Assembly (NCBI GenBank): GCA_965205155.1
Contig: OZ242033.1
Location: forward strand, 84,688-148,687
Length of the DNA: 64,000 bases
Direction: 5' to 3'
DNA from: Candidatus Aldehydirespirator sp.
GTDB taxonomy: Bacteria > Actinomycetota > Acidimicrobiia > Acidimicrobiales > Aldehydirespiratoraceae
The notes under the pieces are model-generated. The model was not told where the DNA came from, ran no database searches, and saw nothing but the letters and a program-made list of their open reading frames with translations. Shown piece by piece: positions 1 to 64,000 of this stretch. Made by a program: the position numbers and the translations under genes. Within the stretch, counting starts at the first letter, position 1, and each line of letters opens with the position of its first letter.

Positions 1-344
1 AGGCGCTGACCGAGATCCCGGCGCTGCGGGAGGAGTTCAGGGCCAACGTGAAGGTGCTGGGGTCGGCCGACACCACCAACCAGTCGCTGGAGCAGGTCAA
101 CCGGGTGGACGACTTCATGGAGATGGCCGAGTTGAAGGTGCGCGACGCCCTGCACCGGGAGGAGTCCTGCGGCGGGCACTTCCGAGAGGAGCACCAGACC
201 CCCGAGGGCGAGGCCCTGAGGGACGACGAGAACTTCACCTATGTGGCCGCCTGGGACTGGCAGGGTCCGGACCGGCCCCAGGAGCTGGTCAAGGAGCCGC
301 TGGAGTTCGAGAACGTGAAGCTCACCCAGAGGAGCTACAAGTGA
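1..344 (+). CDS. sdhA: Succinate dehydrogenase/fumarate reductase flavoprotein subunit, C-terminal part (5' end outside the window)
   Basis: Open frame from base 3. C-terminal motifs [16 protein letters not shown] and LTQRSYK; overlaps the Fe-S subunit gene (GTGA). Confidence 0.9.
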
Positions 345-1162
345 GCGCCAGCAACGGGAGCTCAGGCAACGGGAGCTCAGGCAACGGGCACGGGGTCCGG
401 ATGCGGCTGAGGCTGCGGATCTGGCGCCAGGCCGGGCCCGACGAGCCGGGGAGCTTCCTGGACGTCGATGCGGCGGACATCCCGGAGGACTGCTCGTTCC
501 TGGAGATGCTCGACATCGTGAACGAGCGCCTGATCACCGACGACATCGAGCCGATCACGTTCGCCCACGACTGCCGGGAGGGCATCTGCGGCACGTGCGG
601 GGTGATGATCAACGGGCGTCCCCACGGCCCCGAGAAGGCCACCGCCACCTGCCAGCTGCACATGCGCAAGTTCCGCGACGGCGACGAGATCGTGATCGAG
701 CCGTTCCGGGCGGCGTCGTTCCCGGTGGTGAAGGACCTGATGGTGGACCGGCGGGCCTTCGACCGGATCATCGAGTCGGGCGGCTACATCTCGGCGCCCA
801 CCGGCACCGCCCCCGACGCCAACGAGATCCCGGTCCCCAAGGACGTGGCCGACTTCGCCATGGACGCGGCGGCCTGCATCGGCTGCGGGGCGTGCGTGGC
901 CGCCTGCCCCAACTCGGCGGCCCAGCTGTTCACCGCGGCCAAGCTCGGCCATCTGAACGTGCTGCCCCAGGGCCAGCCCGAGCGCTGGCGGCGGGCCGAG
1001 GCCATGGTGGAGACGATGGAGTCGTTCTTCGGGTCGTGCACCAACCACGGCGAGTGCACCGAGGCCTGCCCCAAGGAGATCAGCCTCGACTTCATCGCGG
1101 TGCTCAACCGGGACTACCTGAAGGCCAAGGTCAAGAACCGCCGCCTCGCCTCGCAGGCCTGA
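341..1162 (+). CDS. sdhB: Succinate dehydrogenase/fumarate reductase iron-sulfur subunit
   Basis: Cys clusters [25 protein letters not shown] and [12 protein letters not shown]. Confidence 0.93.
351..388 (+). repeat. 15-bp tandem repeat x2.5 (NGSSG) in the sdhB N-terminus
   Basis: gcaacgggagctcag at 351-365 and 366-380, partial copy 381-388. Confidence 0.9.
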
Positions 1163-1165
1163 CGG

Positions 1166-2080
1166 GTGCGGTCGGGGCGGCGACTGGCGCTCGGGCTGGC
1201 CCGGGGGGTGGCCATGGGCGCGGCCGACGTGGTGCCGGGCGTGTCGGGCGGAACCATCGCGGTGGTGCTCGGCATATACGAGCGGCTGCTGGGCGCGATC
1301 CGGGGTCTTGCCGGGGCGGCCGGGCGGCTGCTCCGGGGCGACTGGCGGGAGGCCGGGCGGCGGCTGGCCGGGGTGGACTGGTGGCTGATCGTGCCGCTGC
1401 TGGTCGGGATCCTGGGGACGATCCTGCTGCTGGCCTCGGTGATCGAGACCCAGCTGGAGGAGCGACCCGAGACGATGGCCGGCCTGTTCTGCGGTCTGGT
1501 GCTGGCCTCGGCGGTGTCGGCGTGCCGGCTGTTCGAGTGGCGGGGCGCGGTCCAGATCGTGTTGATGGCGGTGGCCGCGGTGGCCACGTTCGCCCTGCTG
1601 GGCCTGCAGTCGGGCCCGGTGGCCGACCCGTCGCTGCTGGTGCTGGCCGGGGCCGGGGCCATAGCGATATGCGCCATGATCCTCCCCGGCATCTCCGGGG
1701 CGTTCCTGCTGCTGATGCTGGGCATGTACGGGGCGGTGCTCAACATCGTCACCGATCTGCACTACCTCGAGGCGGCCGTGTTCCTGGCCGGGGCGGCGGT
1801 GGGGCTGGGCCTGTTCTCGTCGCTGCTGGGATGGCTGCTGGATCAGGGCCGCAACACGGTGATGGCCGTGCTGGTGGGGCTGATGTTCGGGTCGCTGCGG
1901 GTGCTGTGGCCGTGGCCCAACGGCGTGGGCGTTATCAGCCGCCACGAGCATGAGGTGATCTCCGGCACCGGCCTGGCCTGGCCCACCGCCGGCGAGTGGG
2001 CCGCCCCCACGGTGGCCGCCGTCGTGGGCTTCGCGGTGGTGCTGCTGATCACCCGCCTGGCCCAGACCGAACGGGGCTGA
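1166..2080 (+). CDS. DUF368 family membrane protein (undecaprenyl-phosphate translocase family)
   Basis: MGAADVVPGVSGGTIA and AMILPGISG signature repeats; multiple TM segments. Confidence 0.85.
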   Translation: MRSGRRLALGLARGVAMGAADVVPGVSGGTIAVVLGIYERLLGAIRGLAGAAGRLLRGDWREAGRRLAGVDWWLIVPLLVGILGTILLLASVIETQLEERPETMAGLFCGLVLASAVSACRLFEWRGAVQIVLMAVAAVATFALLGLQSGPVADPSLLVLAGAGAIAICAMILPGISGAFLLLMLGMYGAVLNIVTDLHYLEAAVFLAGAAVGLGLFSSLLGWLLDQGRNTVMAVLVGLMFGSLRVLWPWPNGVGVISRHEHEVISGTGLAWPTAGEWAAPTVAAVVGFAVVLLITRLAQTERG

Positions 2081-2107
2081 CCACCCGGCCCGCACCAACC
2101 CCCGGAA

Positions 2108-3154
2108 CTAGGCCTGCAACTCCTCGCGCACGATGGCTGCACCGCGGACCAGGGCCGAGAGCTTGGCCAGGGCGAGCTCTCTCGACATGTACTTCATCCC
2201 GCAGTCGGGGGCCACGACCAGGCGATCGGGGCTCACATGCTTCAGCGCGTCGCGGATCCGGTCCGCCACCACCTCCGGGGTCTCCGCTTCGTGATCGCCG
2301 TTGTCGATGACGCCGAGGATGATGGTCTTGTCGGGGAGCCTGCGGAGGATGTCCAGGTCGATCTTGGGCTGGGCCGCCTCTATGGAGATCTGGTCGACGA
2401 GGCTGCCGTTCAGCTCGGGCAGGAACGAGTACGCGTCCGGCTTGCCGATGCCCCTCCACTCGTGGATGGCCGCGTACCCGAAGCACATGTGCAGCGCAGT
2501 CGTGCCGTCCACCCCGTCGAGAGCCTCGTTGAGCACGTCCACGGCGTACTGGGAGGCCTTCTCGTGCTTGGCCTGCATGTACGGCTCGTCGAGCTGCACG
2601 ACGTCGGCGCCCGCCGCGAACAGGTCCTTGATCTCGGCGTTGACCGCCTGGGCGTAGTCCGACGCGGCCGCCCGCTCGTCGCCGTAGTAGTCGTCCTGGG
2701 CCTGCTGGGTCATGGTGAACGGCCCGGGCAGCGTGATCTTGATCTGGCGGGTGCTGTTGGCCCGCAGCAGCTCCACGTCGCGCACCTCGATCGGCGCGTC
2801 CCGGGTGATCCTGCCGACGATGCGGGGCACCGGATTGGGCTTGCCGGTCCGGTCCATGGCCGTGCCGTGCCGTTCGGTGTCGATGCCCCCCAGCGCGGTC
2901 GCCATCCGGTTGGAGTAGCTCTCGCGGCGGATCTCGCCGTCGGTGATGATGTCGAGGCCCACTTGCTCCATGTCGTGGATGGCCAGGAGGGTGGCATCGT
3001 CCTGGGCCTGCTCGAGGAACTCGGGAGCGACCCGCCAGATCTCCTTGGCTCTGACCCTCGGCGGCAGGCGAGTCCCAAGGTTGGAGCGGTCGATCAGCCA
3101 GTCGGGCTGGGGATAGCTCCCCACCACCGACGTGGGCAGCAGTTTCCCGGTCAT
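2108..3154 (-). CDS. Cobalamin-independent methionine synthase II family protein (C-terminal-domain-only MetE-like)
   Basis: TSVVGSYP, ITDGEIRRES, Zn ligands LHMCFG, ISIE and PDCG. Start assumed at ATG 3154 (ORF extends to 3190). Confidence 0.8.
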   Translation of the reverse strand: MTGKLLPTSVVGSYPQPDWLIDRSNLGTRLPPRVRAKEIWRVAPEFLEQAQDDATLLAIHDMEQVGLDIITDGEIRRESYSNRMATALGGIDTERHGTAMDRTGKPNPVPRIVGRITRDAPIEVRDVELLRANSTRQIKITLPGPFTMTQQAQDDYYGDERAAASDYAQAVNAEIKDLFAAGADVVQLDEPYMQAKHEKASQYAVDVLNEALDGVDGTTALHMCFGYAAIHEWRGIGKPDAYSFLPELNGSLVDQISIEAAQPKIDLDILRRLPDKTIILGVIDNGDHEAETPEVVADRIRDALKHVSPDRLVVAPDCGMKYMSRELALAKLSALVRGAAIVREELQA

Positions 3155-3176
3155 GGTCCGCACCTTCCGCTTGGAT

Positions 3177-3827
3177 TCACTTGCCGGCACCGTCGCGCAG
3201 GTGCCTCAGGACCAGGTTCTTGCCCGCCCTGATGTGCTCCCCCATCAGGTCGGCGGCCCGCTTGCCGTCGCCGGCCGACAGGGCTTCCATGATGGCGGCG
3301 TGGTCGCGCCGTGACTGCGGCAGCCGGCCCGGCACCACCCAGGTGGCCGAGCGGGGGTCGTTCCACAGCCTCCGGATGAAGTCCATGAGATGGGGGATGT
3401 TCTGGGCCGCGGCGTAGATGGTCATGTGCCAGGCCTCGTTGAGGTGCATGGCATCGGCATGGTCGTTGCGGTCGATGGCGGCCCGGTTGGCCTCAGCCAG
3501 CCGCTCGAGCTCGGCAATGTCGACCGCCGTCAGGTGGTCGGCCGCGATCAGCGTGGCCATGGTCTCCAGCAGCTCCCGCAGGTCGTAGAGGTCGGCGGTC
3601 TCCTCGGGGGAGAAGTCGGCGACCCGCACCCCCCGGTGGGGCTCGTTGACGACGAACCCTTCGGCCTGGAGCTGGCGCAGAGCCTCCCGGATGGGGGTGG
3701 CGCTCATCTGGAGCACGTCCCCGAGCGCGTCGATGTCGATGCGCTCCCGGGGCTTCATCACCCCGGCACGGATGTCGTCGCGCAACTTGGCCGCAGCCAG
3801 CTCGGACTTGGTCCGGTATGCCTCCAT
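3177..3827 (-). CDS. GntR family (FCD) transcriptional regulator
   Basis: wHTH MSATPIREALRQLQAEGFV...PHRGVRV plus FCD-type C-terminus. Start at ATG 3827. Confidence 0.85.
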   Translation of the reverse strand: MEAYRTKSELAAAKLRDDIRAGVMKPRERIDIDALGDVLQMSATPIREALRQLQAEGFVVNEPHRGVRVADFSPEETADLYDLRELLETMATLIAADHLTAVDIAELERLAEANRAAIDRNDHADAMHLNEAWHMTIYAAAQNIPHLMDFIRRLWNDPRSATWVVPGRLPQSRRDHAAIMEALSAGDGKRAADLMGEHIRAGKNLVLRHLRDGAGK

Positions 3828-3835
3828 CGCGGCGG

Positions 3836-4690
3836 CTACACCCGGGGTGTGTACTCGTCGCCGGCCAGCACAGCCCTGACGAAGTCGCGGAACTGGATCG
3901 TCTCCATGGTGTTCTCGGTGCGGTTGCAGTCCCAGACGTCGATCCACACGTACTCGATGGAGAAGTAGGCGTCATAGCCCTGGGCCATGAGCCGCTCGAG
4001 GACGCCCCGGTAGTCGATGGTGTTCTCCTGGAAGTTCACCTGCATCCGGCCGGGGGCCGCGCCCCGGCATTGGAAGTGGGCGGCGTGCTCCAGCAGGGGA
4101 TGGACGTCCGACTCGGGAATGTCCTGGTAGACGAAATGGCAGTAGTCGATGGTGAGCTTCAGGCCGGGCACCGCGTCCACCAGCTCCAGCGCCATCTCGG
4201 GGGTCGGCGTGTTGCTGTTGACGCTGGCCTCCACCCGGACCTCGATGTCGTGGGCGGCCGCGGCCTCCACCCTGCGGGTCAACTCGGCCGCGGACAGCCG
4301 CATGGAGTCCGCCGTCGACTGCCCCTCGATCGGGATCCCGCCGTTCATGGTCATGCCGGGCGCGCCGATGCGCCGGGCGAACTCGAGGAAGGCCTCGTAG
4401 CCGCCGTCGCGCTGGGCACGGTCGGGATGGTTGGCGGCCAGGTCGGTCAGATTGAACGACGGCACGAAGAACACGTCGGCTGCTTCCAGCCCGGCGGTGG
4501 CGAGCCGCTCGCCGATGACGCCCGACCATCCGGCCACGTCCTGGCGCACCATCCCGGGCTGGACTTGGGTGCGACCCTCCATCAGGCCCAGATCGATGCC
4601 GTCGAACCCGAGCATCGCGATGTGGCGGACCACGTCGGTGTGGGTCATCAGCGGCCAGGTGAAGTCGGCGCACCCCAGTTTCATGGTCAC
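3836..4690 (-). CDS. Sugar phosphate isomerase/epimerase (xylose-isomerase-like TIM barrel)
   Basis: Metal-ligand pattern RVEA, IDYCH, HFQ, SIEY; paralog of 18980-19849. Confidence 0.8.
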   Translation of the reverse strand: MTMKLGCADFTWPLMTHTDVVRHIAMLGFDGIDLGLMEGRTQVQPGMVRQDVAGWSGVIGERLATAGLEAADVFFVPSFNLTDLAANHPDRAQRDGGYEAFLEFARRIGAPGMTMNGGIPIEGQSTADSMRLSAAELTRRVEAAAAHDIEVRVEASVNSNTPTPEMALELVDAVPGLKLTIDYCHFVYQDIPESDVHPLLEHAAHFQCRGAAPGRMQVNFQENTIDYRGVLERLMAQGYDAYFSIEYVWIDVWDCNRTENTMETIQFRDFVRAVLAGDEYTPRV

Positions 4691-4738
4691 GGCTCCGTCC
4701 TTGCTTCGTGGCGTCTATGGTGCCGCGGGGAGGTCCGC

Positions 4739-5031
4739 ATGCAACGAGTATGTCTCACATTTCGGCTCGTGTCCGGTCGTGAGGACGAGTACCGGCGTCG
4801 CCACGCGACGGTATGGCCCGAGTTGGAGGAGGCCATCAGGGCCGAGGGCTTCACCAGCAGCGTCGTGTACGTCGCGGCGGACACGGTCGTGGTGCTGGTC
4901 GAGCATCCGTCCGACGTCGACGGTGCTCTGGAGCGCCTGGGCACCACCGACGTGAATGCCCGCTGGTCGGAGTACTTCGCCGATGTGATGGCCACCGAGC
5001 CGGTCCAGGCCGAGGAGGTGTGGCGCCTGAG

Positions 5032-5035
<4 letters not shown>
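4739..5035 (+). CDS. L-rhamnose mutarotase-like protein
   Basis: EDEYRRRHATVWPELEEAI motif typical of the RhaM/YiiL family; NARWSEYF; GGGAGG RBS before ATG 4739. Confidence 0.75.
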
Positions 5036-7706
<2,671 letters not shown>

Positions 7707-7710
<4 letters not shown>

Positions 7711-9074
7711 CCGTCCAGGAGCCGGGCAGCCAGGACGCCTTCGGGGTCCAGCGCCCGCTTGATGGACTGGTGGAGGCGGCCCTCGGGCGACCCGGTGTAG
7801 CGGGCGCTGCGGATCGCCCCGATGCCGTGGTGGTGGCCGATAGTGCCGCCGTGGGCGGCGGCCAGGTCGAGCACACGGGCCCACACGGCCTCGCCGGCGG
7901 CGCAGGCGGAGTCGTCGTCGGAGCCGTCGATCCAGAACGCGAGGTACAGGCCGGTGCCGGTGGGGTAGATGTGCGACGAGTGCATCCAGAGCCGATCGGC
8001 CAAGTTCCCTACGTCGGCTTGGAGCGCGGAGGCCAGCGAGGCGGCCGACCGCCACGGCACGCCCACCTCGATGGTGTCGAAGAACGATCCGGCATCCCGG
8101 TTGAGGTCCCGGATCAGCTCCGGCCCGGCATGGCGGTTGTCCCACCAGCGGTCGGCGGCGGCGGAGGAGAGGACGGCCACGCCGGCCGCGCCGATCACAC
8201 CGGCCGCGGCCCGGTGGGCGACGTCGGTGACGTCCGGCTCGCCCACGAGCGACAGCACCAGCAGGCATGCGCCGGCAGGGTCGTGGGCGTCGTCCAGGAT
8301 GGCGGCGGTCTCGGCCGGGTTGAGCAGGCGGGCCACGCCGACGGGCAGCGCCCGCTGGATGAGCTCCCGCTGGACCTCCAGGCCGGTGGCGAAGTCGGGT
8401 ACCAGGCCGTTGAGCCGGATCTCGGGCATGAGCCGGGCTACTGCCATCGAGACAGCCGTGACCACGGCCAGGCTGCCCTCGGCACCGCAGAGCAGTTGCA
8501 GGGCGTCGAGGCCTCCGGGCGAGCGGGGCCGCACCGGAATCCTGAACGCGTCGCCGCTGGGAAGCACCCCCTCGAGGCCGCGCACCATCTGCTCCACCCC
8601 GCCGAACCTCGCCGAGGCCGTGCCGGTGGCCCTGGTCGCGATCCAGCCGCCGACGGTCGAGTGTTCCAGGGACTGCGGGTCGTGCCCGAGGGTGAACCCC
8701 CGGTCGTTCAGGTAGCCCTCGAGGACCCCTCCGAGAACCCCGGCCTCGGCGGTGACCACCTGCGAGGCCGCGTCGAGGTCGACGATGCGGTCCATGGCGA
8801 GACGCAGCACCACGTCAGGGGTGCCGTCGAGACAGCCCACGACGTTGGTGCGGGCGCCCTCGACCTGCACGGTCGCGCCGGCGGCCGCCGCGGCACGGAG
8901 CACCGAGCCGACGGTCTCCGCCGACTTGGCCGAGACGACTGCGGCGGGATCGGGGCGAACCGGGCGGCACTTCAGGCCCATCGGCCAGGTGTCGGCCGGG
9001 TTGTTGCGGTCGGGCCCTTCGATCTCTCCGGCCGGCACCCCCGCCCGGATCAGCGCCTCGACCGTGACACTCAC
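7707..9074 (-). CDS. FAD-binding oxidoreductase (VAO/PCMH family; GlcD/alkylglycerone-phosphate synthase-like)
   Basis: HDPQSLEHSTVGGWIATRATG, GAEGSLAVVT and C-terminal GHHHGIG...ALDP. Confidence 0.85.
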
Positions 9075-9140
9075 CTGGTAGTCCTCCCCCGTCTTGCCGG
9101 CCGCCCGGGCCGGACGCCACAGCCTACGTCGCGACGGCCC

Positions 9141-9190
9141 CAGGCTTGAGAGGCGCGATCGGCCGCAGGCTTGAGAGGCGCGATCGGCCG
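9141..9190. repeat. 25-bp perfect tandem duplication in a divergent intergenic region
   Basis: caggcttgagaggcgcgatcggccg at 9141-9165 and 9166-9190. Confidence 0.95.
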
Positions 9191-9276
9191 CTTTGTGGCA
9201 CGATCACCCAACCGGCACCTGCGATCCCAGGTCCGGGACGCCACTGCGCAGGGCCGAGAACTCGGAGGGTGACATC

Positions 9277-10356
9277 GTGAAGCTGCGGCTGGGAGTGATC
9301 GGAGCAGGTGCCTGGACGGTGGCATCCCACTTGCCCAACCTCCGACGTCGAGCGGACGAGATCGACTTCGTGGCAGTCAACAGTCTCGACCCGGAGCGCC
9401 TGGAGTCGATCCGGGAGCGATATGGATTCCAGGTCGCCTCCACCGACTACCGCGAGGCGCTGGCGGCCGGTGTCGACATCTGTGTGGTCGCCAGTCCCGC
9501 CCGCTGGCATCATGAGCATGCACGGGCCGCTCTGGACGCCGGCGCCCACGTTCTCGTGGAGAAGCCGTTCACGATAGATCCGGCCCACGCCTGGGACCTG
9601 GCGAACACTGCGGAACGGCTGGGCCTTCACTTGCTGGTGTCGTTCGGCGCCAACTACCAGCCGATGATTCGCGGAGCCAAGCAACTGATGACGACCGGCG
9701 GCGGGATCGGCGAGGTCGAGCACGTCATGATCCATATGGCCTCGGCGATCCGTGAGGCCTTCCTGGGCCACCCCCGCCCGTACGCGCTCGACGAGCTTCC
9801 CGCAGGAGCGCCCGAACTGCACCCCGATCCCGACACGTCGGCGACACCGGAACTCGCCGGCGGCGGCTACGCCCAGGCGCAGCTGTCCCATGCGATCGGT
9901 CTGGCTCTCTGGCTGACCGGCCTTCGCGGCCGCGAGGTCTATGGCGTGACATGGCGCCCATCGGCGGACGTGCCGGTGGAGTTCCATGACGCCGCGGTCA
10001 TCGTGTTCGAGAACGGAGCCATCGGCACGGTGTCCGGCGGCTCCTGCCACATGGGAGCAGGCAACGACAAGCACCAGCAGGAGGTCCGGTTGATCGGCTC
10101 GGAGGGACAGCTCCACGTGGACGTGGAGCGAGAGATCGTGTGGCGCTATCGAGGCCCCGACAGTGACATCCGGCTGCCCGTCGAGACGGGTGACGGGCTG
10201 TACAACTGCCGCGGCCCGATCGACGCTCTCGTCGATCTTGCCGCCGGCCGGGATGTGCCCAACGAGTCGCCGGGCGAACTCGGCGCGCGGGTCGTCGAGA
10301 TCATCGATGGCCTGTACAGGAGCGCGAGATCACACACTCCCGTGGCGGTGCCGTAG
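9277..10356 (+). CDS. Gfo/Idh/MocA family oxidoreductase
   Basis: GVIGAG Rossmann motif and HVLVEKP; GGAGG RBS before GTG 9277; paralog of 31525-32628. Confidence 0.88.
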   Translation: MKLRLGVIGAGAWTVASHLPNLRRRADEIDFVAVNSLDPERLESIRERYGFQVASTDYREALAAGVDICVVASPARWHHEHARAALDAGAHVLVEKPFTIDPAHAWDLANTAERLGLHLLVSFGANYQPMIRGAKQLMTTGGGIGEVEHVMIHMASAIREAFLGHPRPYALDELPAGAPELHPDPDTSATPELAGGGYAQAQLSHAIGLALWLTGLRGREVYGVTWRPSADVPVEFHDAAVIVFENGAIGTVSGGSCHMGAGNDKHQQEVRLIGSEGQLHVDVEREIVWRYRGPDSDIRLPVETGDGLYNCRGPIDALVDLAAGRDVPNESPGELGARVVEIIDGLYRSARSHTPVAVP

Positions 10357-10368
10357 AGCCTCGAGCCG

Positions 10369-11154
10369 TCAACCAGTTGCTCTCCGCTCGAGGGAGAGGA
10401 TGTATGAGGACGTGCTGCCGCCGTCCGCCATGATTACAGCCCCGGTCAAGAAGGATGACTCGTCGCTGGCAAGGTGCAGGATCGTGTGGGCGATCTCGCC
10501 GGGCTCGGCCCACCGGTTGAACAGGTTCATGTTGTGGTACTCCTTCATGGCGTCTTCGGAGACGCCCGCCATCATCGGGGTGTCCACCAGCCCGGGACAG
10601 ATCACGTTCACCCGGATTCCATCGGAGGCATGGTCCGCGGCCATGCACCGCGCCAACCCGATGACCCCGTGCTTTGAAGCGTTGTAGGCTGCCTGCCCCA
10701 TCTGCCCGGTGACGCCCGAGACCGAGGAGACACAGACGATCTTGCCGTGCTGCTGGCGCACCATTGCCGGCAGGACATACTTCGAGCACAGGAACATCCC
10801 CTTGAGGTTGACATCGAGGATTGAATCCCACTGCTGCTCGGACAGATCGAGAACGCTGCCCATTCCCCGTACGCCCGCGTTGTTCACAAGGATGTCGATC
10901 CGCCCGTAACGCTCGAGCGCAGAGGCGGCCAGGCTCTTGGCGCTCTCGGCCTTGGTCACATCGGTCGTCGCCGCCACTGCCTCGCCGTCCTGCGACCTGA
11001 TCAATTCGACCGTCCCGGCGGCGCCGTCCGGGTCCTTGTCGGCCACGACCACCTTGGCACCCTCGGCCGCGAAGAGCGCTGCGGTTGCCCGACCCAACCC
11101 GCTGCCGGCCCCCGTGATGATCGCCACCCTCTCATCCAGGCGTTTCAATGGCAT
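10369..11154 (-). CDS. SDR family NAD(P)-dependent oxidoreductase
   Basis: TGAGSGLG, NNAG, YNASK and VNVICPG. Confidence 0.93.
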   Translation of the reverse strand: MPLKRLDERVAIITGAGSGLGRATAALFAAEGAKVVVADKDPDGAAGTVELIRSQDGEAVAATTDVTKAESAKSLAASALERYGRIDILVNNAGVRGMGSVLDLSEQQWDSILDVNLKGMFLCSKYVLPAMVRQQHGKIVCVSSVSGVTGQMGQAAYNASKHGVIGLARCMAADHASDGIRVNVICPGLVDTPMMAGVSEDAMKEYHNMNLFNRWAEPGEIAHTILHLASDESSFLTGAVIMADGGSTSSYILSLERRATG

Positions 11155-11225
11155 TGGACCTCACCCCCCGCAGGTCACGGACCGTCGGACGCTCAACTGA
11201 TTGCCCTGCGGATGCGGCATGTCAG

Positions 11226-12491
11226 CTACCTGAGTCGCACCGGGAGCGACTGCAGCGCGCCAAGGCTGGTGGCATAGCCCAGATGGGTGCCCCAGGACAC
11301 GGCCTCCTCGGTGAGTTCAGCGTCGGGAAACCGCCGTAGGAATGTGTTGACCGCAATCGCCGTCTCGAGCCGGGCCAGCGCCGCTCCAAGACAGAGATGG
11401 ACGCCGTGGCCGAAGGCCAGGTGCCGGATGTTCTGCCGTTCGATGTCGAACGAGTCCGGATCTGTGAACTGAGCTGAGTCGTGGTTGGCCGCGCCCAAGA
11501 CCATGTGGACGGCATCCCCCCCTCGAACGGGACACCCTCCGACTTCGACGTCGTCGGGGGCGACACGCCAGGCTCTCTGCACCGAGGTGTCGTACCTCAG
11601 GAACTCCTCCACCGCGTTGTCGATCAGCTCGGGGTGATCGCGCAGTCTCCGCAACTGGTCAGGATGCCGGAAGAGTGCCAGGAATGCCTTGCCTATGAGA
11701 CCGCTGGTTGACGCGTGCCCCGCCGTATAGAGCGTCACGCAGTTTGCCAGCACCTCCTCCGCAGTCAGTACTCCCACCGGCTCCGAGTTCGCAACCAGCC
11801 AACTGATCAGATCCTCTTGCGGCTGCCGGCGTCTCCTGGCGATCAGGCCGCTCAGGTAGCTGCGCATCTCAACGAGAGCCTGACGACCTGCTTCCATGAC
11901 ATCGGTCGTTACCCGACCGGTTGAGAACACCGCGATGATCTGGTCGGTCCAGGGGATGAACTGGGCCCGATCCGGCGGGGGGACGCCGAGCATGTTGCCC
12001 ATCACGTGAACCGGGAAGGGCTTCGCATACTGGGCCATGAGGTCGAACTCGTCGCCCTCCGCGGCGTCGAGGAACGAATCGGCGAGCTGCTCGATGTCGG
12101 CTCTCAGGGCCTCGGCGGCTGCCGTCGAGAACGGATCCTGCAGCAGGGTCCTGAGCGTCTTGTGCCGTGATCCCTCCATGAACGGCAGCGTGGACTCGTA
12201 GTGGTCCGAGAACTGGGCCGCGGCGGCCCGTCCCTCGTCGGGGAGTTGGGAGAGAAATGCGGGCATGCGCCCATGGGCCGACAGCCGCGGTTCTCTCATT
12301 GCCGACCGGACATCGGCGTAGCGCGTCACGATCCACCCGTTGAGGGCCTCGCTCCACGCCATCGGCGGCTCGCGCCGCAGCCGGGCGTAGATCGGATACG
12401 GGTCCACCAAGTACTCAGGGGACAGGAGTGCGGCGTCCGCATCTGGAGTCACACGGGGACAACGGGCCCCGGCGCCTCCTGATTCAGACAT
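11226..12491 (-). CDS. Cytochrome P450
   Basis: Heme motif HLAFGHGVHLCLG, ExxR (EEFLR), I-helix AGHAST. Confidence 0.93.
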   Translation of the reverse strand: MSESGGAGARCPRVTPDADAALLSPEYLVDPYPIYARLRREPPMAWSEALNGWIVTRYADVRSAMREPRLSAHGRMPAFLSQLPDEGRAAAAQFSDHYESTLPFMEGSRHKTLRTLLQDPFSTAAAEALRADIEQLADSFLDAAEGDEFDLMAQYAKPFPVHVMGNMLGVPPPDRAQFIPWTDQIIAVFSTGRVTTDVMEAGRQALVEMRSYLSGLIARRRRQPQEDLISWLVANSEPVGVLTAEEVLANCVTLYTAGHASTSGLIGKAFLALFRHPDQLRRLRDHPELIDNAVEEFLRYDTSVQRAWRVAPDDVEVGGCPVRGGDAVHMVLGAANHDSAQFTDPDSFDIERQNIRHLAFGHGVHLCLGAALARLETAIAVNTFLRRFPDAELTEEAVSWGTHLGYATSLGALQSLPVRLR

Positions 12492-12536
12492 TGCTCCTCC
12501 CGCCGGCCCCTCCTGCCGCGACCCCGACTATAGCGC

Positions 12537-13529
12537 TCACCCAAACCCCACTTTCTTGCGGGCCTCCAGCGCGAGCGGGATGATCAACACGAGCCCGAGG
12601 ACGATCAGGCGGTGGGATGCACCGAGACCGTAGAGGGCCATGCCGTTGACCATGGTGCCGATGAGCACCACACCGAGAAACGTGCCCAGGAGATGACCCG
12701 AGCCCCCTGTGAAGCCGACACCCCCGAGCAGAACGGCGGTAATCACGACCAGTTCGGTTCCTCGGGCGGCACCCGGAACACTCGCCCCTACCGTCGACGC
12801 CAGCACCCAGCCGGCGAGGCCCGCCAGACCGCCGCTGATTACCAGGTATTGGGTGCGGAGCCTGTCCACCGGAAGCGCGGCGAACCGGGCCGCGACATCG
12901 TTGCCCCCTACGGCGTAGGTGTACCTGCCGAACGGGGTCCACGCCAGCACATAGTGACCGGCCAGAAAGACGACCCCGGCGAGCACGACCGGAAGGGGCA
13001 CGCCGAGCAGTTCATTCTGAAAGACGTTGAAGACGTCGTCGTCGATGATGGTTGACGCGCCCCCGGCCAGCACAAAGGCCAGGCCCCGAGCCACACTGAG
13101 CATGCCGAGCGTCACAATGAGGGGGTGCACGCGGAAGCGAGTCACGAAGAACCCGTTGCTGTAGCCGACCAGCACACCCGTGGCGACGGCGCCGAGTGCC
13201 GCCAGCGGCGCGGGGAGTCCGAGCCCGAGCAGTTCGCCGGCAACCACACCCGACAGGGCGATGACTGAACCGACCGAGATGTCGATTGCCCCGGAGATCA
13301 GCCCGAAAGTCACGCCGACGGCAACGATGGCCAGGACCGAGTTGGCTCGGCTCGTGTTGAGCAGGTTCCGCAGCGTCCAGAAGTCGGGGAGCAGCAGCGC
13401 GAACACGGACATCTCCACCACGATGCACACCAGCAGGGCGTAGACGCGGCGGGTCGGCCCGGACATTTCCGCCATGACGAGGGATCTGCGACGGACCGCT
13501 CCATTGCCGGCCGTTGCGGGCGCCGTCAC
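12537..13529 (-). CDS. Sugar ABC transporter permease (RbsC family)
   Basis: IDISVGS, TPFGRYTYAVGGN and TAVLLGG; GTG start overlapping the upstream stop. Confidence 0.88.
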   Translation of the reverse strand: MTAPATAGNGAVRRRSLVMAEMSGPTRRVYALLVCIVVEMSVFALLLPDFWTLRNLLNTSRANSVLAIVAVGVTFGLISGAIDISVGSVIALSGVVAGELLGLGLPAPLAALGAVATGVLVGYSNGFFVTRFRVHPLIVTLGMLSVARGLAFVLAGGASTIIDDDVFNVFQNELLGVPLPVVLAGVVFLAGHYVLAWTPFGRYTYAVGGNDVAARFAALPVDRLRTQYLVISGGLAGLAGWVLASTVGASVPGAARGTELVVITAVLLGGVGFTGGSGHLLGTFLGVVLIGTMVNGMALYGLGASHRLIVLGLVLIIPLALEARKKVGFG

Positions 13530-14518
13530 CGGAATCCTCCGGACGGCCGCTGGTTGATGGCCACTGCGACCACGAGGATGGCACCGGAGAAGATGTCGAT
13601 CCATTCAGGCCGGAGCGCGAACTGGACGAAGGCATTGAAGAGGCTCGCCAGCAGGAAGACCGCTATGAGGGTCCCAACAACCGACCCACGACCTCCGGCG
13701 AGGCTGGCACCACCCAGGAATGCGGCCGTGGCGATCAAGATCTCTCTTCCGATGGCTGCCTGAGGATCGATCGCGCCGATCAGGGATGCCAGTATCACGC
13801 CGCCCAGCCCCGCCAGCACGGCCGACAGGACCAGTGCGATCGTCCGGTACCGGTTGACGTTCAGGGCCACATCACGGGCGCCCTCGGGATTCCCGCCGAC
13901 GGCGCGGAGCCTCTGACCGGTGGGAGTGAAGGCAAGGAAGAAGTGGGTGGTGATGACGACCACGATCGAGCACCAGACCGGCACGGGGACCTCCAGGAAG
14001 TCCTCCCGGGCGAAGCGGAACGCATCGCTCACCACTTGAGTGCTGCGCACGCCGCCAACTTCCAGCCCGATGCCCCGCAGGACGAACAAGACGCCCAGCG
14101 TGGCGATTATCGAGTTGATGCCCAGTTTCGTGACAAGAAAGGCGTTGACGGACCCGATGCCGGCGCCCACCAGCACCGCGCCTGCGGCTGCTAGCGGAAG
14201 CGGTATCCCGGCCTGATAGAGCGTGCCGAAGACAACCCCGCTCATCATCATGGTCGCGCCCACTGAAAGGTCGAACACCCTTGTGACGGCTGCGATGGTG
14301 AAGCCTGCTGCGGCAATGAAGGTCGTGGAACTCAGAGCCGCGGTCGACAGGAGGTTGGGCACCGTGCGGAATGTGGGCTTCATGAACCCCAGGACCCCGA
14401 GCAGGACCAGGAGGGTTAGGAACAGCAGGGCGGTCGGCGAGGAAGCCAGCCGTCTCAGGGCGCGTTGTGCGCCGGTGGGAACCGCACCGGTGTCGTGACG
14501 GGAGTCAACGACGATCAT
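13526..14518 (-). CDS. Sugar ABC transporter permease (RbsC family)
   Basis: FDLSVGA, TPTGQRLRAVGGN and AAFLGGASLAGGRG. Confidence 0.88.
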   Translation of the reverse strand: MIVVDSRHDTGAVPTGAQRALRRLASSPTALLFLTLLVLLGVLGFMKPTFRTVPNLLSTAALSSTTFIAAAGFTIAAVTRVFDLSVGATMMMSGVVFGTLYQAGIPLPLAAAGAVLVGAGIGSVNAFLVTKLGINSIIATLGVLFVLRGIGLEVGGVRSTQVVSDAFRFAREDFLEVPVPVWCSIVVVITTHFFLAFTPTGQRLRAVGGNPEGARDVALNVNRYRTIALVLSAVLAGLGGVILASLIGAIDPQAAIGREILIATAAFLGGASLAGGRGSVVGTLIAVFLLASLFNAFVQFALRPEWIDIFSGAILVVAVAINQRPSGGFR

Positions 14519-15351
14519 GATGACCCGGCCCCTGCCGGCGGCTGGTGAGACGACGATGTCGAACCGGCGGGTGGCCCGCCCTCCGCCTCCACTGCCCCGG
14601 AGACGATGACGCGGACGCACTGATCGACCGTGGTGGCATCGGTGTCCAGCACCGCGACTCGGCGGCCACCCTTCAGAACCATCACCCGGTCGGCGACGTC
14701 GAGGACATCCGGTATGCGGTGAGTGATCATGATCACCGAGGCTCCGTGGGCGCGCAGCCCCCTGATCAACTCGAGAACCGTGGCCGCCTCCGCGGGGCCG
14801 AGCGACGCCGACGGCTCGTCCATCACGATGATCTTCGAGGCCGACTCGAAGGCGACGGCGCGGGCGATGGCGACCATCTGGCGCTGACCCCCGGACAGAA
14901 CGCCCACCGGGGCGTCAGGGCTGATGTCAACCCGCAGCCGCTCCAGCAGTTGGGCCGTCCTGCGGCGCATAGCGGCCTTCTTCGTGTAGGGGATCAGCCC
15001 GAGCAGTCGCCCCGACAGCTCCCGGCCGACGAAGACATTGCCGGCAACGTCGAGGTTGTTGAAGAGCGCCAGATCCTGATGGATCATCTCGATGCCGTAG
15101 CTGCGGGCTCTTTGAGCCGAGTCGATCCGGGCGGTGGAACCACCGACGAGAATCTCGCCACCATCCGCTTCGACGATCCCGGCCAGGATCTTGACCAGCG
15201 TCGACTTGCCGGCGCCGTTGTCACCGACGAGCCCGAGAATCTCGCCGCGGCGAAGCTCGAGATCGGCATCCTTCACTGCCTCGACCCGGCCGAATCGCTT
15301 TGTGATGGCGCGCATCCGCACTATCACGTCTGGACAATCCGACTCTCGCAT
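14515..15351 (-). CDS. Sugar ABC transporter ATP-binding protein (single domain)
   Basis: Walker A GDNGAGKS, signature LSGGQRQ, Walker B IVMDEP. Confidence 0.92.
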
Positions 15352-15448
15352 GCTATGCAGAATATGTCCTATAAAATCCGAGGGCCTCACGAATGGGGGG
15401 TTTCTCACCCTCATCGTGACGACCCCCGGAGAACAATTTGGGGGAAAC

Positions 15449-16570
15449 ATGCGAAAGATACTCGGATTGCTGATGGTGCTGGCTCTGATCGCCGCAGCAT
15501 GCGGTGACGATGAGGACGCTGCACCGGCGCCGGAGCCCGAAGCGCCGGCACCCGCCGAGCCAGAGCCCGAGCCCGAGCCCGAAGCTCCCGAACCAGAGCC
15601 CGAGCCCGAGCCCGAAGCTCCCGAACCAGAGCCCGAGCCCGAGCCCGAAGCTCCCGAACCAGAGCCCGAGCCCGAGGCTTCGTATGTGATCGGGTTCGCT
15701 CAGTTGCTCAGTTCCGGCTGTGACTTCTGCGCCGACGTCGAGAACGGCATGCGAGAGGAATTGGAGGCTGCCGGGCACGAGCTCTATGTGCTCGACAACG
15801 AGTTCGATGTGGATATCAGTGTGGCCAACGCGGACCTGATGGTCACAAAGGGCGTCGACGTCTACATCTTCTTCGGACCGGGAGCTGCGTATCCGGTCGT
15901 TCTCCAGAAGATGAGGAACGCGGACCCGCCGATCCCGACCATCTTCATGGACGGCTTGGCACCCGAGGGGGACGACGTGTGGCAGTTCGGCGCCGACAGC
16001 CCCACCGCGGGCCGGGCAGCCGGCGAATGGATCGCCGACTACGTGACCACCAACTGGGACGGAGAGATCGACGGCATCGTCAGCACGTTCACGTCCGACT
16101 GGGACGACTACTCGCTGGGCCGGGTCACCGAAGCGATGACGCTGATCGGCGAAGTCGACTCCCGCTGGAACATGGACAACATCACGCTCGTGGACGTGAA
16201 GCTCGAAGCTGAGGAGGCGCAGCTGGCCTTCACCGCCTTCCTGAACGCGAATCCCGATGCCGGCAAGCTCCTCATCTACACCCCGACGAGCGATGTGCAG
16301 GCTCTCGCCGCGGTGGCTGCGCTCGAGTCGACCGGAAGGGTGGGCGACGCCATCGTCGTGAGCCACGGCGCCGACGTCCAGGTTCGCCCTGAACTGCGCG
16401 ACTGCGACAGTCCGATCAAGGCGTCGGTGGGCTACTTCCCCGACAGGTACGGCGAGTTCCTCCTGCCGATGATCACCGACATCCTCGCCGGCAATGCGGT
16501 GGAGAAGTTCGTGAAGGTCCAGCACGAGGCCGTCACCTGCGAGAACGTCTCGACGTTCTACCCCGAATAG
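15449..16570 (+). CDS. Sugar ABC substrate-binding lipoprotein with Pro/Glu-rich linker
   Basis: Lipobox IAAAC, PE repeat, then a periplasmic-binding-protein type I domain ([11 protein letters not shown]). Confidence 0.88.
15560..15676 (+). repeat. 33-bp tandem repeat x3.5 encoding [11 protein letters not shown]
   Basis: ccagagcccgagcccgagcccgaagctcccgaa, identical copies at 15560, 15593 and 15626. Confidence 0.92.
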
Positions 16571-16590
16571 GTCCGTCGTCTCAGACGGAC
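16571..16590 (+). terminator. Stem-loop between convergent genes
   Basis: GTCCGTC-GTCTCA-GACGGAC immediately after the SBP stop; no U-tract. Confidence 0.45.
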
Positions 16591-16619
16591 TGCCCCGCTG
16601 GGCTTTGGCCGGACCGGCC

Positions 16620-18125
16620 TCAGCCACCGGCCAGAGCCTCGTCGAGGCCAGAGCTAATGAAGGCGCGTCGCACCTCTAGGTAGAGGTCGGCCCGGTCCCG
16701 GAGAACCTCGGTGGCCGCCGGTGACGGCGCCCGGAGCGATCCGGCGCCGGCGACCGCTCTCGCGGCGGCAAGCACATCCGGATACGACCCGACACGGGCC
16801 AGGGCGTAGGCCGCTGCACCCCGCAGGCCGGGGTCGGGTTCATCGGGCACAACGATCTCGGTACCGACCACATCCGCGATGAGCTGCGTCCAGCCCGCCG
16901 AGCGCGATCCGCCGCCCGTGACTCTGAGGCCGGCCGGGTCGAAGCCGAAGGCCCGGAGCGCTTCGATCATCCACAGGCACTCGAACGCGACGCCCTCGAG
17001 CATGGCCCGCACCAGGTCGGCTTCGGTATGGCCGAATCCGAGACCGACGAACGCGCCCCGGGCCGCTGGGGACCAGTACGGTGCCCCCGCCCCGGCCAGG
17101 GCCGGGACGAACAGCGCGCCCCGCGCTCCCGGCTCGGACCGGGCCACGAGGGCGTCGAGCCGATCGAGCACCGGTCGACCCGTCAGCGAGCCATACCAGT
17201 CGAGAACGCTCGCTCCGGCCATCCCCAGCGCGAGCATCCGATGGCGTGTCGACGTCGACCCCGGAGCGATCATGAGGCTCTGCGAGCGGTCCTCCACCGG
17301 TTGCTCGATGGGGCCGGCCACCGACACGGCGGTGCCGAGGTAGCAATTGAGCCGGCCCGGCTCGATCACGCCGCAGCCGATCTCGGCGCTGGGGCCATCG
17401 GAGGCAGCCAGAACGACCGGCGCTCGCCGCGAGACGCCGGTCGCGCCGGCGGCCGCGGCCGAGACCAGCCCGACCTCGGCTCCAGGTGGAACCGTGACCG
17501 GAAGCAGGTCACCCGGGATGCCGAACAACTCCACGAGCGCCGGATCCCAGCTACGGGTGGCGATGTCGAACAGCCCCGAGTAGGCCGCCATCGACCATTC
17601 GGCCAGCCACCCGCCGGCGCCGAGCCGCCGGGCCACCCAGGCCTGGGGGGTCACGATGCGGTCCGCGGCCGCGATGTCGTCGCTTCGGTGCTCGATCAGC
17701 CACAGCAGCCTGGGGAGCCACAACGACGCGTCCATGCGCACGCCCGTTGTGCGATGGAACGACGCGGCATCCACGAGCGCGGCGGCCTCATCGGCGTGGC
17801 GGACCGCTCGCCGGTCCTGCCAGGTGATGAAGTCGGCCAGCAGCCGGCCGGCACCGTCACCGAGTGCGAACGAGCCGCGGGCACCGGTCACGGCCACGGC
17901 CGCGATCTCGGGCCGGCCGGCCGCGGCCACTGCCTGGCGGCAGGCGTCGATCGTCGCCTGCCAGATCAGCGCTCCCGACTGTTCGCTCCACACCGCCGCC
18001 GGGTCCGGGGCACCGGCCGAGGCCGTCCCGTAGCCCCTTCGACGCCCGTTGCCGTCGAAGATCCCGGTCTTCACCGCGCTGGTGCCGACATCGATGGCGG
18101 CCACAAGCTTCGAGGCCCCGCTCAT
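16620..18125 (-). CDS. FGGY family carbohydrate kinase
   Basis: IDVGTSAVK, ITWQDRR, ASDGPSA, YLGT, GGGSRS. Confidence 0.9.
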   Translation of the reverse strand: MSGASKLVAAIDVGTSAVKTGIFDGNGRRRGYGTASAGAPDPAAVWSEQSGALIWQATIDACRQAVAAAGRPEIAAVAVTGARGSFALGDGAGRLLADFITWQDRRAVRHADEAAALVDAASFHRTTGVRMDASLWLPRLLWLIEHRSDDIAAADRIVTPQAWVARRLGAGGWLAEWSMAAYSGLFDIATRSWDPALVELFGIPGDLLPVTVPPGAEVGLVSAAAAGATGVSRRAPVVLAASDGPSAEIGCGVIEPGRLNCYLGTAVSVAGPIEQPVEDRSQSLMIAPGSTSTRHRMLALGMAGASVLDWYGSLTGRPVLDRLDALVARSEPGARGALFVPALAGAGAPYWSPAARGAFVGLGFGHTEADLVRAMLEGVAFECLWMIEALRAFGFDPAGLRVTGGGSRSAGWTQLIADVVGTEIVVPDEPDPGLRGAAAYALARVGSYPDVLAAARAVAGAGSLRAPSPAATEVLRDRADLYLEVRRAFISSGLDEALAGG

Positions 18126-18294
18126 GCCCGTCCCCGGTCCATCTCCTGGGGGTTCTGCGCCCGTTCTTCGCCCGTTCCTCCGTTGGCTGGGGCCGGGGCA
18201 GCGCGTCTATAGTCCGCTTCGGTGATTCCGCCAGACTACGGCGTCTCTCGCAAGCGCTCGATGCGGCGGCACCCGCCGACCACAGGAGGACGAA

Positions 18295-18969
18295 GTGGGC
18301 CTATCGCCTGAGCACCGCGCCGGCATCGACGCCATCCAGACCGCGTCGCGCGACCTGGTGAAGATGGACCTGCTGGAGCTTCACGGAGGCAACATCAGCG
18401 TGCGGGCCGACGACGGGCACATGCTGATCACCAAGCACCACGTCAACAAGTCGGTGCCCAGCCCCGACGACATCGTCCGCACCAAGATCGAAGAGGACGA
18501 CGAGTTCACCAACATGGCCTCCAGCGCGTGGCTGGTGCACCGCGAGATCTACCGGCGCAGCGACGCCCAGGCCATCATCCACGCCCACGGGCAGCTCACG
18601 GTGACGTTGTCCTTCTTCTACGACGAGGTCGAGCCGATAGACGAGAACGGCATCATGATCCTGGGCCGGACCGTGCCGGTGGTGGCCGCGCCCAAGCTGA
18701 TCGGCTGGAACCTGGCCGCCGAGCCGATAGGCGACGCCCTGGCCGGCAACAAGGTCGTGATCGAGAAATGGCACGGCACGTTCGCCAAGGGCGTCGATCT
18801 CGTGGACGCCCTCCACAAGACCCGCAGCATGGAGTTCTCCGCCGGACAGATCATCCGGGTGGCGCAACTGCGCGACGTGATGCCCAACGAGCCGACCTTC
18901 CCTCCCACCGAGGTCGCCGAGTATCTCGGGGGCGTCTACCGTCCCGGCATCCGCCGCAACATCCTGTGA
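18295..18969 (+). CDS. Class II aldolase/adducin family protein
   Basis: GGNISVR, IIHAH and WHG; AGGAGG RBS. Confidence 0.8.
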   Translation: MGLSPEHRAGIDAIQTASRDLVKMDLLELHGGNISVRADDGHMLITKHHVNKSVPSPDDIVRTKIEEDDEFTNMASSAWLVHREIYRRSDAQAIIHAHGQLTVTLSFFYDEVEPIDENGIMILGRTVPVVAAPKLIGWNLAAEPIGDALAGNKVVIEKWHGTFAKGVDLVDALHKTRSMEFSAGQIIRVAQLRDVMPNEPTFPPTEVAEYLGGVYRPGIRRNIL

Positions 18970-18979
18970 GGGCAAGCCG

Positions 18980-19849
18980 ATGATCAAGCTCGCCACGGCC
19001 GACTACGCCTGGCCGCTCCTGCCCCACGAGGCGGTGTTGGGCCTCGCCAAGGCGCTGGAGTTCGAGGCGGTCGACCTGGGTCTCTTCGGCAATCGCTCGC
19101 ATCTGCGTCCGGAGATGGTCAGGGAGGACGTGGCGATGTGGGCAGGCCGGATCAGCGAGCGTCTCGATCAGATCGGCCTCGGTGTCGCCGACGTCTTCTT
19201 CATCCCGTGGACCGACCCGGAGCGGTGGGCGACCAACCATCCCGACGATGCCGAGCGGGCCGAGGGCAGGGTGCGATTCTCCGAGATACTGGAATTCGCC
19301 CGCCGGATCAATGCACCCGGGATGACCATGGGCACCGGGCCGTTGTTCGGGGACGAGTCGACATCCGATTCCCTCCGTCGCTCCGCCGATGAACTCAGCT
19401 GGCGGATAGAGGCCGCGGGCCGGCATGGGATCGAGGTCCGGATCGAGGGCGGCGTCGGCGGCAACGCCGACACCCCGGCGAAGGTGCTGGACCTGGTCGA
19501 CCTGACCCCGGGCCTGAAGCTGACCGTGGACTACTGCCACTTCGTGTACCAGGGGTTCTCCGAGGAGGAGATCGACCCGCTCCTGGAGCACATCGGCCAC
19601 TTCCAGTGCCGCGGCGCCGCACCGGGGCGGATGCAGGTGAACTTCAACGAGAACGAGATCGACTACGGCCGCATCGTGGATCTTCTCGTGGCCCAGGGGT
19701 ACGACGCGTTCTTCTCCATCGAGTACGTGTGGATGAACCTCTGGGACTGCGACAAGTCGGAGAACACGATGGAGACCATCCAGTTCCGCGACTTCGTGCG
19801 GGCCCGGCTGGAGGGCCGCGAGTACACACCGCTCGAGAAGAGCATCTAG
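18980..19849 (+). CDS. Sugar phosphate isomerase/epimerase (TIM barrel)
   Basis: RIEG, VDYCH, HFQ, SIEY; collinear paralog of 3836-4690. Confidence 0.8.
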   Translation: MIKLATADYAWPLLPHEAVLGLAKALEFEAVDLGLFGNRSHLRPEMVREDVAMWAGRISERLDQIGLGVADVFFIPWTDPERWATNHPDDAERAEGRVRFSEILEFARRINAPGMTMGTGPLFGDESTSDSLRRSADELSWRIEAAGRHGIEVRIEGGVGGNADTPAKVLDLVDLTPGLKLTVDYCHFVYQGFSEEEIDPLLEHIGHFQCRGAAPGRMQVNFNENEIDYGRIVDLLVAQGYDAFFSIEYVWMNLWDCDKSENTMETIQFRDFVRARLEGREYTPLEKSI

Positions 19850-19886
19850 CCCTGGCGCCGCCCCCGCCGCATTCGTCGATGCCCGG

Positions 19887-20798
19887 CTAGGCGGGCTGGT
19901 ACGGGACCGGCTCGCCGTCTCGCAGTACCGGGGTCCACTGGATCCTGAAGAACTCGCGGATGGCGGTGGAGTAGCGGTCCATGAGCTCGTCCCGCTCGGC
20001 CTCGGACACCCCCTTGATGGAGGACACCCAGGTGTTGGCCAGCTCGTCGGGCTTGTCGAGCGGCGGCTCCTTGACGCCGGGCGCCGAGAAGTGGCACACC
20101 ACGGCCACTCTCGGGCCGTCGCTGGTGTTGTCGGTGGACTTGTGCATGATGCTGGAGTGGAACAGCAGCAGGTCGCCGGCGTCGAGCAGGGCGACGACCT
20201 CGTTGCTGGTGTCGCGCTCGGTGATCTCGACGTAGCCACCCCGGGCCTCCGGCCTGCGGTCGGGCTCGACGTTGTGGATCGGGTCCTTGTGGGATCCGGG
20301 CACCACCCAGAGCGGCCCGTTCTCGGGGGTGGCGTCGGTGATCGCCAGCCAGGCCGCCACCTGACCGCTGGGCTCGAGGCGGTGGTACCAGGTGTCCTGG
20401 TGCCAGGGCTGGCCGGCCGCGCCCCGGTTCTTGAAGATGAACTGCGAGTCGTAGCAGCTCACGTCGGGACCGATCAGCTGGCTCAGGTACGACACCAGCT
20501 TGCGGGAGGTGATGAACGAGCCGACTTGCGGATCCCAGAAGTGGAGCCAGAAGATCTTGCCCACCAGCTCCTCGGGCCGCTTCGAGTCCGGGTGCGGCCG
20601 CGGCTCCCTGGACACCTTGGCCTTGCCTATGTCCCCGCCGGCTGCGTCGGCCCGAGCGAGTTCCACCGCCCGGTCGTGCAGCGCCCGGCAGTCGGCCGGG
20701 TCGGCGAATCCCCGGATGATCAGGTAGCCGTTGGCCTCCCAGTCGGCGAGCTGCTCATCGGTGAGCGAATCGGTCCTGTCCATCAACGATGTGGCCAT
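19887..20798 (-). CDS. Phytanoyl-CoA dioxygenase (PhyH) family Fe(II)/2OG dioxygenase
   Basis: PWHQD, ENGPLWVVPGSH and MHKS...N...R facial triad pattern. Confidence 0.88.
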   Translation of the reverse strand: MATSLMDRTDSLTDEQLADWEANGYLIIRGFADPADCRALHDRAVELARADAAGGDIGKAKVSREPRPHPDSKRPEELVGKIFWLHFWDPQVGSFITSRKLVSYLSQLIGPDVSCYDSQFIFKNRGAAGQPWHQDTWYHRLEPSGQVAAWLAITDATPENGPLWVVPGSHKDPIHNVEPDRRPEARGGYVEITERDTSNEVVALLDAGDLLLFHSSIMHKSTDNTSDGPRVAVVCHFSAPGVKEPPLDKPDELANTWVSSIKGVSEAERDELMDRYSTAIREFFRIQWTPVLRDGEPVPYQPA

Positions 20799-20857
20799 CT
20801 CGATGTCCTCCCCCTAGTGGTTCCGATGCTAGCCGCCGGGCCGCGGGCAGGCTTGTC

Positions 20858-20906
20858 TCCCGCTCCTGTTCGCTGCGCTCACGGGCCGCTCGGGCCACGG
20901 CCTCGC
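20858..20906. repeat. Dispersed 49-bp intergenic element, copy 1
   Basis: Matches 35771-35819 with 2 mismatches. Confidence 0.85.
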
Positions 20907-20948
20907 CCGCACGGGAGGACTCGCTCGCCTGTTCGCTCGGCCTCCGGG

Positions 20949-22157
20949 TCACCGGCCCTCGTGGCCCTGGTACCAGGCGTTGCCGGCCAGGTCGGCCTCG
21001 GGAACCAGTACCGAGCCCCGCATGATCTCCCGGGCGGTCCGGTCGACTCTCACCGCAGGGAACCGCCAGCTGCCGTCGGAGACCTGCTCGGCGGTGACGC
21101 CGACCTCGATCACGCCCGCGGGATGGCCGATCCGGAGCGTCCGATCGGGCTGGGCGCCGCCGGTGACCGCGCCGGCCACGACCGTGCCGGGCAGGGCTGC
21201 GGCCCCGGCCAGGGCCATGGCGCCGGTGAGCGCCACGGTGCGGTGGGTCCGGCGCATCGAGATGAGCCGTACCGCGACGTCGATGCTGTCCGCGGTCACC
21301 GCCTGACCGCTGCTGGCCCCGTAGGGAGCGGCTGGACCCACCATGGCCACCTTCGGGATGGTGGGCTGGTGGGCGGCCTCGTCCAGCGACGGGGCCAGCC
21401 CGATGCGCACCGCGGCCTCGCAGCGCATGTGCTCGAGCCGGGCCTGCAGGTCCCGGTTCGAGTCGAGCACCCCGGCGGGCGCGGTGGCGGTTGCGCCCAT
21501 CTCGTCGGCCCGCACGAACACGGCCGGGTTGGCCAGGTCGACGATGGACGCGGTCACCGACCGGCCGTCGCCGGTGCCGATCTGCTCGCACGGCGCCCCG
21601 GTCGGCAGCGGGCCCAGCCCGATCGAGCCGCCGGCGTCGATGTAGGTGAGGGCGATGCGCGACGCCGTTCCGGGGACACCCTGGATGGCGAAATCGCCGG
21701 CCGGCTCGTAGCGGCCCTGCCGGGTGGGCACCCGGGCCCGGCAGAGTTGGCCGGTGTTGGCGCTGAGCACCGTCACCTCGGTCGTGCCGTCGGCCGCGCC
21801 GCCGGCCGGCTCGACCAGGCCGCGGTCGACCGCGAAGGGACCGATGGCGGCCGAGATGTTGCCGCAGTTGCCGGTGAAGTCCACCAGGGGGGCGGACACC
21901 TCCACCTGCGCGAACCGGTAGGCGATGTCGGCCGGCGAGCCCGGGGGCGGGGCGCCCACGATGGCGGCCTTGCTCAGCGAGGACGATCCCCCGCCGAGGC
22001 CGTCGATCTGCCGGCCGTCGGGGTCGGGGCTGCCGAGGGCGGCCAGGATGATGGCGTCGACCTGCCCGGCGTCGTAGCCGGCGAGGTCGTCGGAGGTGAA
22101 CAGCACCGCCCGGCTGGTTCCGCCCCGCCAGAACGACGCCGGAACGGGCCGGTCCAT
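20949..22157 (-). CDS. prpF: PrpF/AcnD-accessory family isomerase
   Basis: WRGGTSRA, IDGLGGGSSSLSK, GNCGNISAA, GHPAG and RTAREIMRG. Confidence 0.85.
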   Translation of the reverse strand: MDRPVPASFWRGGTSRAVLFTSDDLAGYDAGQVDAIILAALGSPDPDGRQIDGLGGGSSSLSKAAIVGAPPPGSPADIAYRFAQVEVSAPLVDFTGNCGNISAAIGPFAVDRGLVEPAGGAADGTTEVTVLSANTGQLCRARVPTRQGRYEPAGDFAIQGVPGTASRIALTYIDAGGSIGLGPLPTGAPCEQIGTGDGRSVTASIVDLANPAVFVRADEMGATATAPAGVLDSNRDLQARLEHMRCEAAVRIGLAPSLDEAAHQPTIPKVAMVGPAAPYGASSGQAVTADSIDVAVRLISMRRTHRTVALTGAMALAGAAALPGTVVAGAVTGGAQPDRTLRIGHPAGVIEVGVTAEQVSDGSWRFPAVRVDRTAREIMRGSVLVPEADLAGNAWYQGHEGR

Positions 22158-22169
22158 CGGCGTGCCGGG

Positions 22170-23300
22170 TCAGCCCGGCGGGTACGGCCGGGCGGTCTCG
22201 CCCTCGTAGAGGGCTCGGGGCCGTATCAGGCGGTTGTCGGCGTACTGCTCGAGGAGGTGCGCGCTCCAGCCCGCGATCCGGCTGGCCGCGATGAAGCTGG
22301 TGAACATGTTGAGCGGGAAGCCGAGGTGGTACAGCACCAGGGCCGAGTAGTAGTCGACGTTGGCGCTGAGGCCCTTGCGCTCGAGAAGCTCCCGCTCGAG
22401 GCCGGTGGCCACCGCGTGCCAGTGGGGCTCGCCGGCAGCCTCGCCGAGCTCGCCGCCCAGGCGGTCCATGGCCGCGCACCGCGGGTCGCGGGTCCGGTAC
22501 ACGCGGTGGCCGAATCCGGGCACCTTGCGCCTCACCGCCAGGGCCGCGTCCACGAAGCCGGCCACGTTCTCGGGCGCCCCGATCTCGCGGAAGGCGCCCA
22601 TGGCGTCGTCGACCGCGCCGCCGTGCAGGGCCCCTTTCAGCGCCCCGGCGGCGGAGGTGATGGCCGAGTAGTAGTCCGACAGCGTGCCCACGGTGGTGCG
22701 GGCCGTGAACGTCGAGGCGTTCAGCTCGTGTTCGGCGTAGGTGTTGAGAACCGCGTTCAGGGCCGCGGCCGCACTCTCCGAGGGGGGCCCGCCGGTGAGC
22801 ATGTGCATGAAGTTGGCGGCGTGGCCCAAGCCCGGGTCCGGCGCCACCGGATCGTCGCCCCGCACCAGCCGCGACATGGCGGCCACCACCGTCGGGAGCT
22901 TGGCCACCAACCCGGTGGCCTTGCTGAGGACGGACTCGGCCGAGATGTCGTCGGCACCGGGGTCCTCGACCCCCAGCATCGACACCGCAGTGCGCAGTAC
23001 GGCCATGGGGTTGGCGGTGGCGATCGGCGCGCCGGCGAGGAACGCCCCGACCGTCTCGGGCAGGGCCCGCTGGGCCGCCACCTCGGCCGCGAAGGCTTCG
23101 CTCTGGGCCGCGTCGGGCCAGTCGCCGTGCCACAACAGCCAGACGACGTCCAGGAATTCGGCGTCCTCGACGAAATCGCCGATGGCGTAGCCCCGGTACA
23201 GCAGCGTGCCGGCCGGTCCGTCGATGAAGCAGACCGACGAACCGCAGGCCAGCACGCCCTCCAGGCCGGAGATGACCTTGGCTTCGGGTGGTGTGCTCAT
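22170..23300 (-). CDS. Citrate synthase family protein (citrate/2-methylcitrate synthase-like)
   Basis: GLEGV, LLYRGY, AEHELNASTF, LHGGA, PGFGHRVY, DPR, NVDYY, LIRP. Confidence 0.88.
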   Translation of the reverse strand: MSTPPEAKVISGLEGVLACGSSVCFIDGPAGTLLYRGYAIGDFVEDAEFLDVVWLLWHGDWPDAAQSEAFAAEVAAQRALPETVGAFLAGAPIATANPMAVLRTAVSMLGVEDPGADDISAESVLSKATGLVAKLPTVVAAMSRLVRGDDPVAPDPGLGHAANFMHMLTGGPPSESAAAALNAVLNTYAEHELNASTFTARTTVGTLSDYYSAITSAAGALKGALHGGAVDDAMGAFREIGAPENVAGFVDAALAVRRKVPGFGHRVYRTRDPRCAAMDRLGGELGEAAGEPHWHAVATGLERELLERKGLSANVDYYSALVLYHLGFPLNMFTSFIAASRIAGWSAHLLEQYADNRLIRPRALYEGETARPYPPG

Positions 23301-23355
23301 GGCTGGACGCTCCTTGACGGCTGGGGGATTGTTCCCACCTTGACGGGGTGGCGGG

Positions 23356-24369
23356 TCATCGGTACCCGCCGGTTCGGGCCGCGTCCAGACCGACCGCGAT
23401 CAGCAGCAGCCCGCCCTGGGCGATCAGCTGGTAGAAGGTCTGCCAGCCGGCCAGGGTCATGCCGTTGATGAGCAGCCCGAGGATGATCACGCCGAGCACG
23501 GTCCCGCCCATCGAGCCGGTGCCGCCGGTGAGGCCGACGCCGCCGAGGATCACCGCGGTGATGATGATCAGCTCCCAGCCGAAGGCGGCGCTGGCCGCCG
23601 AGCCGCCCTGGCTCGACGACAGCACGAAGCCGGCGACGCCGGAGCAGGTGCCGCTCACCACCAGGTACATGATCCGCAGCCGGTCGACGGGCAGGGCGGC
23701 CGCCCGGCCCGACTCGGAGTTGCCGCCCACCGCGTACGCGTAGAGCCCGAAGCGGGTCCGGCTCAACAGCAGCCATCCGCCCGCCGCGAACACCGCCGCG
23801 AAGATCAGCGACACCTTGACCTCGAGGATCTCGTGCTGCATCACGGTGTAGATCGGGTCGTCGACGAGGGTCCCGAGATTGCCGAGGACGCCGCTGCCGC
23901 CGTCGAGGACGTAGGCGATGCCCCGGGCGATCCCCAGCATCCCGAGCGTGGCCACGATGGGGTTGACCCGCAGCCTCACCACCACGAAGCCGTTGACCAG
24001 CCCGACCGCGACGCCCACCCCGATCACGATGGCGATGGCCAGTACCGGGTGGATGCCGGTGGCCATGACCTTCGTGCCGACCGTGCCGGACAGGGCGATG
24101 GTCGAGCCGACCGAGATGTCCAGGGCGCCCGAGATGAGCCCGAACGTGGCCCCGACGGACACCACCATCAGCACCGCGGTGGCCTGGCCCGCGTTGAGCA
24201 GGTTGTTGGTGGTCATGAAGTTGCGGGCCACGCTGGAGAACAGGACGATCTCGATGAGGAGCACCACGCCGAGCGTCGACCGCTGGCCGCGGTCGGTGAG
24301 CACCGCGGCCCACAACCGGTCCAGTGCGGTGGCCTCGCCCGTGCCGGGCTGCGCGGTGGTGACGGTCAT
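23356..24369 (-). CDS. Sugar ABC transporter permease
   Basis: LDISVGS, TRFGLYAYAVGGN and TAVILGG. Confidence 0.88.
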   Translation of the reverse strand: MTVTTAQPGTGEATALDRLWAAVLTDRGQRSTLGVVLLIEIVLFSSVARNFMTTNNLLNAGQATAVLMVVSVGATFGLISGALDISVGSTIALSGTVGTKVMATGIHPVLAIAIVIGVGVAVGLVNGFVVVRLRVNPIVATLGMLGIARGIAYVLDGGSGVLGNLGTLVDDPIYTVMQHEILEVKVSLIFAAVFAAGGWLLLSRTRFGLYAYAVGGNSESGRAAALPVDRLRIMYLVVSGTCSGVAGFVLSSSQGGSAASAAFGWELIIITAVILGGVGLTGGTGSMGGTVLGVIILGLLINGMTLAGWQTFYQLIAQGGLLLIAVGLDAARTGGYR

Positions 24370-25364
24370 CGGAACCCACCCTTGGGCCGCTGGTCGAAGG
24401 CGACCGCGACAATCAGCAGGATGCCCTCGATGACCATCACCCAGTCGGGGACGACCTCGAGCTGGATCAGGCCGTTGGCCAGCGCGGTCACGAACAGCAC
24501 GCCGATAAGGGTTCCGACGATCGATCCCTTGCCTCCGGTGAGGCTGGCCCCTCCGAGGAACACCGCGGTGGCCACCGCGAACTCGCGGCCGGTGCCGGAG
24601 TTGGGGGCGATGCTGCCCAGCAGCGACGCCAGGACCACCCCGGCCAGCCCGGTGTACAGGCCGGCCACGATGTACATGCCCAGGCGGAACCGGTCCACGT
24701 TCATGGCCGCCTGCCGGGCGGCCTCGGGGTTGCCGCCCACCGCGAAGAGGTGGCGCCCCACCTTGGTGGTGCGCAGCAGCACTATCGACACCACCGCGGT
24801 GAAGACCAGGAAGTACACCGGCACCGGGATGTCGAAGAGCCGCTCCCGGGCGAACCGGAAGCCGTCGTCGCGCACCTGGGTGTGGCGGCCGTCGGTGATG
24901 ACGAAGCCGGCGCCCTGGAGAACGAACAGCATCGCCAGGGTGGCCACCAGCGGGTTGATGCGGAGCTTGGTGATGATGAGGCCGTTGGCGAGGCCGGTCA
25001 CCCCGCCGACGAGGAAGCCGATGGTGAAGGCGAGCACCAGCGGGACCCCGGCCACGAACAGCTTCCCGGAGACCACCCCGACCATCATCATCCCCGACCC
25101 GATCGAGAGGTCCAGCCCGCCCCCGATCAGCACCAGGGTGAAGCCGGCGGCCACGATGAACGTCACCGAGCTGAACTGGACGATGGTCAGCAGGTTGGTG
25201 GTGGTGAAGAAGTAGTCGAGGCGCAGCGTGAGGAACAGCACCAGCAGCCCGAGGGCGACCAGCAGCAGGACGTTCTGGCCGAGCAGGATGCGCCGGAGCC
25301 GGGCCGCAGTCTGCGCGCTGGTCTCCATCGCGCCGCTGCCGACCGGAACCGGGGTGACGGTCAC
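24366..25364 (-). CDS. Sugar ABC transporter permease
   Basis: LDLSIGS, TKVGRHLFAVGGN and AVFLGGASLTGGKG. Confidence 0.88.
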   Translation of the reverse strand: MTVTPVPVGSGAMETSAQTAARLRRILLGQNVLLLVALGLLVLFLTLRLDYFFTTTNLLTIVQFSSVTFIVAAGFTLVLIGGGLDLSIGSGMMMVGVVSGKLFVAGVPLVLAFTIGFLVGGVTGLANGLIITKLRINPLVATLAMLFVLQGAGFVITDGRHTQVRDDGFRFARERLFDIPVPVYFLVFTAVVSIVLLRTTKVGRHLFAVGGNPEAARQAAMNVDRFRLGMYIVAGLYTGLAGVVLASLLGSIAPNSGTGREFAVATAVFLGGASLTGGKGSIVGTLIGVLFVTALANGLIQLEVVPDWVMVIEGILLIVAVAFDQRPKGGFR

Positions 25365-25461
25365 GGCTGGTCCTGGGCTCCTGCGTTCGAGGCCGTGACG
25401 GTCACGGCTGGTCCTGGGCTCCTGCGTTCGAGGCCGTGACGGTCACGGCTGGTCCTGGGCT
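25354..25461. repeat. 41-bp tandem repeat x2.6 spanning the ATPase-stop/permease-start junction
   Basis: gtgacggtcacggctggtcctgggctcctgcgttcgaggcc at 25354 and 25395, partial copy at 25436. Confidence 0.95.
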
Positions 25462-26279
25462 GCTGCCCTGGCGCCGGAGCCGGCCACTATCAGGTTGACG
25501 CACTCCTCCACCGTCGTCGTGGCCGCGTCGAGGACGGCCACCAGCTCGCCGTTCTTCATCACCGCGACCCGGTCGGCCAGGCCGAGCACCTCGGGGATCC
25601 GGTGGCTGATGATCATGATCGACAGCCCGTGGGAGCGCACCTCGCGGATGAGTTCGAGCACGGTGGCGGACTCCACCGCGCCCAGCGCGGCCGAGGGCTC
25701 GTCCATCAGCAGGATCCGGCAGGCGGCCTCGAACGCCACCGCCCGCGAGATGGCCACCATCTGGCGCTGGCCGCCGGAGAGCACGCCCACCGGGAGCTTG
25801 GTGGAGTCGATCTTGATGTTGAGCCGCTCCAGCAGCTCAGCCGCCTCGCGGTGCATGCGGCGCCGCTCCAGGAACCCGAGCAGGCTGGGGAGCCCCTTGG
25901 TGGGTTCCCGGCCGATGAACACGTTGGCGGCCACGTCGAGATTGTCGAACAGGGCCAGGTCCTGGTAGATCATCTCGATCCCGAGTTGGCGGGCGTCCTG
26001 GGCGTTGGTGATCTCGACCGCCTCGCCGGCCACGGCGATGGTTCCCGAGTCGGGCTTGACCGTCCCGGCGATGGTCTTCATCAACGTGGTCTTGCCCGCG
26101 CCGTTGTCGCCGACGATGCCCAGGATCTCGCCCTGGCGCAGGTCCAGGTCGACGCGGTCCAGCGCCTGCACGTGGCCGAACCGGCGGGAGATGCCGCTCA
26201 GCTCGAGGATGGACTGACCGTCGGTTGGCTGACCGTTGGTTGGCTGACCGTTGGTTGGCTTGCCGTCTGTTACTGCCAT
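25443..26279 (-). CDS. Sugar ABC transporter ATP-binding protein
   Basis: GDNGAGKT, LSGGQRQ and LLMDEP. The N-terminus has a 15-bp repeat (PTNGQ). Confidence 0.9.
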   Translation of the reverse strand: MAVTDGKPTNGQPTNGQPTDGQSILELSGISRRFGHVQALDRVDLDLRQGEILGIVGDNGAGKTTLMKTIAGTVKPDSGTIAVAGEAVEITNAQDARQLGIEMIYQDLALFDNLDVAANVFIGREPTKGLPSLLGFLERRRMHREAAELLERLNIKIDSTKLPVGVLSGGQRQMVAISRAVAFEAACRILLMDEPSAALGAVESATVLELIREVRSHGLSIMIISHRIPEVLGLADRVAVMKNGELVAVLDAATTTVEECVNLIVAGSGARAAAQDQP

Positions 26280-26887
26280 GGCGGACTCCTGGGCGGGCCG
26301 GCGGTGATAGCGCCACTGGGCCCGTGCTCGTAGCCCGGGCCATCGGGCGGCGCGAAGTCGAAGTCGAAGACGAATCCGAGCTCGGTGTCGAGGTTGCATC
26401 GGACCACGTCGTCGGAGACGTTGGCGGTGGCCGGGTCGACGCGCTGGGTCACATAGGCGAAGTCGGCGTAATCCCCGACGGGATAGGCGTAGCGCACCCA
26501 CACACCGCGGTGCAGGACCACGCCGGTGCCCCCGGTGAGCAGGAACGCCCGGGCCGCGTCGACGTCGGGGCGGTCCTCGCCGGCGTCGGGCGCGACGATG
26601 AACACCGCGGAGGTCATGCCCAGGGTGATCATGGTGACCGTGCTGCCGGGATGCTTCTGGACGAACTCGCAGCGGTTGCCCCGGTGGTAGTAGCGGACGG
26701 TGCACATGTAGGCCTGCTTGGGAAACTCCAGGGCCTTCTGCACCCACAGGAACCCCAGGTGGCCCGGGGCCCGGTTCAGGCGGGGCGAGTCGGCGGTCTC
26801 GGGGGCTATCACCGCGCCGAAGGGCTCGAACGCGTCCCGGTCGAGGCGCTCCACCGTCAACCGGCGCACGGCGGGGTCCTCGCTCAC
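26270..26887 (-). CDS. Ureidoglycolate lyase (AllA)-like cupin protein
   Basis: LTVERLDRDAFEPFGAVI N-terminus, QKHPGST and GVVLHRGVW. Confidence 0.65.
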   Translation of the reverse strand: MSEDPAVRRLTVERLDRDAFEPFGAVIAPETADSPRLNRAPGHLGFLWVQKALEFPKQAYMCTVRYYHRGNRCEFVQKHPGSTVTMITLGMTSAVFIVAPDAGEDRPDVDAARAFLLTGGTGVVLHRGVWVRYAYPVGDYADFAYVTQRVDPATANVSDDVVRCNLDTELGFVFDFDFAPPDGPGYEHGPSGAITAGPPRSPPWQ

Positions 26888-26897
26888 GTACCCTCGC

Positions 26898-28004
26898 TCA
26901 CGCGTCCTCGGGGTCGAGCGATGGCGCCACCGGCAGGCGCTCAGCGATCGACTGCTTGAGCGCGAACAGGGTGCTCATGCTGCGGAGAATACTTGTGCCG
27001 CTGGCCCAGGGCTGCCGGTCGGTGCCGACGCACTGCAACAGGTCGGCCCGGGTGGCCAGGTAGGACTGGGGCGACAGCGGGTACTGGAGAGGCAGCTCCA
27101 GCGCGCTGCCCCTGGGCTCGTGGGGCCCGTAGCGCAGGGTGGCCCTCAGCATGCGGGAGGGGCCGGGGAGCTCCTGGTCCTGGAGGCCGTCGGCGCTGGC
27201 GTGCTCCCCCACCGCGATGAACTCGAACTGGCGGCGGTGCCGGGTGGCGAAGTCGAAGTGGATGGTGCCGTTGGCTCCACTGGCGAACTCCATCGAGGCC
27301 GACAGCACCGACCCGATGCCGTCCACCCGGCGCGACCAGTTGCCGTAGATCTGCTCGGGCGCCTCGCCGTACCACGACTGGAGCACGTCGACGGCGTGCA
27401 CGCACACATCGTGGACCGCGTCGAAGGCGTTGGTGTGCTGGCGGCCCAGCGCCGAGTGGTAGTTGATGCTGGCCGAGATCATCGGGCCGAGAGCTCCGTG
27501 GTGGATGAGGGCGCGGCACCCGTAGAAGGCGGGGGCGAAGCGGGTGTTGAAGTCGACGCCGAACTTGATGCCGCCGGCCCGGGCCTGCCTGACCATCTCC
27601 AGGCACTGCGGCCAGGTCTCGGCCACCGGCTTGGCGATGAGCACATGGATCCCCCGCCGGGCCGCCTCGGTCACGATCTCGACCCGCAGGGGCGACAGGC
27701 CGACGTCCCAGCGGATGTTGATGTCGATCACGTCGGGCTCGACCGCGTCGAGCATCGACCGGTAGTCGTCGAAGACCTGCTCCACGCCCCACAGCTCGCG
27801 GATGGCCTCCTGCGCGACGGGATCGGGATCCACCGCGGCCACCGGCTGGAGGCCGACGGCGCGATAGGCCGGCATGACGCCGCTGTGCACGATGCGGCCC
27901 GCGCCCACCAGTCCGATGCGGATGTCGGTGGGAATGTCGTCCTTCAGCGGCGGCGGTACCAGATCCAGGGCCAGGATCTCGTTCAGGTCGAGGGGAGCGA
28001 TCAC
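26898..28004 (-). CDS. Gfo/Idh/MocA family oxidoreductase
   Basis: IGLVGAG, HVLIAKP (AKP instead of EKP) and DVCVH. Confidence 0.8.
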   Translation of the reverse strand: MIAPLDLNEILALDLVPPPLKDDIPTDIRIGLVGAGRIVHSGVMPAYRAVGLQPVAAVDPDPVAQEAIRELWGVEQVFDDYRSMLDAVEPDVIDINIRWDVGLSPLRVEIVTEAARRGIHVLIAKPVAETWPQCLEMVRQARAGGIKFGVDFNTRFAPAFYGCRALIHHGALGPMISASINYHSALGRQHTNAFDAVHDVCVHAVDVLQSWYGEAPEQIYGNWSRRVDGIGSVLSASMEFASGANGTIHFDFATRHRRQFEFIAVGEHASADGLQDQELPGPSRMLRATLRYGPHEPRGSALELPLQYPLSPQSYLATRADLLQCVGTDRQPWASGTSILRSMSTLFALKQSIAERLPVAPSLDPEDA

Positions 28005-29026
28005 GAACCGCCCGCCAGCAGCGGTGTCAGGAACCGGCCCGCCTCCCGGACTCCCTCCTCGTACGGCTGGAACGGGTCCTCGTTCTCGATGCACACGTAG
28101 TGGTTGTAGCCCACCTCGGCCAGGGCGTCGATGAAGGCCTGCCAGAACTCGGCGTCGTGGCCGCGGCCGATGGTGCGGTCCCGCCAGGCCCGGTTGGCCG
28201 GGTCGGTGAACGGCCGCTGGTCGAGGACCCCGACGGTGGCCAGCTGGTCGTCGATGAGCTCGCTGTCCTTGAGCTGAACATGGAACACTGCCGACCCGAC
28301 GGCCCTCACCACCGCCACCGGGTCCATGCGCTGCCAGAACATGTGGCTGGGGTCGAGGTTGGCGCCGATGATCGGGCCGATGGCCTCTCTCATCCGCATC
28401 AGGGTGGGCACGTTGTACACCAGGTGCAGCGGGTGGAGCTCGAAGGCGATGCGCTCCACGCCACGGCTACGGGCGTGCTCGGCGATGTCGCTCCACAGCG
28501 CGATGCCCTCGGACCACTGGCGCTCGAGCAGGGCCAGGCTGTCGCCGGTCAGCGGGTAGAAGACCCAGTTGACGGTGGTGGATCCGGGGCCGTCGCCGGT
28601 GGTTCCGGTCATGGTCACGATGTTGGTGACGCCCAGGAGACCGGCCAGCTCGATGGTGTCGCGGATGAGCTGCTGGTGGGCGGCCCCGGTCACCGGGTGC
28701 ATCGACATGCCCGAGCAGTTGAGTGCGGCTATCTCGAGGCCGCGGCTCTCGTACGCCCGCAGGAACTCGGCCCGGGCCTTGGCCGATCCGAGCAGGTAGC
28801 GGGTACCCGACGGCTGGGAGGCCTGGGTGACCTCGATGCCCTTGGCCCCGATCTCGGCCGCGAGGTCGAGACGGGCCTCGAACTCGGCCATGGTGGAGAT
28901 CGGGCTCATCCACGCCGGCGAGCCGTCGCTGGGGGGCCGTTCGGTGTCGGGCTTGCCTTGGGAGGCGGTGAACATCCTCGCCAGCAGCCCCATCTTGGGG
29001 CCGCGCCCGGGCTGGTCTGCCGTCAC
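28001..29026 (-). CDS. Sugar phosphate isomerase/epimerase (IolE/IolH-like TIM barrel)
   Basis: FELHP, NLDPSHMFW, HVQLKD, CIENED. Confidence 0.85.
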   Translation of the reverse strand: MTADQPGRGPKMGLLARMFTASQGKPDTERPPSDGSPAWMSPISTMAEFEARLDLAAEIGAKGIEVTQASQPSGTRYLLGSAKARAEFLRAYESRGLEIAALNCSGMSMHPVTGAAHQQLIRDTIELAGLLGVTNIVTMTGTTGDGPGSTTVNWVFYPLTGDSLALLERQWSEGIALWSDIAEHARSRGVERIAFELHPLHLVYNVPTLMRMREAIGPIIGANLDPSHMFWQRMDPVAVVRAVGSAVFHVQLKDSELIDDQLATVGVLDQRPFTDPANRAWRDRTIGRGHDAEFWQAFIDALAEVGYNHYVCIENEDPFQPYEEGVREAGRFLTPLLAGGS

Positions 29027-29101
29027 GTCCTTGCTCCTCCGGTGGCTCCTCCGGTCGGCGGTTGCGCGCCGGGGCCCGTCTGCGGCCGCAGCGCCGCGAT
29101 C

Positions 29102-29139
29102 ATGCCGGGTGGGGCGGGAGGGAGCGCCTCACCCGGCAT
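29102..29139 (-). terminator. Long stem-loop downstream of the substrate-binding-protein gene
   Basis: ATGCCGGGTG-G-GGCG...CGCC-T-CACCCGGCAT inverted repeat between the SBP and downstream operon genes. Confidence 0.55.
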
Positions 29140-29165
29140 CTCGCCTGTCGCTCGTGGTAGGGGGG

Positions 29166-30134
29166 CTACCCCTCGGGGTAGAGCTCGTCGACGTTGTTGA
29201 TGTCGATGGGCTCGTGGTCGACATGGGTCACCTTCGCCGGGGTCTCGCCCGCGAAGATGGCGTCGATCAGCGGGAGCATGAACTCGCCGTAGCGGTCCGG
29301 GAAGTAGCCGATCGACATGATGAACGGGCTGGACTCGTCGCGGATCTCCGTCACCGCGTTGGAGTCACCGCCGTGCGACAGGATCACGCCGTGGTCGAGC
29401 CGGTCCAGCTGCTCCATGGCCGCCACCACGGCCAGGCCCGCGATGTCGTTGGTGGTGGTGAGGAACAGCAGGTTCGTCGCGTCCGGGTTGGCGTTGAGGT
29501 AGGCGGAGGCGGCCGCCTGGGTCTCCTCGCCCTCCAGCACCGCGTCGCTGAGTGTGATGGTGTCCATGGTCCACTCCGGGAACGACTGCGAGATCACGTC
29601 CACCGCTGAGGCCAGCCGCTCCTTGATGTCGTCGGGCCAGTTGCCCTGCCAGACCCCGAACACGCCGTCGAGCTGGCCGCCCCAGTTCTCGTTGACGTAG
29701 TCGACGGCGTACTGGCCCATCAACGTTCCGGCGGTCTCGCCGTGGGCGCCGAACCAGTAGACGTCGGGCACGTCCGGCGGCAGCGCGCCGTCGATGAAGA
29801 TCATCGGTATGCCGGCCTCGGCCATCTTGTCGATGGTGGCCTCGTAGTTGGTGATGCCCCCGTCGAAGTTCAGGTACAGGTCGACGCCCTGGGTGACCAT
29901 GGCGTCGGCGTTGGCCAGCATCTGGTTGGCGTCGAGGTTGTGGTCCACCGCGAAGATCTCGTAGCCGGCGCCGCCCACGTCGGCTTCCACGCCGTCCTCG
30001 ACGTTCACGCAGAACTCGCAGCCGGTGCGCAGGATGTTGGCGAATCCCACCGTCTTGGTTTCGTCCTCGGCGCCCCCGCTGCACGACGCGGCTATGAGCG
30101 TCACCGCGAACAGTAGGCCCAGATATTTCTTCAT
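29166..30134 (-). CDS. Sugar ABC substrate-binding lipoprotein
   Basis: Lipobox IAASC; [11 protein letters not shown] shared with the SBP at 15449. Confidence 0.88.
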   Translation of the reverse strand: MKKYLGLLFAVTLIAASCSGGAEDETKTVGFANILRTGCEFCVNVEDGVEADVGGAGYEIFAVDHNLDANQMLANADAMVTQGVDLYLNFDGGITNYEATIDKMAEAGIPMIFIDGALPPDVPDVYWFGAHGETAGTLMGQYAVDYVNENWGGQLDGVFGVWQGNWPDDIKERLASAVDVISQSFPEWTMDTITLSDAVLEGEETQAAASAYLNANPDATNLLFLTTTNDIAGLAVVAAMEQLDRLDHGVILSHGGDSNAVTEIRDESSPFIMSIGYFPDRYGEFMLPLIDAIFAGETPAKVTHVDHEPIDINNVDELYPEG

Positions 30135-30235
30135 TTGTCCCCCTCGGGTCCCCTGGTGAGGGTTCCCCTCTCGGCCCGCCCTGGAGCGGACAATATTTTC
30201 TATAGGCCGCAATAGTAGACCACTTCTGCGGCCCG

Positions 30236-31456
30236 TCAATCGGCGGGAGGCCTCTGGGCTATGACGCCGGCTCGGGCCAGCTCCGCCAGGTCGTCGGGGC
30301 CGTAGCCGAGCGCGCCCAGCACCTCGGAGTTGTGCTCGCCGAGGGCGGGACCGGCCGCAGCCACCCGGCCGGGCGTCTCCGAGAGGCGGGCCACCACGTT
30401 GGGCATGCGCACCGCGCCCAGCACCGGATGCTCGACCGACGTGATCGTCTCCCTGGCCTGATACTGCGGATCCTCGAAGATGGCCTCGATGTCGAGGACG
30501 GGCGCGATGGCCGCCCCGGCCTCGGCGAACTGGTCGATCACGTCCTCGGCGTCGCGCTCGGAGACCCACGAGCCGATGGCCCCGTCGAGCTCGTCCTGGT
30601 GCTCGATCCGCCCGGCGTGGCTTGCGAACCACGGCTCGTCGACGATGTCGCTCCGCCCGACCAGGCGCATGGCCCGCTCCGCGGTGGACTGGCTGCTGCC
30701 CGACAGGCCGAGCCAGACTCCGTCCCTGCTCTTGTACAGGTTGCGGGGCGCGGTGAACGGCGCCCGGTTGCCGGTGCGGCCCTGGACCAGGCCGAGCTGG
30801 TCATAGACGGTGCTCTGCGGTCCGAGCACGCTGAAGAGGGGTTCGTAGATCGACAGGTCGATCTCCTGGCCGACACCCCCGCCCTGGTCGCGCCAGTGCA
30901 GGGCGGTCATGACCGCGAAGGCGGTGGCCATGGCGGCCACGCCGTCGGCCAGGGCGAACGGCGGCAGGGTGGGCGGACCGTCCGGATAGCCGTTGACGTG
31001 GGCGAAGCCCGACATCGACTCGGCCAGGGTGCCGAACCCGGCCCGGTCGCGGTAGGGCCCGGTCTGGCCGAAGCCGGTGACCCGGGCCACCACCAGCCGG
31101 GGGTTGCGCTCATGCAGGGTCTCCCATCCCAGTCCCCACCGCTCCAGTGTCCCCGGCCGGAAGTTCTCGATGAGCACGTCGGCGCCGTCGAGCAGCCGCA
31201 GCATGGCCTCCCGGCCCCGCGGATGGGAGAGCTTGATGGTGACCCCCCGCTTGTTGCGGTTGGCGTAGGTCCACCAGAGCGAGACCCCGTCCTTCTCCCA
31301 GCCGAGGCCTCGCAGGTTGTCGCCGCCAGGGTGCTCGACCTTTATCACATCCGCGCCGTAGTCGGCGAGCAGCGTGGCCGCGACCGGCCCGGCGAAGATG
31401 GTGGCCGCGTCCACTACCTTGATCGACGTCAGGGGGGCGGGGTGGCGGTCCGTCAT
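30236..31456 (-). CDS. CoA-transferase family III (CaiB/BaiF)
   Basis: AGPVAATLLADYGADVIKVEHP, NRNKRG, ENFRPG, GFGQTGP and catalytic LADG. Confidence 0.92.
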   Translation of the reverse strand: MTDRHPAPLTSIKVVDAATIFAGPVAATLLADYGADVIKVEHPGGDNLRGLGWEKDGVSLWWTYANRNKRGVTIKLSHPRGREAMLRLLDGADVLIENFRPGTLERWGLGWETLHERNPRLVVARVTGFGQTGPYRDRAGFGTLAESMSGFAHVNGYPDGPPTLPPFALADGVAAMATAFAVMTALHWRDQGGGVGQEIDLSIYEPLFSVLGPQSTVYDQLGLVQGRTGNRAPFTAPRNLYKSRDGVWLGLSGSSQSTAERAMRLVGRSDIVDEPWFASHAGRIEHQDELDGAIGSWVSERDAEDVIDQFAEAGAAIAPVLDIEAIFEDPQYQARETITSVEHPVLGAVRMPNVVARLSETPGRVAAAGPALGEHNSEVLGALGYGPDDLAELARAGVIAQRPPAD

Positions 31457-31524
31457 GGGAGCACGGCCGCAGTCGCAGGGACCATCGGCAGGACTCTACA
31501 TTTTATAAAATCGCTTTGGCGAAG

Positions 31525-32628
31525 CTAGCCGACAGCTTCCACCCGGCCGCTGGCCGCGCTGCGGTAGGCCGCCTCGACGATCTCCACCGTCCGAGCCCCG
31601 AGTTCGCCGGGTGAGTGGTTGGCCACGCCGTCGCCCCGGGCCAGGGCGACCAGGGTGTCGATCGGACCGCTGCAGTCGTACAGCCCGGCGCCGGGCTCGA
31701 GTTCCAGCACGACCTCCTGGTCGGGACCCCGGAACCGGGACACCAGCTCCCGGCACAGATCCACGTGGAGCTGGCCCTCCGACCCGATGATCTGCACCTC
31801 GAGATGGTGCTTGTTGCCGTTGTGTCCCAGGTGGGAGGAGGCCCCCGAGACGCTGCCGATGGCACCGGCGTCGAACCGGACCGACCAGGCGTCGTGGTAC
31901 TCCACGGGAGTGTCCAGCGGCGACGACATCATGGCGAAGACCTCGGCGCCGCGCAGCCCCGACAGCCACAGCCCCAGCCCGATGGCGTGGGATAGCTGGG
32001 CCTGGGCGTAACCCCCGCCCGAGATGCCCGGATCGACGAGGGTCTCGGGCCGGGGCGTCAGCTCGGGCACGACCTTCGCGCTGACGAAGCCCCCTTCGTC
32101 CTGGTCGGACGCGAACGACGGCTGCACGCCTTGGAGGGCCTCGCGGGTGGTGGACGACATCACGATCGAGATGCTCTCGACCGTGCCGACGCCGCCGCCG
32201 GTCTCCATGAGCCGCTTGGCCCCGATGACGATGTCCTTGTAGTGCCAGCCCAGCGCGATGAGCAGGTGACGGTCGTTGGCGGCCGCGGTGGCCACCAGGT
32301 CCCGGGCCTCGTCGGGGTGGACGGTGAACGGCTTCTCCACCAGCACATGGGCGCCGGCCTCGAGGGCGGCCTTGGCGTGCTCGTGATGCCAGCGGACCGG
32401 GCTGGCCACCACCACGATGTCCGGCTCGGCCTCCAGCACGCCCCGGTAGTCGGTGTGGGCCGAGGCGAACCCGAACCGGGACCTCACCGTCTCGAGCAGG
32501 ACGGGGTCGCGGCGGTTGACCGCGGTGAACTCCACCGCGTCGCGGTGCTTCTCCAGGCGGGGCAGGTGCGACGCCACGCACCAGGCTCCAGCACCGATCA
32601 TCCCCAGCCTGAGCTTGCTCATCCTCAT
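31525..32628 (-). CDS. Gfo/Idh/MocA family oxidoreductase
   Basis: GMIGAG and HVLVEKP; shares GGGYAQAQLSHAIGL with the gene at 9277. Confidence 0.88.
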   Translation of the reverse strand: MRMSKLRLGMIGAGAWCVASHLPRLEKHRDAVEFTAVNRRDPVLLETVRSRFGFASAHTDYRGVLEAEPDIVVVASPVRWHHEHAKAALEAGAHVLVEKPFTVHPDEARDLVATAAANDRHLLIALGWHYKDIVIGAKRLMETGGGVGTVESISIVMSSTTREALQGVQPSFASDQDEGGFVSAKVVPELTPRPETLVDPGISGGGYAQAQLSHAIGLGLWLSGLRGAEVFAMMSSPLDTPVEYHDAWSVRFDAGAIGSVSGASSHLGHNGNKHHLEVQIIGSEGQLHVDLCRELVSRFRGPDQEVVLELEPGAGLYDCSGPIDTLVALARGDGVANHSPGELGARTVEIVEAAYRSAASGRVEAVG

Positions 32629-34217
32629 CCTGCGCTTCCGGTTGCCTCTGCGCTTGCGGGCGCGTCCGGTTGGGCCTGTCGGGCGGCGGGCCGCGCCGCG
32701 GCCATTGTCTCATAGAGGCGCCGGTAGAGCACCAGCTTGGCCCGGTACCCGCCGGCCCGGGCCTCGTCGGGCTCGAACCGGGCCGCCATGGGCATGGTCA
32801 CCGCCCTGTCGACGGCCTCGATGGCGGAGCCCGCGATCAGGGCCGCTCCCACTGCGGCTGCATAGGAACTGGCCGACGACTCGACCGGGACCCCGAGAAC
32901 GTCGGCGAAGATCTGCATCCACGGAGCCGACCGGGACCCGCCGCCGGCGGCCCGCAGCGCAGCGACCGGTTCGACCGCCTCTGAGAGCCGCTCGGCCATC
33001 ACGGCCGTCTCCAGGGCGACCCCCTCGAGCAGGGCCCTGACCAGTTGGCGGCGGTCGGTGTCGAACGTCAGACCGGCCATGACGGCCAGGGAATCCGGGT
33101 CGGAGAACCCGGCCCTGGACCCGGCGAAGTGGGGAACGACGATCGCGGTGGTCTCGACGGCGGCCGCGGCCGACACGATGGTGTCGTAGAAGTCGGCGCC
33201 CGCGGCCTCAGCCCGCTCGGCGTCGGCCCTGCCCAGCACGTCGCGGTACCAGCGCAGGACCGCTCCGCCGGCCGGTGCCCCCGCCACGGTGAGCGACCGG
33301 CCCTCGACGACGTGGGGGCCGGTGGGCACCGCTAGCGGCCGGGGCCGGCCCCCGGCCAGCACTACGGCCAGCACCGCCACCGTTCCCAGCGACAGCAGGG
33401 CCTCGCCGGTCCCTACGGCGCCTACCGCGTGGGCGGCGCAGGCCTGGTCCAGCCCGCCCGCCACCAGCGTGGCGCCGGGGGCGAGTCCGAGATCGGCGCA
33501 ATGCCGGCGGGGGATCGTGCCGATGACGGTTCCCGACGGCGCCGTTGCCGGCAGCTTGGCCTCGTCGATGCCGGCGGCTTGGAGGATGCCGGGGTCCCAG
33601 CTCCGGCCGGCCTGGTCGAAGGCGAGGGTCCTGGTCGCCATGGTGTGGTCCATGACCGGTTCGAGGCCGAGCCGGGCCGCCACCAGGTCGCCGTAGCACA
33701 CCAGCTTGGCCGCGGCCCGGTAGGTGCCGGGTGCCTCGCGGGCGAGCCAGCTCCATTTGGCCGCGGAGTAGTGGGGCATGGGCGCCAGGCCGGTGATCCT
33801 CTCGAAGCTGTCGCGGCCGATCTGCTCGACGAGGCGGTCGTGGCAGGCGGCGGCGCGGCGGTCGAACGACACGATCGAGGGCCCCAGCGGTCGACCGCGG
33901 CCGTCGATGGGCGTCACCGCCTCGCCCAGGCAGGACACGGCCATGGCCCGGGGCGGTCCGACGCCGGCCGAGGTCGTGACACCGATGGCCGAGGTCGTGT
34001 CACCTCCGGCCGAGGTCGTGACACCGATGGCCGAGGTCGTCTCACGGATGGCCGAGCACGCCGCCTCCCACACCACGTCGGGATCGAGCTCGGCCCAGCC
34101 CGGCCGGGGGGTGATCAACGGGTACTCGCGGTAGGCGCAGGCGACCGGGGCACCGTCGGTGGAGACGACGGCCGCCTTGCAGCCGGTGGTGCCGATGTCA
34201 ACGCCGAGCAGCGTCAT
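32625..34217 (-). CDS. FGGY family carbohydrate kinase
   Basis: VDIGTTGCK, SFDRR, GGLDQ, SLGT, GGGSRS. Confidence 0.9.
   Translation of the reverse strand: MTLLGVDIGTTGCKAAVVSTDGAPVACAYREYPLITPRPGWAELDPDVVWEAACSAIRETTSAIGVTTSAGGDTTSAIGVTTSAGVGPPRAMAVSCLGEAVTPIDGRGRPLGPSIVSFDRRAAACHDRLVEQIGRDSFERITGLAPMPHYSAAKWSWLAREAPGTYRAAAKLVCYGDLVAARLGLEPVMDHTMATRTLAFDQAGRSWDPGILQAAGIDEAKLPATAPSGTVIGTIPRRHCADLGLAPGATLVAGGLDQACAAHAVGAVGTGEALLSLGTVAVLAVVLAGGRPRPLAVPTGPHVVEGRSLTVAGAPAGGAVLRWYRDVLGRADAERAEAAGADFYDTIVSAAAAVETTAIVVPHFAGSRAGFSDPDSLAVMAGLTFDTDRRQLVRALLEGVALETAVMAERLSEAVEPVAALRAAGGGSRSAPWMQIFADVLGVPVESSASSYAAAVGAALIAGSAIEAVDRAVTMPMAARFEPDEARAGGYRAKLVLYRRLYETMAAARPAARQAQPDAPASAEATGSAG
33966..34040 (-). 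repeat. 21-bp in-frame repeat x4 (TTSAIGV/TTSAGGD) inside the FGGY kinase
   Basis: ggccgaggtcgt core at 33966, 33987, 34008 and 34029. Confidence 0.9.
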
Positions 34218-34250
34218 GGGGTGTGAGCGACGCCGGGCCGCGTCACCGGG

Positions 34251-34889
34251 TCAGGCCACGACCATCTTGGCGTCGACATACTCCAGCGTCTGGGGCTCGC
34301 CCACCTGGAGGGCCAGCAGCATCACCTCAGCGTTGAACTCGATGCCGATGGAGCGTTCGGCAGCCTGCTCGACGGTGTCGGCCACCACCAGCAGGCCGTG
34401 GTTCTGCCATACGACGCCATGGCGGTCGCCCATGATCTCGAGCATCTCCCGGGCGAACTCCGCGCCCCGGGTCTTGCGGAACGGCATGATCGGCACGGTG
34501 CCGTTGGCCGACTTCAGGCCGGTGGTCGTCACCGGCAGTATGTCTCGGCCCAATGCGCCGAAGGCGTTGATGTAGGGGGGCTCGGTGTGGAGCACCGAGA
34601 AGACGTCGGGACGCTCCGCGTAGACGGTGAGATGCACCTCGGCGTCGTAGGAGGGGTCGAGGCGACCGGCCATCTTGTGCCCGTCGGCGTGCAGGATCAC
34701 CAGGTCGTCGGCCGTCATGTCCTCGTACGGGTAGGCGTGGGGGGTGATGACGATGTGGCCGGTCTGGCGGTCTCGGGCGCTGAAGTTCCCCTGGTAGGCG
34801 GGCACCATCGGAGTGTCCGAGAGGCGCCTCATGGTGACGGCCAGGCTGTCCATCAGGTCCGCGGAGACCAGTCCGTTGTCTGTGCTCAT
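34251..34889 (-). CDS. Class II aldolase/adducin family protein
   Basis: QGNFSAR, ITP, PSYDAEVH, VLHTEP, WQNHG. Confidence 0.82.
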   Translation of the reverse strand: MSTDNGLVSADLMDSLAVTMRRLSDTPMVPAYQGNFSARDRQTGHIVITPHAYPYEDMTADDLVILHADGHKMAGRLDPSYDAEVHLTVYAERPDVFSVLHTEPPYINAFGALGRDILPVTTTGLKSANGTVPIMPFRKTRGAEFAREMLEIMGDRHGVVWQNHGLLVVADTVEQAAERSIGIEFNAEVMLLALQVGEPQTLEYVDAKMVVA

Positions 34890-34997
34890 CCCATCTCCTG
34901 ACGTTCGGTGGGCCCGGCGGGCGGCTGGAAACAAGCTACAACATCGCTCAGGCCCGGTTCTCCAGCGGCCCGGGGCCGGCCCCTTTGCCTCCGGCGT

Positions 34998-35016
34998 GAT
35001 GTATGAGGTATACATC
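34998..35016. promoter_or_regulatory. Palindromic operator candidate GATGTAT-N5-ATACATC
   Basis: Perfect 7-bp inverted repeat in a divergent intergenic region; second copy at 39734-39752. Confidence 0.7.
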
Positions 35017-35077
35017 GCAACCGGAGGCCCCGGACCCGCCCGGCGGCCTCATCCCGACGCCACAGGGGGACCAACCA

Positions 35078-35690
35078 ATGCGCAGAGTGGACGCCGAAGT
35101 AGTCGACGCCTACCTCGACCCTGATCGCTGCTGCAACCAGGGCAGCATCGTGAAGCTCCAGAACGGCGACCTGCTGCTGGGCTACAACGAGGAGCGGGGC
35201 CCGATGCACGCCGACACCGGCCGGTCGTGCCTGATCAAGTCGTCCGATGGGGGCAGGAGCTGGGATCCGAGCACCCGGGTGGTGGTGGAGGACTACACCG
35301 AGCACACCGGCAACTGGGACTGCGCCTTCGCCCAGATCAGCGACGGCACCATCATCATGCACACCCGCATCTGCGGCTTCATCAACGCCCCCGGAGCCAT
35401 CGCCAACCGCATCGACGAGCAGGCGATGGGCTACGTCCAGGCCCACCAGACCGGCTATGCGGTCTACAAGTCCACCGACGACGGCGACACGTGGAACGGC
35501 CCGATCCCGGTGAGCACCTACCCGATCGCGGACTCGGGCACGGCGGGATGCCTGGCCGGCGGAACCGGATCGGGCCATGTGGTGGAGCTTCCCGACGGGG
35601 GGCTGCACGATCGTGACCGCCTACCACGAGTACACCAAGGACGAGTGGCCCATCCAGTACATGCAGACGGCCCGCTTCCGGCTCGACTGA
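35078..35690 (+). pseudogene. BNR/Asp-box (sialidase-like) beta-propeller protein, internally deleted and frameshifted
   Basis: Asp-boxes SSDGGRSW and STDDGDTW. After ELPDGG at a G6 run (35597-35602) a plausible C-terminus CTIVTAYHEY...FRLD* continues in another frame. Confidence 0.7.
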
Positions 35691-35770
35691 GGTTCTCGCC
35701 CTGTCCTCATCGTCGGAACGGCGCGTGAGCGCGAAACGGGTTGTGAGCGCCCGCGGTGCGGCGTTGCGTT

Positions 35771-35819
35771 TCCCGCTCTTGTTCGCTTCGCTCACGGGCC
35801 GCTCGGGCCACGGCCTCGC
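35771..35819. repeat. Dispersed 49-bp intergenic element, copy 2
   Basis: Matches 20858-20906 with 2 mismatches. Confidence 0.85.
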
Positions 35820-35829
35820 TTGACGCCCC

Positions 35830-36828
35830 GTGAAGTCACGTCGTGATCTGCACCGGTCCGCTCGGCCTCTGGGGCTGCTCGTCGCCGTGGACGCCTTCGG
35901 CGACGGCCACATCCAGGCCCTGTGCGAGGCCGCCGGGGATCGGGCGGTCTGTGACCGGCTCGGCCAGGACGCCCCCGCCGGCGAGTACCGGCGGGCGATG
36001 GCCGTAGCCGAGGTCATGGTCGGCTGGCCCGACCCCGATGTGCTGGCGGCTAGTGCGCTCGAGTTGCTGCTGCTGCCCAGCGCGGGCTACGAGGAGTACC
36101 TGACCCCGGAGTTGGCCGCCAGGGAGGGGCTGGTGGTGTGCAACGCGGGTGGGGCCTACTCCGAGGGGGTGGCCGAGCACTGCGTGGCCATGATGCTGGC
36201 GCTGGTACGCCGCCTGCCCGAATACATCACGGCCATGCCCCGGCGCGGCTGGGACCATCGGCACCTGCACGACCGGTTGTCGGGCTCGACCGCGTGCGTG
36301 ATCGGGCTGGGGACCCTGGGGTCGGCCATTGCCCGGCGGTGCGCGGCGCTGGGCATGCGGGTGGTGGGCGTGCGCCGGCATCCGGACCGGCCCAGCCCGA
36401 ACGTGTCGGAGGTGTTCGGGCCTGAGGCGCTCGCCGCCGCGGTGGCCGGAGCCGACCATGTGGTGGGGGCACTGCCGGGCGGGGCGGCCACCAGAGGGCT
36501 GATCAGCCGGGAGGTGATCGCGGCCATGAAGCCGGGCGCCTATTTCTGCAACGTCGGCCGGGGGCTGTCGGTCGACGAGGAGGCCCTGGTGGAGCGGCTG
36601 GCCGGCGGGAGCCTGGCCGGGGCGGGTCTCGACGTGTTCGCCACCGAGCCGCTGCCGGATGACAGCCCGCTGTGGAGCATGGAGAATGTGATCGTGACCC
36701 CGCACGTGGCCGGCTACACCTGGGACTACCCCGACGAGCTGTGCAAGGTGTTCGCGGTCAACCTGGCCGCCTACGCGGCCGGCGAGCCGCCGCCCAACGT
36801 CATCGACCTGTCGGGGGCGGGATCCTGA
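35830..36828 (+). CDS. D-2-hydroxyacid dehydrogenase
   Basis: GLGTLG, NVGRG, LDVFATEPL and TPHVAG. Confidence 0.9.
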   Translation: MKSRRDLHRSARPLGLLVAVDAFGDGHIQALCEAAGDRAVCDRLGQDAPAGEYRRAMAVAEVMVGWPDPDVLAASALELLLLPSAGYEEYLTPELAAREGLVVCNAGGAYSEGVAEHCVAMMLALVRRLPEYITAMPRRGWDHRHLHDRLSGSTACVIGLGTLGSAIARRCAALGMRVVGVRRHPDRPSPNVSEVFGPEALAAAVAGADHVVGALPGGAATRGLISREVIAAMKPGAYFCNVGRGLSVDEEALVERLAGGSLAGAGLDVFATEPLPDDSPLWSMENVIVTPHVAGYTWDYPDELCKVFAVNLAAYAAGEPPPNVIDLSGAGS

Positions 36829-36898
36829 GGGCGGCGGCGTGAGGGCGGCGGCGTGAGGGCGGTGCCGTGAAGGCGGGATCGTGAGGGGCGTGTCGTGA
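36827..36898 (+). repeat. Five degenerate 14-bp tandem units between the dehydrogenase and MR/MLE genes
   Basis: gagggcggcggcgt x2, gagggcggtgccgt, gaaggcgggatcgt, gaggggcgtgtcgt. Confidence 0.85.
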
Positions 36899-38019
36899 GG
36901 ATCACGGGGATGGTGACCCGGGTGCTGGCGCTGGACGCGCAGCCCTGGTACGGCGACAGCCCCATCCCCGACGACGTGCCCCCCGTCTGGCACTTCCCGC
37001 TCACCTGCGTCTCCACCGATGAGGGCATAGACGGCTACACGATGGGCTACGGCGCCAACGGCGAGGGGATCGGCTCGGCCCACCAGCTCCACGACGTCTA
37101 CCTGCGGGCGATCCTGGGCCGCGACCCGCGGCGCCACGAGGAACTGTGGCACGAGCTCATGAGCCTCAACCGCCACCTGTACCCCATCAGCGACGGCCTG
37201 CTGGGCATGCTCGACGTGGCCTTCTGGGACATCAAGGGCAAGGCCGCCGGCGTGCCCATCGCCGAGCTGTTGGGGATGGTCCGCACCGAGGTTCCCGCCT
37301 ACCGGACCGGTTCGCACTGGAACCTGACCCCCGCCGACACCTTCGCCGAGGCGGCGGCCATGAAGCAGCAGGGCTACCGGGGCTACAAGCTGACCCTGTA
37401 CGACGGCCCGGCCGCCGACATCCCCCGGGCCGAGGCCGCCCGGGAGGCGGTGGGCGACGACTTCCCGCTGATGCTGGACGCGGTGGCCGAGTACAGCTTC
37501 GACCAGGCTCTGGAGGTGGGCGAGGCGCTGGGCCGTCTCGGTTACCGATGGTTCGAGGAGCCCGTCCCGGACCGCGACATCGCCGCGCTGGAGCAGCTGA
37601 CCCGCCGGCTGGAGGTGCCCATCCTGGCCACCGAGACCGTCAGCCTGGGGGAACTGCACCAGTTCCTGGAGCGCCGGGCTATCGACATGGCTCGGGGCGA
37701 CGTGTTCATCAAGGCGGGCATCACCGGCCTGCGCAAGGCGTCGGCCATGTGCGACGAGGCCGGCATGAACCTGGAGATCCACGCCCTGCACTCGTCGCTG
37801 CTCGACATCGCCAACCTGCACGTGGCCTGCTCGGTGAGCAACTGCGAGTTCTTCGAGCTGCACCACCCGATGTTCCGCTTCGCCCTCAAGGGCGCCCCCC
37901 TCGACATCGACGCCAACGGCTGCTTGCACCTGCCCCCCGGACCAGGCCTCGGGGTGGAGCTCGACTGGGACTGGATCGACAACAACACAGTCGTCGAACT
38001 CTCAGGGCTCAAGGTCTAA
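36895..38019 (+). CDS. Mandelate racemase/muconate lactonizing enzyme family (enolase superfamily) protein
   Basis: DVAFWDIKGK, GYKLT, metal ligands MLDA/FEEP/ATE, EIH, HLPPGPGLG. Confidence 0.88.
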   Translation: MRITGMVTRVLALDAQPWYGDSPIPDDVPPVWHFPLTCVSTDEGIDGYTMGYGANGEGIGSAHQLHDVYLRAILGRDPRRHEELWHELMSLNRHLYPISDGLLGMLDVAFWDIKGKAAGVPIAELLGMVRTEVPAYRTGSHWNLTPADTFAEAAAMKQQGYRGYKLTLYDGPAADIPRAEAAREAVGDDFPLMLDAVAEYSFDQALEVGEALGRLGYRWFEEPVPDRDIAALEQLTRRLEVPILATETVSLGELHQFLERRAIDMARGDVFIKAGITGLRKASAMCDEAGMNLEIHALHSSLLDIANLHVACSVSNCEFFELHHPMFRFALKGAPLDIDANGCLHLPPGPGLGVELDWDWIDNNTVVELSGLKV

Positions 38020-38025
38020 CGGCTC

Positions 38026-38406
38026 TCAGCGGTCGGGTCGCTCCAGCCACCATACGAACGACTCGACATCGTCGAGAATGGCGCCGCGCACCGCGAGGAA
38101 CGCGGCGAGCGCATCGGCGAGCACGGGCACACTGTTCTGCGCGGAGCGAGGGAACCGGCGGGCATGGCCAAAAATCAGTCCGGAGTGTCGCTGCCTCGCG
38201 GCCAGGATGTGCCGATGAAGCGCCGCGAAGTGCTTCACATTCTCGGTGACAACCGCTCTGCCTTCGGCTGTCGCAACCCGAAGCAGGTCCTCGTCAGGCA
38301 TCCCGATGAGGTCTGATCGCTCCTTGACGGCGACGGCGTCGTGCCCCCAGTCACGCAGCAGGGCCGCGACCGCGGGAGCGTGCATCTCGTCGAGGAGGAG
38401 CTTCAC
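38026..38406 (-). CDS. DUF5615 PIN-like toxin (VapC45-like)
   Basis: MKLLLDEM and RAVVTENVKHF; directly downstream of the antitoxin gene. Confidence 0.8.
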   Translation of the reverse strand: MKLLLDEMHAPAVAALLRDWGHDAVAVKERSDLIGMPDEDLLRVATAEGRAVVTENVKHFAALHRHILAARQRHSGLIFGHARRFPRSAQNSVPVLADALAAFLAVRGAILDDVESFVWWLERPDR

Positions 38407-38825
38407 CCGGTCAGCAGCTTGCGCTCGTTCTCCCAGGCGGCCAACTCGCGGTCGGCGATCTCGTCGTTCTCTGCGATCTCGGCGTCGATCTCGTCGGTGA
38501 ACTCGGCGTAGTACCGGCTGACGGCGCGGACTTGCCTCTCGGTGAGCCAGAGCTGCTCAGCCGTGGCCGCGATCCGCTCCTCGAGGCTTCCCTCGAGACC
38601 CCGAAGCAGCGGGACGACCTCCCAAACGTCGGGCCCGGTGTCCAGCACGGCCCGCCGGCCGGCAGGCCCGTCGCGGAAGACGATTCCGGGATGGGCGTCC
38701 ATGCGCAGGCCCTCGTCGATTAGTCGCTCCCCCGCCGAAGAGATCGATTCGCCCCGCTGGGCCGCGCTCCGCTTGAGCCGCTCGTGGACACCCGGACGCT
38801 TGAACCGGATCGACAGCACAGTCAT
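38403..38825 (-). CDS. Cognate antitoxin (RHH-like N-terminus plus DUF433-like HTH)
   Basis: HPGIVFRDGPAGRRAVL..GPDVWEVV; leaderless ATG 6 nt after a TACAAT -10 element (38832-38837). Confidence 0.7.
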   Translation of the reverse strand: MTVLSIRFKRPGVHERLKRSAAQRGESISSAGERLIDEGLRMDAHPGIVFRDGPAGRRAVLDTGPDVWEVVPLLRGLEGSLEERIAATAEQLWLTERQVRAVSRYYAEFTDEIDAEIAENDEIADRELAAWENERKLLTG

Positions 38826-38990
38826 GGTGACATTGTAGTCAACTGTCACCGCTAAGGTGTCGTGAGGTCCGTAGTCCCGCGGTCCTCGTCGAGAACGTCG
38901 GCGGTGGTTCGCGGCGCGGGGAAGCGCTGAGCCGGCCCCAAACGTGTCCGGGACGCTGGTGTGATCCAGCCTTCCTCGATGCCCCGCTCG

Positions 38991-39038
38991 TCAGCCGTCG
39001 ACATCGTCAGCCGTCGACGCCGTCAGCCGTCGACGTCG
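38991..39038 (-). repeat. 16-bp x3 repeat duplicating the GntR stop codon
   Basis: tcagccgtcgacNNcg at 38991, 39007 and 39023. Confidence 0.9.
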
Positions 39039-39706
39039 TCCACGTCGTCCACCTTGATGAGAATGTGAGAACGGACAGCCTCCTCGCAGGCGTCCGGGTC
39101 GCGGCCCCGCAGCACGTCCAGGAACTCGACGTGGCGGAGCACCCACGACTTGAAGGCCACGTCGTCGAGGGGGTAGAGGTCGAACTCGAACGACCAGATG
39201 AGGTTGGACAGGCCGGCCATCGACCAGGTGCGGAGCAGGGCCTGGTTCCGGGCCGACTCGACCAGCAGCGTGTGCCAGGCGATGTCGAACTCGATACCGG
39301 CGACCGCGTCGAGGCCGTCGGAGGCCCGCCAGGCGTCCTGCAGCATGGCCTCGTACCGGCCGCAGAGCTCGTCCCATTCCTGGGTGGAGAGGCGCTCGAG
39401 GGCCTGGCGCACAGCAAGGACCTCGAGAGCCGCCCTGACGTGGAGCCCGTCCTCGGCCTCGGCCCGGTTCATGCTGGCCACGAAGGTCCCGTTCTTGGGT
39501 CGGATCTCGATGAGACCCTGCTGTTCGAGCAGCTTGAACGCTTCCCGGACGGGGGTGCGGCTCACTCCGAGCTGGTCGGCCAGCTCAGCTTCTGGGATCT
39601 TGTCGCCCGGCCGGAAGCGGCCTTCCACGATCGCGTTGCGGATCGCGTCGATGATCTGCTCGCTCAGGTTCTTTCGCGCTAGCGGCGCTAGTCGGGAAGG
39701 ACCCAC
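39023..39706 (-). CDS. GntR family (FCD) transcriptional regulator
   Basis: LSEQIIDAIRNAIVEG...LGVSRTPVREA...GTFV plus FCD with FDIAWH; start uncertain (GTG 39706). Confidence 0.85.
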   Translation of the reverse strand: MGPSRLAPLARKNLSEQIIDAIRNAIVEGRFRPGDKIPEAELADQLGVSRTPVREAFKLLEQQGLIEIRPKNGTFVASMNRAEAEDGLHVRAALEVLAVRQALERLSTQEWDELCGRYEAMLQDAWRASDGLDAVAGIEFDIAWHTLLVESARNQALLRTWSMAGLSNLIWSFEFDLYPLDDVAFKSWVLRHVEFLDVLRGRDPDACEEAVRSHILIKVDDVDDVDG

Positions 39707-39733
39707 CCGGTGTTGACCCCCCTGCCTCGGTTC

Positions 39734-39752
39734 GATGCATGATATATACATC
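39734..39752. promoter_or_regulatory. Palindromic operator candidate GATGCAT-N5-ATACATC upstream of gntR
   Basis: Near-identical to 34998-35016; lies in the divergent gntR/phyH region. Confidence 0.7.
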
Positions 39753-39811
39753 GCTGAAGGACTGGCCAAGCCGGGTGACGACGCACGGGGGCGGCCGCAC
39801 GGGGGTGGCGC

Positions 39812-40438
39812 ATGGTGCTCCTGCGGGTGGTCGGGCTGCTGCTGGGGGGCGAGGTCTCGGTGATCGCCAGCCCCTCGCTGCGCCAGAAGCTTCCCAGCAG
39901 CGCGGTCACGTCGTTCCCCTGGCACCAGGACAGCCACTACTTCGATCAGACCGAAGTGGGGAGGATGGAGAAGCACACCGAGGACCTGCACATGGTGTCC
40001 GTGTGGGTGCCGCTGGTGCCGGCCACGGTGGAGAACGGGTGCTGCTGGGTGATCCCGGGCAGCCACCGTTGGGGCCTGCTGGATGCGATGCGGGGCGAGG
40101 ACCGCAACGTCCGGATGAGCGAGGACGTCGAGGCCCGGGGCACGCCGGTGCCGGTACCGGTGAAGGTGGGCGGGGCCTTCTTCTTCACCAACCTCACCGT
40201 CCACGCCAGCAAGCAGAACACCACCCCGCACTGCCGCTGGAGCGTCGACTTCCGCTACATGCCCACCCCGTCCAGCCCCGTTCTGGACGACAGAGTGCGT
40301 ATGCAGGCAGAGTTCGTGGCGAACGGCTGCCTCTCCGCCGGTGACGTCCCGTTCGCGGTGCTGCCCGAGGCGGCCCGGCCCACATGGCCGCAGTGGGAGG
40401 CCACCGTCAGCGAGCACCGAGCGAGCATGATGGCGTGA
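39812..40438 (+). CDS. PhyH-family dioxygenase, apparently N-terminally truncated
   Basis: PWHQD, ENGCCWVIPGSH and VHASKQN...RWSVDFRY; lacks the usual N-terminal segment. Confidence 0.7.
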   Translation: MVLLRVVGLLLGGEVSVIASPSLRQKLPSSAVTSFPWHQDSHYFDQTEVGRMEKHTEDLHMVSVWVPLVPATVENGCCWVIPGSHRWGLLDAMRGEDRNVRMSEDVEARGTPVPVPVKVGGAFFFTNLTVHASKQNTTPHCRWSVDFRYMPTPSSPVLDDRVRMQAEFVANGCLSAGDVPFAVLPEAARPTWPQWEATVSEHRASMMA

Positions 40439-40575
40439 GGGCTCTGTCAGGGCTCTGTCGGGTCGGCGACGAATGGGACCACTCCCGCCGCCCGATCCTG
40501 TCGCCAACCTGAAAATCCACCCTCGTCATAGTTTTTTGGGTTGTTTCATGATTCGCAGCCCACTATGTTGTGATC

Positions 40576-41037
40576 ATGGACGGATCGCTGCTGCAACTCG
40601 TGCTGGCTGTCTTCACAGCCATGCTGCTGCAGACGTGGTACCTCCAGCGCGAGATCCGCAGATCGCGCGAGGAGTCGATGCGCCATACCGACCGGTCCTT
40701 CGACCGGCTGAGTGTGAGCCACGACCAACTCCGGACGGGCTTCCAGCGGAGCCACGACCAACTGCGGACCGACTTCGAGAAGAACCACGACCAACTCCGG
40801 ACGGACTTCCAGCGGAGCCACGACCAACTGCGGACCGACTTCGAGAAGAACCACGACCAGCTGCGGGCCGACTTCGCCGAGCACAAGGACATCACCGAGC
40901 GCAACCACCGCGAGACTCGGCGTCAGCTGACCAACCTCGCTGCGGGCCTAGGCGACGCCCGGGAGCGGCTGGCCCGCATCGAGGGCTACCTCCGCATCGG
41001 CCTGCCCGAACCACCCGAGGCCGCAGCCAGCGGATGA
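40576..41037 (+). CDS. Small membrane-anchored coiled-coil protein with 11-aa repeats
   Basis: N-terminal [10 protein letters not shown](QRS/EKN) x5, C-terminal [10 protein letters not shown]; leaderless start. Confidence 0.7.
40720..40884 (+). repeat. 33-bp x5 repeat with 66-bp higher-order period
   Basis: Units 2 and 4 are identical; units 1 and 3 differ by one base. Confidence 0.9.
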
Positions 41038-41077
41038 GCAGACGCAGGCTATACACCTAGATGTGTGTGATGGTGTG

Positions 41078-41260
41078 GTGAGTCGGACCAACATCGACAT
41101 CGACGACGAGCTTGTGGAACGGGCCATGCGAGCGTTCGGCTTGCGCACCAAGCGCCAGGCGGTGCATCTCGCTCTGGAGCGCCTGCTGGGCGGGGGGCCG
41201 ATGAGCCCAGAACTGACGGCTCGGCCTCCTAGGGCTGCCAGAGGAGGGTGTCGGGCATGA
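41078..41260 (+). CDS. VapB-type antitoxin with no adjacent toxin; C-terminus probably degraded
   Basis: [35 protein letters not shown] is typical of actinobacterial VapB. Confidence 0.7.
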
Positions 41261-42800
41261 ACTGGCTCCAGGCGAACCAGAACGCTTGATGGCCCTCGAT
41301 CTCGTTGCCGGCTGAGTCGACGGCCCGCACGCCGCCGCCGTCGAGGCGAAGCGTCACCCCGGCGAGCTCGACGTCCCGGCCGGACTTGAGGGCGGCCGCG
41401 GCGGAGGCGACCGGGAAGGCCACCGGAGTGCCGTCGTCCAGGACCACGCCGAAGACCTGGTCGTGGACGCCGAGGGTGTCGTCGGCGTCGCCGATCGGGA
41501 AGATGGGCCCGTCGTCGTCGCGGCCCCGCAGCGGGTCGAGCGGGTAGCTGCGGCCGATCCCGCCGTCCTCGGCGAGGATCGTCGTGTCCGGATGGGCCGC
41601 CTTCCACTCGCCCCAGGTGGTGGTCACCACGGTGGCCTGGTTGAGGACGACCCCCTGCTCGCGCAGCGGCCCGGTGACGGCCTCGCCGGTGAACGTGTCG
41701 AACACCGACTTGGTGACCAGGTCGTACATGACCTTGTTGGACCGTGACAGCAGGCCCGAGGTGCGCAGCACCGGCTGGGCCACGCCGTCGGGCACGTCGT
41801 CGGTGAAGTAGGCCTGGGCCGAGCCGCACAGCGTGCAGTAGGGCATGCCGATCCGCCGGCCGCCGAGGGTGTCGTTGATCATCTCGTGGACTTCCATCAT
41901 GTGGCGGGGGTAGGCCCGGGCCTCGCCGTTGATGACGACCGCGAAGACGATGCCGTCGTCGGAGTACCAGGAGCCGCCGGCTGCGTCGGTGACGGCGGGA
42001 TCGTCCAGCGCGGGGATGCAGCCCCGGGGGCAGCCCAGCTGGTCGCCGAGCTCGCGGTCGTCGATGTACACGCCGCCCCAGCTCACGAAACGCCAGTCGA
42101 TGGTGGCGTCGGGGTCGTCGAAGAACGGCTGCCAGCGGGGCTCGACCAGCGTGAGCAGGCGTCCCTTGTACTCGGCGTAGCGGGGGAAGGCGGGGAGGTC
42201 CCATGCGATCAGGTGGTCGGTGACCGACTGCCACGAGCTGCGCTCGGCCACGGGGTCGTCGGCCACCCTGACGCCGGTCAGCTTCTCGAACCCGGAGACC
42301 GACCCGTCGTGGATGTCGCCGAAGTAGAAGAACCGGAGCAGGTCGGACATGATCCAGGCCAGCCGTGCGTCGCCGGTGTTGCCGAGGCCTGCGACCAGGG
42401 CACCGTCGAACCCGCCCAGTTCGAGCCCGGCCCAGATGACCTCGAGGATGTCGACCGCGGCCTGGTCGATGGGGCCGGTGGGGGTGGCCGGGGCGGGCGG
42501 GAACTCGTAGCCCAGGAAGTTGCGCAGGACGCCGCGCTCGCGAGGGTCGAGCGGGGCCGGGTCGGCGGCAGGCTCGGCTGTGGCTGTGTCGGCGTCCGCC
42601 TCGGGGGCGGCGTCCGGAGTCTCTGCATCGGAGGCCTCGCTCGCCGGTGTGGCGGCATCCGCAGTGTCGTTCTCGGTTGTCGCGGCTGGGGCCGCGGCAC
42701 TGCCCGTGAACGCGGTCGCATCCATGTCGTCACCCGAACACGCGGCGGCAACGAGCGCGAGTACCGCCAGCAGGACGCGGACACGAATCCGGGGAGTCAC
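41229..42800 (-). CDS. DUF3179 domain lipoprotein
   Basis: Lipobox [31 protein letters not shown]; leaderless GTG after TAGCGT. Confidence 0.8.
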
Positions 42801-42836
42801 GTCACCACGCTAGGCCCGGTTCCGCTGGAGGCTCGG

Positions 42837-44519
42837 TCAGGCGGCTCGTTCCAGGCGGCAGTAGCACGACGACTCGATCGGCACGTCGGCCCGGGCCTGG
42901 GCCACGTCGAGGCGCTGCTTGATGTGGTTGGCCTCGACGGTCTCGCCCCGGCGGGTCAGGCACTCGTGGAGCCCGTGCAGGCTCCACACGTTGTCGGGAT
43001 GCCAGCAGGCCCGCCGCAGCCAGCCGTCGAGGCCCAGGTCGGCCCGGTAGGCGGCCTCGGCCTCGTCCAGGCGGCCCTGCTCCATCAGCAGCGCGCCCAG
43101 GGCGTGGCGGGTGGGCTGCATCCAGCCCCACGGCTCGTCGTAGGGCAGGTTGTCGTCGAGCTCGACGGCCCGGCCGAGATGCTCGAACGCGGCGTCGAAG
43201 TTTCCCCTCCGGTACTCGACCTCGCCGGTCATCATGGCCTCGGCCACGGCCAGGATGTCGAGGCAGCTGTTGTTGAACAGCATCCGGCTCTCGGGCACCC
43301 GGTCCCGGGCGGCCGCGAACGCCGCGGCCTCCTGCTCGGCCTCGTCGACCCGCTCGGTGGAGGCGTAGGCCACCGCCCGGGCGTAGTGCATCATGGCGGT
43401 GGTGACGCAGTAGAGGTCGGCGTCGTCGGGGAACGGCTGGTCGAGGATCTCCTGCCACTTCCCGAAGCGGATCAGCACGTGCTGCTTGACGGGCACGAAG
43501 CCCTCCAGCCAGTCGGCCAGCGGCGCGTCGTCGGGGCCGAGAAGCCCGGCGGGCAGGGTGGCGACCATCTCGGTGGCCGCTTCGGCGGCCGGGCCGTACT
43601 GGCCCAGGAACATCGCCCCGTACGCCTTGAAGTGGTAGTTGTGGCAGCGGTACAGGGTGTAGAAGTTCGCCGGGCCCTCCCGCTCCAGGTAGCTGCGGTC
43701 GGCCACGACCGCCGCGTGGTTTCGGGCCACCACGTTCTGGTAGTGGCCGCAGAGCACGTCGATGTGGGTCGGCATGTGGACCAGGTGCCCGGCGTCGGGG
43801 AGCAGGTCGACCAGCGTGTCGCCGGCCTTGAGGGCCCGTTCGGGGTGGGGCGACATCTCCATGAGGTGGATGTACATGTGCAGCAGGCCGGGATGCTGGT
43901 TGGCGCCCTCGGCGTCGAGGTCCCGGAAGGCGGCTTCGAGGACCTCGGTGGCCTCGACCGTGCCGGCGCCGTCGGCCGGTTCGCCGGTGACCAGGTCCCA
44001 CAGCGCCCAGGGGGTGCGGTTCATGACGGCCTCGGCGAACAGGGCGCACACGTCGAGGTCGTCGGGATGATCCTGGTGGACGGCCCGCATGGCGTCGGCG
44101 TAGGCGTCGTTCCAGGAGCAGAATTCGTCGGACCCGGAGGGCTCGCCGGGGCCGGCCGGGTAGCGCTCGGCCAACGCGCCGATCAGGGCCTGCTCGACGG
44201 GGGTGGTCCCGGCGGCGGCACCGGCGGCCGCGGCGCAGGAGGCCCGGGCCAGCTCGAGCGATTGGGACAGGTCGTCCTCGTCGAAGTCCTCCCAGGGCTT
44301 GTTGTAGTTGGGGCCGATGGCGTAGGCGATGCCCCAGTGGGCCATGGCCAGGTCGGGGTCGCAGTCGAGGGCCTGCTCGAAGCAGGCGATGGCCTCGTCG
44401 TGGTTGAAGCCGTAGCACCAGGCCATCCCCCGGTCGAACCAGGTCTGGGCCTCGGGATTCGCGGCCGTGACTGGCCAGGTGTATGACCCGAGGTCGTAGT
44501 ACGCGTTGTCTCCGTGCAC
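42837..44519 (-). CDS. Conserved TPR-repeat protein
   Basis: AQTWFDRGMAWCYGFNHDEAIACF, HMYIH, HLVHMPTHI and PYDEPWGW; helical repeats. Confidence 0.75.
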   Translation of the reverse strand: MHGDNAYYDLGSYTWPVTAANPEAQTWFDRGMAWCYGFNHDEAIACFEQALDCDPDLAMAHWGIAYAIGPNYNKPWEDFDEDDLSQSLELARASCAAAAGAAAGTTPVEQALIGALAERYPAGPGEPSGSDEFCSWNDAYADAMRAVHQDHPDDLDVCALFAEAVMNRTPWALWDLVTGEPADGAGTVEATEVLEAAFRDLDAEGANQHPGLLHMYIHLMEMSPHPERALKAGDTLVDLLPDAGHLVHMPTHIDVLCGHYQNVVARNHAAVVADRSYLEREGPANFYTLYRCHNYHFKAYGAMFLGQYGPAAEAATEMVATLPAGLLGPDDAPLADWLEGFVPVKQHVLIRFGKWQEILDQPFPDDADLYCVTTAMMHYARAVAYASTERVDEAEQEAAAFAAARDRVPESRMLFNNSCLDILAVAEAMMTGEVEYRRGNFDAAFEHLGRAVELDDNLPYDEPWGWMQPTRHALGALLMEQGRLDEAEAAYRADLGLDGWLRRACWHPDNVWSLHGLHECLTRRGETVEANHIKQRLDVAQARADVPIESSCYCRLERAA

Positions 44520-44589
44520 TGGATCTCAGCCTCCGAGGGTCGTGTGATGTGCCCTCGAACGTACTACCTCGACGGCCGGCCGGCCGGGG

Positions 44590-45039
44590 CTAGGCGGCGT
44601 CGCTGTCGCTCTCGTCGGACGCTGCGGGCGCCTGCGGATGGAGGCCGATCCCGAGGTGACCCTCGACGCGGGCCAGCCGATCGCTGACGCCGCTCAGCCG
44701 ATCGCTGATGCGGGCCAGCCGATCGCTGAGGTCGGCGAAGCCTGCCTCGAGCCGGTCGAGCCGCTTCTGGGTGGCCTTGTGTTGAAGCTCAGAGATCTCG
44801 TGGTTGCGCTCGATGACACTCATGAGTTCAGCGAAGCGGGAGTCCAGACGCTCGTTGAATTCCAGTCGCAGCGCGCCCATGGCCTTCTCGATCTGCAGGG
44901 CGACGTAGTCACGAGTTTGCTGGCTCTCGCGGTGCTGGACCCGTATCGACACGACCAGGAGGGTGGTCATCGTGGCGAACATCACCCCGAACGCGGACCC
45001 GAGGACCAGCAGCACAGTGGTCGCGGTCGTCGGGTCCAT
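44590..45039 (-). CDS. Small membrane-anchored coiled-coil protein
   Basis: TM, then QHRES, SDRLA/SDRLS heptads (21-bp repeat at about 44668-44730), then DRLARVEGHLGIG. Confidence 0.7.
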   Translation of the reverse strand: MDPTTATTVLLVLGSAFGVMFATMTTLLVVSIRVQHRESQQTRDYVALQIEKAMGALRLEFNERLDSRFAELMSVIERNHEISELQHKATQKRLDRLEAGFADLSDRLARISDRLSGVSDRLARVEGHLGIGLHPQAPAASDESDSDAA

Positions 45040-45110
45040 GCTCCGACCCTAGCTCACCCTCCTGAGCGGAGCAACCTTCAATTACATGAAAAGATATTAG
45101 AGTTGGGATA

Positions 45111-46256
45111 TTAGAGTCTGGTCACGACCTCGGCGAAGGGGACCACTTCGGCTTGGGCGGTCTCGATTTCGCCTTCGGGGAGCATGAAGCGCCAGTAGAC
45201 GATGCCGAAGGGCCGGCCCTCGGTGTCGAGCCAGTTGGGCACGCCGGGGTCGGTGTGGGCGATGACCGCGGTGAAGCGGCCGTCGGCGTCGGCGACGGTC
45301 TGGGCCCGGTTGAGCGAGATCGACCTCGACGCGTAGTCGAAGGTCTGCAGATGGCGGTTCCACAGGCAGACGTTGCCGTAGCGGCACTTCGGCCAGCGGG
45401 CCCGGATGACCAGCGCCTCGTCGGGGCCGATCAGGAACGGGGCCATGGCGTAGGCGGCGTCGAAGGCGGCCAGGCCCAGGTCGCCGGGCCGGTCCGGCAC
45501 CGGGAACACGTTCGGCACCCGCGAGACCCATGTGCGGGCCTGGTCGCTGGCCATGGGCGGGCGGTCGACGGTGAGCTCGCGCACCAGGCCGGCGACCCGG
45601 CCGATGCCGGCGGCCACGGAGTCGTCGGACGGGCGGGGCGGTGGCGTGCTGACCGGGTTGCCGTCGCCGTCGATCACCTGGATGCGCATGACGGGGACCC
45701 GGGCCGGGTCGGCGGCCGCGTAGGTGGGGTTCTCGAAGTAGTGGCGGGTGCTGATCGAGCCGGAGCGCTCGGGCAGGGCCAGCCAGTTGCGGGGGCGGGG
45801 CTCGCCGCCGAGCTGGATCTCGAAGCGGCCGCCGGCGTCGACGTCGAACGACTCGTCGTTGAGCACCCCGACGGTCTGGTTGCTCATCGACCCCCAGGCC
45901 TCGCCGGACTCGACGGTAATCGACACGTAGGCCGCGCCCTTGGTCTCGCCGCTGACCCGGTAGACGTGGCCGGCCGACACGGGGGCGTCGAAGTAGACGG
46001 CGTCGGGGTTGTCGCCCAGGACCTTGCGGTCGGGGTCGACGATGCGATGGAACCGGGGGGCAGCCGGGTCGCGCTCGAACAGCCCGACCAGTCCCCATTG
46101 CAGCATGTGCATGAGGGCCCGGTGGGCGCCGACGATGTCGTCGTCGGTGTGGAGGTTCCACTCGGGCGACGCCCAGCGGCGGTCGACCTCGCCGAGGAGG
46201 TCGATCAGCTCGTGCAGCGCCCGGCGGGATGCCGTGTCGTTGGGCTGGTCACTCAC
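45111..46256 (-). CDS. DUF1214 domain protein
   Basis: GDNPDAVY, NWLALP, WNRHLQTFDY, HTDPGVPNWLDTEG and YWRFM; adjacent to a sulfotransferase gene. Confidence 0.75.
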   Translation of the reverse strand: MSDQPNDTASRRALHELIDLLGEVDRRWASPEWNLHTDDDIVGAHRALMHMLQWGLVGLFERDPAAPRFHRIVDPDRKVLGDNPDAVYFDAPVSAGHVYRVSGETKGAAYVSITVESGEAWGSMSNQTVGVLNDESFDVDAGGRFEIQLGGEPRPRNWLALPERSGSISTRHYFENPTYAAADPARVPVMRIQVIDGDGNPVSTPPPRPSDDSVAAGIGRVAGLVRELTVDRPPMASDQARTWVSRVPNVFPVPDRPGDLGLAAFDAAYAMAPFLIGPDEALVIRARWPKCRYGNVCLWNRHLQTFDYASRSISLNRAQTVADADGRFTAVIAHTDPGVPNWLDTEGRPFGIVYWRFMLPEGEIETAQAEVVPFAEVVTRL

Positions 46257-47499
46257 CGGCCACCCCGTAGTGGTCGATGTAGGGGGCCAGGGCGGCCCGG
46301 AGCGACTCGGCGGTGAAGCCCCAGTCCTCGGGCTGGTAGCGGTGCACGCCGAACTTGCCCTTGGGCTTGCGGGCCAGGTAGTCGAGCACGGCGTCGGCGT
46401 GGTCGTCGGTGAAGTCGCGGCCCATCTGGGCGTAGGCGGATCGCAGGGTGGCCACCGGGTCGCTCATCAGCTGGGCGAAGTGCACGTCCACGAACCGGTC
46501 GGCGGGCACGGCGCCCGAGGCCCGCACGTCGATCGAGCCGTTGAGGCCGGCGGCGAAGACGGCCAGGATGACCTCGGCCATGCCGTCGACGTCGACGTGG
46601 TCGGTGCGCAGCCACTGGATCATGGCGGTGGTGCTCACGGTGGACGGCATGGTCTTCACCGGGTCGCGGTGGGTCTGCACCACCCAGGCGTCGCCGAACT
46701 CGGCGTACAGAAGCGGCAGCAGCATGAGGTGGCCGGGGGTCTTGAGCACCCATTGGGTGGGGCCGGCGGCGTGCTGGAGCACCTGGAGGAACTGCCGCTC
46801 GTAGGCGTAGTTGACGGCCGGGTCGGGCAGCCAGGAGTCGAGCGAGGCGATCATGCTCCAGTGGAAGCCGCAGAAGCTGCCCTGGGTGATGGTGACGCAC
46901 TCGACGGGCAGGTCGGAGCGCAGCTCGTGGAGGGCCTGGAACTCGGGTTGGACGTCGGCCCAGAACTCCTGCTCGCATTCGCTGAGCACGAGCGGCTCGG
47001 GCAGGTCGGCGGCTTCGGGCAGGGGCACGGGGTGGAGGGCCTCGGCGGCGGTGGGGGGCCGCAGATCGGGGTCGAGGGCGAGCAGCTCGAAGAGGATGGT
47101 GGTGCCGGAGCGGGCCGGGCCGGTGACGACCACCGGGGCGGGCACGGGCTGGCGGGTGATCTCGGGGGCGGCGTCGATGGCCGCGGTGAGCAGCAGCCGG
47201 GCCCGCAGCGAGCGCAGCAGCTCCTGCTTGGTGATCAGCCGGCCGACGACGTGCATGGGCGCGGCGTCGATGGCGGTGGCGAGGGCTTCGAAGCGCTCCT
47301 GCCAGAGGGGGTCGCCGAGGTCGCCGGCGGGCAGGCCGCCGAGGCCGGCGGTGGCGGTGTCGAGGAGGTCGCCGGCGTCGATGGGCACGAGGTCGCGGGG
47401 GTGGCCGCCGACGGAGCCGGCCATGAGGTTGACGCGCCGCACCCAGTCGGGCCGGACGAGCCGCTCGGTCATGGGCGCGAGCTTCGAGGACATACTCAT
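46249..47499 (-). CDS. Sulfotransferase (Sulfotransfer_3 family)
   Basis: PAPS-binding GPARSGTT, WVLKTPGH and THRDP. Confidence 0.88.
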   Translation of the reverse strand: MSMSSKLAPMTERLVRPDWVRRVNLMAGSVGGHPRDLVPIDAGDLLDTATAGLGGLPAGDLGDPLWQERFEALATAIDAAPMHVVGRLITKQELLRSLRARLLLTAAIDAAPEITRQPVPAPVVVTGPARSGTTILFELLALDPDLRPPTAAEALHPVPLPEAADLPEPLVLSECEQEFWADVQPEFQALHELRSDLPVECVTITQGSFCGFHWSMIASLDSWLPDPAVNYAYERQFLQVLQHAAGPTQWVLKTPGHLMLLPLLYAEFGDAWVVQTHRDPVKTMPSTVSTTAMIQWLRTDHVDVDGMAEVILAVFAAGLNGSIDVRASGAVPADRFVDVHFAQLMSDPVATLRSAYAQMGRDFTDDHADAVLDYLARKPKGKFGVHRYQPEDWGFTAESLRAALAPYIDHYGVAGE

Positions 47500-47640
47500 A
47501 TCGGCGCGTCAACGTAGCAGGACCGGGTATCGGGCCAACCAGGGGTGCAACGAGGCGCCGGGGAGACTCGCGCCGGATCCTTGATGATTTTCATTGATTA
47601 TTGAGTTGCAACATGTTCTTGGATGGCCTAAGCTCGCACC

Positions 47641-47919
47641 ATGGAAGCGGCCGACTCGCTGACCCTGGGGATGTTCGTGACGCTGGCCGCGCTGATGGTG
47701 GGGTCGATCTGGAACCAGCATCGTGAGAGCAACGCGATACGGGCCGAGACCACCCGTCAGCTCGAGAGGCTCAGCGACCATTTCGGCGAGCAGCTCAGCA
47801 AGTTGAGCGAGGACATGGTGAATGTCCGGGAGAGGCTGGCCCGCATAGAGGGACACTTGGGGTTGGTCCCGCCTCCGGCGGATGCCTCCGGCGGGGACGA
47901 CGACCGCGATTCCGGCTAG
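47641..47919 (+). CDS. Small membrane-anchored coiled-coil protein
   Basis: TM, then QHRES, then [11 protein letters not shown]; leaderless start. Confidence 0.7.
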   Translation: MEAADSLTLGMFVTLAALMVGSIWNQHRESNAIRAETTRQLERLSDHFGEQLSKLSEDMVNVRERLARIEGHLGLVPPPADASGGDDDRDSG

Positions 47920-47966
47920 GCGACGCAATACGATCTGAACTCGTTGCGAACGAACTGTCTCGAGGT

Positions 47967-48872
47967 GTGCGCTTGATCGAGCATGATCCGCGGCAGTCTC
48001 GGGGGTCGACGATGTGGGGGGTCGGGGCCGTTGCTCTGGGTACCTCGCTGATCGGGACCATCGGCACTGCGGCCGAGCTCGGACCCGACTCGATGAACCC
48101 GCTCGCCACCGGGGCGTGGCGGGGCCTGATCGGAGCGGCCGGGTTGCTGGTGTTGTCGACGCTGCGGGGGCAGGCGCCGTGGCGGTACCGGCTGCCGGTT
48201 CGCTGGGTGGTTCTGGGGGCGGTGGGGGTGGCCGTCAGCCAGTTGCTGTTCTTCGAGGCGATGGCCCGCACCGGTGTGGCGGTCGGGACCCTGGTGGCCA
48301 TCGGCGTCGGCCCGATTGCGGCCGGGTTGATCGACTGGCTGGCGTACAAGCAGGTACCCGACCGCCGCTGGCTGGCCGGGATGCTGGTCGCAGTGGCGGG
48401 GGTGGCCCTGCTGTCGGGCGGCGCGGCCGAGGTGGTGTGGAGCGGTGTGGCCCTGGCGGTGGTGGCGGGCTGCGGGATCCCGTGCCAGGGGTTCGCGGCC
48501 CAGCGGTTGATGCGGGACCGGCCGCTGGTGACCTCCATGGCCACGGTGCTGGCCGCGGGCTCGGTTCTGATGCTGCCGATCTCGTTGACCTCGGTGGACA
48601 CCACGTTCGACTCGACGGCGTCGACCTCGACGGTGCTGTACCTGGGTCTGGTGACCATCATGCTGGCTCACTCGCTGTGGGGGGCCGGCCTGAAGCGTCT
48701 CACCCTGAGTGTGGCGGTGGTGGTGGGCCTGCTGGAGCCGGCCGTGGCGGCCACGCTGGCGATGACGGTGCTCTCCGAGCCGGCGACGGTGGGCCTGATC
48801 GCCGGGATCTGCCTGGTGATCGCCGGCGTGGCGGTCACCTCGCTGAGCCCGGTGGCCGGCCGCCGCGGCTAG
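47967..48872 (+). CDS. DMT/EamA family transporter
   Basis: About ten TM segments in two EamA-like halves; LLEPAVA. Confidence 0.85.
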   Translation: MRLIEHDPRQSRGSTMWGVGAVALGTSLIGTIGTAAELGPDSMNPLATGAWRGLIGAAGLLVLSTLRGQAPWRYRLPVRWVVLGAVGVAVSQLLFFEAMARTGVAVGTLVAIGVGPIAAGLIDWLAYKQVPDRRWLAGMLVAVAGVALLSGGAAEVVWSGVALAVVAGCGIPCQGFAAQRLMRDRPLVTSMATVLAAGSVLMLPISLTSVDTTFDSTASTSTVLYLGLVTIMLAHSLWGAGLKRLTLSVAVVVGLLEPAVAATLAMTVLSEPATVGLIAGICLVIAGVAVTSLSPVAGRRG

Positions 48873-48935
48873 CGCCGATCAGCCCGAGGCGCCCGGACAC
48901 TACGGGCGGGCCGGGCGTTGTATGGTGGCGGCACC

Positions 48936-49523
48936 ATGGGCACCATGCGACTGACCCCGCTGCGCCAGGAGCTTCTCGAGATCCTCAAGGAGCGGGGCTA
49001 CCGACGGCTCGACCAGCCGATCCGGCTCGCTTCGGGGGCGATGTCGTCGGACTTCATCGACGGCAAGGAGGCTCTGGCCGAGTGGCGCCACCTGCGGCTC
49101 GCCTGCGAGGCCATCGTCGAGACCGTCACCGGGGCCGGCCACAGCTTCGATGCGGTCGGCGGGCTCACCATGGGCGCCGACGCCCTGGCCGTCGGCATCG
49201 CCGCGGTCGCCGACTGCCGCTGGTTCTTCGTGCGCAAGGAGGCCAAGCAGCGGGGCACCCGACGCTGGGTCGAGGGAGCCCAGATCGGCCCGGGCGACAC
49301 GGTGCTGCTGGTGGACGACGTGGTGACGACGGGCGGGTCGATCTTCAAGGCCCTCGACATCGTCGACCACACCGGGGCCACCACGGTGGCGGCGGTGACG
49401 CTAGTGGACCGCAGCGGCCTGGCCGGCCCCCAGTTCGAGCAGCGTGGGATCGGCTACTACCCGATGATCACCTACGAGCTGCTCGGCATAGACCCCGTCG
49501 AACCGGTAGCCGCCGCCAGCTGA
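48936..49523 (+). CDS. pyrE: Orotate phosphoribosyltransferase
   Basis: LASG, VGGLTMGAD, VRKEAK.RG and PRPP loop LLVDDVVTTGGS. Confidence 0.85.
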   Translation: MGTMRLTPLRQELLEILKERGYRRLDQPIRLASGAMSSDFIDGKEALAEWRHLRLACEAIVETVTGAGHSFDAVGGLTMGADALAVGIAAVADCRWFFVRKEAKQRGTRRWVEGAQIGPGDTVLLVDDVVTTGGSIFKALDIVDHTGATTVAAVTLVDRSGLAGPQFEQRGIGYYPMITYELLGIDPVEPVAAAS

Positions 49524-49562
49524 CCGAGCGCCCGCGGGATTGCCGCTGGGTAGTGTCGTGCC

Positions 49563-52500
49563 GTGATCCGTGTCGTGGTTGCGGCCCTGGTGGCTGCGTT
49601 GGCGGTCGTCGGGTTGGCGCCGGTGGCGGGCGCCCAGGAGGACGGCGGGGACACGGCGGGCGGGTTCGCCGACGTGACCGGGGGCGTGCACAAGCCGGCC
49701 ATCGACGCGCTCAACGCCCTCGGCGTGTTCGACGGCACCGAGTGCGCCGAGAACATGTTCTGCCCCGGCGACGAGATGAAGCGCTGGACGATGGCGGTGT
49801 GGCTGGTGCGGGTCCTCGACAAGGCCGAGCCGCCCGCCGTCACCGAGTCCAGCTTCGCCGACGTGGACGCCGCCAACCGCTGGCTCCCCCACATCGAGCG
49901 CCTGGCCGAGCTCGAGATCACCAAGGGCTGCCTGGTCGACCCGCTGCGGTTCTGCCCCGACCGGTCCGTGAACCGGGCCGAGACAGCCAGCTTCCTGGCC
50001 CGGGCCCTCGACCTCGAGCCCGCGCCCCCTGCCGGCTTCACCGACACGCAGGGCAACGCCCACGAGGCCAACATCGACGCCCTGGCCGCGGCCCGCATCA
50101 CCGCCGGCTGCCAGGGCGACCCACCGCGCTACTGCCCGGACCCGCCGGTCAACCGGGCCGAGATGGCGACATTCCTGGCCCGGGCCCTAGGCCTCGTCCC
50201 CAAGCCAGAACCGCCCGCAGAACCGCCCGCAGACCCACAACCACTCCCAGGCGAAGGCGTCCACGTCACCGCCGGCCGGGCCAACTGGTCCTCGGGCTAC
50301 TTCCAGGCGGAGCTGTACAAGCTGCTGCTGGAGGAACTCGGCTACACCGTGTCGGACCCGGCCCACCGGGAGCTCGGGCCCGAAAACGCCTACATCGCCA
50401 TGGCCCAGGGCGACATCGACTACTGGCCCAACAGCTGGTATCCGGGCCACCTGGCATGGCACTTCGGCGAGCTGCCCGACGGCTCGCTGGTGGGAGACCA
50501 CATCAGCATCGTGGGCGAGGAGATGCTGGCGGGCGGCCTGCAGGGCTTCCTGATCGACAGAGCCTTCGCCGACACTCACGGCGTGTACACGATGGACGAA
50601 CTCAACCGCAATGCCGAAGCACTAGCCGCGTTCGACGCGACCGACCCCGTTCCCGGCAACGGCATCGCCGACATCTTCGGCTGTCCCGAGTCCTGGACCT
50701 GCTACAGCATCATCGAGAACCAGATCGCCTTCGGCGGCTGGGACAACATCGCCCAGATCAGCGCCGGCTACGACGCCATGTTCGCCCAGGCGGTCGACAG
50801 CGTCGACGAGGGCATCCCGATGGTGGCCTACGCGTGGACCCCGTCGACGTACATCACCGTGCTGCGCCCCGGCGACAACGTGTACTGGCTGGGTGTGGAC
50901 GAGATCCTCGACGACTCCAACCCGGCCAACCAGGAAGGCGGCGAGGCGCACAGCCAGCGCACCGCCGACGGCACCGGCGGCTACGCGTCCGTCGGCGCCG
51001 ACCAGTGCCCGTCGGCCGCCGACCAGCCCAACGGCCTGTGCAAGATCGGCTGGATCGCGGCCGACATCCAAGTGACCGCCAACAACGACTTCCTGGCGGC
51101 CAACCCGGCGGCCGAAGCGCTGTTCGAGGCGGTCAAGCTGCCGGTCCTCGACGTGTCGATAGCCAACGTGGCCGTCTTCGGGGGCCAGAGCCCCACCAAC
51201 CTGGCCGCCCAGTGGATCGCCGACAACCGCGCCCTGGCCGACGAGTGGCTGACCGCAGCCCTGGGCCACCCGCCCGCCCGGGTCGACGAGCCCGGCCAGG
51301 ACGACGAACCCGGCCAGGACGACGAACCCGGCCAGGACGACGAACCCGGCCAAGACCAAGACCCGCCCACCACCGCAACCACAGCGAATACCGCCGCCTG
51401 CCGGCCCCGGGGCACGCCGTTCACCACGGCCGGGTTCCCGCTGCCCGAGGATGCCGCGCCGTCGATCGGCACGATGCGGGTGGCGGTGCTGTTCATGGAC
51501 TTCCCCGACGTCCGGGCCACCTACACCACCCGGGACGAGGCCGCCCTCGGGCTGCCGTACGCGGAGGAGTACCTGGAGGCGGCCAGCTACGGGCGCATCG
51601 ACGTCGAGTTCGTTCCCCTCCACGGATGGCTGCGGGCCGAGCTCAGCTTCGAGGACTACCTCCTGGAGTACGCCATCGGCGAGTCCCGGGTCACCCCCAG
51701 CGCCGAATCGATCCGGCTGGCCGACCCCTCCTTCGACTTCACCGGGATCCACGCCGTGATGACCGTGCTGCCGAGCTCGTGGTTCCAGGCGGGAAACCAC
51801 ACCTTCGGGCTGGTGCACGCCGACGAGCAGGCGATCAGGCTGATGGCCGAGGTCAACACGGCCGCTCTCGACGAGCCCCGCGACCCCGCACCGTGGGGTC
51901 CGGTGGCGGCGCACGAGCTGGCCCACAGCCTGGGGCTGTCGGACCTCTACCCCTACGACGCCACCCGCCACGAGCTGCCGGATGCGCCGCAGGGAAGGGC
52001 ATGGGTGCGCAGCGAGTTCGGTCTCATGGGCCTGTACACGTCCTTTGTGGCCCATCCCGACGACCGCCGCATCGAGATCACCGGTAGCCGCCCCTTCGGT
52101 CGGCGGCTCACCGGCCACACCTCCCACCTGAGGGCGGCCGAGATGCTGGCCTGGAGCCGCTGGCAGCTGGGGTGGCTCGACGAGTCGCAGGTGCTGTGCC
52201 TCACCGCCGACCGGTCGAGGGTGGTGCTGAGCCCGGTGGCCGAGCCGGGCGATGCGCCCGTCATGGCCGCGGTGCCGCTGTCGGACACCGAGGTGCTCGT
52301 GGCCGAGGTCCGGGTCAAGGTCGGCTACGACGCCGGGCGGGAGAGACCCCACGACGACGGCGCTGTCATCACGGTCCCGGCTCTGGCGACCGAGGGGCTA
52401 TTGGTGTACACCGTGGACGCTTCGCTGGGCTCGGGCCAGTTGCCCCTCAGGATCGCGGGCGATGCCGGCAACGGCCAGGTTGACGACTACCCGATCCTCA

Positions 52501-52604
52501 AGCGGGGCGACCAGGTGGTGGTGCGGGGCTACACCGTCACGTTCGTGTCGGACAGGGGCGGCAACTTCATAGTGGCGGTCTCCAAGACCGCCGGTAGTGC
52601 ATGA
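49563..52604 (+). CDS. Secreted multidomain protein: SLH repeats, glycine-betaine ABC-type binding domain and M6-like metalloprotease
   Basis: Signal peptide; FADV/FTDT SLH units; NWSSGYFQA...YWPNSW (ProX/OpuAC-like); LFMDFPD, HELAHSLGLSDLY and WSRWQLGW. Confidence 0.8.
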   Translation: MIRVVVAALVAALAVVGLAPVAGAQEDGGDTAGGFADVTGGVHKPAIDALNALGVFDGTECAENMFCPGDEMKRWTMAVWLVRVLDKAEPPAVTESSFADVDAANRWLPHIERLAELEITKGCLVDPLRFCPDRSVNRAETASFLARALDLEPAPPAGFTDTQGNAHEANIDALAAARITAGCQGDPPRYCPDPPVNRAEMATFLARALGLVPKPEPPAEPPADPQPLPGEGVHVTAGRANWSSGYFQAELYKLLLEELGYTVSDPAHRELGPENAYIAMAQGDIDYWPNSWYPGHLAWHFGELPDGSLVGDHISIVGEEMLAGGLQGFLIDRAFADTHGVYTMDELNRNAEALAAFDATDPVPGNGIADIFGCPESWTCYSIIENQIAFGGWDNIAQISAGYDAMFAQAVDSVDEGIPMVAYAWTPSTYITVLRPGDNVYWLGVDEILDDSNPANQEGGEAHSQRTADGTGGYASVGADQCPSAADQPNGLCKIGWIAADIQVTANNDFLAANPAAEALFEAVKLPVLDVSIANVAVFGGQSPTNLAAQWIADNRALADEWLTAALGHPPARVDEPGQDDEPGQDDEPGQDDEPGQDQDPPTTATTANTAACRPRGTPFTTAGFPLPEDAAPSIGTMRVAVLFMDFPDVRATYTTRDEAALGLPYAEEYLEAASYGRIDVEFVPLHGWLRAELSFEDYLLEYAIGESRVTPSAESIRLADPSFDFTGIHAVMTVLPSSWFQAGNHTFGLVHADEQAIRLMAEVNTAALDEPRDPAPWGPVAAHELAHSLGLSDLYPYDATRHELPDAPQGRAWVRSEFGLMGLYTSFVAHPDDRRIEITGSRPFGRRLTGHTSHLRAAEMLAWSRWQLGWLDESQVLCLTADRSRVVLSPVAEPGDAPVMAAVPLSDTEVLVAEVRVKVGYDAGRERPHDDGAVITVPALATEGLLVYTVDASLGSGQLPLRIAGDAGNGQVDDYPILKRGDQVVVRGYTVTFVSDRGGNFIVAVSKTAGSA
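51286..51358 (+). repeat. 18-bp x4 linker repeat (DEPGQD)
   Basis: gacga(g/a)cccggcca(g/a) repeated in frame. Confidence 0.85.
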
Positions 52605-52655
52605 CGCTCGACTATGGCTATGACGGAGGAATGATCCACAGAGTTCGTATGTGAA

Positions 52656-52757
52656 TCAGCCCATGTGACGGCCCTCAGTCGATCAGGCCCTCAGCCCATG
52701 TGACGGCCCTCAGTCGATCAGGCCCTCAGTCGATCAGGCCCTCAGTCGATCAGGCCC
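52656..52757 (-). repeat. Composite repeat A-B-A-B-B-B (19-bp A, 16-bp B) copying the 3' end of the LuxR-type gene
   Basis: A=tcagcccatgtgacggccc (52656, 52691); B=tcagtcgatcaggccc (52675, 52710, 52726, 52742). Confidence 0.9.
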
Positions 52758-53470
52758 TCAGCGGTCGCCTTGTGCACCCCGGCCGCTCGGCCCGACACTC
52801 CGAGCTTGTCCCAGAGCTTGGCCAGTTCCCGGTACATCGAGCGCTCCGAGAAGCCCATCTCGGATGCCACGTCCGCGATCGCCGCCCCGGATGCGAGCCT
52901 CTCCAGCATCAGCAGCTCGGAGGGCTCCAGGGATCGAGGCACCTCAGCATCAAAGTACCGCTTCACTGCGACGCAGGCGTTCTTCAGCCTGCGAGTGCCG
53001 TCCTGGGTGGTCAGCCCGGCCAGGGCGTCCCAGTGGACCACCCTCGGAATCGAAATATTGGTCATCAGATCCGGAGTCACTGCCAGCCCTGATCGCTGCG
53101 TCCGCGGCTCGCCGGACGCCAGCCATTCCTCGATGGAATCGGCGGCCTCGTGCATGTAGGCGGTGATGATCGCCCAGTCCTCGGCCAGGTCCGAGGGAAT
53201 CAGGCGGCCGGCCATGGCGCGCTCGCTGTCGCGGAACAGCCTCGCCATGTCACGCTGGTACGTCCACGGCAGGGACTCGCTGTAGACGCGCACGGCCTCG
53301 CGGTGGTATTCGGCCGTCCAGGGCTCGCGGTGGGGACCCTCCGGCACCCCGAACCGGTAGGCCTCCAGCATGGCGCCGGCGCCCCCCACCAAGCGACCGC
53401 AAGCAAGACGGACCCGCGCGAGTTCAAGACCTTCGCTCGGTTCAGCGCCCACCGCGCCTACATTACCCAT
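52742..53470 (-). CDS. LuxR-type HTH transcriptional regulator with an uncharacterised N-terminal domain
   Basis: C-terminal LLMLERLASGAAIADVASEMGFSERSMYRELAKLWDKLGV. Confidence 0.75.
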   Translation of the reverse strand: MGNVGAVGAEPSEGLELARVRLACGRLVGGAGAMLEAYRFGVPEGPHREPWTAEYHREAVRVYSESLPWTYQRDMARLFRDSERAMAGRLIPSDLAEDWAIITAYMHEAADSIEEWLASGEPRTQRSGLAVTPDLMTNISIPRVVHWDALAGLTTQDGTRRLKNACVAVKRYFDAEVPRSLEPSELLMLERLASGAAIADVASEMGFSERSMYRELAKLWDKLGVSGRAAGVHKATAEGLID

Positions 53471-53585
53471 CACCGACTCGACCTGCCCGGGGGAAGCACC
53501 ACAGCCTGCCCGGGGAAGCACCACCGCGGCGAACACGGGTCGCGCCCGGCCTGATGTGCCGGTCCGGGGCGCTCCGGCACGACTC

Positions 53586-53623
53586 TGGCAGGACTCTGCC
53601 AGCAATTTGGCAGAGTCCTGCCA
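53586..53623. promoter_or_regulatory. Perfect 16-bp inverted repeat made of nested TGGCAG-N4-CTGCCA boxes
   Basis: tggcaggactctgcca-gcaatt-tggcagagtcctgcca; extra tggcag near 53640 and 53649. Confidence 0.7.
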
Positions 53624-53758
53624 CGACCGGGCCGGATTTGGCAGAGATTGGCAGACATGGCCCGTGCCGGCGGTGCCAAGCTCAGTATGTCGATCAGCCG
53701 CCGGTGGCCGCCAGCGATGGGGGCACCGGCCAACGAGAGGAAAGAAAAAGGAGATGAC

Positions 53759-53896
53759 ATGTCCGACTCCCCGACCAGTCACACCAAGAGCCGCAGGCGC
53801 TTCGCGGCCATGAGTTGGCTCGCCATAGTCGCGGCGGCAACGGCCACAGCCGTGCTGGCGGTGCCGCGGTACCGCCGCAACCACCGCGCGGTCTGA
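53759..53896 (+). CDS. Small hydrophobic peptide (45 aa)
   Basis: AAGGAG RBS, basic RRR, TM-like WLAIVAAATATAVLAV, basic tail. Confidence 0.5.
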   Translation: MSDSPTSHTKSRRRFAAMSWLAIVAAATATAVLAVPRYRRNHRAV

Positions 53897-54075
53897 CGAC
53901 CGCCGGAACGGTGACCCTCACCGCCGAAACCCACGGCCGGATCCCCCACGGCCGGACTGGGCCTGGATCGCTCGTCGCGCCACAAGGCGGCGACCCGGCC
54001 CGCACCGCCGAAGGCGACACGTCCCCAGCGTCCTGCGGACCGACAACCCGACGGACCGCATCGGCCGACCCGGAC

Positions 54076-54234
54076 GTGAGTCTCGGCTCCCTGGGATGGC
54101 TCGCGGTGCTGCTCGTCGCAGTGCTCCTGACGGTTCTAGCCCACGCCGCCAACGTACGCGCTGGCGAGGGCGAGCACCGCGAGTCATCCCTGCTAACGGA
54201 CCCGGCCTACGTGATCGCGGAGTTGTCGGAGTAG
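54076..54234 (+). CDS. Small secreted or membrane peptide (start uncertain)
   Basis: Hydrophobic LGWLAVLLVAVLLTVLAHAA, then a polar tail; ORF extends upstream to 53815. Confidence 0.4.
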   Translation: MSLGSLGWLAVLLVAVLLTVLAHAANVRAGEGEHRESSLLTDPAYVIAELSE

Positions 54235-54315
54235 GAGCCCCGGCCGTACGGCTCCCGCCGGCGAAATCGAGACATCCATCCCTTCTCGATCGTTTGATTC
54301 ACGGTGGTTGCAGGC

Positions 54316-55641
54316 TCAGGTGCCTAGTCGTCTGAGCCGCCGCGCGGCGGCCCGGACCATCCGCAGGATGTCCCGGTCGAGCAGGAGGCCGGCCGACAGC
54401 CGGCGCCCGGCGTTGTTGAGCGAGCCGACCGCGAACAGCTTCTTCATCTTGCTGAACCCGCCCAGGTCGGCCTCGAAGCGCCCGTTGATGGCGAGGGTGT
54501 CGAATCCCCATTCGTGCCTCAGCAGGTAGTCGAGGCTGCTCGAGTGCATCCGGACGTCGGGGTTCGCCACCGGGCCGATGCGCTGGAGGCCGTGCTCCAG
54601 CGAGAAGCGGTACGCCGCGTCGAGGTCGCGGGCGAAGACGGTGATCGGCCGCAGCAGTCCAGCCAGCGGAGCCCGCCGCACCAGCGCCAGCAGGGCGACG
54701 CTGTTGCGGGCGCGGATCCGGTCGACGTACGCCCGGCCGGCCTCGAGCAGGGTCGGCTCCTCGATGGTGCGGGAGGTGAGGTAGCTCTTGGCGGCGAAGT
54801 CGTAGTGACTGCGGTACCGCTCCATGGCGGCGTCGTTGGTCCAGGGGTCGCCCGGCGTCCAGGTGTCGCCGGGATACATGACGACGGGCTCCGATCCGGC
54901 GTCCTGTATGGCGGCTGCCGCGTCCTCGGGCCGGTTGATGCTGTCGTTGCTGTGCCGGTTCTCCTGGTGCGAGAAGTATGAGAAGCTCGCGAACGGCACG
55001 GTCCAGCGGGGCTCCAGCACCCGGATCTGGTCCTGCATGGCTTGCAGCTTCGCGCCGGCGGCCGCCCGTCTCATGGCGGTGTCGCCGGGGCCTCCCTTCC
55101 AGCCGGCGTAGCTGAACTGGGTGAACAGCACGTCGACGGGTCCCACGGCCCTCCTGATGTGCTCCAGGGCCCGGCCGTCCACCGCGCAGTCGTTGATGTT
55201 CATGACCTTGAACCCGGCGCAGTCGTAGAGGATCCAGGAGTCGTACAGCGGAACGAGGCCGCAGACTGTTTCGAGGCCGTCCTCCAGCGTGACCCGTTCC
55301 ATGTGCCGGAGCTCGCGGGTCTTGAATCCGGTCTCCGCGCAGAAGTCGAGGACCTTGCGATCCTTGGTCTGCTGGAACAGGACGGTGGTGTCGCGGCGAA
55401 TGGCCTCGGGCACGCGGCGCAGCACTGCGGGCGAGAAGTGGTCGGGATGCTCGTGCGATATCCAGATGTAGTCGATCTCAGCGAACCGCTCCAGGTCGAA
55501 GCCGGAGTCGCACAGCAGGCTCCAACCGTCGTTGAACGCCGCCCCGAACAGCCAGGGGTCGTGGATGATCCTGCTCCCCGCCGACTCGAGCACGAACGAG
55601 GCGTGATTGACGAACTCGATAGCGGGCCGGCTGCGCTGCAT
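54316..55641 (-). CDS. MBL-fold metallo-hydrolase (UlaG / CMP-Neu5Ac hydroxylase-like)
   Basis: NHAS, DPWL.G.AFNDGW, ISHEHPDH, NINDC, QFSYAGW and PFAS. Confidence 0.75.
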   Translation of the reverse strand: MQRSRPAIEFVNHASFVLESAGSRIIHDPWLFGAAFNDGWSLLCDSGFDLERFAEIDYIWISHEHPDHFSPAVLRRVPEAIRRDTTVLFQQTKDRKVLDFCAETGFKTRELRHMERVTLEDGLETVCGLVPLYDSWILYDCAGFKVMNINDCAVDGRALEHIRRAVGPVDVLFTQFSYAGWKGGPGDTAMRRAAAGAKLQAMQDQIRVLEPRWTVPFASFSYFSHQENRHSNDSINRPEDAAAAIQDAGSEPVVMYPGDTWTPGDPWTNDAAMERYRSHYDFAAKSYLTSRTIEEPTLLEAGRAYVDRIRARNSVALLALVRRAPLAGLLRPITVFARDLDAAYRFSLEHGLQRIGPVANPDVRMHSSSLDYLLRHEWGFDTLAINGRFEADLGGFSKMKKLFAVGSLNNAGRRLSAGLLLDRDILRMVRAAARRLRRLGT

Positions 55642-55756
55642 CTTGATCGCCCTTCGGATCGGTCGGCTGCCACCAGTTGCCAACCGCCCGACCTTAGCCA
55701 ACCACCTGCCCGCATGGTCCCATCACCCGAAGCGGAGTGTTCCTCGCTGTTTGCGA

Positions 55757-56041
55757 CTAGACGGAAGCTTCCAGGCGCTCGATCCGTTCTTCGTGGTTCT
55801 CCAGTTCACCCAGGATCCCATTGACGGTCTCGATGAGCGTCTTCTGGTTCGCCTCCAACCTGTCGAAGCGCTCGTTTGTCTCGTCGCGCAACTCTTTCAC
55901 GGACGCGGCCAACTCGCTCACGGACTCGGCCAACTCGCTCACGGACGCGGCCACCTCTTTCACAGACGCGGCCACCTCTCTCACGGACGCGGCCACCGCG
56001 TCCAACAGCTCGTAGATCGAGGCGAGTGTGTATTCCTCCAC
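55757..56041 (-). CDS. Short heptad-repeat coiled-coil protein
   Basis: AAGGAGG RBS plus GTG; VAASVRE/VAASVKE/LAESVSE heptads from a 21-bp repeat (about 55892-55996). Confidence 0.65.
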   Translation of the reverse strand: MEEYTLASIYELLDAVAASVREVAASVKEVAASVSELAESVSELAASVKELRDETNERFDRLEANQKTLIETVNGILGELENHEERIERLEASV

Positions 56042-56233
56042 GGCAGTTCCTCCTTGTTCCAGCATATCGGAAGATGATGTTAGTGATAAATACCTGCATT
56101 TCATACATTATCGGGGGAAGCGCCCGGCCGGCGGCGTGGGACGAGCCGAGAGGATTTGCACTTCACAGCCGTGACATGGGCAATATGACACGCCAAGATG
56201 TCCTGCTTGCACATTGTCGAAGGGAACCGAACG

Positions 56234-57367
56234 TTGGGCAAGTTGACCGTTGCATCCGTCCGGACGCTCAGCAAGCCGGGCAAGTACTACGACCAGCACG
56301 GGCTGATCCTGCGGGTCGCGCCCGGAGGGTCCAAGCAGTGGATCTGGCGGGGCACCATCCGGGGCCGGCGCCGCGACATCGGGCTGGGAGCGGTGGCGTA
56401 CACCACGCTGGCGGAGGCCCGCGACATCGCCTACCGGTACCGCAAGCTGGCCCGAGCCGGGATCGACCCGACGTCCACGCAGCCCGACTATCTCGTCCCG
56501 ACCTTCGCGGAGGCGGTGGAGCAGGTCATCGAGGCGTACCGTCCCGGCTGGAAGGACACCGGCCGCTCCGAGGAGAACTGGCGGTCGTCGCTGAGGCGCT
56601 ACGTCTATCCCGCTCTCGGGTCCACCCCGGTCGATCTGATCACCACGGCCGACCTGGTGCGGGTGCTGCTGCCCGTCTGGCACACCAAGGCCGAGACGGC
56701 TCGCAAGCTCAAGACCCGCCTCGGGGTGGTGATGCGCTGGAGCATCGCCGCCGGCTACCGCACCGACGACCCCGCCGGCCCGGCCCTGGCGGCGGCGCTG
56801 CCCCGCCGCACCGTCCCGACCAACCACCTCGCCAGCCTGCCCCCTCCTGAGGTCTCCGCGGCCCTCTCGAAGCTCGAGGCGCTGCCGCGGGTGTGGCCGC
56901 CCACGGTGGCGTGCCTGAGGTTCCTCGCCGCCACCGCGGCCCGCTCGGGTGAGGCCCGGTTCGCCACCTGGGACGAGATCGACCTCGGGGCCCGGACCTG
57001 GACGGTGCCCGCTGAGCGCACCAAGACCGGCCGCGAGCATGTGGTGCCGCTGTCGTCGGCGGCGCTCGAGGCCCTCGACGTGGCCCGCCTCTTCACCGCC
57101 GGCTCCGCCGGGCCGGTGTTCGCCTCGCGCGCCGGCAAGGCGCTGAGCAACGGTGCCATGTCGAAGCTCACGCGGCCCTACGGGTACACGCCCCACGGGC
57201 TGCGGGCCTCGTTCCGGTCGTGGGCGGCCGAGACCGGCGTCCCCCGGGAGGTCGCCGAGGCCGCGCTGGCCCACTCGGCCGGATCTCTGGCGCGCGCCTA
57301 CCAGCGCTCCGATCTGCTGGCCGCCCGCCGGAAGGTCATGGAGGCCTGGGGCCGCTACATCACCTAG
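56234..57367 (+). mobile_element. P4-like tyrosine integrase with Arm-DNA-binding domain
   Basis: KLTVASVRTLSKPGKYYDQHGLILRV...KQW; catalytic ARSGE, HGLR, LAH and AY. Confidence 0.9.
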
Positions 57368-57799
57368 CCGGCGGTGCCACCGTGTCGGCCACGGTCAAGC
57401 CTCAGCCCGGACGTGACAGCCGCCACAACGAAGGTCGCCATGCGCACAACGCCACCACCCGGTGTCAAGTGCCAGACCCATGGAAAAACTGCACGTCAAA
57501 TGGCCTTTTTCGGCACGCTTGCAGCTGCGCCCATGTAGAGATTCGCCATCGGCGTAGTGAGGCCCACCCCATGCCACTGGAACAGCCGCGGCGACACCAG
57601 CCTCGCGTGGTAGGCCGCCGAATCCGGCTTCGGCACCATCCCGTAAAACCCCCAGAATCTTCTTCAGAACTCGGGCGTAGCACAGCGACATCGCTCCAGC
57701 GCGAATTGAGGGACAAGCCGGGGGCAAGTGGCTCTTTAGGGACCCGTGCACCCCCTCTGACCTGTACTTATTGCGGCAGGATGCCGCTCGGGTTGGGCA

Positions 57800-59986
57800 G
57801 TGCTGGCCGCAGGCGCCTTGGTCGCATCGCTCCTCGCGGTCGGGGCCGGCCCGGCTGCTGCGCTCGACGAGGACTCGAAGGCCAACAAGAAGGCTGCAAC
57901 GTCCGCGTGTGTGGGCGACGCCGCGAACGATCAGATGTTCCCGGACGTGTCCGAGGGGCACGCCTTCCGCGACGCCATCAACTGTCTGGCCTACTACGGG
58001 GTGACCGTCGGCTACGGCGACGGCACGTTCCGGCCGAACGTTGATGTGACCCGGTTCCAGATGGTCCTGTTCATGGAGCGGGCCGCTGGCATCGCCGGCG
58101 CGGACGCTGAGGATGTCGTGGGCGATTTCGCCGAGACAGGCTCGGACCCGGTGAACCGGGGCGACATGGCGCTGCTGATCGCCAGGCTGCTCGCCGCGGC
58201 GACCTCCGCGGAGTCGCCGGTCAACGTCAAGACCAACGACGACGGCACGTTCACGGTCGACGGCGTGGCAGCCAAGGACTGGGACTACTTCGCCGACTCC
58301 CGCCGCTCGCAGAACCGCGTCCATGACAGCGCGGCCAGCACGTTGTATGAGCTGGGTGTGGCTTCGGGGACCGGTATGGGCTACTTCTCTCCGGACGCCA
58401 CGGTGACCCGTGGTGCGATGGCTGCGTTCATCACCAGGGCGCTGGCTCACACCACTGCCCGTCCCGAGGGCGTGACCATCCAGTCCGACGGTCCCGGCGA
58501 GGTGATCATCTCGGTCCGTGACGCCAACTTCCATCCGGCCGCCAACGCACAGCTCGACATCTTCTCGGCTAGTGCGGACAGGGTCGACGAGGCCTTCAAG
58601 GACGACGGCACCTGCAACGCGCCACGCCTCACGGGTGTGGCCGGCAACGCCACGGTGTGCGAGATCGATGGGCTCGACGCCATAACCAACCTCAGCGGTG
58701 ACTTCGACCCCGGCCTGATCACTGTGAACGTGAAGGCGGGCGGCACCACCGTGTGGGCTTGGACCGGAGAGTCCGGCGACAAGGTGGAGGACGGCGGCGA
58801 GGGGCTCGCCAGCATCGTCCTCACCGAGGCAGCTCCAGTGACGGCCACTGACGCCAAGGTCAAGACCGACATGGCCAGGGGTGTGACCCGTGTTCACTTC
58901 GGCAGCACCGTGACCGTGACGATCCAGCTGGTCGGCGACGTAGCTTCGAACCGTGCGGATGCTGTGCCACTTCCAGATGGAAGCAACAACAGCTACACGG
59001 TCACCATCCGTCGTGCCACCGACACGAACACACGGACGGACGGCACGCCGGATGCTGTGACTGACGCCACTGCGTCGAGCAAGACAACCCAGGTGCTCAA
59101 GGTCGACGCCACCGGCAAGGCCACGTTCGAGATCACGGCCTCCGATCCTGATGCCACCGACCGGAACAATCCGGACGGTGCCGACGCTTCGGGTACTGAT
59201 CCTGCGGTGCCCGACAAGATCGACCGCGTGAGGGTCACGTACGAAGTGGCACCAGCCACCACAAATGGCGGGCCGGCGGTCGACAATGACATCTCGGACA
59301 CTACCGCTGGGTCGCAGACGATCACGTTCTCCGACGCCAAGGCGGTGATGGCCGGTGCATCCGTGAAGCCCGCGACCTCCTTCCTGACTCGACCCAAGAG
59401 CGGCAAGGCCAGCAACGTGGCCACCGTGACGGTGGTCGATCAGTACGGCAGGCCCGTACGCGGCCATCTGGTGAGGCTGAGCTCGACACACGTTCCGGCC
59501 ACTGACAGAGCGTCGACCTTCCCGGTCGCCCGCCGGACCGACTCCTCTGGCTCGGTCCGCATCGGGTACACCTACGAGGGTGCCGGCTCAGTGGAGACGA
59601 TCGCAGTGAATACGGCCTCTGACACGACAGCCGCAGCGGATCTCGTCCCGATCACTGGTGCCACGGCAGACTTCTACTGGGTAGCACCAGCGGCAGGCCC
59701 GGACGTCGCAAGTGGAAGGGTTCTGGCGGCCGACCTCGAGCGGAACACGATCATCGTCGAGGACACCACTGACGGTCCGCAGTTGGTCCTCTACGACGAC
59801 AACGACCAGTACGCCGTAGGAGCATCCGGTGAAGAGGCCCTCACGAGCATGGCTGCCTTCGAGGAGGCGCTCACCGCCGACGGGCAGCGCACGGCCGGCC
59901 GGAACGACACGGTCGTGGTGTCCTCGTACGACGGCACCGATCCCACGGATGTCGCGAGGTTCGTGCTGACCGTGGTGGCCAACTAA
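57800..59986 (+). CDS. SLH-domain surface (S-layer-like) protein
   Basis: Signal-like LAAGALVASLLAVG; SLH FPDV...GYGDGTFRP...VTR; Ig-like Thr/Asp-rich C-terminus. Exact start uncertain. Confidence 0.8.
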   Translation: MLAAGALVASLLAVGAGPAAALDEDSKANKKAATSACVGDAANDQMFPDVSEGHAFRDAINCLAYYGVTVGYGDGTFRPNVDVTRFQMVLFMERAAGIAGADAEDVVGDFAETGSDPVNRGDMALLIARLLAAATSAESPVNVKTNDDGTFTVDGVAAKDWDYFADSRRSQNRVHDSAASTLYELGVASGTGMGYFSPDATVTRGAMAAFITRALAHTTARPEGVTIQSDGPGEVIISVRDANFHPAANAQLDIFSASADRVDEAFKDDGTCNAPRLTGVAGNATVCEIDGLDAITNLSGDFDPGLITVNVKAGGTTVWAWTGESGDKVEDGGEGLASIVLTEAAPVTATDAKVKTDMARGVTRVHFGSTVTVTIQLVGDVASNRADAVPLPDGSNNSYTVTIRRATDTNTRTDGTPDAVTDATASSKTTQVLKVDATGKATFEITASDPDATDRNNPDGADASGTDPAVPDKIDRVRVTYEVAPATTNGGPAVDNDISDTTAGSQTITFSDAKAVMAGASVKPATSFLTRPKSGKASNVATVTVVDQYGRPVRGHLVRLSSTHVPATDRASTFPVARRTDSSGSVRIGYTYEGAGSVETIAVNTASDTTAAADLVPITGATADFYWVAPAAGPDVASGRVLAADLERNTIIVEDTTDGPQLVLYDDNDQYAVGASGEEALTSMAAFEEALTADGQRTAGRNDTVVVSSYDGTDPTDVARFVLTVVAN

Positions 59987-59992
59987 CCCAAA

Positions 59993-60041
59993 GGGCGGGA
60001 GCGGCTCCGGGCCGGCAAGGCCCGGGGCCATCCCACCCGCC
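59993..60041 (+). terminator. GC-rich stem-loop after SLH protein 1
   Basis: ggctccgggcc-ggcaa-ggcccggggcc inner stem plus outer ggcggg/cccgcc pairing. Confidence 0.6.
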
Positions 60042-60063
60042 TGATACAACCACCAACCCCGAG

Positions 60064-60091
60064 AAGGCCCCGGCACTTATCGCCGGGGCCT
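60064..60091. terminator. Second stem-loop in the SLH1-SLH2 spacer
   Basis: aggccccggc-acttatc-gccggggcct. Confidence 0.5.
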
Positions 60092-60198
60092 CCTCGCGTC
60101 TCCTCGCAAGTGACTCCAGGCGATGCGCCACTCGTGCATTCGCAGGCAGGCGCTAGCCTGACCGTAGGTGTTCCAGCCACAAGCCAAGGAGGAACCCA

Positions 60199-62262
60199 AT
60201 GCCTCAGCCAGTGACGAAGCGGCGTTCGGGCACGTCGATCCTTGCCGCGGGCGCGCTGGTCGCCTCGCTTCTCGCGGTTGGGGCGCGCCCGGCGGCCGCG
60301 GTCGAGACCGTTGCCGACCATGCGACCCCGGTCACCGCCTGCATTGGTGATGCTCTCACGGACCGGATGTTCTCCGACGTGTCCCAGGGGCATGTCTTCC
60401 GGGACGCGATCAACTGCCTGGCCTACTACGGCGTGACCGTCGGCTACGGCGACGGCACATACGGGCCGAGCCGCAATGTGACCCGGTTCGAGATGGTGCT
60501 GTTCATGGAACGATCGGCCCGCGTCGCCGGGGCGGACCCCGCCACTGTCGTGGCCGACTTCGCCACGACGGGCTCCGACCCCGTGAACCGGGCCGACATG
60601 GCGTTGCTGATCGCCAGGCTGCTCGCCTCGGCAACCAACAACGACTCCCGCGTGAACGTGGTACTGGAATCCGACGGCACCTTCACCGTCGGCGGGGCCG
60701 AGCCCGACGACTCGTTCATCGACTCGCGCCAGCGTCAGCCCCGGACCAAGGACAGCGCGGCCAGCGCGCTGTTCGAGCTGGGTGTGGCCAGCGGTACCGG
60801 GGGCGGCAACTTCTCACCGGAGGCGCCCGTGAAGCGCGGGGAGATGGCCGCGTTCATCACCCGCGCCCTGGCCCACACCACGGCCCGGCCCGAGGGTGTG
60901 TCGATCCAGCAGCACCTGCCCGGCGAGGTGACCGTGTCGGTCCGCAACGAGGTCTTCGCCCCGGTCGTCGGCGCGGCGCTCGACGTCTTCTCGATCGGCT
61001 CGCCGGACGCCGGCCGGGCTTTCCGCAGCGACGGGTCGTGCAGTTCCCTCGTCAACGACGAGTCGGGCAGCACATCCTGCGTGATCGATGTTCTCGACCC
61101 GGTGACAGAGCCCAACGGAGACTTCACGGTCGGTCTCGCCGCCACCGACGAGCAGAAGGTGACCGTATGGGCCTGGACAGGAGCACTCGGGGACGTGGCC
61201 CGCAGCGGGGACGGCAGGCTCGTCAGCGTCGAGGTGAGCACCCAGGGCGTGGAGGCGACCGGCGCGAAGGTCAGCAACAGCCTGCCCGAGAATGCGACCC
61301 ATGTCCGTTTCGGCACGACCGTCACCGTCACCGTCCAGTTGGTCGGCGTGAACGGCTTGCGAGCGGTTCCACCCGAGGACGGCGCCTCCTACACGATCAG
61401 GAGGGAGGCCTTCAACAGCATCGACGCTCCGGCCACCCCCAGCGGCGACCTCACGCAGAGGAGGACAGAAACTCTCGAAGTGGACAGCACCGGCAAGATC
61501 GAGTTCACCCTCGACGGGGTCGATCCGGATTCCAACGACACCGGAGACACCGCCCCCGACGAGATCCTGTGGCGCTACACCGTCACCCCAGTCGGCGACA
61601 GCCCCCCATTCGACGTGCCGGTCGAGGACGTGGAGGTGCGCTTCACCGACGCCAAACCGGCTGCGACCACAATCGACGTGGCCACTCAGGCCAAGTACCT
61701 GCGGGTTGCGAGGTCGAGATCGCAGCCGTCCAGCAATGTGGTGGTCGCCACTGTCACCGATCAGTACGGCCAGCCGTTCAGGGGTGCCAGTGTGACGCTC
61801 ACGAGCGACAGTACATTTTCCACGTCCTTCAGCGACGTGACCACAGGCTCGTCGGGGACAGCCCGGATCGCCTATCGACACTCGGGCACCGAAGGCCGTC
61901 GCGAGACCCTGACCGCAACCCTCGCGGACGGCACCACCGACACCGTCGAATTCCTGTGGGTCGCGGATCCTCCGGCCGCTTCCGAAGAGACGACCGGCGG
62001 CGGGAGATACAGGGTGCTCGCGGCCGACCACCAACGCAACGAGGTCGTCGTCGAGCTGGCCGTCGGTTTCGGGGCCCTGGCAGTGGTCGTCTACGACGGC
62101 AACGATCGGTTCCGTCTCGACGGCAGGATCGTGTCGCTGAACGTCTTCGAGAGCGTTCTCGCCAACGAGTTGGACGATGACGCGAGCGTCCTGCTGCTCG
62201 GCTGGGCATCACGCGATCCCGACAACCAAGCCGATCGCACCGACTGGTTCCTCACCAGCTAG
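60199..62262 (+). CDS. SLH-domain surface protein, paralog of 57800-59986
   Basis: AAGGAGG RBS; near-identical SLH blocks (FRDAINCLAYYGVTVGYGDGT; AFITRALAHTTARPEGV). Confidence 0.85.
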   Translation: MPQPVTKRRSGTSILAAGALVASLLAVGARPAAAVETVADHATPVTACIGDALTDRMFSDVSQGHVFRDAINCLAYYGVTVGYGDGTYGPSRNVTRFEMVLFMERSARVAGADPATVVADFATTGSDPVNRADMALLIARLLASATNNDSRVNVVLESDGTFTVGGAEPDDSFIDSRQRQPRTKDSAASALFELGVASGTGGGNFSPEAPVKRGEMAAFITRALAHTTARPEGVSIQQHLPGEVTVSVRNEVFAPVVGAALDVFSIGSPDAGRAFRSDGSCSSLVNDESGSTSCVIDVLDPVTEPNGDFTVGLAATDEQKVTVWAWTGALGDVARSGDGRLVSVEVSTQGVEATGAKVSNSLPENATHVRFGTTVTVTVQLVGVNGLRAVPPEDGASYTIRREAFNSIDAPATPSGDLTQRRTETLEVDSTGKIEFTLDGVDPDSNDTGDTAPDEILWRYTVTPVGDSPPFDVPVEDVEVRFTDAKPAATTIDVATQAKYLRVARSRSQPSSNVVVATVTDQYGQPFRGASVTLTSDSTFSTSFSDVTTGSSGTARIAYRHSGTEGRRETLTATLADGTTDTVEFLWVADPPAASEETTGGGRYRVLAADHQRNEVVVELAVGFGALAVVVYDGNDRFRLDGRIVSLNVFESVLANELDDDASVLLLGWASRDPDNQADRTDWFLTS

Positions 62263-62489
62263 CGGGCTGTCCAGTAACCTTCGCGCGCGTGTCCCGGCTG
62301 CGGTGATGTGCTAGAGGGCGGATTCGCGTCACTGTCAACCTGACGAACGGTCGTAATCGCTGTCCTCGTGCGGCCGCTCCTTGATAGCCCAAGTATGGCC
62401 TTTGAGCTGGGATTTCTTTGGCTAGGTCGTCGCTCGCCAGAGACGTAGTACCGTAAGTGATACGGACTCTGCGCCGAAGGGAGGCCAAG

Positions 62490-62660
62490 ATGTCTGATCA
62501 GCCGATTCTCACACCCGAATTGAAGGCGGACGCGAAGAGGGCACGGGAGGAGACTAATCGTCTCTACGACGAAGACCCTGACCGTGAGGGGATGACCAGC
62601 GACGCTTTGATGGAGAGAGCACGCCGAAATCGGGCACTCCAAAACGGTGCCGAGGGGTAA
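62490..62660 (+). CDS. Small charged protein, putative antitoxin
   Basis: AAGGGAGG RBS; 56 aa; overlaps the next ORF by 14 nt. Confidence 0.5.
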   Translation: MSDQPILTPELKADAKRAREETNRLYDEDPDREGMTSDALMERARRNRALQNGAEG

Positions 62661-62922
62661 GTCCGGCTGGAGATGGGAGGGTCTGGCCGACAAGCTCCAA
62701 CAGTGGGGTCATGACCCAGAAATTGACCGCGCTCTAGCAGCTATCTCGGACACGTCCGTTGACATCTTGCCTGGCAGGGCATACCAGGCCGACGCCGACG
62801 GCACGCCGATAGCGGGGGTGCGATACGCGGACGACGGAAATTGGCGGATCTTCTTTACGGTGCTGCTCCGAGAGGATGCGAACGTGTTGATTCTCATGGA
62901 CATCTATCGCCGCCCATGGTGA
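62647..62922 (+). CDS. Small protein with a RelE/ParE-like C-terminus, putative toxin
   Basis: RYADDGNWRIFFTV...VLILMDIYRR resembles the RelE-family YRIVY...VLV pattern. Confidence 0.45.
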   Translation: MPRGKSGWRWEGLADKLQQWGHDPEIDRALAAISDTSVDILPGRAYQADADGTPIAGVRYADDGNWRIFFTVLLREDANVLILMDIYRRPW

Positions 62923-62963
62923 CCGCCCCGAGCAACACCCAGCACCACAACCCGGGAGGGCGC

Positions 62964-63965
62964 TCAATCACGCTTCTCTGTGAGGACGAGGCCCCAGTCG
63001 AAAGCGTACTGGGTGGTGCGGTCATCGTCGTCGTCGGGGTCGCAGGGGGCGCTGGTGCTGCGGTTGATGGTGTTGTCGTCCATGTAGGCGCTGACCCGCA
63101 GAGAACCGGACAGGGGGAGACGGCCGGGCACGTCCTCGACAATGATCTCGATTCCCCCCAGGGGTGCAAGCGTGCTCACCAGAAATTCCGGCGCCGGGAG
63201 GTTCGTCATGTCGTCTGCCGTGTTGGGAGTGCCGGTGAGTTCCAATTCGCTGACCGCGTGGGTCCTCCACACGCTGGAGTTGCGGTCCCGGTATTCGACT
63301 CGGATCAGAGTCACAGCCTCAGCGGATGCCGGAGTTTGGGCCGGGTCCAGGGTTTGGCAGGCGGCCGGGATCTCGTTGCGGAGTTGGTCGTGGGCTGCGG
63401 CTGCCTTGACGGCTTCCAGCGTGAACACAGCGTCGTATGTGCCTGCCACGAGGGTGAACGAGCGGACTGTGCCCTGGTTGCCTCTGGTGGTGTACTTCCG
63501 CGGCGGTGCGGTCGTCGTCGTGGATGGCGGCTGGTTCCCGAACCCGGAGTCACCGGTCGTGCCCGGCGTCCGGCCCTCCAGCGCTCGGACCCGGTTCTCG
63601 AGACGGCTGACCACGTTGTTGTTGTAGCGGTGCAGGAACGTGACCGATTCGGCTCTGTTCACCGTCCTCTCGGGGCAGAAGTACGTGCCGTCGCGACATC
63701 CATACGTGATGCTGTTCTGAGAGGCCCACTGCACCGCGTCGCGGGCGTAATGGTTGTCGGGCACGTCACGGAACGTGCCGATCCCCTGTGCGAGCGCCAC
63801 GGCGGCCGCCGTCAACGCAACAGCGGCGGCGACCACCCCGACGGCCAGCCGGGACGCGCGCCGCTCCCACACACGCCGTAGACGTCCATCTCGCCCGCGG
63901 CGGCCGCCCTGACGGCCATCCGAGCCGTGCGCCTCGGGTTCGCCGGAGGGGGGAGTCGTGATCAT
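62964..63965 (-). CDS. SLH-domain secreted protein
   Basis: AAAGGAG RBS, TM/signal segment, FRDVPDNHYARDAVQW...FCPERTVNRAE SLH unit, short coiled coil, beta-rich C-terminus. Confidence 0.8.
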   Translation of the reverse strand: MITTPPSGEPEAHGSDGRQGGRRGRDGRLRRVWERRASRLAVGVVAAAVALTAAAVALAQGIGTFRDVPDNHYARDAVQWASQNSITYGCRDGTYFCPERTVNRAESVTFLHRYNNNVVSRLENRVRALEGRTPGTTGDSGFGNQPPSTTTTAPPRKYTTRGNQGTVRSFTLVAGTYDAVFTLEAVKAAAAHDQLRNEIPAACQTLDPAQTPASAEAVTLIRVEYRDRNSSVWRTHAVSELELTGTPNTADDMTNLPAPEFLVSTLAPLGGIEIIVEDVPGRLPLSGSLRVSAYMDDNTINRSTSAPCDPDDDDDRTTQYAFDWGLVLTEKRD

Positions 63966-64000
63966 GGCCGTTGTCCTCTCCTTTGGTGCAGCCTATTCGG

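Follow-up and report, generated by a model that had tools for sequence, protein, structure and literature searches.

A three-layered, optional island, probably for a sugar-like compound, with a cytochrome P450 cassette, in a sponge-associated actinobacterium

In the genus Candidatus Aldehydirespirator an accessory, optional catabolic island probably serving the import and breakdown of a sugar-like compound was found. It covers 33 kb (about 2100-34980) of the window, i.e., the whole stretch of 64,000 nucleotides that was analysed (GCA_965205155.1 OZ242033.1:84688-148687), and it consists of three layers: an orphan core operon, an acid branch (citrate synthase-like enzyme, PrpF, AcnA) and a 7.6-kb foreign cassette. 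The host is a sponge-associated actinobacterium, and the samples of its genus come from sponge, coral and marine sources. With a probability of roughly 0.55, we read the island as a three-layer optional system for a neutral sugar-like compound such as a sugar, a polyol, a cyclitol or a small glycoside. A preliminary description had proposed two parallel sugar-catabolic modules, coupled to a P450 and to Fe/2OG dioxygenases, as a pathway not recognised as described. All gene families named there were recovered in Pfam scans, with the RhaM-like match being weak, and the enzymes indeed appear to fit no characterised pathway, their NCBIfam equivalog scores being far under the cut-offs, AcnA (TIGR01341) apart. 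The citrate synthase, PrpF, AcnA, family III CoA-transferase, cupin, MetE-C-like protein, SDR and two GntR/FCD regulators of the same region had been missed.

The island is carried by five of the 39 species in the genus, and Gfo_b, Ald1, TIM_a and AcnA are present in the same 5 of 39 genomes. In the close relative G008, which is island-less, window position 2063 is joined straight to 34980, and no sequence matching 2064-34979 was found in that genome. The left end is formed by a MetE-C-like gene, the last one of an operon TIM_a-GntR1-MetEC, whose product stays under the NCBIfam methionine-synthase cut-off (252 versus 392). The genes of this end are:

2108-3190, minus strand: MetE-C-like (Meth_synt_2-only) protein (Pfam PF01717, 115 bits)
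3177-3947, likely start 3827, minus strand: GntR1, GntR/FCD regulator (Pfam GntR and FCD domains, gene spacing)
3836-4690, minus strand: TIM_a, xylose-isomerase-like TIM barrel, paralogue of TIM_b (Pfam PF01261), confined to the five island-bearing species

The region described earlier extends beyond the island, which ends at about 34980. PhyH2, the 2-hydroxyacid dehydrogenase and the MR/MLE gene lie outside and occur in relatives without the island; the backbone genes show 86-98% identity in G008 and G030, both of which lack it. The GntR-type palindrome is also part of the backbone, where it lies in the BNR-like operon's promoter, and it is kept at the junction of G008. The backbone features are:

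34998-35016, plus strand: GntR-type palindrome GATGTATGAGGTATACATC, second copy at 39734-39752
35078-40438: backbone block of BNR-like, 2-hydroxyacid dehydrogenase, MR/MLE, PIN-like pair, GntR2 and PhyH2 genes
35830-36828, plus strand: 2-hydroxyacid dehydrogenase (Pfam scan)
36895-38019, plus strand: MR/MLE (Pfam scan)
39812-40438, plus strand: PhyH2 (Pfam scan; WHQD...H kept)

The conserved core operon (23356-35015, minus strand; Pfam) contains, all on the minus strand:

23356-24369 and 24366-25364: ABC2 permeases
25443-26171: ABC2 ATPase
26270-26887: UGL-like (ureidoglycolate-lyase-like) cupin
26898-28004: Gfo_b, Gfo/Idh/MocA
28001-29026: TIM_c, xylose-isomerase-like TIM barrel
29166-30137: SBP2 of ABC system 2
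30236-31456: CoA-transferase III, an extra specific to the genus
31525-32628: Gfo_c, Gfo/Idh/MocA
32625-34217: FGGY2 kinase
34251-35015: Ald2, class II aldolase family

This operon is conserved well beyond the genus, its gene order recurring at 54-79% identity on contigs L081, L102, L103, L106-L109, L112 and L115-L117. The structures nearest to TIM_c are SCO6571 and AtHYD, with AtHYD being the nearest characterised one. For both FGGY kinases XylB is the best NCBIfam model, and the top NCBIfam match of Ald2 is an L-ribulose-5-P 4-epimerase subfamily.

Among the partners of the core, the acid branch is found next to it most consistently; its genes, with the FAD-linked oxidase that this genus adds, are:

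5032-7710, minus strand: AcnA-type aconitase (TIGR01341, 1152 bits versus a cut-off of 945; AcnD model 759 versus 1420)
7707-9074, minus strand: FAD-linked (GlcD-like) oxidase (Pfam PF01565 and PF02913), overlapping the AcnA gene by 4 bp
20949-22157, minus strand: PrpF/Mii-type isomerase
22170-23300, minus strand: citrate-synthase-like enzyme with motif LHGGAVDDAM

On six other contigs citrate synthase and PrpF genes lie downstream of the core, with the aconitase next on five of them (L102, L106, L108, L109, L117), and L116 stops inside PrpF. The variant motif LHGGA(V/I)DD(A/S)M is common to all cluster-linked citrate synthases; elsewhere the genome encodes a separate GltA-type citrate synthase and a second aconitase. 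An aldehyde dehydrogenase found between core and citrate synthase on other contigs is missing from this island. On L121 a 51% homologue of the FAD oxidase adjoins Ald1-like and Gfo_b-like genes.

The third layer and the genes around it are:

9069-16631, mixed strands: add-on cassette, 7.6 kb; G002 and G011 lack precisely this interval
9277-10356, plus strand: Gfo_a, Gfo/Idh/MocA (cassette)
10369-11154, minus strand: SDR (cassette)
11226-12491, minus strand: P450, CYP107-like (I-helix AGHAST, Cys loop FGHGVHLCLG)
12537-13604 and 13526-14518, minus strand: ABC1 permeases (cassette)
14515-15327, minus strand: ABC1 ATPase (cassette)
15449-16570, plus strand: SBP1, lipoprotein (cassette)
4739-5035, plus strand: RhaM-like small protein, distant family member (PF05336 21 bits versus 23.4; TIGR02625 47 versus 99.6)
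16620-18125, minus strand: FGGY1 kinase (Pfam; XylB model 235 versus 380)
18295-18969, plus strand: Ald1, class II aldolase family (Pfam PF00596), 96-98% conserved across the five species
18980-19849, plus strand: TIM_b, ketose(-phosphate) 3-epimerase-like TIM barrel (AF2 model, pLDDT 96)
19887-20798, minus strand: PhyH1 Fe/2OG dioxygenase, last gene of a long operon (Pfam, 136.7 bits; WHQD...H kept)

G002 and G011 bear the island; they also lack 18972-19876 with TIM_b and carry a REP-like element at the cassette scar. The cassette is of foreign composition, with a GC3 of 0.79-0.84 against 0.90-0.98 elsewhere (0.82 versus 0.93 for the rest; Mann-Whitney p = 6e-7). The paralogue pairs noted earlier are genuine (3836/18980, 58% over 283 aa; 9277/31525, 58% over 357 aa), and the two ABC systems are related (ATPases 59%, permeases 47-48%, SBPs 35-44%); FGGY1 and FGGY2 share only 30% identity, and Ald1 and Ald2 gave no BLAST match to each other. 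The modules are not equivalent units, as FGGY1 and Ald1 are kept in species without ABC1 and the P450. Of the claimed coupling to oxygenases, the P450 link stands, but PhyH1 orthologues are limited to this genus and PhyH2 is outside the island; the link of the PhyH dioxygenases to the pathway is weak.

The P450 gene follows the last ABC1 permease on the same strand after 45 bp; its co-oriented position directly downstream had been noted in the preliminary description. Its conservation in the genus amounts to 92-93%, synonymous changes outnumber non-synonymous ones, and it was gained or lost together with ABC system 1. It is not of the CYP236 type cited earlier: CYP236A structures 6G5O/6G5Q are outside the top 60 PDB matches, the best of which are the CYP107-like BioI, PikC and EryF. 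Lipophilic compounds are the substrates of the characterised P450s closest to it. The acid-alcohol pair is missing in the window P450 (AGHAST) versus its relatives (AGHETT). In the window neither a redox partner for the P450 nor a formaldehyde-handling gene was found; a ferredoxin reductase/ferredoxin pair is encoded elsewhere in the genome (C1:2254007-2255338). The genome has about 18 P450 paralogues. A promoter-like TATAGT, possibly separate, is located upstream of the P450.

P450 genes recur beside core orthologues on other contigs. On L103 and L133 a P450 within the core operon overlaps a TIM_b homologue and is followed by ferredoxin reductase and ferredoxin; the L103 enzyme and the window P450 are not reciprocal best hits. 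L110 and L111 carry a reciprocal-best orthologue (53%, L110_a) and a second P450 next to Gfo_b (74%), UGL, a Rieske protein and TIM_b (65%), and on L123 two P450s flank Gfo_b-like and FGGY1-like genes. TIM_b homologues adjoin P450s on L103 and L111, and on L110 a stronger RhaM homologue lies between two P450s. The cluster-linked P450s, all eight of them, belong to a single 10-row clade of moderate support (SH-aLRT 91, not starred) that takes in two long-branch outsiders; in 500 label shuffles an equal degree of clustering never arose. The link between P450 and sugar genes is thus supported, because P450s of one clade are neighbours of core orthologues in a further three contexts. Conserved co-occurrence, whose absence had been named earlier as refuting, was found both in the gain or loss shared with ABC1 and on three unrelated contigs, where independence is judged by sequence divergence only, as the comparison contigs are mostly metagenome fragments. 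Since a P450 accompanies the same pathway in a number of unrelated bacteria, a modified sugar may plausibly be "unmasked" by oxidation, and this might be an O-demethylation or other deprotection of O-methyl or deoxy sugars.

Because the enzymes miss the equivalog cut-offs, we infer every chemical step of the following route. The CUT2 ABC importer would bring in the substrate, which two Gfo/Idh/MocA enzymes, the TIM barrel nearest to 3-keto-glucal hydratase and the cupin may convert via keto intermediates; the FGGY kinase would phosphorylate the product and the class II aldolase-family enzyme would then cleave or epimerise it. The acid branch, i.e., the LHGGAVDDAM citrate synthase, PrpF/Mii isomerase and AcnA, to which this genus adds CoA-transferase III and the FAD-linked 2-hydroxyacid oxidase, is co-located with the core and may clear a non-phosphorylated fragment as acyl-CoA by a methylcitrate-like route. 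The cassette (ABC1, P450, SDR, Gfo_a), whose P450 is linked to sugar-type genes, would together with TIM_b widen the range to a derivatised substrate. With electrons presumably supplied by the distant ferredoxin reductase/ferredoxin pair, the P450 would act on the imported compound by hydroxylation, with O-dealkylation or O-demethylation as the most plausible outcome, and SDR, Gfo_a and TIM_b may turn its product into a core intermediate.

Several known systems share parts of this gene content. Rhizobial and actinobacterial L-rhamnose loci reportedly comprise the CUT2 importer RhaSTPQ, the mutarotase RhaU/M, the TIM-barrel isomerase RhaI, the FGGY kinase RhaK/B and a class II aldolase. The island resembles them in its family set (CUT2 ABC, RhaM-like, PF01261 TIM barrel, FGGY, PF00596) and, on related contigs, in aldehyde dehydrogenase, L-fuconolactonase-like and LRA6-like neighbours. 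However, scores are below the equivalog cut-offs (rhamnulokinase 35-43 versus 528), and the two or three Gfo, the UGL-like cupin and the citrate synthase/PrpF/aconitase are without counterpart there. In Sinorhizobium, the moc genes for rhizopine (3-O-methyl-scyllo-inosamine) include a CUT2-type binding protein, Gfo/Idh/MocA and a TIM barrel, and a MocDEF-type oxygenase with ferredoxin partners strips the O-methyl group before inositol-type catabolism; the likeness is in concept only, and that oxygenase is not a P450. The AcnD/PrpF-type 2-methylcitrate cycle (PrpC-AcnD-PrpF) likewise unites a citrate synthase homologue, PrpF isomerase and aconitase as accessory genes. It differs in having AcnD rather than an AcnA-type enzyme and LHGGANE as motif; here the three genes are joined to an operon of sugar type, no PrpB-type lyase was found in the window, and 3-methylitaconate isomerase is equally close to the island PrpF. 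In marine Bacteroidota, CYP236A with ferredoxin and ferredoxin reductase O-demethylates 6-O-methyl-D-galactose (PMC6292453; PDB 6G5O/6G5Q). Common to both is a P450 inside the carbohydrate-utilisation locus of a marine bacterium, on L103 followed by its redox partners in the same operon; in contrast, the window P450 is of CYP107-like lineage, lacks local partners and is found in an ABC importer/kinase/aldolase context of Actinomycetota instead of an agar or porphyran PUL.

Paired Gfo/Idh/MocA enzymes with "sugar phosphate isomerase" TIM barrels were described for AL/BT and Gram-positive glycoside-cleavage clusters (bioRxiv 10.1101/2024.03.25.586180), and it is conceivable, though rather unlikely, that the island encodes such an oxidation-elimination-hydration system (cf. 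levoglucosan Lgd, Agrobacterium AtHYD) in the cytoplasm, cleaving a small glycoside or anhydro-sugar. Of the two Gfo enzymes, one would oxidise C3 and the other would reduce, elimination and hydration falling to the TIM barrels, while P450, SDR, aldehyde dehydrogenase and citrate synthase/PrpF/aconitase would handle the released aglycone instead of the sugar. With two Gfo and two or three TIM barrels the island corresponds to what the AL/BT and Gram-positive clusters contain, non-sugar substrates are favoured by the P450's relatives, and on L104 the trio TIM_c-Gfo_b-UGL adjoins a GH63-like hydrolase and a CUT1 transporter. TIM_c is nearest to the 2-hydroxy-3-keto-glucal hydratase AtHYD, but at TM-scores of only 0.67-0.69 and 20-21% identity, i.e., at superfamily level; the levoglucosan dehydrogenase model scores 51 versus a cut-off of 650, the DUF1080 partner is absent, and the ABC importer, the cupin and the always-present FGGY kinase and class II aldolase set the island apart, the latter two being superfluous in such a route.

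The preferred reading of a three-layer system also has to be weighed against a conventional route for a pentitol, tetritol or ketose without deprotection, in which Gfo would form a ketose from a polyol, FGGY would phosphorylate it and the UlaE-like 3-epimerase TIM_b and the class II aldolase-family protein, as a UlaF/AraD-like 4-epimerase, would lead to the pentose-phosphate pathway, leaving the P450 a side role. UlaE is the best match of TIM_b by sequence and structure (TM 0.77-0.80), and Ald2 and both kinases point in this direction by their top models. We regard this route as improbable, since the scores are far under the cut-offs (110 versus 251; 235 versus 380) and it leaves aldehyde dehydrogenase, citrate synthase/PrpF/aconitase, the UGL-like cupin and the recurrent in-operon P450 with ferredoxin reductase and ferredoxin unexplained. 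More doubtful still is that the P450 and PhyH genes are unrelated neighbours, with independent operons in a variable chromosome region. The number of P450 paralogues, the possible separate promoter and the distribution of the PhyH genes would agree with this, but the P450 was gained or lost jointly with ABC1, TIM_b being lost with it, and clade-mates of the P450 sit beside core orthologues in a further three contexts, in one case with reading frames that overlap.

The region represents a genuine catabolic island of patchy distribution, built around a widely conserved orphan core. The preliminary description is confirmed as an observation, and its interpretation is supported in part. The source genome comprises 3.89 Mb at ~70% GC, and as spurious open reading frames are frequent at such a GC content, genes in the window (C1:84688-148687) were called by codon usage and third-position GC and were annotated with Pfam and NCBIfam. 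All gene families listed in the preliminary description were recovered at their positions by this annotation, and the two pairs of paralogues starting at 3836/18980 and 9277/31525 are each 58% identical over their full length. The genes needed most often here are the following:

3836-4690, TIM-barrel protein TIM_a
4739-5035, RhaM-like protein
5032-7710, AcnA-type aconitase
7707-9074, minus strand, FAD-linked oxidase FADox
11226-12491, minus strand, P450
16620-18125, minus strand, FGGY kinase FGGY1
18295-18969, plus strand, class II aldolase-family protein Ald1
18980-19849, TIM-barrel protein TIM_b
19887-20798, minus strand, dioxygenase PhyH1
28001-29026, TIM-barrel protein TIM_c
39812-40438, plus strand, dioxygenase PhyH2

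The P450 gene is co-oriented with ABC system 1, as described before, and begins 45 bp past the last permease gene. Beyond the families first listed, the same stretch encodes a citrate synthase homologue, a PrpF-family isomerase, the AcnA-type aconitase, a family III CoA-transferase, a cupin resembling ureidoglycolate lyase (UGL), a MetE-C-like protein and an SDR. DNA near-identical to that of the window is present in sponge, coral and marine metagenomes, and two MAGs of Candidatus Aldehydirespirator sp. (Acidimicrobiales, Actinomycetota) encode P450s with 92-93% identity to the window enzyme.

The extent of the island follows from the close relative G008, which lacks it: with flanks of 93-96% DNA identity, this genome joins window position 2063 directly to 34980, so that the island spans ~2100-34980, about 33 kb. 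Within the genus, the same five of 39 species genomes carry Gfo_b (the second Gfo/Idh/MocA enzyme of the core), Ald1, TIM_a and the AcnA-type aconitase. The BNR-like gene, the 2-hydroxyacid dehydrogenase, the MR/MLE enzyme, the regulator GntR2 and PhyH2 belong to the backbone and occur without the island. An exact palindrome, GATGYAT-N5-ATACATC, is found at 34998 and 39734 only and was considered as a sign that PhyH2 and the long operon share a GntR2 regulon; this idea is weakened, since the copy at 34998 lies in backbone DNA that is retained by the island-less G008 and therefore gives no connection between PhyH2 and the operon of the island. In G011, an island-bearing genome, the AcnA orthologue is in two pieces and TIM_a carries an in-frame TAG, which could reflect early island decay or long-read assembly error. 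The hexamer CTATAG has 60 copies across the 3.89 Mb of the genome, or about one in every 64 kb, and three in the window (12528, 18207, 30200), all of them in intergenic island DNA. The first lies upstream of the P450, the second between FGGY1 and Ald1, and the third upstream of SBP2, the binding protein of the core. The hexamer may be a common promoter or operator element. In the backbone, the minus-strand gene pair at 38026-38849 is probably a toxin-antitoxin pair; one gene (38026-38406) encodes a PIN-like DUF5615 protein, the other a 148-aa product without Pfam match.

The P450 is present in three of the five island-bearing species. The other two, G002 and G011, miss exactly 9069-16631, i.e., the Gfo/Idh/MocA enzyme Gfo_a, the SDR, the P450, both permeases, the ATPase and the binding protein SBP1, and show a separate absence of 18972-19876 (TIM_b), while FGGY1, Ald1, PhyH1 and all remaining island genes are kept. 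The first of two parallel modules proposed earlier therefore does not hold as one unit: FGGY1 and Ald1 go with the island core, and there is a 7.6-kb add-on that consists of ABC system 1, the P450, the SDR and Gfo_a, with TIM_b accompanying it. The GC content at third codon positions is 0.79-0.84 in the cassette genes compared with 0.90-0.98 in the other genes (p = 6e-7), which points to a separate origin of the cassette. The scar in G002 and G011 holds a REP-like element. Copies of this REP/MITE-like element, about 50-90 bp long, are repeated between genes of the window (20858-20944, 35768-35819), and one lies exactly at the missing-cassette site in both genomes (L091, L094). Genomes with no island, with an island lacking the cassette and with an island carrying it constitute a natural presence/absence series, and thereby ready-made controls for the substrate and for the roles of the layers.

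Orthologues of Gfo_b with 55-79% identity are found on many metagenome and MAG contigs in one gene order: class II aldolase, FGGY kinase, Gfo/Idh/MocA enzyme, binding protein, TIM barrel, Gfo/Idh/MocA enzyme, UGL-like cupin, ATPase, two permeases and usually an aldehyde dehydrogenase (L081, L102, L103, L106-L109, L112, L115-L117). The smallest recurring unit is TIM_c-Gfo_b-UGL (L104, L105, L118). As claimed before, the pathway matches no described one: only the aconitase reaches an NCBIfam equivalog cut-off, scoring as AcnA, and a literature search for such a combination of families gave no match. As the core operon recurs on many metagenome contigs without a match to a known pathway, it marks an as-yet-unassigned substrate, probably a common one in the sea and elsewhere. 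The RhaM-like gene is a genuine ORF but encodes only a distant family member, with 47 bits for the RhaM/YiiL equivalog TIGR02625 (cut-off 99.6) and 21.2 for the Pfam model (cut-off 23.4). The equivalogs of L-rhamnose and L-fucose catabolism are likewise not reached, with 35-43 bits against 528 for rhamnulokinase, 104-109 against 471 for fuculokinase and 48-58 against 400 for FucA. For the myo-inositol pathway, IolG (TIGR04380) scores 67.7 against 355, and the island contains no TPP enzyme (IolD). The binding proteins match solved structures weakly, namely ribose-binding proteins and one apo EFI structure. SBP1 carries a lipoprotein signal (LIAAAC) followed by a long repetitive Pro/Glu linker of APEPEPEPE units (15449-15690); SBP2 has the lipobox and lacks the linker. 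A second, more distant cluster type on L121, with Ald1-like (56%) and Gfo_b-like (45%) genes and a FADox homologue (51%) next to an SDR, a transaldolase, a cupin, a TIM barrel and an MTHFR-like gene, suggests a related yet distinct pathway.

Two readings of the core chemistry draw on known systems. The first takes the Gfo/TIM core as a possible oxidation-elimination-hydration system that handles small glycosides and leaves the aglycone to the P450 and the acid branch. The family composition of 3-keto-glycoside systems, Gfo/Idh/MocA enzymes plus TIM barrels, is present, and the AlphaFold model of TIM_c (pLDDT 83) is nearest to the uncharacterised SCO6571 and to the Agrobacterium 2-hydroxy-3-keto-glucal hydratase AtHYD (TM 0.67-0.69 for the latter), PDB sequence searches revealing nothing nearer; the levoglucosan dehydrogenase model scores 51 against a cut-off of 650. 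In the second, the core could be a polyol route with UlaE/UlaF-like epimerases. The model of TIM_b (pLDDT 96) resembles L-xylulose-5-phosphate and ketose 3-epimerases, the best structural match being UlaE with TM 0.77-0.80 at 21% identity only, and the core aldolase-family protein Ald2 scores 110 on the 4-epimerase subfamily model, the cut-off being 251.

The acid branch is located together with the core. On six contigs the core is directly followed by the citrate synthase homologue and PrpF, with the aconitase next on five of these, the sixth (L116) stopping within PrpF. All citrate synthase homologues tied to the sugar-type operon (window 22599-22640; L102, L106, L108, L109, L116, L117) carry LHGGA(V/I)DD(A/S)M instead of the canonical LHGGANE, and judged by this motif they look like a distinct enzyme subfamily; the second citrate synthase of the genome, encoded elsewhere, is GltA-type with GPLHGGANE. 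The equivalogs of the AcnD/PrpF 2-methylcitrate cycle are not reached (PrpC TIGR01800, 402 against 421; PrpF TIGR02334, 285 against 440; AcnD TIGR02333, 759 against 1420), whereas the AcnA model TIGR01341 is, with 1152 against 945. Methylaconitate and 3-methylitaconate isomerases resemble PrpF to an equal degree. The window encodes no 2-methylisocitrate lyase (PrpB), and two PEP-mutase-family genes lie elsewhere in the genome. A role of AcnA as housekeeping TCA aconitase was discarded, as the genome has the GltA-type citrate synthase and a second aconitase at 2.11 Mb, and AcnA is island cargo confined to five of the 39 genus genomes. The core-linked aldehyde dehydrogenase is of the non-acylating, BADH-like type, which excludes an MmsA-type (CoA-acylating) enzyme as propionyl-CoA source; in Candidatus Aldehydirespirator it is absent from the island, and a family III CoA-transferase lies inside the operon instead. 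We infer that the non-phosphorylated pathway product would be a short acid processed as acyl-CoA via a methylcitrate-like route. The linkage of a citrate synthase variant, PrpF and AcnA to a sugar operon is an unexplained metabolic link in itself.

The window P450 belongs to the P450 superfamily (PF00067, 92.5 bits; FGHGVHLCLG at residue 360; EFLR as ExxR motif at 296). Membership in CYP236, the family of carbohydrate O-demethylases, was rejected, because the best 60 of 299 PDB sequence matches are CYP107-type (BioI, PikC, EryF and the vitamin D hydroxylase Vdh) and do not include 6G5O and 6G5Q, the structures of CYP236A2 (PMC6292453). Differing from CYP236, the window P450 has neither a ferredoxin nor a ferredoxin reductase gene next to it or elsewhere in the window, the closest such pair being located at C1:2254007-2255338, and the island has no glycoside hydrolases as in an algal-polysaccharide utilisation locus; like CYP236, the relative on L103 carries both redox genes in its operon. 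The pair at C1:2254007-2255338 could be the redox partner of the window P450. Across the genus the Cys loop and the unusual I-helix motif AGHAST are kept, all clade-mates having AGHETT, and synonymous codon changes are about twice as frequent as non-synonymous ones.

Conserved co-occurrence in other genomes had been set beforehand as a test, and the P450 indeed lies beside the pathway in three further contexts (L103/L133, L110/L111 and L123). On L103/L133 the whole core is continued, in one co-directional run, by an aldehyde dehydrogenase and the P450. A TIM_b homologue shares 4 bp with the P450 gene and is followed by genes for ferredoxin reductase and ferredoxin, then by those for an Amidohydro_2 protein and a small Rieske protein; this P450 and the window enzyme are not reciprocal best hits. 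The run on L110/L111 encodes a P450 with 53% identity that is the reciprocal best hit, together with a RhaM homologue, a second P450, Gfo_b (74%), UGL, a Rieske protein, TIM_b (65%) and URO-D/MtaA-like genes. On L123 a Gfo_b-like gene and an FGGY1-like kinase gene lie between two P450s. A tree with 16 paralogues from the source genome and a further 77 relatives places all eight of the cluster-linked P450s in one 10-row clade of moderate support (SH-aLRT 91), and none of 500 shuffles was as clustered. The P450 and the PhyH enzymes might be coincidental neighbours from adjacent operons; co-loss with the cassette and the recurrent association make this unlikely for the P450, while it is possible for PhyH. 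Beside P450-bearing cluster versions, an Amidohydro_2 protein is repeatedly paired with a small Rieske protein of 130-134 aa, twice on one contig (L103/L133 11174-11578 and 14020-15495; L111 8349-8741).

The substrate of the island and all its reaction steps are inferred; the P450 would most likely O-dealkylate a derivatised substrate. The surroundings include RhaM-like proteins, L-fuconolactonase-like Amidohydro_2 and LRA6-like hydrolases on related contigs, and MetE/URO-D-like and MTHFR-like genes near some cluster versions; none of them scores above the family cut-off, and they hint at deoxy- or methyl-sugar chemistry and C1 handling. With a probability of roughly 0.3, an unrecognised CYP107-like P450 clade, together with ferredoxin and ferredoxin reductase, would oxidatively deprotect methylated sugars or cyclitols by O-demethylation or O-dealkylation in sponge-associated Acidimicrobiia and in the bacteria behind the metagenome contigs, the product entering an orphan pathway with a variant citrate synthase, PrpF and AcnA for its non-sugar product. 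That the reaction is O-demethylation specifically is a tentative proposal. To our knowledge, CYP236 is the only P450 family known in sugar catabolism; if true, the proposed deprotection would mean that P450 chemistry on carbohydrates had arisen a second time, independently, and a second, unrelated clade tied to an uncharacterised pathway would widen the known bacterial unmasking of modified sugars.

Both dioxygenases score above the PF05721 cut-off (136.7 bits for PhyH1, 90 for PhyH2) and contain WHQD and a downstream His (HxD...H facial triad), so that by their residues they look catalytically intact. Their proposed coupling to the pathway is weak: PhyH1 stands at the end of the long operon in each of the five island-bearing species, but it is confined to the genus, and PhyH2 is backbone. 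No PhyH1 orthologues were found outside the genus, L126 being another member of it, and more distant homologues lie in unrelated contexts. In one unrelated organism a TIM_b homologue adjoins three PhyH genes. Further downstream, one operon (window 45111-47499) encodes a DUF1214 protein together with a sulfotransferase-family protein, and a distant PhyH1 homologue on L127 also adjoins a DUF1214 gene.

Follow-up and report, generated by a model that had tools for sequence, protein, structure and literature searches.

Gene A and gene B and the array between them

The window considered here, a stretch of 64,000 nucleotides, comes from the 3.87 Mb genome (68.8% GC) of a sponge-associated actinobacterium; many of the related records, classified as Candidatus Aldehydirespirator or Acidimicrobiales, derive from sponge metagenomes. 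Two co-directional genes, a dehydrogenase gene (gene A) and a gene of the MR/MLE family (gene B), are separated in this window by a tandem array of 14-bp units, and the features of the region are collected in Table 1. Every unit of the array opens with TGA (36826, 36840, 36854, 36868, 36882 and 36896), and GTG is found at 36839, 36853, 36867, 36881 and 36895, each time overlapping the next TGA as GTGA. Five GTGA at an exact spacing of 14 nt are the result of duplication and not of chance; in fact, Tandem Repeats Finder (TRF) reports the array with a period of 14, 4.4 copies and 85% matches, and with a period of 28 as well.

Table 1. Features at the A-B junction of the window, followed by those at the corresponding junction of relatives
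Feature	Position	Strand	Basis or remark
Gene A, D-isomer-specific 2-hydroxyacid dehydrogenase, 332 aa	35830..36828	+	Pfam PF02826 (2.7e-51); ORF list; codon-usage score 100 (own gene caller)
Gene A stop TGA, context CTGA	36826-36828	+	
Tandem array, six 14-bp units (TGAGGGCGGCGGCG x2, TGAGGGCGGTGCCG, TGAAGGCGGGATCG, TGAGGGGCGTGTCG, TGAGGATCACGGGG)	36826..36909	+	Sequence; TRF
Further GAGGG/GAAGG motifs	36827-31, 36841-45, 36855-59, 36869-73	+	Duplex energy with 16S tail
Mini-ORF 1, VRAAA*	36839..36856	+	Chain walk; begins 10 nt past gene A stop, ends on GTGA
Mini-ORF 2, VRAVP*	36853..36870	+	Chain walk; GTGA overlap at either end
Mini-ORF 3, VKAGS*	36867..36884	+	Chain walk; final codons are a copy of the gene A C-terminus (..AGS*)
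Mini-ORF 4, VRGVS*	36881..36898	+	Chain walk; TGA overlaps gene B GTG start
Shine-Dalgarno-like GAGGGG	36883..36888	+	6 nt before GTG 36895
Gene B, mandelate racemase / muconate lactonising enzyme (MR/MLE, enolase superfamily), 374 aa, GTG start	36895..38019	+	Pfam PF13378 (3e-48), PF02746; conserved N-terminus
17-nt unit (VNSGAL, MNSEVS)	A-B junction of relatives		
20- and 29-nt units	A-B junction, L024		
32-nt units, 2 to 7 copies, VKISNLSGTAA (B N-terminus fused to A C-terminus)	A-B junction of relatives		
45-nt units, one 36-66-codon ORF closed by 17-nt unit	A-B junction of relatives		
39/40-nt units	A-B junction, L199, L201		
~120-nt homologous insert, one 40- or 44-codon ORF	A-B junction, L017, L032		

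With a unit length of 14, which is 2 mod 3, a frame of five codons begins at each extra GTG and closes on the TGA that overlaps the next GTG. The four mini-ORFs listed in the initial annotation (VRAAA, VRAVP, VKAGS and VRGVS) are correct in coordinates and translation, being reproduced by a chain walk that then enters the 374-codon MR/MLE ORF at 36895. The relay chain proposed there holds for its four GTGA links (mini-ORFs 1-2, 2-3 and 3-4, and mini-ORF 4 to gene B) but not for the link from gene A, where the junction reads CTGA, so that no start lies on the gene A stop and mini-ORF 1 is reached only after a gap of 10 nt. A synonymous TCG-to-TCC change in gene A would account for the loss of this start.

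The start of gene B is the GTG at 36895, as originally annotated: the N-terminus V/L/M-(R/K)-I-T-G is kept in 21 congeners and V/M-(R/K)-I-T in other phyla. The ATG at 36910 was considered as an alternative start and was ruled out by the N-termini of homologues. In fact, those of Opitutales, Flavitalea, Acidobacteria and Chloroflexi begin with MKIT, MKIV or MRIT at the aligned site, in some cases shortly after an in-frame stop, and there is no conservation of Met6; at the related locus L033 gene B starts with ATG and the residue matching Met6 is Leu.

A GAGGG is present in each unit about 8 nt before the next GTG. The duplex energy with the CCUCC tail of 16S rRNA is between -7.3 and -8.6 kcal/mol for all five starts, against a median of -2.8 for random in-gene sites; the motif of gene B itself scores -8.1 kcal/mol and the GGGGG carried by orthologues with a direct overlap -8.6. 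With a Shine-Dalgarno-like motif in every unit, ribosomes could enter the mini-ORFs either de novo or by reinitiation, and gene B may start independently. Throughout the genome, Shine-Dalgarno strength at B starts behind chains is about that at direct-overlap starts, and a site of -6 kcal/mol or stronger precedes about 40% of the former.

No terminator or promoter was found in the array by a promoter/terminator scan of 35500-38300. The sole sigma-70-like match in that interval is a weak one within gene A (36659-36687, ATGACA-17-GAGAAT, 9/12 positions). No Rfam family matched 36000-37600 at E<=1, and the RNA fold of 36790-36940 is unremarkable (z = -0.95). Five GGG(G) runs, 7-15 nt apart, lie on the plus strand at 36826-36890, and a long-loop G-quadruplex is conceivable there.

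The orthologous junction in related genomes

In each unit a gene B head (GTGA[G/A]G) is followed by a gene A tail (GCGGGATC), and unit 4 together with the following TGA repeats the final codons of gene A (GCG GGA TCx TGA). A direct A-B overlap, GTGA or TTGA, is found at 8 of 25 related loci, that is in 7 of 21 species genomes and on 1 of 4 metagenome contigs, and we take it, from the comparison of these sequences, to be the ancestral state of the junction. Units composed of B head and A tail, with a direct overlap as the ancestral state, identify the array as a tandem duplication of a segment spanning that overlap. The unit has no second occurrence in the genome. Exact-protein look-ups of A and B matched no further contigs.

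The 17 other loci carry inserts of 16-277 nt. Over the 18 expanded junctions, this locus included, unit sizes are 14, 15, 17, 20, 29, 32, 39-45 and about 120 nt, and the units are unrelated to each other or vary in size. The chain of NTGA-joined ORFs runs unbroken from the A stop to the B start in 14 of these 18 junctions. Among the remaining four, two have short gaps (this locus and L033), one has an upstream ATG in frame with B (L023) and one lacks a start at the A stop (L021). At the latter (L021:2831-3000) most of the junction is filled by a 15-bp array, CAACACCGCAGCGCC, followed by two 14-bp GTGA/ATGA units that chain into B.

The homologous inserts of L017 and L032 show a net difference of 12 nt. 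Moreover, a unit encoding (M/V)NS(G/E).., either 17 or 20 nt long, stands directly before B in at least 10 species (L016, L018, L022, L024, L027, L028, L029, L198, L199 and L201); it is an old copy of the junction, which has kept NTGA at both ends and has changed in length only by 3 nt.

Junction states are scattered on the tree of the flanking A+B DNA. This locus groups (98% SH-aLRT) with L015, where A and B overlap directly, and with L032, where an insert of 131 nt lies between them; similarly, L019 (direct overlap) pairs with L021 (171-nt insert). To judge from these sequences, the A-B junction is hypervariable and the predicted ribosome path through it is kept.

Periods of junction arrays across the genome

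For the genome-wide analysis, genes were called by codon-usage scoring, the longest ORF being taken as the gene (a crude procedure), and TRF was run over the whole genome. The source genome (G000) is unusually rich in repeats, with 3339 non-overlapping tandem arrays in 3.9 Mb. The test set consists of arrays that duplicate the stop codon of a called gene by at least one period, a criterion used because arrays with a period of 0 mod 3 can otherwise be classed as intragenic; intragenic arrays have a period of 0 mod 3 in 2143 of 2713 cases.

When a co-directional neighbour starts in or near the array (n=48), the period is 0, 1 or 2 mod 3 in 12, 9 and 27 cases, respectively. When an NTGA overlap is found again at the second copy (n=27), the figures are 4, 1 and 22 (P=4e-7 against 1/3). 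In the control set, where the neighbour is convergent or distant (n=27), they are 13, 6 and 8, with no excess of 2 mod 3. The distribution of periods at NTGA junction arrays is therefore strongly non-uniform, in the direction that the initial annotation had suspected from a few cases. Duplications of a start only, compared in order to tell a relay from a harmless uORF, include 10 with a period of 2 mod 3 and 5 of 1 mod 3, in a set contaminated by junction arrays. A chain walk through the 48 junction arrays gave 26 unbroken -4/-1 chains, with up to six mini-ORFs, and 5 more with short gaps, so that the genome has about 31 loci of this type, the present one among them.

The same direction is seen in two congeners, each weak when taken alone: 0/2/5 in G010 (2.0 Mb partial, 56.6% GC, few arrays) and 2/0/3 in G005 (0.8 Mb partial). 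Pooling the source genome with these 2.8 Mb gives 6/3/30. G010 (L058-L157) and G000 are placed in one genus and are 12 points apart in GC (56.6% vs 68.8%); G010 has fewer NTGA junction arrays per Mb.

A uniform expectation of 1/3 is the wrong null for repeat periods at gene junctions, as a consequence of codon-phase microhomology. In a GTGA overlap the frame of gene B trails that of gene A by one base, so that positions of the A tail and of the B head that are 2 mod 3 apart share their codon phase; given a strong third-position GC, short matches able to seed slippage are predicted to be enriched at distances of 2 mod 3, and they are. Of the k-mer matches (k=4-6) that span 172 direct -4 junctions, 44-48% are at distances of 2 mod 3, 28-31% at 0 mod 3 and 21-27% at 1 mod 3; the same measure at 2 mod 3 is 41% in G010 and 45-50% in G005. 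The observation that three of three junction duplications had a length of 2 mod 3, for which a chance of 1/3 per case had been assumed, carries little weight alone once the null is 0.41-0.48, while the genome-wide excess stays significant. Against a null of 0.48, P=4e-4 for 22/27 and 2e-4 for the pooled 30/39, and a chi-square test against the three-class null gives P=0.002 for the genome and 5e-4 for the pooled set. Mutation bias thus explains the mod-2 pattern in part, but not wholly.

The internal copies of an array offer a further comparison, since they are constrained neither by the A stop nor by the B start. In 20 arrays with at least 3 junction copies, the internal TGA positions hold 3 mismatches in 126, when 14.4 are expected from the rest of the units (P about 4e-4, the units being non-independent), and all 3 lie in one mis-registered array. 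In the array studied here, the description of 14-bp units that keep GTGA around a diverged middle is borne out: within the four internal units, 0/12 internal TGA bases are off consensus, vs 10/40 elsewhere. This 25% rate at other positions gives P=0.03 for the single array (rate-based, 0.75^12); tested combinatorially, GTGA invariance at this one locus gives p=0.07.

Origin of the array and its place among known systems

We consider it probable that the array is a local minisatellite, arisen by slippage or unequal-exchange duplication across the ancestral overlap and filtered by selection for a period of 2 mod 3. Slipped-strand mispairing or unequal exchange would have duplicated a 14-bp segment spanning the 4-bp GTGA stop/start overlap. 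Such a duplication across a -4 junction leaves the A and B proteins intact, but it parts the A stop from the B start and adds start codons. If the period were 0 mod 3, an added start would give gene B an N-terminal extension; if it were 1 mod 3, the frame of the added start would cross the gene B start out of frame. The relay class, with a period of 2 mod 3, avoids both and would therefore be tolerated and persist, other periods being purged. The counts of 4/1/22 fit a filter of this kind, in which the relay class is best tolerated. Ribosomes would enter the mini-ORFs by reinitiation or through the Shine-Dalgarno-like GAGGG and would terminate on the next start, and lastly on the start of B. 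We infer from sequence that the mini-ORFs are translated, that ribosomes could be relayed along the chain and that this hand-on may contribute to the translation of B.

Coupling is tight at -4 overlaps (PMC6728339), and in reporter work reinitiation is largely lost over the first 20 nt or so of spacing (PMC10666635), so that a relay or an overlap would matter at such a junction. Counting against the relay, the first link here needs a 10-nt hop and gene B has a good Shine-Dalgarno-like motif of its own; moreover, four or five successive reinitiations are expected to cause strong attenuation. We read the array as a by-product of slippage filtered by selection and not as a purpose-built device, MIRU-like but locus-specific, and as one instance of a clade-wide rule.

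The good motif of gene B leads to another explanation, in which translation of B would begin independently at its own Shine-Dalgarno site, with little or no translation of the mini-ORFs, and the rule would reflect only the avoidance of an upstream frame across the B ribosome-binding site. The GAGGGG before GTG 36895, the GGGGG of the direct-overlap orthologues and the strong sites at about 40% of the chain-preceded B starts speak for it; yet an equally good motif precedes every mini-ORF start, hence those starts should be used too, many other arrays in the genome follow the frame rule without such motifs, and the variant with a start at ATG 36910 is refuted by the homologues. We hold independent translation of B to be unlikely. 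It is distinctly unlikely, in our judgement, that the array is a neutral slippage scar whose mod-2 bias is purely mutational, from codon-phase-matched microhomology of the A tail and B head. The k-mer matches across junctions do favour 2 mod 3 in all three genomes, and at this locus the start at the first junction is lost; nevertheless 22/27 and the pooled 30/39 exceed even the 0.48 null, internal TGAs are better kept than the rest of the units, and homologous inserts differ by indels in multiples of 3.

An adaptive rheostat, that is a reversible contingency locus in which unit copy number is selected to set the B:A translation ratio, would agree with unit numbers ranging from 0 to 7 at one junction over 25 related loci, with the eight or more unit types seen there, with the scattering of these states on the tree and with the loss of ribosomes expected at each reinitiation step. 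We think it very unlikely, given that arrays are found at many unrelated junctions without a functional pattern and that the divergence between the units here speaks against a rapid ongoing turnover. The remaining proposals, which would make the array a structured element of RNA or DNA, a leader peptide with a regulatory role, or an interspersed mobile repeat of a true MIRU or REP family, are scarcely credible. The array is G-rich and its GGG runs could in principle form a long-loop quadruplex, but neither the Rfam scan nor the fold score supports a structured element. A leader peptide or uORF attenuator fails for the same two reasons and because the mini-ORF peptides differ by species; membership of a dispersed-repeat or MIRU family fails as well, the unit being confined to a single locus and the units of the 48 junction arrays being mutually dissimilar, with no cross-locus matches.

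The selection-filtered minisatellite that we favour can be compared with three known systems. MIRUs (Supply et al. 1997; summarised in PMC12548453 and PMC3184786) are tandem units that lie in operon junctions and vary in number; each contains a small ORF with -4 coupling and is co-transcribed with the genes, the 77-bp repeats that separate senX3 from regX3 in Mycobacterium being one example. Their units, of 40-100 bp, belong to one homologous family dispersed over about 40-50 loci and are regarded as mobile, with insertion at start codons. At 9 of 12 typing loci the units measure 53 or 77 bp, both 2 mod 3 (PMC3558156 table 2). Like MIRU and MIRU-VNTR loci, the A-B array lies between co-directional genes of one operon and has a small ORF per unit with 4-nt start/stop overlaps to its neighbours, save for the 10-nt gap after gene A. 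MIRU copy number varies between strains; the comparison of the A-B junction covers species, and between these the junction differs. Unlike MIRUs, its unit measures 14 bp, is built from its own junction (B head and A tail) and is confined to a single locus, and the 48 junction arrays share no sequence. The interspersed-family feature being absent, the array works like a MIRU but is not one.

The ATGA/GTGA overlap is also that of the -4/-1 gene pairs with termination-reinitiation (Huber et al. 2019, PMC6728339; 2023, PMC10666635), and the ancestral junction is such an overlap. The co-directional ORFs with NTGA/TGATG overlap that define these pairs are present in the links 1-2, 2-3, 3-4 and 4-B and are lacking from gene A to mini-ORF 1. 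In contrast to pairs with measured coupling, the overlap is iterated here through four throw-away 5-codon ORFs, the first link has its gap, and coupling is a prediction from sequence. Finally, the in-frame coding minisatellites described as aaTRs in Borgs (PMC9879509) share with these arrays the mutational process and a reading-frame filter, but at a -4 junction the permitted periods are those of 2 mod 3 instead of 0 mod 3, and what results is not a repeat protein but separate ORFs linked in a chain. In the literature searched we found no account of locally generated junction minisatellites that obey a frame rule.

The frame rule is natural-history evidence of selection on the hand-on of ribosomes at stop/start overlaps: related species have repeatedly rebuilt one junction from differing units, and the ORF chain is almost always unbroken. 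Compact operons can in this way gain intergenic DNA and tiny ORFs without loss of expression, and the results suggest that no mobile element is needed for a MIRU-like architecture to form locally. A much wider claim, which we regard as distinctly unlikely, is that coupled junctions keep spawning minisatellites throughout this sponge-associated clade of Acidimicrobiia, perhaps even in high-GC bacteria at large, and that selection for an unbroken ribosome path picks the survivors; copy number might then set, heritably and reversibly, how much downstream protein is made relative to upstream protein, and the process might be a routine source of intergenic spacers and of de novo small ORFs. For annotation, short GTGA-linked ORFs and variable spacers at high-GC operon junctions should be regarded as duplication products.

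Two further arrays are present on the minus strand of the window. At 25354-25466 a 41-bp array (2.8 copies) lies upstream of a minus-strand gene starting at 25364 in a GTGA context, and the ORF of the upstream copy ends on a TGA overlapping that start; the ATPase gene that the initial annotation places upstream of this array was missed by our crude gene caller. At 26876-26910 a 14-bp array (2.4 copies) lies between the minus-strand genes 26898..28094 and 26270..26887, and it contains one 5-codon mini-ORF with GTGA at either end, the chain being unbroken.

Follow-up and report, generated by a model that had tools for sequence, protein, structure and literature searches.

A lineage-restricted family of predicted leaderless genes for membrane-anchored helical stalks in Acidimicrobiia

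Introduction

Several described proteins combine a membrane anchor with an extended helix. CCDC90B, MCUR1 and DUF1640 proteins carry a membrane-anchored stalk of 11-residue repeats; in DUF1640 proteins it is accompanied by an N-terminal head domain and a C-terminal transmembrane segment (TM). The small bitopic PspB is anchored by an N-terminal TM in N-out/C-in orientation and has a short cytoplasmic helix at its C-terminus, the end of which resembles a leucine zipper. The helix of ATP synthase subunit b forms a parallel oligomer and has 11-residue (hendecad) character, and in Braun's lipoprotein Lpp, which is short, abundant and anchored to the membrane, a parallel helical trimer defines a distance in the envelope by its length. 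Among phage-associated proteins, XhlA, from prophage lysis modules, and the Rz-type i-spanins (phrog_739/4297) are small and combine a coiled coil with a single TM.

Here we analyze three genes, A, B and C, in a 64,000-nt stretch of DNA from Candidatus Aldehydirespirator sp. (GCA_965205155.1 OZ242033.1:84688-148687; hereafter the window, with positions counted from its first letter). The original prediction, made from the sequence alone, had described them as a dispersed family of three leaderless small genes for TM-coiled-coil proteins inserted between unrelated operons.

Results

Stand-alone paralogues restricted to one lineage

Genes A, B and C (Table 1) are members of a lineage-restricted family of ~20 stand-alone paralogues. 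The predicted family exists but is not limited to three genes: an iterative HMM search recovered 16 members in the source genome, to which a remotely related sister subfamily adds another 3-4, giving a total of ~20 copies per genome dispersed around the chromosome. Protein identity among family members is ~25%. Copy number is 4-30 in 23 of 24 congeners, and the range of the family is one GTDB family of Acidimicrobiia (2 of the 136 genera sampled in the class). It was not found in 15 of the 16 other families of the order, with one weak match in the remaining one, and a database-wide homologue search returned 442 clusters among 1.84 billion representatives. Names indicate that the lineage is probably sponge-associated.

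The neighbours of the family genes are unrelated metabolic or transport genes, and no recurring neighbour or partner gene was found at 19 loci. Only 8 of these 19 loci have a same-strand downstream gene, compared to a background of 68%, and the genes did not behave as operon leaders. Together with a complete promoter for each member (see below), this is in line with the predicted independent transcription, as far as it can be read from sequence.

Table 1. Positions of genes A, B and C and of their parts in the window.
Feature	Position	Strand	Description
Gene A	40576-41037	+	153 aa; ORF confirmed
Gene A TM	40585-40647	+	~residues 4-24; followed by stalk with 11-residue repeats, C-terminal motif and short tail
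Gene A in-frame tandem repeat	40716-40875	+	33 nt (11 aa) x 4.8; higher-order 66-nt unit
Gene A C-terminal motif	40960-41007	+	includes R-h-x-x-h-E as RLARIE
Gene A AT-rich upstream box	40517-40540	+	divergent version cctcgtcatagttttttggg; abuts -35; PWM score 20.8
Gene A promoter core	40541-40569	+	-35 TTGTTT 40541-40546, 17-nt spacer, -10 TATGTT 40564-40569
Gene B	44590-45039	-	149 aa; ORF confirmed
Gene B TM	45018-44947	-	~residues 8-31; followed by QHRES, stalk, C-terminal motif and acidic tail
Gene B in-frame tandem repeat	44665-44729	-	21 nt (7 aa, SDRLxxx) x 3.1
Gene B C-terminal motif	44638-44685	-	SDRLARVEGHLGIGLH; region dN/dS 0.19
Gene B AT-rich box	45075-45098	-	aatatcttttcatgtaattgaagg; PWM score 29.2
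Gene B promoter core	45046-45074	-	-35 TTGCTC 45074-45069, 17-nt spacer, -10 TAGGGT 45051-45046
Gene C	47641-47919	+	92 aa; ORF confirmed
Gene C TM	47662-47712	+	~residues 8-24; followed by NQHRES, short stalk and acidic tail
Gene C C-terminal motif	47827-47874	+	between short stalk and acidic tail
Gene C AT-rich box	47582-47605	+	tgatgattttcattgattattgag; top PWM match of the genome, score 41.5
Gene C promoter core	47606-47634	+	-35 TTGCAA 47606-47611, 17-nt spacer, -10 TAAGCT 47629-47634
Gene C presence/absence unit	47576-47953	+	box, promoter, gene and 34 nt

Comparison with described families

The family is uncharacterised and lies outside every known family checked in Pfam, NCBIfam, PHROG, PADLOC and PDB. 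The XhlA, CCDC90/DUF1640 and DUF1515 profiles, to which the original prediction had pointed, all stayed below cut-off in profile comparisons, and the family has its membrane anchor at the other end of the protein. XhlA (PF10779; cut-off 34.7 bits) matched neither A, B and C nor the 16 members at E <= 0.1-1, and it scored 13.0 bits for one sister-subfamily protein. Whereas XhlA has an N-terminal coiled coil and a C-terminal TM, the TM of the family is N-terminal. No prophage or lysis-cassette context and no phage homologue was found, and PHROG matches to Rz-type i-spanins were insignificant (E = 0.015-0.03). CCDC90-like/DUF1640 (PF07798; cut-off 33.5 bits) was the sole Pfam family that recurred weakly, scoring 14.0 bits against A and, at best, 24.6-25.9 bits against long homologues from the sister subfamily, and these matches were confined to the 11-mer repeat stalk. 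In contrast to the head-neck-stalk organization and C-terminal anchor of DUF1640 proteins, the family has an N-terminal anchor, no head, and one predicted helix followed by a disordered tail. DUF1515 was absent from the Pfam matches of A, B and C (E <= 1) and of the 16 members (E <= 0.1).

PspB resembles the family as a small bitopic protein with an N-out TM and a cytoplasmic helix. Its profile (PF06667) gave no match at E <= 0.1-1, and none of the 19 loci showed a psp context. Unlike PspB, the family is multi-copy, has no pspA or pspC nearby, and carries a variable and far longer stalk. ATP synthase subunit b shares a single N-terminal TM anchor, one long cytoplasmic helix and a similar size (80-180 aa), and its profile (PF00430) matched one of the 16 members below cut-off (E = 0.012); the PDB match had an E value of 6.3 and the neighbouring genes are unrelated. 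Moreover, the family lies outside the atp operon in ~20 dispersed copies with their own, apparently leaderless, promoter, and ends in R-h-x-x-h-E plus GxLGIG, whereas subunit b has a delta-binding domain. Lpp is a functional analogy only and shows no sequence relation: it is lipid-anchored, periplasmic, heptad-based, single-copy and without repeat-driven length variation, in contrast to the predicted cytoplasmic location of the family. Among anti-phage defence profiles (PADLOC), scattered coiled-coil matches (ZorA, JetC, LmuB) with E >= 1e-4 were obtained for one or two members. Expanded orphan families such as this one escape annotation-based comparative genomics of sponge symbionts.

Protein architecture and predicted topology

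The N-terminal TM proposed for A, B and C is real, as are the (E/D)RLAR(I/V)EG(H/Y)L motif with its Pro/acidic tail and the QHRES segment of B and C, at whose position A has a different segment. Throughout the family, the first 3-10 residues are acidic and free of K and R, followed by a TM that is conserved within each subfamily, a K/R/H-rich juxtamembrane stretch (QHRES or WHQQR) and a highly charged stalk of 29-207 residues. The stalk ends in a near-invariant R-L-A-R-I-E-G-(H/F)-L-G-I-G-x-P-P, after which a poorly constrained Pro/acidic tail is found. Repeats of 11 aa are the commonest class and 7-aa repeats also occur, both of them in-frame; expansion of the core by tandem repeats, as predicted for all three genes, applies to A and B, while C is without repeats. 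Likewise, the stalk is of variable length as proposed, but its hydrophobic periodicity of 3.6-3.67 (3.62 in the periodicity measurement) departs from the 3.5 of heptads, so that the presumed coiled coil is better read as a hendecad-type or straight amphipathic helix. Hydrophobic residues account for only 25% of the stalk, charged ones for 42%.

AlphaFold2 models consist of one helix and a disordered tail for the proteins of gene C (helix 3-73, pLDDT 80) and gene B (helix 3-128, pLDDT 83), although such models of long helices as monomers are weakly informative (pTM 0.34-0.37). Both helices stop exactly at the EGH of the C-terminal motif. The product is thus predicted to be a bitopic protein with one continuous alpha-helix; the stalk could form one stable helix, or could lie on the membrane instead of bundling. 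K and R average 0.01 before the TM compared to 3.2 within the 12 residues that follow it (n = 155, a homologue sample enriched in B-type orthologues). By the positive-inside rule, this indicates an N-out/C-in topology with a cytoplasmic stalk, in which case the rod would reach ~4-30 nm into the cytoplasm, and it speaks against the host-interaction factor that had been considered originally.

The pattern R[ILVM]xx[ILVM]E is located at the end of the helical region in 18 of 19 proteins, sister subfamily included. Its R, L, I/V and E are (near-)invariant in 223 homologues, with R and E partly forced by the selection pattern, and the 16 HMM-defined members all share R124, E126 and G127. PMC6173795, which cites Kammerer 2005, describes R-h-x-x-h-E as an experimentally validated trimerisation determinant. 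It is a short pattern and by itself no proof of a trimer.

A conserved promoter with an AT-rich box

A TANNNT hexamer ~12 nt upstream of the start codon is tied to leaderless genes in Actinobacteria (PMC3160421). The hexamers of A, B and C are where they had been predicted, exactly 6 nt before each ATG (Table 1). Across the family, TANNNT is found 6-8 nt before the start codon in 14 of the 16 members in the source genome and in 59 of 71 members from more than 20 genomes, far beyond chance: this placement is expected at 0.2% of random positions, and among candidate starts in long ORFs it occurs at a rate of 1.6%, which as background gives binomial P values of 7e-24 and 4e-94. The same 14 of 16 and 59 of 71 members agree with the actinobacterial leaderless pattern, i.e., a first T ~12 nt upstream and no Shine-Dalgarno sequence, and the two members of the source genome that deviate from this geometry have GGAG-type Shine-Dalgarno sequences. 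A cross-genome promoter survey detected a TTG -35 element at 16-18 nt spacing in 53 members. Each member carries what is, by its sequence, its own complete promoter of the housekeeping-sigma type. With just 6 nt between its -10 element and the ATG, gene A is predicted to give a leaderless mRNA, and mRNAs of other family members are likewise predicted to start at the start codon.

Directly upstream of the -35 element, most members have an AT-rich box with the consensus ATATTTTCATGyWATTGAG. The AT-rich tttcat patch noted originally before all three genes corresponds to this box in B and C; in A it falls into the -35/spacer region and is not positionally equivalent. In a genome-wide PWM search, 18 of the 26 top matches were at copies of the superfamily: 14 at the family and 4, including two secondary matches, at the sister subfamily. 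The box of gene A is retained in genomes G008 and G006, that of gene B is conserved at orthologous loci L001-L005 and L008-L011, and that of gene C in G006, G021 and G018 despite diverging flanks. Overall, promoter conservation exceeds that of the proteins. Judging from promoter quality, the consensus-like elements might confer high, constitutive or co-ordinately regulated expression; the box might just as well serve repression or silencing. Its position at -38 to -60 also fits an UP element, for which no factor is needed. With ~60 independent examples of UP-like box, -35, -10 and predicted leaderless start, the family provides an unusually well-defined native promoter for high-GC actinobacteria, with potential uses in expression work and in annotating the start codons of these MAGs.

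Selection, length variation and loss of copies

The family members are real protein-coding genes under purifying selection, with dN/dS values of 0.15-0.45 overall (B, 0.17-0.45; C, 0.15-0.38). The TM (0.16) and the C-terminal motif (0.19) are the most constrained regions, compared to 0.60 for the tail. Length variability was borne out: B orthologues range from ~130 to 258 aa via in-frame repeat changes, with a tandem-repeat copy number of 1-3, and the gene A orthologue in G006 is shorter.

Differences between species are deletions and changes in repeat number. In G008, the coding sequence of A is deleted and its promoter is joined to the last 5 codons, while C is internally deleted and its box is joined to the ERLGRIEG codons; these remnants identify presence/absence in this genome as deletion. 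The gene C unit is replaced by ~45 nt in G017 and is absent in G019. Orthologous empty or deleted sites showed no duplications or repeats, with remnants left by deletions. At least three TM-sequence types are common to both genera, indicating that the duplications are old. New copies may arise when the promoter-plus-gene unit duplicates, and copies would be lost by deletion.

Candidate roles of the stalk proteins

An abundant membrane-tethered oligomeric stalk or spacer is the most likely role that we infer. As a whole, the interpretation of the family as leaderless stand-alone genes for membrane-anchored helical stalks, probably oligomeric tethers or spacers, is tentative and falls a little short of an even chance. 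The terminal R-h-x-x-h-E would nucleate a parallel homo-oligomer, most likely a trimer, and the conserved GxLGIG-PP tip would offer an interaction surface at a paralogue-specific distance from the membrane. With high expression, the cytoplasmic side of the membrane would then be richly supplied with structural tethers, spacers or scaffolds; a role as enzyme, toxin or mobile element appears less favoured. If this is correct, one simple design, made up of an anchor, a length-adjustable rod and a conserved tip, takes up ~20 strongly promoted genes in an uncultured lineage of Acidimicrobiia that is probably associated with sponges. The design is described in no current database and would be a clean natural system for how cells use the length of a membrane-tethered helix.

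Alternatively, the stalk could be an 11/3 amphipathic helix that rests on the surface of the inner leaflet and stabilises or shapes the membrane under stress, with the FLGIGMP tip dipping back into the bilayer, comparable to the 11-mer repeats of apolipoproteins, LEA proteins or alpha-synuclein. Such a surface coat agrees with a period of 3.62-3.67 and with repeats of 11 residues, with the hydrophobic G-x-L-G-I-G-(L/M)-P tip, and with a strong promoter as expected for an abundant structural protein. The sub-threshold Apolipoprotein match of A (E = 0.0011), however, scores 19 bits against a cut-off of 90, and ~25% hydrophobic and 42% charged residues leave a narrow apolar stripe of the kind more typically found in bundled than in lipid-bound helices. 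The near-invariant R-h-x-x-h-E, a helix-helix oligomerisation determinant, also argues against a coat, which we consider unlikely. Slightly more doubtful is a regulon of PspB-like small bitopic sensors, controlled by one transcription factor through the box, in which the membrane partner sensed or bound would differ from one TM type to the next, and a single cytoplasmic effector would be recruited by the C-terminal peptide that all members have in common. Sequence specificity of the box, its conservation between paralogues of ~25% identity and across two genera, the highly constrained, subfamily-specific TMs, and the PspB-like combination of N-out TM and short cytoplasmic helix would suit these adaptors. 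But no PspB, PspC or anti-sigma profile matched, no regulator or psp-like gene is nearby, the -35 and -10 elements are of the housekeeping type with a box position that a factor-free UP element would explain as well, and twenty sensors with one output are unparsimonious.

If the topology were reversed (N-in/C-out), the proteins might serve as Lpp-like envelope spacers or as surface or host-interaction factors of a sponge symbiont. The apparent sponge association of the lineage, the variable-length repeats with a fast-evolving acidic/Pro tail, common in surface proteins, and a weak architectural likeness to Rz-type i-spanins point in this direction. Yet the charge bias around the TM is strongly opposite, neither a Sec-type n-region nor a sortase or lipobox signal or wall-binding domain was found, and the spanin matches are insignificant, making an extracytoplasmic stalk marginally less probable still than the sensor regulon. 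By far the least credible is that the genes are mini-cassettes in which promoter and gene move together, or small membrane toxins of the holin/Abi type with a phage or defence origin. In favour of this, one could cite the presence/absence unit of gene C, which extends exactly from the start of the box to 34 nt past the stop codon, the toxin-antitoxin (TA) slot adjoining gene A, and the dispersal of copies around the chromosome. The cassette had been part of the original prediction and is largely refuted: we found no TSDs, terminal inverted repeats, att sites, recurring recombinase or recombinase neighbour, and no plasmid or phage copies or homologues, with PADLOC matches representing coiled-coil noise. 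In addition, the remnants of A and C in G008 indicate deletion, B is syntenic at all 8 congeneric loci examined, the TM types shared by both genera make the duplications old, and purifying selection together with strong promoters is unlike toxins, which are kept silent.

Compared to the tether that we favour, a more specific variant is improbable to much the same degree as the extracytoplasmic stalk. Here, the proteins would be promoter-locked rulers, homo-oligomeric rods graded from ~4 to 30 nm that position a shared cytoplasmic structure by the same GxLGIG-PP tip under one dedicated box factor. Such a structure might be the nucleoid, storage granules, an internal compartment or a cytoskeletal layer, and would amount to an undescribed bacterial membrane-proximal architecture that is specific to sponge symbionts and evolves by repeat slippage. 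The simpler idea of a spacer or ruler, already contained in the original prediction, is plausible, and AlphaFold modelled the 92-aa and the 149-aa member alike as a rod without breaks.

A lineage-restricted family of small membrane proteins

The reading frames of A, B and C, three small genes of the window, agree exactly with those of the original prediction (see table), and a protein alignment bears out the layout proposed there: all three open with a hydrophobic segment at the N-terminus and continue with a basic stretch next to the membrane, a centre of variable length, and an R-L-A-R-(I/V)-E-G-(H/Y)-L motif ahead of a Pro/acidic tail. When every six-frame ORF of the 3.89-Mb genome was searched iteratively with an HMM until convergence, 16 family members emerged, compared with the three noticed originally, so that the proposed expanded family is indeed found. 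Searching the genome for the promoter type described below uncovered three further small proteins (66, 81 and 182 aa) with the MD/ME start, TM segment and helix of the family and a variant C-terminus, RLDRLEGKVDxLIxALARAG(F/L/I)P; a fourth, partial copy adjoins one of them. Profile-profile comparison links this sister subfamily to the family (hhalign probability 88%, E = 3e-6), and we refer to both together as the superfamily. Homologues of the sister subfamily contain variable numbers of 11-residue FRTENRADLQD repeats.

Positions of the small genes and their −10 elements (C1, genome coordinates; all others, window coordinates)
Feature	Position	Strand	Remark
Gene A	40576-41037	+	ORF confirmed
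Gene B	44590-45039	-	ORF confirmed
Gene C	47641-47919	+	ORF confirmed
−10 of A, TATGTT	40564-40569	+	ends 6 nt before ATG (DNA read directly)
−10 of B, TAGGGT	45051-45046	-	ends 6 nt before ATG (DNA read directly)
−10 of C, TAAGCT	47629-47634	+	ends 6 nt before ATG (DNA read directly)
Sister subfamily gene	C1:176710-177258	+	family promoter type, MD/ME start, TM
Sister subfamily gene	C1:750442-750687	+	family promoter type, MD/ME start, TM
Sister subfamily gene	C1:772612-772812	-	family promoter type, MD/ME start, TM
Sister subfamily partial copy	C1:750698-750871	+	

The family is multi-copy, selectively maintained and restricted to one lineage. Between 4 and 30 copies are found per congeneric genome (23 of 24 genomes), 15 of 16 other families of the order lack members, and the remaining one gives a single weak match. 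Among 301 evenly sampled genomes of the class, matches are limited to 2 of 136 genera, both in the GTDB family to which the window belongs; the sister subfamily is likewise restricted to this GTDB family. Searching 1.84 billion cluster representatives exhaustively with the profile gave only 442 clusters in total, and the few database names found read 'hypothetical protein [Acidimicrobiaceae bacterium]'. We found no mention of such a family in the literature on sponge Acidimicrobiia. A repetitive, eukaryote-like metagenome protein of 1072 aa (P0240) matched the profile five times through 'RLxR(V/I)EKK(V/M)GISL' (E = 3e-12); with its five 'RLxRVEKKVGISL' stretches, it probably represents a short-motif coincidence and was rejected.

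No model of Pfam, NCBIfam, PHROGs or PADLOC reached threshold for A, B, C, any of the 16 members or the sister proteins, and membership of a known family was rejected, the scans yielding sub-threshold coiled-coil noise only. The comparisons suggested originally were likewise negative: for XhlA, whose TM segment sits at the opposite end, the best score is 13 bits where 34.7 are required, CCDC90-like profiles (cut-off 33.5) reach 14 bits for A and 24.6-25.9 for long sister homologues, through the 11-mer stalk only, and DUF1515 gives no match. A PDB profile search returned nothing below E = 0.027, and a Foldseek search with the predicted model gave zero matches. We regard the family as a genuine, well-delimited orphan whose promoter grammar is unusually clear.

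A conserved leaderless-type promoter with an upstream box

Scoring as start the codon immediately ahead of the TM segment, we find TANNNT 6-8 nt before the start codon in 14 of the 16 members of this genome (P = 7e-24 against the background rate; 0.22% of positions expected, 1.6% observed at 27,403 candidate starts in long ORFs). The predicted hexamer was found at A, B and C, each with an AT-rich patch farther upstream. In Actinobacteria, a TANNNT placed some 12 nt ahead of the start codon has been linked to leaderless genes (PMC3160421); at the 6-nt spacing seen here, the first T of the −10 lies exactly 12 nt upstream. All 14 leaderless-type members also carry a −35 TTGnnn 15-18 nt upstream of the −10, the exceptions being TTATTC in one copy and, in member P1009, TTGTTT at 15 nt or GTTGTT at 17 nt. 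The composite TTGNNN-N16-18-TANNNT-N6-8-RTG occurs at only 62 sites genome-wide; 21 of these follow an AT-rich stretch of 25 nt, and among those 21 sites 15 belong to the family or the sister subfamily. We extended the comparison to 55 loci from both genera, covering more than 20 genomes; of 71 members there, 59 have the leaderless geometry and 53 a TTG −35. A generic scan for intrinsic terminators and E. coli-consensus promoters gave nothing useful; the −10 here is TANNNT, not TATAAT.

The two members of this genome without the TANNNT geometry carry GGAG-type Shine-Dalgarno sequences, and in one case the gene is the downstream partner of a tandem pair (C1:1511151-1511399 and 1511409-1511639, +), starting 9 nt past its neighbour's stop. 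Most members lacking the geometry in the 71-member set are also downstream genes of such pairs. Tandem pairs recur across species (loci L017, L018, L025, L031, L035, L036 and L049); their second gene lacks a separate promoter and follows the first stop within a few nucleotides, behind a GGAG-type Shine-Dalgarno sequence, suggesting that the family uses both leaderless and Shine-Dalgarno-led initiation.

Abutting the −35 is a conserved box with the consensus ATATTTTCATG(T/C)(A/T)ATTGAG. A position weight matrix built from 41 promoters of other genomes matches 26 sites in this genome, 18 of them at superfamily copies (14 family, 4 sister subfamily). The other eight, among them a DUF222/HNH-like ORF, a site close to a WXG100-like gene and a 76-aa ORF, were unconvincing, and a wider regulon was rejected. 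In orthologous promoters the box, −35 and −10 are kept while the spacer and flanks diverge, and the box is common to paralogues with only about 25% protein identity and is therefore under selection. It may act as an UP element or an operator. A leaderless-type promoter with a specific upstream box is conserved family-wide. High-scoring box-like promoters were also recorded at C1:1677128 (+), with leaderless geometry before an unrelated 484-aa DUF222/HNH-like ORF, and at C1:3704628 (-), near a WXG100-like (EsxA-type) small protein.

Stand-alone genes between unrelated neighbours

The window order is GntR/FCD, PhyH, A, VapB, DUF3179, TPR, B, DUF1214, sulfotransferase, C, EamA, phosphoribosyltransferase. 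As originally proposed, the neighbours are functionally unrelated, here and at other loci, and all-against-all BLAST of ORFs within ±4 kb revealed no recurrent neighbour or partner gene at 19 loci. A co-directional downstream gene is present at only 8 of the 19 loci, compared with a genome background of 68%, and a role as operon leader or promoter donor was rejected on this ground; the genes are therefore stand-alone units.

Directly after A lies an orphan VapB-type antitoxin gene (41063-41260, +; PF09957, E = 2.5e-15) without an adjacent VapC, whose DNA is 98% identical to that of congeneric genome G008, with flanking genes at about 87-90%. In G017 the A/VapB slot holds an RHH antitoxin and PIN toxin pair on the opposite strand. 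The slot looks like a hot spot of toxin-antitoxin turnover. At the PhyH stop codon begins an exact tandem duplication of 11 nt (AGGGCTCTGTC x 2; 40438-40459).

Deletions and repeat changes in the evolution of the family

B is syntenic in all eight congeneric loci examined. C is present in G006, G018, G021 and GCA_022828135; G008 retains only a remnant of it, in which the box joins straight to the ERLGRIEG codons, in G017 about 45 unrelated nt take its place, and in G019 it is absent. Since G021 and G019 are close kin, judged by B sequence and a shared extra paralogue, loss of C is the parsimonious direction. A in G008 keeps its complete promoter, fused to the last five codons of the gene. Neither target-site duplications nor terminal repeats occur at empty or deleted sites, and 50,697 phage and 72,556 plasmid records contain no homologue, which argues against the mobile mini-cassette considered originally. 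The dynamics are those of promoter-plus-gene duplication, deletion and repeat slippage, not of transposition.

The tandem-repeat-expanded, length-variable core of the original prediction is borne out by in-frame arrays of 4.8 copies of a 33-nt unit in A and 3.1 copies of a 21-nt unit in B (Tandem Repeats Finder) and by B orthologues, whose ends are near-identical while their middles range from about 130 to 258 aa by 7-residue and longer repeats. In orthologue comparisons, dN/dS lies between 0.15 and 0.38 for C and between 0.17 and 0.45 for B. Within B, constraint is tightest over the N-terminus and TM (0.16) and over the C motif (0.19), intermediate over the stalk (0.26) and almost absent from the tail (0.60). 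TM sequences are subfamily-specific, with at least three types present in both genera; the paralogues are therefore old and individually maintained. In codons 1-33 of B orthologues (44941-45039), dS is 0.20, roughly half the 0.36 seen over the remaining codons, which could reflect constraint on the leaderless mRNA 5′ end or gene conversion.

Predicted one-helix architecture and possible function

Met-Asp or Met-Glu starts are found in 70% of 223 homologues, and in most the TM begins within the first five residues. AlphaFold2 predicts a single unbroken helix for C (residues 3-73, pLDDT 79.7) and B (residues 3-128, pLDDT 83.4) that stops at the E-G-H of the motif, with a disordered tail after it; on these models, long members would be rods rather than hairpins. 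The stalk spans 29 to 207 residues, of which 25% are hydrophobic and 42% charged. Its hydrophobicity is most strongly periodic at 3.62 residues (relative power 6.5 at 3.6, 5.3 at 3.67 and 1.8 at 3.5), and the commonest repeat unit is 11 residues, indicating a hendecad-type or straight amphipathic helix and not a heptad coiled coil. The family combines a one-helix architecture and a variable stalk with an invariant terminal motif. The R-L-A-R-I-E core of this motif matches R-h-x-x-h-E in 18 of 19 proteins, at the helix end every time; according to PMC6173795, which cites Kammerer et al. 2005, mutation of R-h-x-x-h-E destabilises a bacterial trimeric coiled coil.

We are highly confident that the family is real and lineage-restricted and that its promoter, one-helix layout and mode of evolution are as described. 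Our functional model, a cytoplasmic, oligomeric, highly expressed structural tether or spacer, is tentative. K/R residues average 0.01 in the N flank versus 3.2 in the 12 residues past the TM, and by the positive-inside rule this asymmetry predicts an N-out/C-in topology, so that the stalk would point into the cytoplasm. The proteins may form a parallel oligomer, probably a trimer, at high expression, and could hold the GxLGIG-PP tip at paralogue-specific distances.

Other readings rank lower, in the order given here. The proteins might instead form a membrane-surface coat, which we consider unlikely. A regulon of adaptors controlled by the box is doubtful. An extracytoplasmic stalk, the reverse of the predicted topology, is improbable, and a mobile or toxic cassette, given the deletion sites and the phage and plasmid records, very improbable.

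Broadly, these are helical-stalk proteins with a membrane anchor. In working principle they come closest to ATP synthase subunit b and PspB, whose helical stalks are likewise anchored at the N-terminus; this is an analogy, not a relationship. Again by analogy only, Lpp stands for the idea that length sets distance.
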